Origin: Jatrophihabitans sp.
GTDB lineage: Bacteria; Actinomycetota; Actinomycetes; Mycobacteriales; Jatrophihabitantaceae
Assembly (NCBI RefSeq): GCF_035474675.1
Contig: NZ_DATINC010000185.1
Location: 22,456-54,455, forward strand
Reading direction: 5' to 3'
Length of the DNA stretch: 32,000 bases
Shown here: in pieces, positions 1-32,000 of the stretch
Layout: each line of letters begins with the position of its first letter
Position numbering within the stretch: the first letter of the stretch is position 1
The notes under the pieces: generated by a model
Told to the model about the DNA's origin: nothing
What the model saw: only the letters and a program-made list of their open reading frames with translations
Database searches by the model: none
Position numbers and translations under genes: made by a program

Positions 1-20
1 GTCACCGGAAACCGCGGCGC

Positions 21-890
21 TCACGGCTCGACCTGCCGGCCGCGCGGGTCCAGCAGCACCGTGCCGTCCGGATTGAGCTGGACCCGCAGCAGGGTGCCGG
101 GCGCGATCCGCTCCCGGATGTCGGGCGGCAGCTGCAGCGAGCCGTCCCGGCCGAGCACCGCGAAGTCCTCGCCGCCGTGCCCCTCGGCCCCGATCCGGCC
201 GTCCCGGATGGTGATGGTGCGGGGCATCCGGGCGGCCACCTCCGGGTCGTGGGTCACCGTGATCACCGTGGTGCCGACCGACCGGTTGACCGAGCCGATC
301 GCGGCCAGCACCTCGTCGCGGTAACGGTGGTCGAGCTGGCTGGTCGGCTCGTCGGCCAGCAGCAGGCCGGGCAGCGTCGCCATGCCGACCGCCACCGCCA
401 GCCGCTGCAGCTGGCCGGGGGTGAGCTCGACCAGCCGGCGCTCGGCGCAGTCGGCCAGCGACAGCAGGTCCAGCACCTCCCGCGGCCGGGGCAGCTCGCG
501 CGCCCCCAGCCGGCGGGCCGCCTTCTGCGCGAACGCCACGTTCTGCTCCGGGGAGGCGTAGCTGAGCAGATTGCGCACCGCCGACTGCAGCACCGCCCCG
601 ATCTCGATCGCCCGCAACCGGTCGAGGTCGGCGTCGGCCAGCAGGCTCAGGTCGTGCTCGCCCACCCGCAACCGTCCGGCGCTGGGCCGCTGCACCCCGG
701 CCAGCAGGGTGATCAGCGTCGACTTGCCCGACCCGGACGGCCCGAGCAGGCCGACCAGCTGACCGGCCGGCACCTCCAGGTCGACGCTGGTCAGCGCCAC
801 CACGTCGTTGCCCTCCAGCCGGTAGATGTGCACCAGGCCGTGCGCCGACACCGACAGGCCACCGCTCCGGCCGGACACCAGGCTCGTCAC
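21..890 (-). CDS. ABC transporter ATP-binding protein (MacB/LolD-like)
   Basis: ORF 21..1007(-) trimmed to the GTG at 888-890 (VTSLVSG...). This start overlaps the TGA (887-889) of the upstream permease gene (GTGA coupling). Walker A GPSGSGKST, Walker B LLLADEPTSQLD, H-loop VTHD. The signature motif is atypical (LTPGQ rather than LSGGQ), and there is a ~60-aa C-terminal extension. Confidence 0.9.
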   Translation of the reverse strand: MTSLVSGRSGGLSVSAHGLVHIYRLEGNDVVALTSVDLEVPAGQLVGLLGPSGSGKSTLITLLAGVQRPSAGRLRVGEHDLSLLADADLDRLRAIEIGAVLQSAVRNLLSYASPEQNVAFAQKAARRLGARELPRPREVLDLLSLADCAERRLVELTPGQLQRLAVAVGMATLPGLLLADEPTSQLDHRYRDEVLAAIGSVNRSVGTTVITVTHDPEVAARMPRTITIRDGRIGAEGHGGEDFAVLGRDGSLQLPPDIRERIAPGTLLRVQLNPDGTVLLDPRGRQVEP

Positions 891-3800
891 TGGCCCTCCC
901 GCAGCACCGCGGGCGAGACGGCGCGCAGCATCACGGCCGCGGCTAGCGCCGCCGCGCAGCACAGCAGCACCGCTGCGCCGGCGACCGCCAGCAGGACGGC
1001 CGGCCACGCGGTGCGGTAACTGGGCAGCGGCACCGCCGCCGGGCTGACGAACAGCGCGATCGCCGGCAGCGCCAGCCGGGCCCCGGCAACCCCCACCACC
1101 GCACCGGCGAGCAGCCCGGCCAGCACCGCGAGCAGCTGCTCGGCCAGCACCGCCCGGCGCAACGGGGCCAGCGGCAGCCCGAGCAACCGCAACGCCGCCA
1201 GGTCATAGCTGCGCACCCGGCGCGAGGTGGCGGCCACGATCCCGATCACCAGCGCTGCCAGCAGGACGGCGACCACCCCGGCCGCCAGCGCCGCCCGCAA
1301 CGCCCAGGCCGGCGGCGCCTGGTCGTAGCCCGCCTGCCGGTCGGCCGCCGTCGACCGGCCGGTGACCGGGATGCCGGCCTCGGCCAGCAGCTGGGTCAGC
1401 CGCCGTTCCCGGGCCGGGTCCGCCGAGGCCAGCCAGACGCTGCCGGTGCTGTTGGTGAGCACCGACTCGCTGGCCGCGATCGCCAGGTCCAGGTCCACCA
1501 GCAGCGCACCGGTGCCGAGTCGGGGCAGGAAGGGCAGCGTCCCGACCGGCTGGCAGCCGGCCGACTCGCCGTCGATGCCGTGCGTGGCGACGGTGGCCTC
1601 GGCGGTCCCGTTGGTCCGGTCCGGTGCGGCGCCGGGGCCGGCCAGCAGGCACGGCAGGTTCACCGGGACGTCCAGGTGTTGCAGGGTGGCGTCCGACCCG
1701 TGGCTGACCGCCTGCAGCAGCAGGCCGCCGGTCGGCGCGGCGCTGAACGAGACGGTGGCCGCGGCGCCGGTCGCGGCCGCCTCCGCCTCGGCGTTGCGCC
1801 AGTCCTGCGGCCGGCCCAGCGACACCGGCTGCCAGCCGGCCGGGTCGGCGTCCGGGTTGACCTCCAGGCCGCGCAGCTGGATCGCGGTCCTGACCGCCAG
1901 GAAGTCGCCGACGGTCCGCACCAGCTCGATCCGGCTCAGCGTGCAGCCCCGCTCGCAGCCGGCCAGCCGGGCGCTCGGGCTGCCACCAGAGCCACCGGCC
2001 GGCATCGGCAGCAGCACGCTGGTCAACGAGCCGTCCGGACGGCGCACCCGCAGCCGCAGCGACACCGGTTGCGGCCGGTCGGGCGAGGTCGGGTCGTCGC
2101 TGACGATCCGGACACTGCCCAGCCGCAGCCGCACCGTCCGGCCGGTCAGCACGATCGGGGCGGGCGGGTCGGCCGGCACCAGCCGGTCCAGCAGCGGCTG
2201 CGGCGGGACGTCGCGGTCGAAGCCCCAGTCGGCGATCCGGTTCAGCTGCCGGTGGTCGACCGCCAGCACCGGGCTGGCGCCGCCGTCCGGACGCTGGACG
2301 ATCACCGCCATCGCGTAGTCGCCGCCCGGGTCGGCCGAGGCCACCACCGACCGGAGCGTGGCCGCCGTCGGGGCGGCGACGTCCAGCACCACCGCAGCAC
2401 CCGTCTCGCCCTGGGCCCGGGCGGCCCGATTGGCCGCCGCCACCTGCTCCTGGTCGACGCTGGAGACCAGCAGCGCCACCGCCACGCAGACCAGGGTGAG
2501 CACCCGGCGGAAGCCCGGCCGGCGGGCTGCCTGCAGGCCGGCCAGCGCGGTCGCCAGCCGGCCCCGCCAGAGCGTCCGGTGCCCGGCCCAGCGGGCGGCC
2601 CGCACCGCCAGCCGGCTCAGCAGCAGGCCGGTGAGGACGGCGATCAGGCTGGGGGTGACCAGCGCGGGCGCGCTGGTGCGGTCCCCGGTCAACGCCACCG
2701 CAACCCCGGCGCCGGCCGCCACCGCCAGCGCGATCTCGGCCGTTCCGGCGCCCCGGCCGGTCCGCGGGCCGACCGTGCGCAGCAGCTGCCCAATCGGCTG
2801 GGCCGCGGTCCGGCGGGCCAGCAGCGCGGCCAGTGCCAGCTCCACTCCGGCGACCGCGAGGCCGGCCAGCAGCACCGGCCAGCGCCACTCCGGTGCCACG
2901 CCGGCCGGCAGCCACCACCGGCACAGCAGCAGGCAGCCGAGCCAGGCCAGCAGCAGGCCGGGGACCAGCGTGCCGGCGACCAGCAGGGCGACCTCACCGG
3001 AGTACAGGCCGGCCGCGGCACCCTTGCGCTGGCCGCGCAGCCGGGCCAGGGCAAGCTCCGTGCGGCGCTGGTCGAGGCCGACCGCCACCACCAGGCCGAG
3101 CACCACCAGCACCACCAGCGCCAGCTGGACCGCCAGCGTCGGAATGATCACCCGGCTCTGCCGCCGTCCGGCGTCGGCTTGCTGCAGTAACGGGACCAGC
3201 GCCGAGCGGACGCTGCCCCGGTTCGGGTCGCCGGCCGGATGCGCGGCATCGATCCGGGCCTGGATGGCCTGCACCGCCTGCAGCAGCTGCCGGCTGCCGT
3301 CGATGGTGATCCGGCCGGCCGGCACCGGCAGGTCGGCGAAGTACCGGAACGGCGTGCTGCTACCGGCGGTCGCCGAGCGGCGGGCCGCCTCGAACGCGGC
3401 GATGCCGGCCGGCGAGAGCAGCAGGGCGTCGGAATGCTGCAGGTCCGGCAGGTCGCCCTGCGGCTCGTGCAGCACGCCGGCCTGGCTGGCGTAGGCCCGG
3501 TCGAACCAGTAGTCGGTGCCGGCGTCGAAGGGCTGGTAGAGGCCCACCACCCGGACCGCGCCGATCTCGTAGGCCGCCGAGCCGCCCCGGCCGGTCACCT
3601 CCAGCCGGTCGCCCAGGCCCACCCGCAGCGCCCGGGCGCTGGCGGAGCTGACCAGCACCTCCAGCCCGGCGGCGGGGCAGCGTCCGGCCACGATCCGCAG
3701 CTGCCGGCAGAGGTCGTCCCGGCCGGCCGCCACCGCGTCGAAGGCCGACCGTGGCGCCCGGACCGAGACATCGGTCTCGAAGCCGGTCACCGGGGTGGCG

Positions 3801-4051
3801 AACAGCGCGAGCTGCCGGCCGGTGGGCAGGTACGAGCGCACCTCGCCGGGCGAGGACGCGGTGATCGTCAGGCCCCGCTCGGCGGTTCCGGTGGAGCTCA
3901 GCTGGGACCGGATCGCCGCCTGCTCCACCGCCCGCTGGTACATCGGCCCGGCGGCGCACGCCGCGATGGCAATGGTGGACAGGACGGCGAGCAACACCGA
4001 CTGGCCGGCCCGGTGGCGAACCGAGCGCCACCACAGCCGGCCGTCGATCAT
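887..4051 (-). CDS. Large FtsX-family ABC transporter permease (two FtsX-like domains, ~1054 aa)
   Basis: ORF 887..4933(-) trimmed to the ATG at 4049-4051 (MIDGRLWWRSVRHRAG...). It has an N-terminal TM helix and two clusters of TM helices. Each cluster carries an FtsX-like motif (ELALARLRGQRKG... and YDLAALRLLGLPL...). It is stop/start-coupled to the ATPase gene. The 294 codons upstream of this ATG are Arg/Gly/Pro-rich and overlap the EamA gene in another frame. Confidence 0.8.
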   Translation of the reverse strand: MIDGRLWWRSVRHRAGQSVLLAVLSTIAIAACAAGPMYQRAVEQAAIRSQLSSTGTAERGLTITASSPGEVRSYLPTGRQLALFATPVTGFETDVSVRAPRSAFDAVAAGRDDLCRQLRIVAGRCPAAGLEVLVSSASARALRVGLGDRLEVTGRGGSAAYEIGAVRVVGLYQPFDAGTDYWFDRAYASQAGVLHEPQGDLPDLQHSDALLLSPAGIAAFEAARRSATAGSSTPFRYFADLPVPAGRITIDGSRQLLQAVQAIQARIDAAHPAGDPNRGSVRSALVPLLQQADAGRRQSRVIIPTLAVQLALVVLVVLGLVVAVGLDQRRTELALARLRGQRKGAAAGLYSGEVALLVAGTLVPGLLLAWLGCLLLCRWWLPAGVAPEWRWPVLLAGLAVAGVELALAALLARRTAAQPIGQLLRTVGPRTGRGAGTAEIALAVAAGAGVAVALTGDRTSAPALVTPSLIAVLTGLLLSRLAVRAARWAGHRTLWRGRLATALAGLQAARRPGFRRVLTLVCVAVALLVSSVDQEQVAAANRAARAQGETGAAVVLDVAAPTAATLRSVVASADPGGDYAMAVIVQRPDGGASPVLAVDHRQLNRIADWGFDRDVPPQPLLDRLVPADPPAPIVLTGRTVRLRLGSVRIVSDDPTSPDRPQPVSLRLRVRRPDGSLTSVLLPMPAGGSGGSPSARLAGCERGCTLSRIELVRTVGDFLAVRTAIQLRGLEVNPDADPAGWQPVSLGRPQDWRNAEAEAAATGAAATVSFSAAPTGGLLLQAVSHGSDATLQHLDVPVNLPCLLAGPGAAPDRTNGTAEATVATHGIDGESAGCQPVGTLPFLPRLGTGALLVDLDLAIAASESVLTNSTGSVWLASADPARERRLTQLLAEAGIPVTGRSTAADRQAGYDQAPPAWALRAALAAGVVAVLLAALVIGIVAATSRRVRSYDLAALRLLGLPLAPLRRAVLAEQLLAVLAGLLAGAVVGVAGARLALPAIALFVSPAAVPLPSYRTAWPAVLLAVAGAAVLLCCAAALAAAVMLRAVSPAVLREGQ

Positions 4052-4056
4052 GGCCG

Positions 4057-5016
4057 TCAGGCTAACTCGGCCGGCGCCACCACCTCGGGTCGGCGCACCC
4101 GTGCCGGACGCAGCAGCACCACCGCCGCCAGCACCACCGCCGCCCCGACCGCCTGCCAGGCGGTCAGCCGCTCGCCGAACACCACGATGGCCGAGGCCGC
4201 GGTGACCAGCGGCTCCAGGCAGGACAGGATCGCCGCCGTGGAGGGGCCGACCAGCCGCAGGCCGGCCAGGAAGCAGCCGATCGAGACCACGCTGGACACC
4301 AGCGCCAGCGGCAGCAGCCAGAGCCAGCCGGACGGGGCGGCCGGCACCCGCAGCGAGCCGCTGCCCGCCCCGAACAGGGTCACGCTGACCGCCGCACTGC
4401 TGCACACCAGCGCCGAGAGCAGGTAGACGTCGATGTCGGCGGGCAGGTCGTTGGCCACCAGGATGTAGAGCGCGTAGGTCACCGCCGAGCAGAACGCCAG
4501 CAACACCCCGGCCGGCGCCACCGGGCCGTGCGAACCGGCCGAGCCGAGCAGCAGCGCCAGGCCCGACACCGAGCAGCCGAGGGCGGCCAGCTTGCGCCGG
4601 CTGGCCCGCTCGCGGCGCAACGCCACCCCGAGCACCAGCACGACGGCGGGGTAGACGTAGAGGATCTGGGCGGTCAGCGAGGCGTCGATGCGGGTGAGCG
4701 CACTGAAGTAGCAGGCGGCCTGGACGGCGTAGCCGAGCCCGCCGAGGGCAAGGCAGGTCAGCAACACCCGGGGTCCGGGCAGCGCCGGGCGGCGGATCGC
4801 CACGATCACCCAGAACACCAGCGCCGCGAGCCCGAACCGGCCGGCCAGCATCGCGCTGACGCTGAAGCCGGCGGCGAAGCACTCCTTGGCGAACAGCGCG
4901 GCCAGCCCGAAGGCGGTCGCCGACAGCATGCACAGCCCCATGCCCAGCACCGCACCCGACCGGGCAGCGGATGCGCCGGCCGCCGGGCGGGGCAGTTCCA
5001 GGGTGGTCTGGGTCAC
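4057..5016 (-). CDS. EamA/DMT-superfamily transporter
   Basis: 319-aa very hydrophobic ORF with about 10 TM helices in two similar halves, typical of EamA-domain exporters. GTG start at 5014-5016. The stop lies only 5 nt upstream of the permease start, so co-transcription is likely. It is divergent from the LysR gene. Confidence 0.75.
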   Translation of the reverse strand: MTQTTLELPRPAAGASAARSGAVLGMGLCMLSATAFGLAALFAKECFAAGFSVSAMLAGRFGLAALVFWVIVAIRRPALPGPRVLLTCLALGGLGYAVQAACYFSALTRIDASLTAQILYVYPAVVLVLGVALRRERASRRKLAALGCSVSGLALLLGSAGSHGPVAPAGVLLAFCSAVTYALYILVANDLPADIDVYLLSALVCSSAAVSVTLFGAGSGSLRVPAAPSGWLWLLPLALVSSVVSIGCFLAGLRLVGPSTAAILSCLEPLVTAASAIVVFGERLTAWQAVGAAVVLAAVVLLRPARVRRPEVVAPAELA

Positions 5017-5087
5017 CGGCTCAACGTACGGGCAGCGCCATAGATCGAGGTAGCCTTGGTTTCCTTCACCTGTCGAAGGGAAATCCT

Positions 5088-6011
5088 TTGATTTCGCTGC
5101 ACCAGCTGCGTTGCTTCCTGGCCACCTTCGAGCACGGCTCGTTCACCGCCGCGGCCGCCGAGCTGGGCCTGGCGCAGCCCTCGATCTCCGAGCAGGTCCG
5201 GCTGCTGGAGCAGGGCCTCGACGCGCCGCTGTTCGACCGCGTCGGCCGCGGCCTGGTGCCGACCGAGGCCGCCCGCGCGCTGCGCCCGCACGCCGAGCGC
5301 GCGCTGACCGCGGTCGCCGAGGCCGGCCAGGCGGTCGCCTCGGTGCGCGACGTGCTGGAGGGCACCATCCGGTTCGGGGTGTTCGGCACCGCCCGGGTGT
5401 ACCTGGGCAGCGCGCTGGTGGCCGACGTGCTGCGCGAGCACCCGCGGGTCCGGCTGGAGCTGATCGGCCAGCACTCCACCGAGGTGCTGACCGACCTGCG
5501 GCACGGCCGGCTGGAGGCGGCGGTGATCGCGCTGCCGATTGCCGACGAGGGCCTGCAGGTGCAGCCGCTGATGCGCGACGAGGTGGTCTACGTCAGCGCC
5601 GACCCGCAGCGGGTGCGCAAGCCGGTCACCGCCACCGAGCTCGCCGCCGCGCCACTGGTGCTGTCGGAGGCCAGCTGGGGCAACGAGGACTCCACCCGGC
5701 GCCAGATCGCCCGGGCGGTCCAGTCGGTCGGCGGGACGCTGCGGCCCCGGATCGAGGTGGAGGACATCGAGACCGCCCTGGAGGTGGCGGCGCTGGGCCT
5801 GGCCGACACGGTCACCGCCCGCGGGCTGCTGCACGGGCTGGGCGACCGGCTCTCCCCCGTCCTGCGGTGGGCGTCGCTGCGGCCGCGGATCTACGACGAG
5901 TTCGCGGTGGTGTTCCGGCAGGGCGCCACCCTGTCACCGGCCAGCCGGATGGTGGTGACGCTGGCGGCGGCCCGGATGCGCGCCATCGGCGCGGCCGCGG
6001 CCGGCCGCTGA
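5088..6011 (+). CDS. LysR-family transcriptional regulator
   Basis: ORF 4971..6011 trimmed to the TTG at 5088, which is preceded by GAAGGGAAA. The N-terminal HTH (LHQLRCFLATFEHGSFTAAAAELGLAQPSISEQVRLLEQ...LFDR) is a textbook LysR motif. The ~300 aa length fits, and it is divergent from a transporter gene as is usual for LysR regulators. Confidence 0.9.
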   Translation: MISLHQLRCFLATFEHGSFTAAAAELGLAQPSISEQVRLLEQGLDAPLFDRVGRGLVPTEAARALRPHAERALTAVAEAGQAVASVRDVLEGTIRFGVFGTARVYLGSALVADVLREHPRVRLELIGQHSTEVLTDLRHGRLEAAVIALPIADEGLQVQPLMRDEVVYVSADPQRVRKPVTATELAAAPLVLSEASWGNEDSTRRQIARAVQSVGGTLRPRIEVEDIETALEVAALGLADTVTARGLLHGLGDRLSPVLRWASLRPRIYDEFAVVFRQGATLSPASRMVVTLAAARMRAIGAAAAGR

Positions 6012-6034
6012 AGGGCTGGCGGGCGGCCAGCCCT
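6012..6034. terminator. GC-rich hairpin between convergent genes (candidate bidirectional terminator)
   Basis: Perfect 9-bp stem AGGGCTGGC (6012-6020) / GCCAGCCCT (6026-6034) with a 5-nt loop, starting immediately after the LysR TGA (6009-6011). A second 6-bp stem CCGGCC/GGCCGG lies at 6047-6063. There is no U-tract, which is common in actinobacteria. Confidence 0.4.
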
Positions 6035-6064
6035 GTCCCGTCCGGGCCGGCCCTGCAGGCCGGT

Positions 6065-6448
6065 TCAGCGCGGGTCGCTGCGCAGCGGGTGCTCGCGCGG
6101 CACCTGCACCAGCACGATCCGGATGCCGTCCGGGTCGGCGATCCACATCTCGACCAGCCCCCACGGCTCGGTCTGCGGCGCTCGCAGCACCGGCACCCCG
6201 AGCGCGGCCAGCCGGGTGTGCTCGGCGCCGACGTCGCGCACCTGCAACCACAGCTCCAGGCCGGTCGCCGGCCCGTCCGCCGACCGGCCGGACACCTCGA
6301 GCAGCCCGTTGCCCAGGAAGTACACCTCGCCGCCGGCGAACTCCCGGTACACCGCCAGGCCGAGGATCTCGCGGTAGAAGCGCTGGCTGGCCGCCAGGTC
6401 GCGCGGGCGCAGCAGCAGCCGGCTGCTCAGGACGTCCATGGCTGCCAT
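6065..6448 (-). CDS. VOC / glyoxalase-bleomycin resistance family protein
   Basis: C-terminal 127 aa of ORF 6065..7291(-), starting at MAAMDVLSSRLLLRPRDLAASQRFYREILGL.... Size and the FY..lLG N-terminal pattern fit the glyoxalase/VOC fold. The upstream part of the ORF is low-complexity and overlaps the peptidase gene antisense. Confidence 0.8.
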   Translation of the reverse strand: MAAMDVLSSRLLLRPRDLAASQRFYREILGLAVYREFAGGEVYFLGNGLLEVSGRSADGPATGLELWLQVRDVGAEHTRLAALGVPVLRAPQTEPWGLVEMWIADPDGIRIVLVQVPREHPLRSDPR

Positions 6449-6586
6449 GATGCCGCGCGGCTGCAGCGGCGAGCCTCTCAAGCTGTGTCTAACCACCCGG
6501 CCGCACCGGGTGTCGGCGGGTCCCGCCGGAGGGCTGCGGCTTGCTGCCGGAAGACCCGGATTCGGCAGGTCGATAGATTTGCCGGT

Positions 6587-7324
6587 ATGACGGCAGCCGA
6601 ACCGACCATTCTGGCCACCTCGGGCGGCATGGCGCCCGCCCGACGGACCCGCTGGGAGTTCAGCCCGCTCACCGACTACGCCGTGGAGCTCGCCGGCGTC
6701 TCCGGCCGGGCCCCGCGGGTGTGCTTCCTGGCCACCGCGATGGGCGACAGCTCCGAGCAGATCAGGAACTTCTACGACGCCGCCCTGCAGCGCGGCTTCG
6801 CCCCGAGCCACCTGGCGCTGATCCCGATGCCCAACGTCGCCGACCCGCGCGAGCTGCTGCTGGGCCAGGACGTGATCTGGGTGCTCGGCGGCAGCGTGGC
6901 CGGCCTGCTGGCGCTCTGGCGGCTGCACGGGATCGGCGAGGTGATGCGCGAGGCCTGGCAGGCCGGGGTGGTGCTGACCGGGGTGTCGGCCGGTTCCATC
7001 TGCTGGCACACCGGCGGCACCACCGACTCCTACGGGCCGCAACTTCGCCCGGTCACCGACGGCCTGGGCCTGGTGCCGTTCTCCAACGGCGTGCACTACG
7101 ACAGCGAGCCGGGGCGCCGGCCGGTCTTCCAGTCCCTGATCGGCGACGGCACGCTGGCCGACGGCTACGCCACCGAGGACGGCACCGGCGTGCTGTACCG
7201 GGGCGAGCGCTTCGTCGAGGCGGTGTCCGAGCAGGACGGGAAGCTGGCCTACTCCGTCACCCGGTCCGCGGACGGGAAGGTAGTCGAGCAACCGCTGGAG
7301 ACCCGGCTGCTGACCTCGCCGTGA
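6587..7324 (+). CDS. Peptidase S51 (peptidase E-like) family protein
   Basis: Last 245 aa of ORF 5111..7324, from the ATG at 6587 (MTAAEPTILATSGG...). The GVSAGS nucleophile-type motif, the downstream NGVHYDSE and the ~240 aa size match the S51 / cyanophycinase-like fold. The stop overlaps the helicase GTG. Confidence 0.8.
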   Translation: MTAAEPTILATSGGMAPARRTRWEFSPLTDYAVELAGVSGRAPRVCFLATAMGDSSEQIRNFYDAALQRGFAPSHLALIPMPNVADPRELLLGQDVIWVLGGSVAGLLALWRLHGIGEVMREAWQAGVVLTGVSAGSICWHTGGTTDSYGPQLRPVTDGLGLVPFSNGVHYDSEPGRRPVFQSLIGDGTLADGYATEDGTGVLYRGERFVEAVSEQDGKLAYSVTRSADGKVVEQPLETRLLTSP

Positions 7325-9876
7325 CCGGGCAGTCGCTGGGCGAACTGCTGGATGCCGGCACGCTCGCCGGCGCGGACCCGGACTCGATCTACGACGCGTT
7401 CAGCGGCTGGGCGGCGGGCCTGGGCCTGGAGCTGTATCCCGCCCAGTCCGAGGCGCTGATCGAGCTGCTGTCCGGCTCGAACGTGATCCTGTCCACGCCC
7501 ACCGGGTCGGGCAAGTCCCTGGTCGCGACCGGCGCGATCTTCGCCACCCTGCTCTCGCCCCCGTCCGGGCCGGCCACCGGCCAGCAGGCCCGGCGGCGCT
7601 GCTTCTACACCGCGCCGATCAAGGCGCTGGTGAGCGAGAAGTTCTTCGGGCTGTGCGAGGTCTTCGGCTCCGCCCGGGTGGGCATGATGACCGGCGACGC
7701 CAGCGTCAACGGCGAGGCGGAGATCATCTGCTGCACCGCCGAGGTGCTGGCCAACCTGGCGTTGCGGGCCGGCAGCGACGCCGACATCGGCCTGGTGGTG
7801 ATGGACGAGTTCCACTACTACGGCGACGCCGACCGCGGCTGGGCCTGGCAGGTGCCGCTGCTGGAGCTCCCCCGCGCCCAGTTCCTGCTGATGTCGGCCA
7901 CCCTCGGCCCGGTCGGCTTCTTCCGCGACGACCTGACCCGCCGCACCGGGCGGCCGACCGCCGAGGTGGCCTCGGCCGAGCGCCCGGTTCCGCTGTTCCA
8001 CTACTACGCCACCACCCCGCTGCACGAGACCGTCGCCGAGCTGCTGAGCACCGGCCAGTTCCCGGTCTACGTCGTGCACTTCACCCAGGCCGCCGCCCTG
8101 GAACAAGCCCAGGCGCTGACCAGCATCAACGTCTGCAGCCGGGCCGAGAAGGACCTGATCGCTGCGGCGATCGGCGACTTCCGGTTCCGCTCCGGCTTCG
8201 GCAAGACGCTGTCCCGGCTGGTCCGGCACGGCATCGGGGTGCACCACGCCGGGATGCTGCCCCGGTACCGGCGGCTGGTCGAGCAGCTGGCCCAGGCCGG
8301 GCTGCTCAAGGTCATCTGCGGCACCGACACCCTGGGGGTCGGCATCAACGTGCCGATCCGGACGGTGGTGCTCAGCTCGCTGAGCAAGTACGACGGGCGG
8401 CGCAGCCGGCAACTGCAGGCCCGCGAGTTCCACCAGATCGCCGGCCGGGCCGGCCGGGCCGGCTACGACACCGCCGGAACCGTGGTGGTGCAGGCACCCG
8501 AGCACGAGGTGGAGAACGTCCGGCTGCTGGCCAGGGCCGGCGACGACGAGAAGAAGCGCCGCCGGGTGCAGCGCAAGAAGCCGCCGGAGGGCTTCGTCTC
8601 CTGGTCCAAGGCCACCCATGACCGGCTGCTGGCCGCCGAACCGGAGCCGCTGGGCTCGCACTTCGCAGTCAGCCACTCGATGCTGCTCAACGTCATCGCC
8701 CGGCCGGGGGACGCCTTCGCCGCGATGCGCTCGCTGCTGACCGACAACCACGAGCCCCGCCCGGCGCAGCGCCGGCACGTCCGGGCCGCCATCCAGGCCT
8801 ACCGGGCGTTGCTGGCCGCCGGGGTGATCCAGCGGCTCGACGAGCCGGACTCCACCGGCCGGCGGGTGCGGCTCACCGTCGACCTGCCGCCGAACTTCGC
8901 GCTCAACCACCCGCTGTCGACGTTCGCGCTGGCCGCCATCGAGCTGCTCGACCCGGCCTCGGACACCTTCGCCCTCGACGTGCTGTCGGTGATCGAGGCG
9001 ACCCTGGAGGACCCGCGCCAAGTGTTGTATGCCCAGCAGTCCAAGGCGCGCGGCGAGGTGGTCGCCCAGCTCAAGGCCGAGGGGGTGGAGTACGAGGAAC
9101 GGCTGGCCCTGCTGGAGGAGGTCAGCTACCCGCAACCGCTGGCCGAGCTGCTGGAGGCGGCCTACCGCACCTACCGCACCGGCCATCCGTGGCTGGCCGA
9201 CCACGAGCTGCGTCCCAAATCGGTCGTGCGCGACCTGTGGGAGCGCGCGATGAGCTTTTCCGAGTACGTCTCCTACTACGGGCTGACCCGCTCGGAGGGC
9301 CTGCTGCTGCGCTACCTCAGCGACGCCTACCGGGCGCTGCGGGCCGGGGTTCCGCAGGCCGCCCGCACCGAGGGAGTGGAGGACCTGACCGCCTGGCTCG
9401 GCGAGCTGGTGCGCCAGGTGGACTCCAGCCTGCTCGACGAGTGGGAGCAGCTGACCTCGCCCGGGCCCGAGCAGCAGCCGGCGCCGGCCGGTGGGACGGC
9501 CCGGCCGCTGACCACCCAGTCCCGGGCCTTCACGGTGCTGGTCCGCAACGCGCTGTTCCGCCGGGTGGAGCTGGCCGCCCGGCGGCGCTACGCCGAGCTG
9601 GGCGAGCTGGACGCCGAGGCGGGCTGGGACGCCGCGGCCTGGCAGGACGCGCTGAGCGCTTATTTCGACGAGTACGACGAGATCGGCACCGGCCCGGACG
9701 CCCACAGCCCGGAGCTGTTCCGGGTCACCGTGGAGCCGGGCCGCTGGCTGGTGCGGCAGGTGCTGCACGACGAGAACGCCGAGCACGCCTGGGGAATCGA
9801 CGCCGAGGTCGACCTCGCCGCCAGCGACGAGGCCGGTGAGCTGGTGCTGCGCGTCACCGGGGTGGGCCACTGGTGA
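7321..9876 (+). CDS. Ski2-like DEAD/DEAH-box helicase with long C-terminal domain (DUF3516-type, from memory)
   Basis: ORF 6721..9876 trimmed to the GTG at 7321 (GTGA overlap with the peptidase stop). Motif I STPTGSGKS, II DEFH, III SAT, HHAGMLP, V TDTLGVGINVP, VI QIAGRAGRAG. 851 aa. Confidence 0.9.
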   Translation: MTGQSLGELLDAGTLAGADPDSIYDAFSGWAAGLGLELYPAQSEALIELLSGSNVILSTPTGSGKSLVATGAIFATLLSPPSGPATGQQARRRCFYTAPIKALVSEKFFGLCEVFGSARVGMMTGDASVNGEAEIICCTAEVLANLALRAGSDADIGLVVMDEFHYYGDADRGWAWQVPLLELPRAQFLLMSATLGPVGFFRDDLTRRTGRPTAEVASAERPVPLFHYYATTPLHETVAELLSTGQFPVYVVHFTQAAALEQAQALTSINVCSRAEKDLIAAAIGDFRFRSGFGKTLSRLVRHGIGVHHAGMLPRYRRLVEQLAQAGLLKVICGTDTLGVGINVPIRTVVLSSLSKYDGRRSRQLQAREFHQIAGRAGRAGYDTAGTVVVQAPEHEVENVRLLARAGDDEKKRRRVQRKKPPEGFVSWSKATHDRLLAAEPEPLGSHFAVSHSMLLNVIARPGDAFAAMRSLLTDNHEPRPAQRRHVRAAIQAYRALLAAGVIQRLDEPDSTGRRVRLTVDLPPNFALNHPLSTFALAAIELLDPASDTFALDVLSVIEATLEDPRQVLYAQQSKARGEVVAQLKAEGVEYEERLALLEEVSYPQPLAELLEAAYRTYRTGHPWLADHELRPKSVVRDLWERAMSFSEYVSYYGLTRSEGLLLRYLSDAYRALRAGVPQAARTEGVEDLTAWLGELVRQVDSSLLDEWEQLTSPGPEQQPAPAGGTARPLTTQSRAFTVLVRNALFRRVELAARRRYAELGELDAEAGWDAAAWQDALSAYFDEYDEIGTGPDAHSPELFRVTVEPGRWLVRQVLHDENAEHAWGIDAEVDLAASDEAGELVLRVTGVGHW

Positions 9877-10882
9877 CGGCGGCGCCGGCGGTCGACTCGC
9901 GCACCTGCAGGCGGTGCCCGGCGACCACGTCCACCGGTGGGCCGGCCGAGCGTTCCCGCAACCGCCGGCACAGCAGTTCCACTGCCGTCTCGGCAATGCC
10001 GGCCTTGTCCGGCGCGACGGTGGTCAGGCTCGGGGTGCAGTAGCGGGCCTCCTCGATGTCGTCGAAGCCGGTCACCGCCACCTCCTCGGGCACCCGCACC
10101 CCGGCCGACAGCAGGGTGCGCAGGGCGCCGACCGCGAGCAGGTCGCTGGCACACACCACCGCATCCGGCAGCTGCCGGCCGGCGAGCAGCCGGGTCATCG
10201 CCGCCGCCCCCTCGGTCCGCCGGAACGGGCCGGTCGGCAGGATCAGGTCCTCGTCGAGCCGGTGGCCGGCCTCGACCAGCGCCGACCGGTAGCCGGCCAA
10301 CCGCACCCCGCCGATCCGGGTGGCCGGCTGCTCGCCGATGAAGGCGATCCGCCGCCGGCCCAGCTCGATCAGGTGCCGGGTGACCTCCCGCGCTGCCTGC
10401 ACACTGTCTACAGCGACGTGGTCGGCGGCGGGCCGGGGAAACCGCTCGCCCAGCAGCACCAGCGGCCGCTGGCCGGCCAGCTCCACGACGTCGGCGCCGG
10501 TCAGCGCCAGCGGGCAGGCGATGCAGCCGTCGATGCGGTGGAACCGGGAACCGGCTGCGGCCTGCCGTTCCAGGCCGCGGTCGCCGCCGGTCTGCTCGAT
10601 CAGCACCGTCCAGCCCTGCCGGGCGGCCGCCTCGACGATCAGCCCGCTCAGCTCGGCGAAGTACGGCTCGTCCAGCGCCGGGATGGCCAGCGCGATCAGG
10701 TCGGTGCGGCCGGTGCGCAGCCCGCGGGCGGAGATGTTCGGCCGGTAGTCCAGGGCCTCCAGCGCGGCGCGCACCCGGGCCGCGGTGGCCGCGCTGACCG
10801 CCGGGGAGTTGTTCACCACGTTGGACACCGTCTTGATCGACACGCCAGCCAGCCGGGCCACGTCCTTCAGGCTGACGGCCAT
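9854..10882 (-). CDS. LacI-family transcriptional regulator
   Basis: ORF 9854..11020(-) trimmed to the ATG at 10880-10882 (MAVSLKDVARLAGVSIKTVSNVVNN...ARGLRTGRT). Classic LacI HTH followed by a periplasmic-binding-protein-like core. 342 aa. Its 3' end overlaps the helicase 3' end by 23 nt. Confidence 0.9.
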   Translation of the reverse strand: MAVSLKDVARLAGVSIKTVSNVVNNSPAVSAATAARVRAALEALDYRPNISARGLRTGRTDLIALAIPALDEPYFAELSGLIVEAAARQGWTVLIEQTGGDRGLERQAAAGSRFHRIDGCIACPLALTGADVVELAGQRPLVLLGERFPRPAADHVAVDSVQAAREVTRHLIELGRRRIAFIGEQPATRIGGVRLAGYRSALVEAGHRLDEDLILPTGPFRRTEGAAAMTRLLAGRQLPDAVVCASDLLAVGALRTLLSAGVRVPEEVAVTGFDDIEEARYCTPSLTTVAPDKAGIAETAVELLCRRLRERSAGPPVDVVAGHRLQVRESTAGAAVTSGPPR

Positions 10883-10943
10883 CCGCACCCTCCCTCGCTG
10901 CCCCGGCGGCCGGTTCCGCGCCGCATGACTGCTCGAAACGTAC

Positions 10944-10959
10944 CTGCCGGTACCGGCAG
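10944..10959. promoter_or_regulatory. Perfect 16-bp palindrome CTGCCGGTACCGGCAG upstream of the LacI gene (candidate operator)
   Basis: Read directly from the sequence. It lies 62-77 nt upstream of the LacI start. It is followed by two related CCGGTA-type copies (CCGGTAGCCGG at 10960-10970, CCGTACCGG at 10971-10979). Confidence 0.35.
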
Positions 10960-10986
10960 CCGGTAGCCGGCCGTACCGGCGTTTGC

Positions 10987-11000
10987 CCTGTTGGAACAGG
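10987..11000. promoter_or_regulatory. 14-bp dyad CCTGTTggAACAGG (candidate LacI-type operator)
   Basis: 6-bp arms with a 2-nt centre in the LacI-afsA intergenic region. The TGTT..AACA core resembles the half-site style of LacI-family operators. Confidence 0.3.
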
Positions 11001-11034
11001 CTAAGGCGGATCAGGCGCACCCTGCCGCGAGGCG

Positions 11035-11064
11035 TTACAGCATGATGTTTAGTAAAGGTAAAGT
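11035..11064 (+). promoter_or_regulatory. Candidate sigma70-type promoter of the afsA-like gene
   Basis: TTACAG (11035-11040), an 18-nt spacer and TAAAGT (11059-11064, fits TAnnnT), inside the only AT-rich patch of the intergenic region. About 70 nt upstream of the TTG start. Prediction by eye only. Confidence 0.25.
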
Positions 11065-11133
11065 CTTACGTAGACAGCGTGCAGGCGGATACGGTCCCTG
11101 CCATTTCAGGCACTGCTGCGGGGGGAGGGTCTG

Positions 11134-12063
11134 TTGTCTACGTCCGATCCGGCAGCACCGGCGGGCCGCCCCCTGCACTGGGACCGCACCATCGACCGCG
11201 GGCTGGTGCACCGCGACGCGATCGCCGAGGTGCTGCTCACCGACCTGCTCCGGACCGGCGAGACCAGCTTCCTGGTCGCGGCCCAGTGGTCGAGGTCGCA
11301 CCGGGTGTACCGGCCCGACGCCACCGGCCGGCACGATCCGATGCTGTTCCTGGAATCCATCCGGCAGAGCGGCCTGGCCGTCTCGCACCTGGCATTCGGC
11401 GTCGGCCCCGACCAGCAGTCGCTGATGCGCGACGTCAGCTTCACCCTCGACCCGCGCACCGAGCCGCGGGGACTGCTGCACTCGACCAACCTGGCCATCA
11501 CGGTCGACTGCCGGGACCTGATCGTCCGGTCCGGCCGGCTGCGCGGCATGACGCTGGAGCTGACCTTCGCCGCCGACGACCTGCAGTTCGCCACCGGGTA
11601 CGGGACCATCCGGTGGATCTCGGCGGGCAGCTACGCCGCGTTGCGGGCCCGCACCGGCCACCGGCTGGACTGGGACCAGTTGCGGTGGAGCAGCACCATC
11701 CCGCCGCGGGTGGCCTCGACCATCCGGGATGCCCCGGACGTGCTGCTGGCCGCCGAGCCCGGCCCGGGCCCGCGCCGGCGGCTGGTGGTGCCGCTGGAGC
11801 ACCCGGTGTACTTCGACCACGCACTCGACCACGCACCCGGCATGCTGCTGATGGACGCCGCCTGGCAGGCGGTCTTCGAGCACCGGGGCGACCGCGCCCG
11901 GCTGGTCAGCTGCGCGCTGGACTGCCCTACCTTCACCGAGCTCGGCGTCGACACCGACATCCTGCTGCTGCCGGTGTCGGCCCAGACCACCGAGTTCGCC
12001 GTGCTGCAGGCCGGCCAGCGCACCGCGTTCGGCTACGTGCGGGTAGGACCGGCGCCGCCCTGA
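11134..12063 (+). CDS. afsA: AfsA/ScbA-family gamma-butyrolactone (autoregulator) synthase
   Basis: 309-aa ORF with two AfsA-type hotdog repeats: N-terminal LVHRDAIAEVLLTD and C-terminal HPVYFDHALDHAPGMLLMDAAWQA, which matches the DH.PGM...EA.RQA signature of AfsA/ScbA. TTG start at 11134 preceded by GGGGAGGG. Confidence 0.85.
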   Translation: MSTSDPAAPAGRPLHWDRTIDRGLVHRDAIAEVLLTDLLRTGETSFLVAAQWSRSHRVYRPDATGRHDPMLFLESIRQSGLAVSHLAFGVGPDQQSLMRDVSFTLDPRTEPRGLLHSTNLAITVDCRDLIVRSGRLRGMTLELTFAADDLQFATGYGTIRWISAGSYAALRARTGHRLDWDQLRWSSTIPPRVASTIRDAPDVLLAAEPGPGPRRRLVVPLEHPVYFDHALDHAPGMLLMDAAWQAVFEHRGDRARLVSCALDCPTFTELGVDTDILLLPVSAQTTEFAVLQAGQRTAFGYVRVGPAPP

Positions 12064-12064
12064 C

Positions 12065-12124
12065 TCAGTCCTGGCGAGTTCAGTCTTGGCGGGTTCAGTC
12101 CTGGCGGGTTCAGTCCTGGCGGGA
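12065..12124. repeat. 15-bp tandem repeat x4 (TCAGTCCTGGCGGGT-like)
   Basis: Units TCAGTCCTGGCGAGT (12065-12079), TCAGTCTTGGCGGGT (12080-12094), TCAGTCCTGGCGGGT (12095-12109) and TCAGTCCTGGCGGGA (12110-12124). The last unit encodes the receptor C-terminus (..RQD stop). The repeat fills the 46-nt gap between the convergent afsA and receptor genes. Confidence 0.95.
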
Positions 12125-12793
12125 CCGGTCGAGATCGGGCTCGGGCGGCGACTTGCGCACCGCGGCCCGAACCCGGCGCACCGCGCGCTGGGTGGCCGCC
12201 CAGTCCGGCTCGGAGGCGATCCCGACCAGGAAGATCTTCCAGAACTCGTCCAGCCGGGCCTCCAGGTCGGTCCGGTCGGTCAGGATCTCCGAGACGTGCT
12301 GGATGCCGAAGAAGCTGCCGACCAGCGACCGGGCGATCGGCCCGGGTTGCAGCCCGGGCCGCAGCTGGCCTTCTCGGCGGGCCCGTCCGAACAGCTCCTG
12401 CAGGATGCCGATCCAGCCGACGAACGGGGTTGGCATGGCCGCGTGCACCAGCTCCCGCTCGAAGGACAGCCGGATGCCGGCGGTGGTGAGCACGTCGTCA
12501 CGGAACCGGCTGCCCACCTCGTAGGTCAGCGCCACCACCCCGGTGAGAGCGTCCGGCGAATGCTCGATGATCGCCGCCACCACCGCCGGCCACTGGGCGA
12601 ACTGCTCCTCGACGATCGCCACCGCGAGCGCTTCCTTGCTGGCGAAATGGAAGTACACCGCGCCCTTGGTGACGCCGGCAGCCTCCACGATGTCGTTCAT
12701 GCTGGCGCCCAGGAAGCCGGTCCGGGCGAACACCTCCGCGGCGGCGAGCAGCACGCGGCCACGAGTCAGGACCGCTCGCTGCTGCATCGCCAC
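12110..12793 (-). CDS. ArpA/ScbR-type gamma-butyrolactone receptor (TetR family)
   Basis: The 227-aa ORF aligns by eye along its whole length with ScbR. Matches include the HTH ...DIVEAAGVTKGAVYFHFASKEALA, then GIRLS..., the conserved ligand-pocket Trp (FVGW) and GIQHVSE. GTG start at 12791-12793, 8 nt after AAGGAGGAA. Confidence 0.9.
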   Translation of the reverse strand: MAMQQRAVLTRGRVLLAAAEVFARTGFLGASMNDIVEAAGVTKGAVYFHFASKEALAVAIVEEQFAQWPAVVAAIIEHSPDALTGVVALTYEVGSRFRDDVLTTAGIRLSFERELVHAAMPTPFVGWIGILQELFGRARREGQLRPGLQPGPIARSLVGSFFGIQHVSEILTDRTDLEARLDEFWKIFLVGIASEPDWAATQRAVRRVRAAVRKSPPEPDLDRSRQD

Positions 12794-12865
12794 AGGCGCT
12801 TCCTCCTTGACCGTGCGAGTCCGAAAGTCTAACCGGCAGCCTTCCCCGCTGGGCTTCCACCACTT

Positions 12866-12886
12866 TGTCCAGATTCCCCCTGGACA
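12866..12886. promoter_or_regulatory. 21-bp dyad TGTCCAG-N7-CTGGACA upstream of the receptor gene (candidate operator)
   Basis: Perfect 7-bp arms at 12866-12872 and 12880-12886, lying 73-93 nt upstream of the receptor start codon. TetR-family autoregulation through palindromic operators is the norm. Confidence 0.35.
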
Positions 12887-12906
12887 CGGCTCGAAAAAGA
12901 CCGCGT

Positions 12907-12945
12907 GGTCGGTTTACTTTCCCTCGCTCCGGGTTTACTCTTTCC
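12907..12945. promoter_or_regulatory. Two direct GGTTTACT..TTCC repeats spaced 21 bp
   Basis: GGTTTACT occurs at 12911-12918 and 12932-12939, each followed by (C)TTTCC. The first copy, GGTCGGTTTAC (12907-12917), matches 9 of 11 positions of the ArpA half-site GG(T/C)CGGT(A/T)(T/C)G(T/G) as I remember it. No inverted partner half is present. Confidence 0.3.
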
Positions 12946-13284
12946 GCAGCGGCGCGCGGAGTCAGGTCAAACTCCTGCAGCGCCGCGCCAACTTTGCCAT
13001 AGAGCGGTGGCGGTCAGCCGCCTCCGCTTTTGTGCGTGCCGCGGAGGATGGGCCTATGAGCGACACTTCGCCGCGTCAGCGACTGTTTGCCCTGCCATGC
13101 TCCTATTCCCCTGGCTCCAACGGCAAGGCTAAAGGAGGCATTGCTGACAATTGCCTCGTTCCTGGTTTAAACTAGCTGCGCCGAGGTGGGCGGGGTAGAT
13201 GTCAACCGACGCTGTCCGGACGGCACCGATGGGCGCGCCGACCCGAGCACATGATGCTGTTGCGCGACCGCCAGACATGCTGCG

Positions 13285-13306
13285 GGAACCGTCCTAGGAG
13301 CGGTCC
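13285..13306. promoter_or_regulatory. Imperfect 22-bp palindrome GGAACCGTCCTAGGAGCGGTCC upstream of pglW
   Basis: 16 of 22 positions are symmetric around a perfect TCCTAGGA core. It lies 95-116 nt upstream of the pglW GTG. Confidence 0.3.
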
Positions 13307-13400
13307 GCCGCCGCCGGGGGCTATGCCGAAAACATCGGGCTACGGCTGGCAAGATATGACGCGCGTGTGATCGATCTTGGCCGAAGGGAGGCAAGGCCAC

Positions 13401-16400
13401 GTGCGTTCGAACAGTCCCCGCTGGCATGAGGTCTCACCGTCCCAGTTCGCCCACGAACGCGCCGGTCTTGATCTTATTCGCGAGCTCATCCCGGACCGCA
13501 AACCATTTCATGTCTGGACAAACTTCGAATTCCGTGACTCTCAAGGACGCTGGCACGAGGTCGACGCTCTCGTCCTCGGGGAGCGCCGTCTCCACCTTGT
13601 CGAGCTCAAGCACTATGCTGGCACGATCGGTGGCAACTCCTACCGATGGCAGCGTGGACGAGGCAGTGAGGACAACCCCCTCCTCAGTGCCCGGCGCAAG
13701 GCCCAGCGCCTCGCCGGCCTGATCCGTGACGCCCTGCGCGAACTGGACACGAGCGGCCAGCTGAAGGCGCCGTACGTCCAGGAGTCGGTATTCCTGCACC
13801 ACGCCGACTCTCGCTGCATCCTGCCCGCGGGCGACCGCATCGATCTCTTCGGCCCGGACGGCAAGTCGGCGAGAACCAACCTGCCCGGCATCAGCGACCG
13901 GCTGCTCGAACCGCAAGCCGGCCCGCGAAATCCGCTGATCGAGAATGACGACCTGCTGGTCCAGGTGTTCGACAAGATCGGCTTCGCCGTACGCCGCGAA
14001 CGCGAAATCGGGTCCTGGCGCCTCATCGGTCCCATCGCCGACGGCGAGGACTGGCAGGACTGGGCCGCCGAGCACAAGCACATGCACTCCAAGCGGGCCC
14101 GCGTCCGCTTCTTCGTCACGCCCGCCGGGGCCGCTGATGCTGAGCGCGCGACCGTTCGCACCCTCGTCAAGCGTGAGTACGACGTCACCGCACGGCTCAA
14201 CCACGACGGTGTGGCCAAGCCGGAGGACTACATCGAGGACGAACTCGGCGTGGGCCTGGTGTACGCCCGCCTCGACGACGAGCGGCGCCTCGACCTTTGG
14301 CTCGCCGATCACGGCGACGAACTCGGCCTGGAGGACCGGCTGCGCCTCGTGCGCCAGATCGCCGAGACGATGAAGTACGTACACCAGCGGCACCTGGTCC
14401 ACCGTGCGCTCTCACCGGCTGCCATCACGGTCAGCGGCACGACGAGCGAACCGACGGTCAAGATCGGCGACTGGCAGTTCGCCGGCGAGACCGTCCCCGA
14501 CGAACAGCGCTCCCGAGGCACTGCCACCAAGCTCTTCGCCGCCGATGAACAGTCCGCCGCCGCCGCCAACGATCCTGCAGGGGCGTATCTCGCTCCCGAG
14601 GCGCGCTGGGTTCGGGACGTCGACCGCGTCCGCCTCGACGTCTTTGCCCTCGGAGCGGTCACCTATCTAGTTCTCTCCGGCATAGCGCCCGCGGCCGACG
14701 GTGGCGAGTTGCGCCAGCGCGTTCGCAACCAGAACGGGCTGGATCTCGCTGTCGACGTGCCCGAACTGGCGAGCGGGCTGCGACAGGTCGTGCTGAGCGC
14801 CACCAACCCGATGGTCAGCGACCGGCTCGCCGACGCCGACGCCTTCCTCGCGGGTCTCGACGCGGCCGCTGAGCAGGCTCCGAACACGAACGAGCCGGAC
14901 GAAGACCCACTCGACGCGATGCCAGGCGCGACCGTCGGCAACCGGTACCGGATCAGGCGCCGTCTCGGCTCTGGTTCCACCGCCGTCGGCCTACTCGTCG
15001 AGGACGCGCAGAACGAGAACGAGCCGTACGTGCTCAAGGTCGGCCTCAACGACCGGGCCGGCCAGCGCCTCGCCGACGAAGCCCAGGTGCTCGCGCAGCT
15101 CGCTTCGACCCGATCGCCACGCATCGTCCGCATCGTCGGCGACGCACCTGTGACAGTGGGCAATCGGCAGGCTCTGATCCTCGAATCCGCCGGCGAGCAG
15201 ACGCTTTCGGACGAGCTGCGCAGCCGCCGGCGGCTCTCGCTCGACCTGCTCGAGCGGTGGGGCACCGACCTGCTCGAAGCCTTGGTCACTCTTGACGCCG
15301 CCGGCATCTCGCACCGCGATATCAAGCCGTCGAACCTCGGCATCCGCGAGGACCGCAAGTACCGGACCAAGCACTTGGTGCTCTTCGACTTCTCGCTGAG
15401 CCGAGCCGGGGCCTCTGCCATCGAGGCCGGAACTCCGCCGTACCTCGACCCGTTCCTCGGCCCACCGCAGCGTCCGACCTTCGACTCGGCCGCCGAGCGG
15501 TACGCCGCCGCGGTGACGCTCTACCAGATGGCGACGGGCAGTCCCTCCGGCCCGGTCTTCGGCGACGGCGTCAGCGACCCGGCGGTGGTTGCCGCCGAGG
15601 CCGCACTGGACGCGACGGTCTTCGATCCGAGCATCGCCCCGGCGCTGGTCGCGTTCTTCGCCAAGGCGCTGCGCCGCAACGCCACGGAGCGGTTCGACAC
15701 CGCGCACGAGATGTTGAACGCCTGGCGCGTCATCTTCCAGGCGGAAGCAACCGCCCGCGAGGTGGCTGTTCCTGCCGACCAGATCACCGCCGAAACCGAG
15801 CTGCGCGTCTCGGGGCTCTCACCCCGCGCGCTGTCGGCGCTGGAGCAGCTACGGGTCGCCACGGTCGGCGACCTCGCCACTGTCGATCCGGCTCGCCTGA
15901 CACGTCTGTCCGGCGTTGCCGAGGCCACCCGCAAGGAGATCCGCGAACAGGCCAAAGCCTGGCGGCAGTCATTCGGCGGAACCGCCCGCCGAAGCGATAC
16001 CGCGCCGGGCGACAGTCCGCTCGCCGATTCTGTCGCCACCGCGGAACGCCTCGTCGAGCTCTCCGGCGGCGACAAAGCACCCGCTCGGAGCGAGTTCGTT
16101 CGCATCATGCTCGGCCTGGAGGGCACTGCCGATCCGTTCGGCGTCGGTGACGAGATCGCGCGGGCGACCGGCAAGGGTGGACAGCCCCAGGTCTCGAACC
16201 TGATGGGCGAGTTGCAGAAGAGATGGTCGGAGCAGCGGGAGGCAACCGAGCTGCTCGACCGGGTAACGACCTTCGCCATCGAGGCCATCAACGACCTCGG
16301 CGGAGTGGCTGCGGTGCAGGACATCGTCGCCTACCTGCTACCTGCGGACGCCGACCTGGGGCAGATCCGCGTGACGACCGGCCTGCTGCGCTTCGCGATC

Positions 16401-17585
16401 GACCGCTCGGACGACGTGGCGGCCGGCGCAGACGAGCCGCCGCTGCTGGCGCGCCGCCGCCTTCGCAAGTCGGGCACCGTCCTGCTCGCCACCGACCCGG
16501 CGATCATCGAGGCGGGTACCGCACTCGGCCGCGCGACGGACTCGCTGCTCGACGAGGCCCGGCGCACCGGGCAGGCGCTGGTACCGGCGGACCGCGTCAT
16601 CGAACGCCTCAGCGCCGCGTGGCCCGCCGACCGTACGCGCCCCATCGACCGGAAGCTCACCCGGCTTGCGGCCCGATTCAGCCAGTCAGCCGCCGTCTCA
16701 GCTCGCGGCGAACTGCATGACCGCGACCTTCCCGCGGCGACCGCACTCTCGCTGGCAATCACCGGTCTCACGCCGGGGCAGACGCTCAGCGTCGACGATG
16801 TCCTTGCCTACGTCCGTTCGCGCTTCCCTGATCTCAGTCCGCTGCCCAAGCGCCCCCAGCTCGACGCGTTGATCGCCGGGTCGGGCCTGAGCTTGTCGTG
16901 GGACGAGCAGCGCAACAAGTACGCGGTCCCTGCAGATCCCGCTTTCACGATGAGCCACGTCAACCGCACCCGGCTCACCCTCGGCGCCGGACGGGCGGGC
17001 CTGCAATCCGGTCGCGAGCAGAGCCCGGCACACCTCGCCCTGGTCTCCAGCGTGCAGACCCCGACGTTCCTCGTTCTGGGGGTACCCAAGCAGCGGCGCC
17101 TCAGCCAGGCGGTTTCTGTGCTGACGCAGCGGTATGACGCCGAGGTGCTGGACGTATCCCGGATCGTGATCAGCGCGATGCGCGAACGCGCGCAGAGCGT
17201 GGGTGTGCCGTGGGAAGCCATGGTCGCAGCGGACGCCGCACCACAGGGCTCCCGAGAATGGCAGGGCATCACCGCCATCGCAGCCCAGGTTGCGCCGGCC
17301 ATCGAGGAGCAACTCCGCGCCGCCACCAACCTCCCGAGCGAGCGGCCCCTGCTTCTCATCGATGCAGCCCCCCTGGCGAGGTACCGCCAGACCCAGATCC
17401 TCGCCCGTCTCGCCGACATCGCCACCGTCCGAGCCCGAGCGACGTGGCTGCTGCTTCCGCTCGGCAACTACACCGGACCGGTCCTCGACGGCGCGGACCT
17501 GCAGTTGAGTCACAGCGGTCAGCTCCTCACGCTCGACGAACCGTGGTTCACGCATGGCGCAGTTCCGGAAGGCGACGCCGCATGA
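13401..17585 (+). CDS. pglW: BREX type 2 serine/threonine kinase PglW (NERD, degenerate kinase, kinase, HhH)
   Basis: ORF 13377..17585. The GTG at 13401 is preferred because it lies 9 nt after GAAGGGAGG (13383-13391); the TTG at 13377 is the alternative. NERD-like EVDALVLGERRLHLVELKHYAG. First kinase-like domain has HRALSPAAI and DWQ. Second domain has LGSGSTAVG, VLK, HRDIKPSN (15312-15335), DFS and GTPPYLDPF. AlphaCTD-like HhH LSPRALSALEQLRVATVGDL...SGVAEATRKEI. Confidence 0.9.
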   Translation: MRSNSPRWHEVSPSQFAHERAGLDLIRELIPDRKPFHVWTNFEFRDSQGRWHEVDALVLGERRLHLVELKHYAGTIGGNSYRWQRGRGSEDNPLLSARRKAQRLAGLIRDALRELDTSGQLKAPYVQESVFLHHADSRCILPAGDRIDLFGPDGKSARTNLPGISDRLLEPQAGPRNPLIENDDLLVQVFDKIGFAVRREREIGSWRLIGPIADGEDWQDWAAEHKHMHSKRARVRFFVTPAGAADAERATVRTLVKREYDVTARLNHDGVAKPEDYIEDELGVGLVYARLDDERRLDLWLADHGDELGLEDRLRLVRQIAETMKYVHQRHLVHRALSPAAITVSGTTSEPTVKIGDWQFAGETVPDEQRSRGTATKLFAADEQSAAAANDPAGAYLAPEARWVRDVDRVRLDVFALGAVTYLVLSGIAPAADGGELRQRVRNQNGLDLAVDVPELASGLRQVVLSATNPMVSDRLADADAFLAGLDAAAEQAPNTNEPDEDPLDAMPGATVGNRYRIRRRLGSGSTAVGLLVEDAQNENEPYVLKVGLNDRAGQRLADEAQVLAQLASTRSPRIVRIVGDAPVTVGNRQALILESAGEQTLSDELRSRRRLSLDLLERWGTDLLEALVTLDAAGISHRDIKPSNLGIREDRKYRTKHLVLFDFSLSRAGASAIEAGTPPYLDPFLGPPQRPTFDSAAERYAAAVTLYQMATGSPSGPVFGDGVSDPAVVAAEAALDATVFDPSIAPALVAFFAKALRRNATERFDTAHEMLNAWRVIFQAEATAREVAVPADQITAETELRVSGLSPRALSALEQLRVATVGDLATVDPARLTRLSGVAEATRKEIREQAKAWRQSFGGTARRSDTAPGDSPLADSVATAERLVELSGGDKAPARSEFVRIMLGLEGTADPFGVGDEIARATGKGGQPQVSNLMGELQKRWSEQREATELLDRVTTFAIEAINDLGGVAAVQDIVAYLLPADADLGQIRVTTGLLRFAIDRSDDVAAGADEPPLLARRRLRKSGTVLLATDPAIIEAGTALGRATDSLLDEARRTGQALVPADRVIERLSAAWPADRTRPIDRKLTRLAARFSQSAAVSARGELHDRDLPAATALSLAITGLTPGQTLSVDDVLAYVRSRFPDLSPLPKRPQLDALIAGSGLSLSWDEQRNKYAVPADPAFTMSHVNRTRLTLGAGRAGLQSGREQSPAHLALVSSVQTPTFLVLGVPKQRRLSQAVSVLTQRYDAEVLDVSRIVISAMRERAQSVGVPWEAMVAADAAPQGSREWQGITAIAAQVAPAIEEQLRAATNLPSERPLLLIDAAPLARYRQTQILARLADIATVRARATWLLLPLGNYTGPVLDGADLQLSHSGQLLTLDEPWFTHGAVPEGDAA

Positions 17586-20500
17586 CGATCAGCAACGACC
17601 TGACCACGCAGCTTCGTACCGAAGTGCTCTGGCTCGAAAACGACCTGCGTGCGCGCCTTGAAGCACTGCCCGAGAGAAAGACAGCATGGGAGGACGAGCA
17701 CAACCGCGCCGTCTCGCGCGGACGTACCGCCGCGGCGTGGGAGTCGTGGCGCGACGAGCGGATCACGCAGGTGGCCGTCGCGTGGGTGCTGGCGACGGTC
17801 TTCGTGCGGTTCTGTGAGGACAACGATCTCGTTCACGGGTTGTGGCTGGCCGGAACGGGCACCCGGCTTCAGCAGGCCGTCGAGTCGCAGAACGCGTTCC
17901 TGCTTGAGAAGGCCCGCACCCGCGACGTGACCGACACCGACTGGATCCTCGATGCGGTCGAGCACCTCGCGGGCCTCCGGGCGACCGCGAGCCTGGTCGC
18001 CAGGGAGAACCCGCTCCGGCTGCTACCGATCTCCGGCGACGCAGCGGAGCGGCTGATCGCGTTCTGGCGCGCCCGCGACGACGAGGGCAACCTGCTGCGG
18101 AACTTCACCGACCCCGAGTGGGACAGCCGGTTCCTCGGCGACCTGTATCAGGACCTCTCCGAGTCGGCCCGCAAGAAGTTCGCGCTGCTGCAGACGCCGG
18201 TCTTCGTCGAGGAGTTCATCCTCGACCGTACCCTGGAGCCTGCCCTCGCCGAACGGCCCCTGGAGGGGTTCAAAGCCATCGACCCCGCGTGCGGTTCCGG
18301 GCACTTCCTGCTCGGCATCTTCGCCCGCCTGCTCGACCGCTGGCACCGGGCCGCGCCCGGCATGGACGAGCGCGCCCGCGTGCAGAAGGCCCTCGACTCG
18401 GTCTACGGCGTCGACCTCAACCCCTTTGCCGTGGCAATTGCACGCTTCCGGCTCACCCTTGCCGCTCTGAAGGCGAGTGGCGAGACGAGCCTGGAGAACG
18501 CCCCCGCGTTCAAATACCACCTCGCGGTGGGTGACTCGCTGCTCTTCGGTTACGGACAGGCCGAGCTGCAGGGTGTGCACGACTACCACGACTTCGCATA
18601 CACCACCGAGGACCGCGATCTGCTGGAATCGATTCTGGCGGACGGCCAGTACGACGCCGTCGTGGCCAACCCGCCGTACATCACGGTCAAGGACTCAGCG
18701 CTCAATGCGAAGTACCGGTGGCGCTACTCGAGCTGCAAGGGAACCTACGCCCTCTCGATTCCCTTCATGGAAAAGCTCTTTGCGTTGGCCAAGGCCGGCG
18801 AGCCCGCAGGCTGGGTGGGCCAGATCACGAGCAACTCATTCATGAAACGTGAGTTCGGCTCGAAACTCATCGAAGAGTTCTTCCCCGAAGTGGATCTCCT
18901 TTACGTGATCAACTCCGAGGGAGCGTGGATTCCAGGACACAATACCGACGGCACGCCCACCGCTATCTTGGTCGGAAGAAACCGACGGCCTGCTGCCTCG
19001 ACGCTGCGAGCCGTACTAAGCAATGGGCGCCGAGAAACTCGCACCGTAGGTGATGACGGAGACGGGCCCTACTGGCAAGCACTCGTCGGCCATCTTGACG
19101 ATCCTTCGTACACGGACGACTGGGTTTCGGTCACGGATCTCGATCGGGCGGTGCTTGCTCGCCACCCGTGGTCGCTCAGCGGCGGCGGGGCCGTGGAACT
19201 GAAGGCGGCGATCGAGGCCTCCGCGGCGAGACGCTTGTCCGCAGCGATCGAGGGCCAAGTGGGTTTTGCCAGCTTCCCCGGCGCTGACGATGCGTTCTTC
19301 GCCCCCGAACATGCGCTGCTCCGCGATGACGTCCCGGCCAGCCTGATCCGCGCGGTGCTGGCAGGAGATGTCGTGCGTGACTGGGAGGTGAGGCTCGACG
19401 AATTCGCACTTGTTCCTTACGACACGCACGCCGACCTGGTGCAGTTGGACATGGACAGCTGGGGGCGACGCCAGTGGCCGCAGCGCACCGTACTCGGAGG
19501 CGTTACGGGCTTCGGGGGCGAAACGCGCGCCGACGCTGGAACTCCGTGGTGGGGGTGGTATCGATGGGTCGCAAGTCGCTACCGCACGCCGTTGTCGATC
19601 ACGTTCGCCGAAGTCGCAACCCACAACCACTTCGTCCTCGACTACGGCAAGAAGGTGTTCAAGCAGACGGCCCCGGTCATCAAACTTCCCCCCGGTGCTA
19701 CGCAAGAGCAGCACCACAGCTTGCTGACTGCCCTGAACTCATCGGTGGTCTGTTTCTGGCTCAAGGAAAAGTGCCAGCCCAAGGGCGGCGCGGCAGGCAC
19801 TTTCTGGGCGCGGACGTATCAGTTCAACGGCAGCAATGTCGAAGACATCCCGCTGCCCGCACAACCAGATGCGTTCTGGGGCCAGCGGATGACCGCGCTG
19901 ATCGAGTGTGCCAATGCCTCGTCACCGGAGCAGGCGGTATCGAACGGGCTGCTCAGCCGCCCCGAGCTCGACGAGCGACGCAGCGTCTACGAAGAGCGCC
20001 GTCGCATCGCGATCAGCTGCCAGGAGGACCTGGACTGGGCGATGTACAGAGCCTACGGACTCATCGACGAGGATCTCACCTGGGAACCCAACCTCGACAT
20101 GGCGATCAGCCTCGGGCAGCGCGCTTTCGAGATAGTGCTGGCCCGCAAGATCGCGGCCGGCGAGGCAGAGACAGCCTGGTTCGACGGGCACAACTCTACG
20201 CCAATCACGGAGCTCCCGGCCGAATGGCCCGCCGAGTACCGCAAGCTCGTGGAGCGGCGCATCGAACTGATCGAGACGAACCCGTTCATCGGGCTGCTGG
20301 AGCGGCCCGAATACAAGCGGCGCTGGATGAGCGAGTCGTGGGAGGTGCGCGAGAAGCGTGCGCTCGCCGGCTGGCTCCTGGACCGGCTCGAAGGCAGAAA
20401 GTTCTGGTTCGACCCGCAGGGCCGCCCGGTCACGCGGTCGGTCCAGCAGCTCGCGGACGAACTCGGGCGCGACACGGAGTTCACCGACGTCCTCGATGTG

Positions 20501-21127
20501 TGGGCGGGTCGCCCTGGCATCCCGGTCGTCACCAGCCTCGCCACGCTCACGGCGGACGAGTCGGTGCCCTTCCTCGCTGCGTACCGCTACAAGGATTCCG
20601 GCCTGCGCACGCGCGCGGCGTGGGAGCGGACTTGGGAGCTGCAGCGTCAAGAAGATGCCGGGATGACGCTGCGCACCCCGATCCCGGTTCCACCGAAGTA
20701 CACGAGCGCCGACTTCGTGAAGCCTTCGTACTGGACGCAGCGCGGCAAGCTCGATGTACCCAAGGAGCGCTTCATCCTGTACCCGAACGCCGGCCGCGAG
20801 ACGGATCCGACACTGGTGCTCGGGTGGGCTGGGTGGGACCACGCCCAGCAGTCACTCGCCCTGGCTACGTTGCTCCAGCAGCGCTCCGACGAGGGTGCCT
20901 CTGACGAGCGACTCGTTCCGCTCGTCGCGGGGCTGGCCGAACTGCTCCCGTGGGTCAAGCAGTGGCACCATGACCTCGACCCGATGTACGGCGACAGTCC
21001 GGCCGCTTTCTTCACCGAGCAGTTGGCCCAATGGTCGTTCCGAGTGGGGGCGACGGCGGCCGATCTCTCGGCGTGGCAGCCCAAGGCCCCGACTCGTGGT
21101 CGGCGAGGCAGGAAGGCGACCTCATGA
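17582..21127 (+). CDS. pglX: BREX adenine-specific DNA methyltransferase PglX
   Basis: ORF 17210..21127 trimmed to the ATG at 17582, which overlaps the pglW TGA. SAM-binding motif I IDPACGSGHFLLG (18278-18316) and catalytic motif IV NPPY (18668-18679). 1181 aa. The N-terminal helical region is as in BREX PglX proteins. Confidence 0.9.
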   Translation: MTISNDLTTQLRTEVLWLENDLRARLEALPERKTAWEDEHNRAVSRGRTAAAWESWRDERITQVAVAWVLATVFVRFCEDNDLVHGLWLAGTGTRLQQAVESQNAFLLEKARTRDVTDTDWILDAVEHLAGLRATASLVARENPLRLLPISGDAAERLIAFWRARDDEGNLLRNFTDPEWDSRFLGDLYQDLSESARKKFALLQTPVFVEEFILDRTLEPALAERPLEGFKAIDPACGSGHFLLGIFARLLDRWHRAAPGMDERARVQKALDSVYGVDLNPFAVAIARFRLTLAALKASGETSLENAPAFKYHLAVGDSLLFGYGQAELQGVHDYHDFAYTTEDRDLLESILADGQYDAVVANPPYITVKDSALNAKYRWRYSSCKGTYALSIPFMEKLFALAKAGEPAGWVGQITSNSFMKREFGSKLIEEFFPEVDLLYVINSEGAWIPGHNTDGTPTAILVGRNRRPAASTLRAVLSNGRRETRTVGDDGDGPYWQALVGHLDDPSYTDDWVSVTDLDRAVLARHPWSLSGGGAVELKAAIEASAARRLSAAIEGQVGFASFPGADDAFFAPEHALLRDDVPASLIRAVLAGDVVRDWEVRLDEFALVPYDTHADLVQLDMDSWGRRQWPQRTVLGGVTGFGGETRADAGTPWWGWYRWVASRYRTPLSITFAEVATHNHFVLDYGKKVFKQTAPVIKLPPGATQEQHHSLLTALNSSVVCFWLKEKCQPKGGAAGTFWARTYQFNGSNVEDIPLPAQPDAFWGQRMTALIECANASSPEQAVSNGLLSRPELDERRSVYEERRRIAISCQEDLDWAMYRAYGLIDEDLTWEPNLDMAISLGQRAFEIVLARKIAAGEAETAWFDGHNSTPITELPAEWPAEYRKLVERRIELIETNPFIGLLERPEYKRRWMSESWEVREKRALAGWLLDRLEGRKFWFDPQGRPVTRSVQQLADELGRDTEFTDVLDVWAGRPGIPVVTSLATLTADESVPFLAAYRYKDSGLRTRAAWERTWELQRQEDAGMTLRTPIPVPPKYTSADFVKPSYWTQRGKLDVPKERFILYPNAGRETDPTLVLGWAGWDHAQQSLALATLLQQRSDEGASDERLVPLVAGLAELLPWVKQWHHDLDPMYGDSPAAFFTEQLAQWSFRVGATAADLSAWQPKAPTRGRRGRKATS

Positions 21128-24100
21128 CGAACCTGTTGCGGAACCTCATCGACATCCCCGAGCGCGCCGGGGCGAACGACTACGTCCTCAAACTCGCCGA
21201 CGGGGTCGCGCCGGGCACGATCGAAGCGACGATCGATCAGTACGTCCTCACTGACGACCTCGTCAGTGCCTTCGACCAGGCACTTCACCAGGTTTCCGCG
21301 GCGCTCGTCGACGGCAAGAGCCGTGGCGCGTTCCTGGAAGGGTCGTTCGGCTCCGGCAAATCGCATTTCATGGCCGTGCTCTACGCGCTGCTCGGGCACG
21401 TCCCCGCCGCGCGTGCGAAGCCGGAACTCGCCGAGGTGATCGCCCGCTACGACGACAAGATCAGTGGCAAGAAGATCCTGCGCCTCGCCTACCACTTCCT
21501 CGGCGCGCGGACGATGGAAGAAGTGCTCCTCGGCGGCTACGTGCAGCAGATCCGCGAGCTGCATCCCGACTGCGTGCTTCCGGCGGTGCACCGCAGCGAC
21601 GCGCTGTTCGACGATGCCGATCGCCTTCGCTCCACGATGGGCGACGAGGCCTTCTTCGCCAGGCTGAACGAAGGAGGGGCCCGGAGTTCCGACGTCTGGG
21701 CCGCCGTCCTGGGAGGAAGCTGGGATCCGGCCAGCTACGACAGCGCCCGCTCGGCCACCGTCGCCGAGAACAGCCGGACGCGACTGGTCAGTGACCTCGT
21801 CCGGGTCTACTTCAGCGCCTTCACCCGCTCCGAGGACTACGTCTCCCTCGAAGAGGGCCTCGCGGTCGTCACCGCCCACGCCAGGTCACTCGGTTACGAC
21901 GCGGTCGTCCAGTTCCTGGACGAGCTGGTGCTGTGGCTGGCCTTCGCTGTGCGCGACAACGAGTTCTTCGCGCGTGAGTCGCAGAAACTGACGAAGCTCG
22001 TCGAGTTCGGCGGTGAGGCTCGTGCGCTTCCGCTCGTCTCCTTCGTCGCCCGGCAGATGGACCTGCGGCGCTACTTCGCCGAGCAGGGTGGTGCCGGTGC
22101 CCAGCTCGAAGCCGTCGACAGCGCGCTGCAGCACCAGAACGAGCGGTTCGCACACATCGTGCTCGGTGACGACAACCTGCAGTTCGTGGCCGAAAAGCGC
22201 CTGCTGAAGCCCCGCGACGCTTCCTCGAAGGCCGTCATCGACGTGGCCTTCGAGGCGCTCGACCGGCGACCGGCGGTGTGGGACGTGCTCCTCGACGGCA
22301 TCAGCGTCGACGGCACGCACCGCGGCTCGGACAAGGAGGGGTTCCGCCGCACCTACCCGTTCTCGCCGGCGCTGGTCTCGACGCTGCGCGCGCTGGCCTC
22401 GGCGATGCAGCGCGACCGCACCGCCCTGAAGGTGATGCAGAAGCTGCTCGTCGACGGCCGGGAGTCGCTCACCGTCGACTCCGTGATCCCGGTCGGCGAC
22501 GTCTACGCCCAGGTGGTCGACGGCCAGAATGCGGTCACTCCCGAGATGGGCGCGCGCATCTCGAATGCCAAGAAGCTCTACGACACCAAGCTGCGGCCGA
22601 TTCTGCTGCGCCAGAACAACCTTCACGAGGACGACGTCGCGGGCCTGCCGGCCAATCACCCGTTCATCGCCGACGAGCGCCTCGCCAAGACGCTGGTGCT
22701 TTCGGCCGTGGCCACCAACGTGCCCGCCCTGCAGGACCTCACGGCCGGACGTCTCGCCGCACTCAACCACGGCTCGATCGTCGCCCCCATCCCCGGCCAA
22801 GAGGTCTCGGCCGTCCTGGCCAAGATCCGTCGGTGGCACGTCGACGTCCCCGAGATCCACATCGGTGAAGGCAACGACCCGGTCATCCGGCTGCAGATCT
22901 CCGAGGTCGCGTACGAAACGATCATCCAACGGGCGCGGATCGAGGACAACGTCGGACGGCGGCGCGACACCCTCAAGCAGCTGGTGTACTCCGCGTTCGG
23001 CTTCGAAGACGTCTCCCCCGACGCGTTCGGAGTGCAGCGCCAGAGCCGGGTCTGGCGTGGGTCGAGGCGTGAGATCGAGGTGCTCTTCGGCAACGTCCGC
23101 GATCCGGCCTGGCTCACCGACCAGAGTTTCCGAGCCGGCCCGGACACCTGGCGCTTCGTCGTGGACTACCCGTTCGACGAGGACGGCCGCGGGCCGGTCG
23201 ACGACCTGCGCCGTGTCGAGGCGCTGAGGTCGAGCGGGTTCAGTTCCACCACAGTGGCATGGTTGCCGCACTTCCTCACGCCGCAGCTGCAGAACGAGCT
23301 GGGCGAGCTGGTGATCCTGGACTGGGTACTGGCCTCGGACCAACGGTACGGCCAGTACGCCGATCACCTCGCCGAAGCCGACCGTCCACAGGCGAAGCTG
23401 CTGCTCACCAACCGGCAGAGCGCTCTGCACGATCGCCTGACCCGAGCCGTTCAAGAGGCCTATGGGGCAGCAGCGCGCACGCCTGGAACCATCGAGGTCG
23501 ACCCGGCGCACACTGACGTCATCTTCAGCCTGGATGCCTCGTTCGCACCCGCGCCACCGGTGGGAACCGACCTCGCCGCGGCGTTCACGAACCTGCTCGA
23601 TCAAGCGTTTATCGCGCTCTTTCCCGCGCACCCGGACTTCCAGCCGTCGAATGAGCCGGTCCGCCCGACGGAGATCGCCACGGTGCTCGACGCCCTGGAG
23701 CAGGCACACCAGGACCCGAGCGGCCGGGTGCCGGTGGAGCCGGGCAAGCGCGATGTCGTGCGCCGGGTCGTGGACCCGCTCAAGATCGCCAATATGGGCC
23801 AGACGCACCTGAGCTTCGACGCCGCGCGGTTCTGGTGGGCAGGCCGATTCTCCATCGCAATGGGAGTCGCCGGCCTGGCCGCCGACGAACCGGTGACCGT
23901 CGACCAGTTGCGTGGCTGGATCACGGCCGAGCAGCCGGCGTGGGGATTGCGTCCGGAGATCGCCGACCTGGTGATCCGCGCGTGGGCGGTCCTGCAGGAC
24001 CGGGCGTGGTATCGCCACGGGACGAACCTGCCCGCACCGGTACCGGGCACGCCGCAGTTCGCCGGGGACATCGAACTGCGCCCCGAGCCGTTGCCCGCCA

Positions 24101-24846
24101 CCGCCGACTGGACCGCGGCGGTTACCCGGGCCGGCGCGGTCTTCGGGTGGACCGGGAACAGCAACCTCACCGCCTCGGCTGTCGGCGAGCTGTTCGAGTC
24201 CGTCTCGAAGACAGCATCAGAACTCGCGGCTGCGGCCAGCGACCTCGAGACGCAGCTGACGAGCGCCGCCGCCTCTCTCGCTGTGCCACCGGGAAGTGGT
24301 GCCCGCTTCGCCACCGCGGCTGCGGCGAAGCGGTTCGTCGACACGTTGCGCGCGACGCGGGACAAGGTCGCTTTCATCGAGCGGATCGCGCGGACCTCGT
24401 TCCCGTCACCGGACCAGGCGGTCGCCCGCTCGCTGAGATCAGCGAACGAGGTTGCCGAGGCGCTTCGGGGGTTCACCTGGAATCGACTCAGGCCGCTGCT
24501 CGCCGCCGAGCATGGGGTTGACCCGCGCAGCGTGCAGGCCAAGGCGATCCTCGACCGGGTGCGTGCGGCATTCGGCCACGACGAACTGACCGAGGCGCTC
24601 GCTCCCGCCCTGACGCGCGCGGGGAACGAAGCCTGGGACTTCGTCACCGCCGCTGCTGCACCCGCTCCGACCCCGCCCGGAACGAGTACTCCAGCACCGC
24701 CGACGCCCGCTGCGCCGACAACTGCGGCACAGGGAAGCCGGACGATCCGCTCCGCCACGGAGTTGCAGGCCGCACTCGATGAACTCACCGCCTTCGGGGC
24801 AGCGAACAGCAACCGCACCATCACCGTCGAGTGGCGGGCGGAGTGA
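21124..24846 (+). CDS. pglY: BREX type 2 P-loop ATPase PglY
   Basis: ORF 21031..24846 trimmed to the ATG at 21124, which overlaps the pglX TGA. Walker A GSFGSGKS (21340-21363) and a Walker B-like VVQFLDE. 1240 aa. The position between pglX and pglZ fits PglY. A Pro/Thr-rich linker precedes a ~45-aa C-terminal tail. Confidence 0.85.
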   Translation: MTNLLRNLIDIPERAGANDYVLKLADGVAPGTIEATIDQYVLTDDLVSAFDQALHQVSAALVDGKSRGAFLEGSFGSGKSHFMAVLYALLGHVPAARAKPELAEVIARYDDKISGKKILRLAYHFLGARTMEEVLLGGYVQQIRELHPDCVLPAVHRSDALFDDADRLRSTMGDEAFFARLNEGGARSSDVWAAVLGGSWDPASYDSARSATVAENSRTRLVSDLVRVYFSAFTRSEDYVSLEEGLAVVTAHARSLGYDAVVQFLDELVLWLAFAVRDNEFFARESQKLTKLVEFGGEARALPLVSFVARQMDLRRYFAEQGGAGAQLEAVDSALQHQNERFAHIVLGDDNLQFVAEKRLLKPRDASSKAVIDVAFEALDRRPAVWDVLLDGISVDGTHRGSDKEGFRRTYPFSPALVSTLRALASAMQRDRTALKVMQKLLVDGRESLTVDSVIPVGDVYAQVVDGQNAVTPEMGARISNAKKLYDTKLRPILLRQNNLHEDDVAGLPANHPFIADERLAKTLVLSAVATNVPALQDLTAGRLAALNHGSIVAPIPGQEVSAVLAKIRRWHVDVPEIHIGEGNDPVIRLQISEVAYETIIQRARIEDNVGRRRDTLKQLVYSAFGFEDVSPDAFGVQRQSRVWRGSRREIEVLFGNVRDPAWLTDQSFRAGPDTWRFVVDYPFDEDGRGPVDDLRRVEALRSSGFSSTTVAWLPHFLTPQLQNELGELVILDWVLASDQRYGQYADHLAEADRPQAKLLLTNRQSALHDRLTRAVQEAYGAAARTPGTIEVDPAHTDVIFSLDASFAPAPPVGTDLAAAFTNLLDQAFIALFPAHPDFQPSNEPVRPTEIATVLDALEQAHQDPSGRVPVEPGKRDVVRRVVDPLKIANMGQTHLSFDAARFWWAGRFSIAMGVAGLAADEPVTVDQLRGWITAEQPAWGLRPEIADLVIRAWAVLQDRAWYRHGTNLPAPVPGTPQFAGDIELRPEPLPATADWTAAVTRAGAVFGWTGNSNLTASAVGELFESVSKTASELAAAASDLETQLTSAAASLAVPPGSGARFATAAAAKRFVDTLRATRDKVAFIERIARTSFPSPDQAVARSLRSANEVAEALRGFTWNRLRPLLAAEHGVDPRSVQAKAILDRVRAAFGHDELTEALAPALTRAGNEAWDFVTAAAAPAPTPPGTSTPAPPTPAAPTTAAQGSRTIRSATELQAALDELTAFGAANSNRTITVEWRAE

Positions 24847-27587
24847 CGACTCCGGTCTCGGCGGCAGTGATCCGCGATCTCCTGAACCGGGACGGTGCCG
24901 CCGCACCCACGGACGGGGGCGTACTCGGGATTCGAGCCCGGCCGGAATGGTCGGGAGCGCCGATCACCTTCGCGGGAAAGCCTGTCACCGTCGTCGCGTG
25001 CGCTTCGTCGCTTGCCGTGCGAGAGGTCCTGCTGTCACGCTCCCCCGGTGAATGGCTCGTCGTCCTCACCGACCGCGACGACGACGACCTCGGCACGGGC
25101 ATCACCGCCCATTTCGTGGGACGGCGGTTGCGCAGCCCGGACCCGTGGGAAGCCGTCAAGCACGGCTTCGAGGCAACCGCGATCGACAGTGCACTCGCCC
25201 GTGCCGAGAACCGCACAGAGCTGGCGAACGCGCTCTTGAACGCCACCCCGAGCAGCGGATGGCCGGCCGCCCGCAGCGGGACGCTCACCTACGACCACGC
25301 CATGCGATCCGTCGCCGCCGCGCACCTCGGCCTGGAGGCCACGTCGATCGACCTCGAGCGAGTCCTGGAGTGGACGACATCGGCGAGCCTGGCACGGTCG
25401 TTGGCCAATCTCACCTCCCTCGCCGGACAACAGCTTGCCGGATCGGTCGTCCGCTGGATCGCGGGCCAGGCCGGTGACCTGGCCGGCGTACTCGGCGCTC
25501 TGGTGCTGGCCGGTCGCGCCGAGGACGTCCTGCCACTCGGGTTGGTCGCGCGGGCCGTGAGTGCCACGGTGAGCGACTCGGGTCCGCAAGCGCTCTTCCG
25601 ACGGAGTGCATCGCTTTCCGCGGACAGGGGACCGGTAGCGCTGGGCGCGTGGGCGGATGCCGCCGAATCGGTCGTGAAGCGCTGGCTCGCCCAGGGCAAC
25701 CCCGCGCCCGAGACGCTGGTCCGGGTGCTGAACCGTGTCGACCGGCTGCTCGCCGACGTCGAGGCAGCGGACTACGCCGGTTCCTCCGACGTCATGCGCA
25801 GTGGGCTGACCCAACGACTCGCATCACTGGGTGACGCCCTGGCGCAGGCCGGATCACGTGCCGCCGGGCGGGTTGCGGCCGGCGCGCTCGGGGAAGCGCT
25901 CGTCCAGTCCGACGAGCGGAAAGCGGTCGAGGCAGCCTGGGAGCGCGTCACCGCTCATGCCCTCGCTCGGCGTGACGGCGAAGTGCGGGTCGTCCGGTCG
26001 CAGGCGGCGGTGCAGCTCGTGCGGTGGCTGGCGTTGGCATCGGCCGAACCGGCGGACCTCGGCTCGGCGATCGAGCAGTACTGGACCACCACGAGCTGGG
26101 TCGACCGCGCCGCGGCTGACGCATGGAACGGCGTCGACGACGAAGAGCTGGCCCGGGGCCTTCGCGGAGTGCTGGAAGCGGTGCGTGCACGGCGCGCCGC
26201 CTTCGACGGCCGGTTCGCCCAACTGCTGGCGGCACATGAGCGGATCGGTGCTGCCGCACCGGCCGGAGCGGTCAACGCAGAGGACCTGCTCCGCAGGTAC
26301 GTCCTGCCGATTGCCGCACAGCTTCCCGTGCTGTTCGTCCTCGCTGACGGGATGAACTGCGCCGTCGCCAGCGAAGTCATGGACGACATCGGCCGCCAGC
26401 TCGACGCGTGGGTCGAATGTGTCCCCGCAGGCCGGACGACACGGCTCGCAGCTATCGCCAGCTACCCGACGCTGACCCGGGTTGCGCGACCGAGCCTGTT
26501 CTGCGGGGAACTGGCGACCGGTGAGCAGGCCGTCGAACAGGCAGGCTTCGCCAAGCTGCTGCAGTCGGTCGGCTTGACCGGTGCGCTGTTCCACAAGCTG
26601 GGTCTGGACAGCAGCGAACCCGGCTTCTCCTCGGCGCACGACGTCCGCGCGGCGATCGACAACCCGAACACGGGCGTGGTTGCGTGCGTGCTCAACACCA
26701 TCGACGACGCACTCGATCGTTCAGACCCGGGTGGCACCGAGTGGGGTGCCGAGTCGGTGAAGCACCTGCGGCCGCTGCTCGAGCGCGCCTACCGGGCCGG
26801 ACGGGTCGTCGTGCTGGCATCGGACCACGGCCACATCGTCGAGCGCCGGGCCGGCCGCATGCTGACCGTCGAAGCGGCGTCGAGCAACCGATCGCACGCC
26901 TACACCGGCACCGTGCAACCCGGCGAAATCCGCCTCACCGGCCGTCGCGTGCTTGAACACAACGGCGATGCCGTTCTCGCGGTGGAGGACGGGCTGCGCT
27001 ACGGGCCCCTCAAAGCCGGCTACCACGGCGGGGCCGCACCGGCCGAGGTCGTCATCCCGGTCACCCTGCTGACCACCGGCGCAGTACCGGCAGGATGGGA
27101 TCTGGCGCTGCCGCAGGCTCCTGCATGGTGGCGCGGGTCTATCGCGTCTGCCGCTCCGGTGCGGCCCGTCGCCGCCGCGCGGCCGGTGGTGATGCCGAGC
27201 AAGCCATCGGACCCGCCGACCCTGTTCGACACCGAGCCCGAAACGGCGGCACCGCAGCCGCCGGCTTCGTCCGATCCGATCACGCAGCTGTTGTCGTCGC
27301 CCGTCTATGCCGAGCAGCGAAATCGCGCCCGTGGCCAGGCCATGCCCGACGAGAAGGTCGCCCGTCTCGTGCGAGCGCTCCTGACCACCCCTGGCAACCG
27401 GATCGACGCCGAATCGGCGGCTGCCGCGCTACAGGTTCCGGTCATCCAGCTCGCCGGTGCCCTGCCGCGCGTGCAGCGGCTCCTCAACGTCGAGCAGTAC
27501 CCGGTGCTCGACCGGGACGGAACGTCGGTTGTCCTGGACGTCACCCTCCTACGCGAGCAGTTCAGCGTCTTCGGAGAGCTGACATGA
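24843..27587 (+). CDS. pglZ: BREX alkaline-phosphatase-superfamily protein PglZ
   Basis: ORF 24831..27587. The GTG at 24843 (GTGA overlap with the pglY stop) is preferred over the GTG at 24831. Alkaline-phosphatase-fold motifs are LADGMN, SDHGH (26820-26834) and GYHGGAAPAEVVIPV. A Pro-rich linker and a ~100-aa C-terminal module follow. Confidence 0.85.
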   Translation: MTTPVSAAVIRDLLNRDGAAAPTDGGVLGIRARPEWSGAPITFAGKPVTVVACASSLAVREVLLSRSPGEWLVVLTDRDDDDLGTGITAHFVGRRLRSPDPWEAVKHGFEATAIDSALARAENRTELANALLNATPSSGWPAARSGTLTYDHAMRSVAAAHLGLEATSIDLERVLEWTTSASLARSLANLTSLAGQQLAGSVVRWIAGQAGDLAGVLGALVLAGRAEDVLPLGLVARAVSATVSDSGPQALFRRSASLSADRGPVALGAWADAAESVVKRWLAQGNPAPETLVRVLNRVDRLLADVEAADYAGSSDVMRSGLTQRLASLGDALAQAGSRAAGRVAAGALGEALVQSDERKAVEAAWERVTAHALARRDGEVRVVRSQAAVQLVRWLALASAEPADLGSAIEQYWTTTSWVDRAAADAWNGVDDEELARGLRGVLEAVRARRAAFDGRFAQLLAAHERIGAAAPAGAVNAEDLLRRYVLPIAAQLPVLFVLADGMNCAVASEVMDDIGRQLDAWVECVPAGRTTRLAAIASYPTLTRVARPSLFCGELATGEQAVEQAGFAKLLQSVGLTGALFHKLGLDSSEPGFSSAHDVRAAIDNPNTGVVACVLNTIDDALDRSDPGGTEWGAESVKHLRPLLERAYRAGRVVVLASDHGHIVERRAGRMLTVEAASSNRSHAYTGTVQPGEIRLTGRRVLEHNGDAVLAVEDGLRYGPLKAGYHGGAAPAEVVIPVTLLTTGAVPAGWDLALPQAPAWWRGSIASAAPVRPVAAARPVVMPSKPSDPPTLFDTEPETAAPQPPASSDPITQLLSSPVYAEQRNRARGQAMPDEKVARLVRALLTTPGNRIDAESAAAALQVPVIQLAGALPRVQRLLNVEQYPVLDRDGTSVVLDVTLLREQFSVFGELT

Positions 27588-28870
27588 CGAGCCCGGTCAG
27601 CGCCCGGCGGCGTCGCGAGATCATAGATGCCCTGCGCCGCGGGACCGTTCCGCAGAACGGCCTCGATCAGTTCGCGGTCGGCCTCGAGCGCTTCGCCGAT
27701 GCGCTGGCGGCAGAACTTGACCTGCTCCCTGCGGGAGGCGCGGTCTTCAAGGCCGTCCGTGGCGAGTACGGCTCCGGCAAGACCTTCTTCGCCCGGTGGC
27801 TCGGTGAACAGGCCAAGGGCCGGGGCATGGCCGTGGCAGAGGTTCAGATCAGCGAGACGGAGACACCGCTGCACAGGCTGGAGACCGTATACCGCCGGGT
27901 GTGTGAGTCGCTGCAGACCGCGGAGTTTCCTCCCTCGGCGTTCCGGCCGGTGCTCGACGCATGGTTGTTCGGCCTGGAGGATCCCACCTCGAGCGGAGCT
28001 GTCGACGAGATGCTCGAACGTCGACTCTCGTCGGTATCGCGCACGACCCCGGCCTTCGCCACTGCGCTGCGTGCCTACCGGCTGGCATTCCTCGCCGAAA
28101 ACGTCGCCGATGCGGAGGGGCTCGCCGCGTGGCTCGCGGGACAGCCACACGTCGCGGCGTCGGTCCGTCGCGCTGCCGGTGTCCGCGGCGAACTCGACCA
28201 CTTCGGTGCCTTCGGCTTCCTGCAGGGACTGCTCACGGTACTTCGCGACGCCGGGCATCCTGGCCTGCTTCTCGTGCTCGATGAAGTGGAAACGCTGCAA
28301 CGCGTCCGGGGTGACGTGCGCGAGAAGGCACTCAACGCGCTGCGCCAACTGATCGATGAGGTCGATGGCGGGCGTTTTCCCGGATTGTACTTGCTGATCA
28401 CCGGCACCCCGGCGTTCTTCGATGGCATCCAAGGTGTGCAACGGCTCGCACCGCTGGCCGGCCGACTGGCCACCGACTTCACCACCGACGCCCGGTTCGA
28501 CAACCCTCGGGCGGTCCAGATCAGGCTGCCGGGATTCACGTCCGCATCGCTCGTCGAGGTCGGACGCAAGGTGCGGGACCTCTATGCCGCAGGTTCGGAT
28601 GCCGCACCCCGGATCACGACTGTCGTGGACGATGGGTATATCGGCAGCCTTGCCTCTGCGGTGTCCGGAGAACTCGGTGGCCGGGTCGGCGTCGCACCTC
28701 GGCTGTTCCTGAAGAAGCTGGTCGGCGATGTCCTCGACCGGGTGGACCAGTTCCCCGACTTCGACCCCCGCCGCGACTACGCGCTGACCGTCAACGCGTC
28801 CGAGCTGAATGCCGTCGAGACGAATGCGCGCGCCCGCACGAATCCGGACGACATCGCGCTGGACCTCTGA
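27584..28870 (+). CDS. brxD: BREX type 2 ATPase BrxD
   Basis: ORF 27095..28870 trimmed to the ATG at 27584, which overlaps the pglZ TGA. Walker A GEYGSGKT (27761-27784) and Walker B LLLVLDEVE. 428 aa. Its position before the Lhr-like helicase gene is as in type 2 BREX. Confidence 0.85.
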   Translation: MTSPVSARRRREIIDALRRGTVPQNGLDQFAVGLERFADALAAELDLLPAGGAVFKAVRGEYGSGKTFFARWLGEQAKGRGMAVAEVQISETETPLHRLETVYRRVCESLQTAEFPPSAFRPVLDAWLFGLEDPTSSGAVDEMLERRLSSVSRTTPAFATALRAYRLAFLAENVADAEGLAAWLAGQPHVAASVRRAAGVRGELDHFGAFGFLQGLLTVLRDAGHPGLLLVLDEVETLQRVRGDVREKALNALRQLIDEVDGGRFPGLYLLITGTPAFFDGIQGVQRLAPLAGRLATDFTTDARFDNPRAVQIRLPGFTSASLVEVGRKVRDLYAAGSDAAPRITTVVDDGYIGSLASAVSGELGGRVGVAPRLFLKKLVGDVLDRVDQFPDFDPRRDYALTVNASELNAVETNARARTNPDDIALDL

Positions 28871-30972
28871 TGACCGGGCGCGGCGAGGATCTGCTCCACC
28901 CGGTCCTGCTCCACCACATCGTCAACACGCTCGGGTGGCCGTCGCTGCGTCCGTTCCAGGCAGAGGCCGTCGAGCCGGTGCTCAGCGGCGCGGACGTACT
29001 GATGGTGGCGCCGACGGCGGGCGGCAAGACCGAGGCAGCCTCGTTTCCATTGCTGTCGGCCATGGTCACCCGCGACTGGCGCGGGCTGTCAGTGCTGTAC
29101 GTGTGTCCGCTGCGGGCGCTGCTCAACAATCTGCAGCCCCGCCTGTCCGGATACGCCTCGTGGCTCGGGCGCCGTGCGGAGCTGTGGCACGGCGACACCG
29201 GAGACACCGCTCGACGCCGGATCCTGTCGGACCCGCCTGACCTGTTGCTGACCACTCCCGAGTCACTCGAAGCGATGCTCGTATCGACTCGCGTCATACC
29301 CCAGGAGTTGTTCGGAAATCTGCAGGCGATCGTCGTCGACGAACTCCATGCCTTCGCTGGAGACGATCGCGGCTGGCACCTGCTGGCAGTGCTGGAGCGG
29401 TTGCAGCGGTTGGCTCGTCGTCCCATCCAGCGGGTGGGGCTCTCGGCGACGGTCGGCAATCCGGCGGAGTTGCTCTCCTGGCTGCAAGGGAGTGGACGAG
29501 ACACTCGACCCGCCGCCGTCGTACACGCCCGATCCGCTCAATCCCCCCATACTGGCGTGGACGTCGGACTTGACTACGTCGGGTCGACGGAGAACGCGGC
29601 GACCGTGATCGCCGGTCTGCACAGGGGTGAGAAGCGTCTGGCGTTCTGCGAGAGCCGGCGCCAGGTGGAGGAGCTCGCTATCGCCCTTCGTGCGCGCTCC
29701 GTCGAGACCTACGTGTCGCACTCCTCGCTGTCCGTCGACGAGCGGCGGCGGGCTGAGGAGGCGTTCGCCCAGTCGCGGGACTGCGTGATCGTCTCCACTT
29801 CTACGCTCGAACTCGGCATCGACGTCGGCGATCTCGACCGGGTGATCCAGATCGACGCGCCGCGCACCGTCGCATCATTCCTGCAGCGGCTGGGCCGGAC
29901 GGGTCGCCGCGCAGGCAGCACCCGTAACGCCCTGTTCCTGGCAACGCGGACGTCGGGCCTCGTCCACGCGGCAGGCCTGCTGCGGTTGTGGTTGTCAGGG
30001 TGGGTCGAACCGGTCACCCCTCCTCCATCACCCCGTCACCTGATCACGCAACAGGTTCTGGCGCTCTGCCTCCAGGAACACCAGGTCGGAACGAACCTCT
30101 GGCCCGAGTGGTGGAGCGGACTCGGGGCCTGGACCGACGAAGATGCACGCGCGGTAGTCCTGTGGCTGGTCGAGACCGGACACCTCGACGCGGACGATGG
30201 GATGCTCTTCGTCGGACCAGAGGCCGAGCGCCGCTACGGCCGGCGGCACTTTATGGAACTGGTTTCCGTCTTCACCTCCGACCCGGAACTCGTTGTCTTC
30301 GCCGGCAACGACGAGATCGGCAGGATCGATCCGATCGTGCTCCTGAAGAAGGAGGACGGGCCGCGCCACCTCTCCCTCGCCGGGCATGCTTGGCGGGTGA
30401 CGCACATCGACTGGCGCCGTCACCGGTGTTGGGTCGAACGAGCCGACCAGGGCGCGCGGATGCGCTGGACCAGCAGCCCGCAGCCGATGTCCTTTGAGTT
30501 GTGCCGGGCACGACGCGATGTCCTGCTCGGCACTGATCCCGAGGTGTGGCGGTCGCAGCGCGCCGTGGCAGAGTTCGCCGCCATCCGTGCCGATTCCGCC
30601 GGCCGGGTCCGGCACGGTGCAACGGCCATCGACAGCGATCGGTGGTGGTGGACCTTCGCCGGCGCACGTGCCAACGCCACGCTCGCCGCCGCGCTTCCGG
30701 CCGTGATCGAGGACTCGGCCGGCTTCGACAACGACCGGGTGCGGATCAGGGAGGACTTGCCGGACACGGCACTCGACGCTGCAGTGGCTTCGTTGGATCC
30801 CGCTCGAGAGCCTGTCATCTCGGTGGACCAGAACGCCGTCCGGGAGCTGAAGTTCGCCGAGTCACTGCCGCCTGAGTTCGCGTCGTTGACCCTTGCGGAG
30901 CGGATCATCGATGTAGCCGGGATGCGCGCCGTGGTGGACCAGCCGCGCATCCGGCTCGGCGAGCCGCATTAG
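28870..30972 (+). CDS. brxHI: BREX type 2 Lhr-like DEAD/DEAH helicase BrxHI
   Basis: 700-aa ORF. Q-motif region RPFQAEA, motif I APTAGGKT (29008-29031), motif II DELH (29338-29349), motif III SAT and motif VI QRLGRTGRR. The ATG shares its A with the brxD TGA. Confidence 0.85.
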   Translation: MTGRGEDLLHPVLLHHIVNTLGWPSLRPFQAEAVEPVLSGADVLMVAPTAGGKTEAASFPLLSAMVTRDWRGLSVLYVCPLRALLNNLQPRLSGYASWLGRRAELWHGDTGDTARRRILSDPPDLLLTTPESLEAMLVSTRVIPQELFGNLQAIVVDELHAFAGDDRGWHLLAVLERLQRLARRPIQRVGLSATVGNPAELLSWLQGSGRDTRPAAVVHARSAQSPHTGVDVGLDYVGSTENAATVIAGLHRGEKRLAFCESRRQVEELAIALRARSVETYVSHSSLSVDERRRAEEAFAQSRDCVIVSTSTLELGIDVGDLDRVIQIDAPRTVASFLQRLGRTGRRAGSTRNALFLATRTSGLVHAAGLLRLWLSGWVEPVTPPPSPRHLITQQVLALCLQEHQVGTNLWPEWWSGLGAWTDEDARAVVLWLVETGHLDADDGMLFVGPEAERRYGRRHFMELVSVFTSDPELVVFAGNDEIGRIDPIVLLKKEDGPRHLSLAGHAWRVTHIDWRRHRCWVERADQGARMRWTSSPQPMSFELCRARRDVLLGTDPEVWRSQRAVAEFAAIRADSAGRVRHGATAIDSDRWWWTFAGARANATLAAALPAVIEDSAGFDNDRVRIREDLPDTALDAAVASLDPAREPVISVDQNAVRELKFAESLPPEFASLTLAERIIDVAGMRAVVDQPRIRLGEPH

Positions 30973-32000
30973 CTTTCTACGGCATCTGCGGGCTTGTCTG
31001 CCGCCAGCAGCGTGATCGAACCGTCGCGGTGCTGTAGGCCTTCGAGTTGGAGTGAGCCGCCCGGTCCGATAGCCGCGGGGAGCTCACGCACTGGCTCCGG
31101 GTGGGCGAGATCGGCGGAAAGTGTGGCGATCCGGCGAGTCATCGCAAGCGCTTGGTTCGCTGTCCCACCGCTCACCAGCCGGCCGAGCTTGAGGTCCACT
31201 GACGCGAGCTCCGCCGCGAACGCCCGCAGGTCGACCACCCCCGCGTCGAGCTCGTCCGCGTGCTGTTGCAGTCCTTCACGGAGCAGCGGGAAAGCATGGT
31301 CAGGGTCGTGCGCGACTGCTTCACCAACCGAGAGCAACGTGGCGCGAGTATGTAGCGCCAGACTGGTCCGGTAGAGGGCGATCTCGCGCCAGAACTCGCC
31401 GCTCTCGAGGTCGACGATGCCGGGGAACGCCTCGCTCAACTGGTCGAGGTTGACAGCACCGTCGAAGGCGGCCAGTCGGCTTCGCCACTCCTGCAGTTTG
31501 CGGCTCGACCGCTGCCACTCGCGACTGACCGTGTCGGCCGCGGAGTCGATGCCGAGGGCGGTCGGAACGAAACCTGCGTCGATCACACTGCGTGCGGCCA
31601 GATCCAACCGGCGAGCGGCCGCTTCAAGGCCGGCGATCTGCTGCCTGATCTGCTCATCGCGTGTTGCGGCTGCGAGCTCACGGATCGACTGCAACTGTCG
31701 GCGTTGCTCGGCAGCCACGGCCATCTCCAACCCGGCCGTGACCGCAGCGACCAGGAGGACGGGCGCCAGAGCAGGCGCCGCTGCGGCCGTGGCATCGGCA
31801 CCTGCTGCCCCGCCACCGGCGGGAACGTAGCTGCCATGCCCGACGACCGTCTTTGCCGCAACCGTACGGACCGGTGAGCGGTACCCCCCGGATACCGAAG
31901 GCATGATCTCGTACATCCCACGGGCGATGCCGTGCAGCAACTCCGGGCTGGCTTCGAACCGAAAGAACAGGTCGGTGCTCAGGCTCGTCGCCGTCACCAT
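30969..32000 (-). CDS. Hypothetical membrane-anchored helical protein (possibly 5'-truncated by window edge)
   Basis: 343-codon ORF with a natural amino-acid composition and GC-rich third positions. One hydrophobic segment (APALAPVLLVAAVTAGLEMAVAA) is followed by ~240 aa of helix-prone sequence (QRRQLQSIRELAAATRDEQIRQQIAGLEAAARRL...). I recognise no motif. Its TAA (complement of 30969-30971) overlaps the brxHI TAG (30970-30972). The ATG sits exactly at 31998-32000, so an upstream extension cannot be excluded. Confidence 0.6.
   Translation of the reverse strand: MVTATSLSTDLFFRFEASPELLHGIARGMYEIMPSVSGGYRSPVRTVAAKTVVGHGSYVPAGGGAAGADATAAAAPALAPVLLVAAVTAGLEMAVAAEQRRQLQSIRELAAATRDEQIRQQIAGLEAAARRLDLAARSVIDAGFVPTALGIDSAADTVSREWQRSSRKLQEWRSRLAAFDGAVNLDQLSEAFPGIVDLESGEFWREIALYRTSLALHTRATLLSVGEAVAHDPDHAFPLLREGLQQHADELDAGVVDLRAFAAELASVDLKLGRLVSGGTANQALAMTRRIATLSADLAHPEPVRELPAAIGPGGSLQLEGLQHRDGSITLLAADKPADAVES

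Follow-up and report, generated by a model that had tools for sequence, protein, structure and literature searches.

Type 2 BREX has been catalogued in 1309 taxa as a system of six protein families, among them a PglW with NERD, pseudokinase and kinase domains, a PglX with DUF7008 and a BrxD-BrxHI pair, and its mechanism is unsettled in the literature (PMC12839542). In the Pgl system of Streptomyces coelicolor, PglX is a methyltransferase, PglW is an autokinase, and PglX and PglZ are linked by a toxicity relation; the Pgl phenotype depends on every one of pglW, pglX, pglY and pglZ, which lie in two operons 6 kb apart, pglWX and pglYZ being separate units as the preliminary description had stated, with a phase-variable G tract in pglX (PMC4365076). 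The locus considered here, within a 32,000-nucleotide stretch of Jatrophihabitans sp. DNA (the window), encodes homologues of these four Pgl proteins, with the experimentally important NPPY motif of PglX, catalytic loop and invariant Lys of the PglW kinase and phosphatase-fold Asp residues of PglZ in common, and differs from the S. coelicolor system in forming one contiguous overlapping operon in which G or C runs longer than six are absent. Compared with type 2 BREX in general, the six families, their order, their orientation and their domains are the same and nothing of substance differs, the lineage-specific details being one substitution in PglZ, S505N, and the flanking genes. As judged from its sequence, the locus is an ordinary six-gene anti-phage operon of the canonical type 2 BREX (Pgl) kind, intact and already labelled in NCBI.

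Operon architecture and relatives

Six consecutive open reading frames on the + strand fill positions 13401-30972, co-directional and in the order pglW-pglX-pglY-pglZ-brxD-brxHI, with the starts taken as those nearest each upstream stop. The four junctions from pglW to brxD are 4-nt overlaps (ATGA at pglW/pglX, pglX/pglY and pglZ/brxD, GTGA at pglY/pglZ), and brxD and brxHI form an adjacent pair with a 1-nt overlap (TGATG). No internal stop, frameshift or truncation occurs across the 17.6 kb of the six genes, and such uninterrupted frames argue for ongoing selection. The PADLOC profiles match every protein nearly end to end, with scores of 652-1565 bits, and PglW, BREX-2 PglX, BREX-2 PglZ and BrxD also exceed the curated cut-offs of NCBIfam equivalog or exception models. 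Among positions at least 95% conserved in relatives (27-78 per family), 749 of 763 are retained in the six proteins, including every catalytic motif and metal-binding residue checked. The NCBI entries carry the consecutive accessions HST50351.1-HST50356.1 from Jatrophihabitans sp., and for four of the six the entry name identifies the protein as part of BREX or BREX-2.

On these points the preliminary description holds up well: the six same-strand frames and their span, the gene composition and order, the 1- or 4-nt overlaps at all five junctions, the absence of frameshifts and internal stops, the prior description of the family and the family assigned to each protein by HMM (PglY through the BrxC-PglY model) are as it had stated, and all the motifs that it listed are found in the translations (HRDIKPSN; DPACGSGHF and NPPY; GSFGSGKS; SDHGH and HGGAAPAE; GEYGSGKT; APTAGGKT, DELH and QRLGRTGRR). 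Its presentation of a compact single-operon version is accurate as to the layout but not as a distinguishing feature, because the same contiguous one-strand order is the commonest arrangement among relatives (25 of 63 assessable species-representative loci). In 39 loci with all six genes, a 4- or 1-nt overlap is likewise the commonest junction type, and the nearest relative (L082, 77% identical) has the same order and identical 4, 4, 4, 4 and 1-nt overlaps. In many relatives several kb separate pglW-pglX from pglY-pglZ-brxD-brxHI, and the split arrangement resembling that of S. coelicolor is a minority form.

The six predicted proteins

The first gene, pglW (13401..17585, + strand; 1394 aa), has a GTG start at 13401, its length equals the gene call of the closest relative and the NCBI protein, and a Shine-Dalgarno-like GGGAGG (13386..13391, + strand) lies 9 nt before the start, its GGAGG being conserved in the aligned L082 and L002 sequences. 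PglW scores 1292 bits in PADLOC (profile positions 3-1394 of 1403) and 1292.7 bits in the NCBIfam BREX_PglW model (cut-off 990), keeps 88 of 89 conserved columns and matches Pfam NERD and two kinase domains, of which the first, with HRA, is a predicted inactive, kinase-like domain and the second, with HRD, a predicted active-type Ser/Thr kinase; Asp occupies the HRD position of the pseudokinase in 0 of 52 family members. The C-terminal half of PglW has been reported to contain, in fused form, a BrxA-like triple wHTH along with a BrxB-like inactive STAND domain (PMC12839542). In an AlphaFold model of residues 800-1394 (mean pLDDT 77.9), helical and winged modules precede an alpha/beta domain; the best PDB matches, to AAA+/ORC/RecA-type P-loop folds, are weak (E of at least 0.14), and the model is compatible with the reported modules but does not prove them.

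The product of pglX (17582..21127, + strand; 1181 aa) reaches 1565 bits in PADLOC (4-1187 of 1189) and 1569 bits in NCBIfam BREX_2_MTaseX (cut-off 400), and is a predicted gamma-class N6-adenine DNA methyltransferase, with motif I at D234-F242 and NPPY at 363-366, Pfam matches to Eco57I, MmeI_Mtase and N6_Mtase and a C-terminal DUF7008 (531 bits); it is 100% identical to the NCBI entry 'BREX-2 ... PglX [Jatrophihabitans sp.]'. The following gene, pglY (21124..24846, + strand; 1240 aa), encodes a putative BrxC-family P-loop ATPase that keeps Walker A (G73-H81), Walker B (D266-E267) and all 91 of 91 conserved columns, and scores 1400 bits in the PADLOC BrxC-PglY model (2-1237 of 1240), although its 980 bits in the narrow NCBIfam PglY model fall under the cut-off of 1700.

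PglZ (24843..27587, + strand; 914 aa; PADLOC 779 bits over 8-907 of 910; NCBIfam BREX_PglZ_2 770 bits, cut-off 200) would be, by homology, an alkaline-phosphatase-fold metallo-phosphodiesterase or nuclease. All seven metal ligands are present (D502, T545, D621, D625, D661, H662 and H728), as mapped from the list for PorX (PMC9757075) onto conserved columns, 59 of 62 of which are kept; PorX has in turn been aligned with the type 1 PglZ of E. fergusonii (T272/H500 = T538/H741; PMC12205998). The S505N substitution lies beside the metal-binding Asp502 and is specific to this lineage, position 505 being Ser in 41 of 44 relatives, including the nearest one, and D or G in two others.

The last two genes encode BrxD (27584..28870, + strand; 428 aa; PADLOC 652 bits over 3-439 of 440; NCBIfam BREX_BrxD 633 bits, cut-off 350; Pfam BrxC_BrxD 448 bits), a putative ORC/Cdc6-type AAA+ ATPase with Walker A at G60-T67 and Walker B at D233-E234, and BrxHI (28870..30972, + strand; 700 aa; PADLOC 1001 bits over 6-691 of 698; Pfam DEAD and Helicase_C), a predicted Lhr/Ski2-like SF2 helicase with motif I at A47-T54, DELH at 157-160, SAT at 192-194 and motif VI at Q339-R347, whose top NCBIfam matches are Lhr-type helicases, all under their cut-offs.

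Three other systems have parts resembling those of this operon. Type 1 BREX (brxA-brxB-brxC-pglX-pglZ-brxL) shares with it a core made up of a methyltransferase, a BrxC-family ATPase and PglZ, while PglW, BrxD and BrxHI stand here instead of brxA, brxB and brxL; it was rejected on the lack of separate brxA, brxB and brxL genes, the six proteins themselves giving no such match either, and on the scores of BREX_1_MTaseX (52.7 bits against 500) and BREX_BrxC (35.5 against 400). Standalone BrxA, BrxB, BrxL and WYL/BrxR genes were not found among the flanking genes and the scanned intergenic frames. The earlier statement that brxA, brxB, brxC, brxL and a WYL/BrxR regulator are missing holds, as regards brxA, brxB and brxC, for separate genes only, PglY being a BrxC homologue and PglW having the reported BrxA-like and BrxB-like parts. 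MADS (mad1-8), whose NERD-kinase MAD6 resembles PglW well below the score of the BREX model (252.7 bits, cut-off 460), was rejected as well, with MAD2 at 20.1 bits against 720 and the other mad genes absent. In Shango (SngABC), SngB and SngC resemble BrxD (101 bits) and BrxHI (382 bits), both more weakly than the BREX models, and this system was rejected on the absence of the TerB-domain SngA, the SngB- and SngC-like matches being secondary.

These partial likenesses bear on an alternative reading, which we consider unlikely, in which the operon comprises three co-transcribed but separable modules: a PglX-PglY-PglZ core, a PglW NERD-kinase sensor or effector acting by abortive infection, and a Shango-like BrxD-BrxHI pair. 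Besides the SngB and SngC similarities and the matches of PglW to the defence kinases PD-T4-6, mad6 and MkoA, the distances between pglW-pglX and the other four genes in many relatives agree with it, as does the unequal presence of PglW (about 80%), BrxHI (91%) and BrxD (88%) among the 1309 taxa, with BrxD and BrxHI tightly linked (PMC12839542), which indicates that parts can be lost separately. Nevertheless, stop/start overlaps pack all six genes together here, in L082 and in many other genera, the SngA partner is missing, and the four pgl genes of S. coelicolor serve one phenotype (PMC4365076).

Candidate expression signals and genomic setting

A promoter-like motif, TGGCAAGAT (13347..13355, + strand), precedes the start of pglW by 54 nt and probably serves the BREX operon as a promoter element of the extended -10 type. 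The 9-mer TGGCA[AG]GAT occurs 52-69 nt upstream of pglW in five related loci (L082, L002, L073, L009 and L061), against about 0.027 occurrences expected in the upstream segments concerned, a count to be read with the motif having been picked after viewing three of the five sequences. Sites resembling the sigma-70 consensus number one in 19 kb. At the other end, a consensus scan places a short GC-rich hairpin (30952..30966, + strand) just before the brxHI stop, common to the convergent downstream gene, as a candidate terminator; terminator-type sites are at chance level in the region (8 found, 7.5 expected), so that the hairpin is a weak lead only.

Third-position GC content ranges from 0.79 to 0.87 in the BREX operon against 0.93-0.98 in ten upstream genes; the operon lies in this lower-GC3 island, probably a horizontally acquired one. 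Its immediate upstream neighbours are scbA, whose product scores 223.8 bits in NCBIfam (cut-off 200), and scbR, at 203.8 bits (cut-off 150). The scbR gene starts at 12793 and is divergent from pglW, with 607 bp shared between the two. Because the break in GC3 lies between these two genes, the adjacency looks like an insertion site; ScbA/ScbR homologues adjoin the BREX locus neither in any of the 80 related loci nor in L082, the upstream neighbours there being heterogeneous defence or mobile-element genes.

Taken together, the data point, with a probability of about 0.9, to a canonical type 2 BREX on a horizontally acquired island of the Jatrophihabitans chromosome, probably forming one transcription unit whose promoter would lie directly before pglW and drive all six genes on a single transcript. 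A reading in which the undamaged sequence is silent in its host or its function impaired, the operon being for example unexpressed after horizontal transfer or weakened by PglZ S505N, is decidedly improbable: the lineage-specific loss of a Ser kept in a 77%-identical relative and in 41 of 44 relatives, the marked difference in GC3 from the host and the single sigma-70-consensus site would fit it, but the seven metal ligands kept in PglZ, with 59 of its 62 conserved columns, the D or G tolerated at position 505, the undamaged frames and the conserved motif upstream of pglW all speak against it. Least probable of all is that the island, having inserted beside a butyrolactone synthase/receptor pair, has come under gamma-butyrolactone signalling, with the ScbR-family receptor gating BREX-2 expression by population density (a quorum-type control that, if true, is not described for BREX), because, although scbR faces away from pglW and the shared region holds an imperfect palindrome, AAAGACCG-N6-CGGTTTAC (12896-12917), presumably resembling the boxes bound by butyrolactone receptors, the search pattern was derived from this same sequence and carries no statistical weight, the palindrome lies closer to scbR (about 100 nt) than to the conserved promoter-like motif, which it precedes by about 430 nt, and both the GC3 break and the neighbours of the 80 related loci run counter to it.

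Proposed mechanism and significance

For the canonical type 2 BREX reading, homology with the S. coelicolor Pgl system and type 1 BREX suggests a division of labour among the six proteins. PglX, with the PglY ATPase and PglZ, would place N6-methyladenine on a short non-palindromic motif, letting DNA be told apart; the methylation target, the DNA methylated (host or phage progeny) and the protection conferred are likewise predicted by analogy. PglZ, described elsewhere as a nuclease (PMC12205998), may act as a metal-dependent phosphodiesterase or nuclease, serving both as effector and as the partner that keeps PglX non-toxic. In PglW, a C-terminal half for DNA binding and sensing would be coupled to the nuclease of the NERD domain and to a Ser/Thr kinase that phosphorylates itself, and BrxD may load or activate the BrxHI helicase on target DNA.

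The locus adds little to what is known of BREX types, being a standard example of a system catalogued in more than 1000 taxa. Its practical value is modest: it offers a clean 17.6-kb operon, free of frameshifts and phase tracts, that could be cloned for work on the poorly understood type 2 mechanism, and because the assembly is that of an uncultured Jatrophihabitans, dozens of loci just as compact, from genera that can be grown in culture (Micromonospora, Gordonia, Nocardia, Rhodococcus and Kocuria among them), would be equally suitable or more so. The minor new details are the lineage-specific S505N of PglZ and the conserved TGGCA[AG]GAT upstream of pglW, the latter a small usable lead on type 2 BREX expression.

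Genes, junctions and family assignment

In the high-GC, actinobacterial DNA of the window, six long ORFs on the + strand fill positions 13401-30972; with the start codon closest to each upstream stop taken as the ORF start, these are pglW (13401-17585, 1394 aa), pglX (17582-21127, 1181 aa), pglY (21124-24846, 1240 aa), pglZ (24843-27587, 914 aa), brxD (27584-28870, 428 aa) and brxHI (28870-30972, 700 aa). The junctions read, in order, ATGA, ATGA, GTGA, ATGA and TGATG; the first four are overlaps of 4 nt and the last is an overlap of 1 nt, in agreement with the stop/start overlaps of 1 or 4 nt that the preliminary description had placed at all five junctions, and every motif it quoted was found in the translations of the six ORFs. 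The start of pglW is a GTG at 13401, preceded by GGGAGG at 9 nt, and it gives a PglW of the same length as the gene call in L082, the closest related locus, and as the NCBI protein.

The PADLOC models cover essentially the full length of each of the six proteins: PglW (1292 bits), PglX (1565 bits), BrxC-PglY for PglY (1400 bits), PglZ (779 bits), BrxD (652 bits) and BrxHI (1001 bits). This profile check, suggested in the preliminary description, bears out the six identities proposed there. Four of the proteins also exceed the curated NCBIfam cut-offs, namely PglW (BREX_PglW, 1292.7 vs 990), PglX (BREX_2_MTaseX, 1569 vs 400), PglZ (BREX_PglZ_2, 770 vs 200) and BrxD (BREX_BrxD, 633 vs 350); PglY scores 980 with the narrow NCBIfam PglY model, under its cut-off of 1700, and NCBIfam gave no BrxHI-specific match for BrxHI, its top helicase matches being Lhr-type and all under cut-off. 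The Pfam domains are NERD and two kinase regions in PglW, the methylase domains Eco57I, MmeI and N6_Mtase together with DUF7008 in PglX, BrxC_BrxD in BrxD, and DEAD and Helicase_C in BrxHI.

Compared with the type 2 models, those of type 1, 3, 5 and 6 BREX, of MADS and of Shango score far more weakly on the window proteins. Shango components are the secondary PADLOC matches of BrxD (SngB, 101 bits) and BrxHI (SngC, 382 bits), which makes the BrxD-BrxHI pair (27584-30972) homologous to the Shango ATPase-helicase module. Neither the flanking genes nor the scanned intergenic ORFs gave matches to BrxA, BrxB, BrxL, WYL or other defence proteins, and the absence of brxA, brxB, brxL and a WYL regulator stated earlier thus stands for these regions. 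A phase-variable tract like that of S. coelicolor pglX is ruled out, since no homopolymer run of at least 7 occurs anywhere in the window and the operon holds only three C6 runs.

All six proteins are present verbatim at NCBI (HST50351.1 to HST50356.1, Jatrophihabitans sp.), named, in order, PglW, BREX-2 PglX, phage resistance protein, BREX-2 PglZ, BrxD and DEAD/DEAH box helicase, and a 2026 survey reports type 2 BREX in 1309 taxa, with a domain analysis of each component (PMC12839542). In summary, the six-gene observation is confirmed and its reading as type 2 BREX is supported, and the operon is a standard, previously annotated member of a well-catalogued family.

Conserved residues and a proposed, homology-based mechanism

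A PglX alignment scanned against one genome per GTDB species gave 588 confirmed relatives, and 80 loci were kept; from these, homologues of each protein were drawn (27-78 sequences per family), and retention of the residue was scored at each column conserved in at least 95% of them. Across the six window proteins, 749 of 763 such columns are retained. PglW keeps the NERD set E53/D55/E68/K70 and, in its active kinase, K546, E560, HRD 638-640, N645 and D663, while in its first kinase-like domain HRA replaces HRD, the Asp being found there in none of 52 family members; this pattern agrees with the published description of PglW, in which a pseudokinase precedes the active kinase (PMC12839542). Motif I and NPPY are retained in PglX, Walker A and B are intact in PglY and BrxD, and BrxHI retains helicase motifs I, II, III and VI.

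In PglZ, the counterparts of the seven metal ligands of PorX (PMC9757075) are all present (D502, T545, D621, D625, D661, H662 and H728), D625 occupying a position that is His in PorX and Asp in BREX-2. The single notable departure is S505N (window 26355-26357), in the DGMS motif three residues past the metal-binding Asp502: of 44 relatives, 41 have Ser at this position, as does the nearest one, L082 (77% identical), and Asn stands in the window and in one near-identical second assembly. Loss of the PglZ nucleophile through S505N is ruled out, as the PorX mapping puts the nucleophile and metal-ligand Thr at T545, in the PTLT motif.

The C-terminal half of PglW has been reported to carry BrxA-like wHTH modules and a BrxB-like inactive STAND domain (PMC12839542). 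An AlphaFold model of residues 800-1394, built on a shallow alignment of 10 sequences (mean pLDDT 77.9), predicts helical and winged modules and, after them, an alpha/beta domain, and its top Foldseek matches in the PDB are AAA+, ORC and RecA-type P-loop folds, with E values of at least 0.14 only; the model is compatible with the published claim, not independent proof of it.

By homology, PglX, together with PglY and PglZ, would methylate a short non-palindromic motif, and PglZ would act as a metal-dependent phosphodiesterase or nuclease; in S. coelicolor, PglZ is required for PglX to be tolerated (PMC4365076). PglW would autophosphorylate and probably sense infection, and BrxD-BrxHI would be a linked ATPase-helicase pair, proposed to work in the manner of a helicase loader with its helicase (PMC12839542). 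It is disputed whether the DNA that type 2 systems mark is that of the host or that of the phage progeny (PMC12839542).

Flanking genes, island and upstream signals

Upstream of the operon lie genes for an ABC ATPase and FtsX permease, an EamA transporter, a LysR regulator, a glyoxalase, a peptidase S51, a DUF3516 Ski2-like DEAD/DEAH helicase (7330-9876, host-like GC3), a LacI regulator, a ScbA-type butyrolactone synthase (11134-12063, + strand) and a ScbR-type receptor (12110-12793, - strand). The DUF3516 helicase belongs to no defence system; its partial HamB-like PADLOC matches come from the generic helicase domain alone. GC3 ranges from 0.93 to 0.98 across the ten genes upstream and from 0.79 to 0.87 across the six of the operon, and is 0.76 in the gene downstream. 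By this sharp break the operon sits in a horizontally acquired island with its left edge between scbR and pglW (~12.8-13.4 kb), which are separated by a gap of 607 bp with 63% GC. The right edge of the island lies beyond the window; the only overlapping contig found stops at the window equivalent of ~32.6 kb, and the window holds no tRNA or Rfam match as an island landmark.

The downstream gene (30969-32000 in the window, minus strand; complete at 12772-14157 in locus L001) is convergent with brxHI, overlaps its stop by 4 nt, and encodes a protein of 461 aa with a hydrophobic segment at its N-terminus, for which neither Pfam nor PADLOC gave a match. A role for this membrane protein as a BREX accessory is unsupported: the family is tiny, with 12 homologues found, and a homologue on a 61-kb contig is not adjacent to BREX; in two related loci, L027 and L052, a weak homologue is found 1.3-1.6 kb past pglX, on its downstream side.

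A conserved association of ScbR/ScbA with BREX is ruled out. Searches by tblastn with both proteins gave no match in 81 related loci, and neither protein is encoded beside BREX in the 80 related loci or in L082; in L082, the region upstream of pglW (1-5571) carries divergent genes for a SNF2-family helicase, a PLD-like protein and a 431-aa protein, probably another defence system; and when 39 upstream neighbours (loci among L002-L081) were scanned with Pfam, no recurrent regulator emerged, the commonest family being GmrSD-type type IV restriction genes, directly upstream of pglW in 5 of the 39, with Schlafen-type helicase, PLD, resolvase and DDE transposase genes among the others. Given this absence in relatives and the heterogeneity of the upstream neighbours, the adjacency of ScbA/ScbR looks like an insertion accident, and the flanks of L082, wholly unlike those of the window, fit a mobile island. 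The palindrome AAAGACCG-N6-CGGTTTAC at 12896-12917, ~100 nt upstream of scbR, is more likely a putative operator of scbR itself; a pattern search for it is circular because the pattern derives from the window sequence.

Six type 2 BREX loci carry the 9-mer TGGCA[AG]GAT at 52-69 nt before the start codon of pglW: the window (13347-13355, copy TGGCAAGAT), L082 (5768), L002 (5750), L073 (5624), L009 (4885) and L061 (5434). Apart from the 9-mer, the upstream regions of these loci do not align. About 0.027 occurrences are expected in the upstream regions of the latter five and all five contain it, a post hoc test since the motif was picked after viewing three of these sequences. In form it resembles an extended -10 promoter element, which suggests that a promoter of its own drives the operon. 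A similar TGGCAGGAC recurs within pglW, where it encodes a conserved W-Q-D. Only one sigma-70-consensus site is found in 19 kb (13144-13173), and hairpins resembling terminators are about as frequent as chance predicts.

Operon layout among relatives

The contiguous one-strand order W-X-Y-Z-D-HI is found in 25 of the 63 loci whose length allows an assessment; the true number is higher, because tblastn sometimes misses the fast-evolving C-terminus of PglW. Where all six genes are present (39 loci), the most frequent junction values are -4 and -1, and all five junctions overlap in several; L082, the closest relative (PglX 77% identical), has the identical 4,4,4,4,1 overlap pattern. In a Mycolicibacterium bacteremicum MAG (L058, 6317-13546), the PglX match spans 7.2 kb vs ~3.5 kb expected, which suggests an insertion in the gene or its duplication. 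The split layout, with pglW-pglX several kb from pglY-pglZ, is seen mainly in Streptomyces and Micromonospora, and the S. coelicolor pgl genes form two operons 6 kb apart (PMC4365076), so the preliminary description was right to give pglWX and pglYZ as separate units there. The compact layout is not unusual but the family norm: the exception is the model organism S. coelicolor, not the Jatrophihabitans locus.
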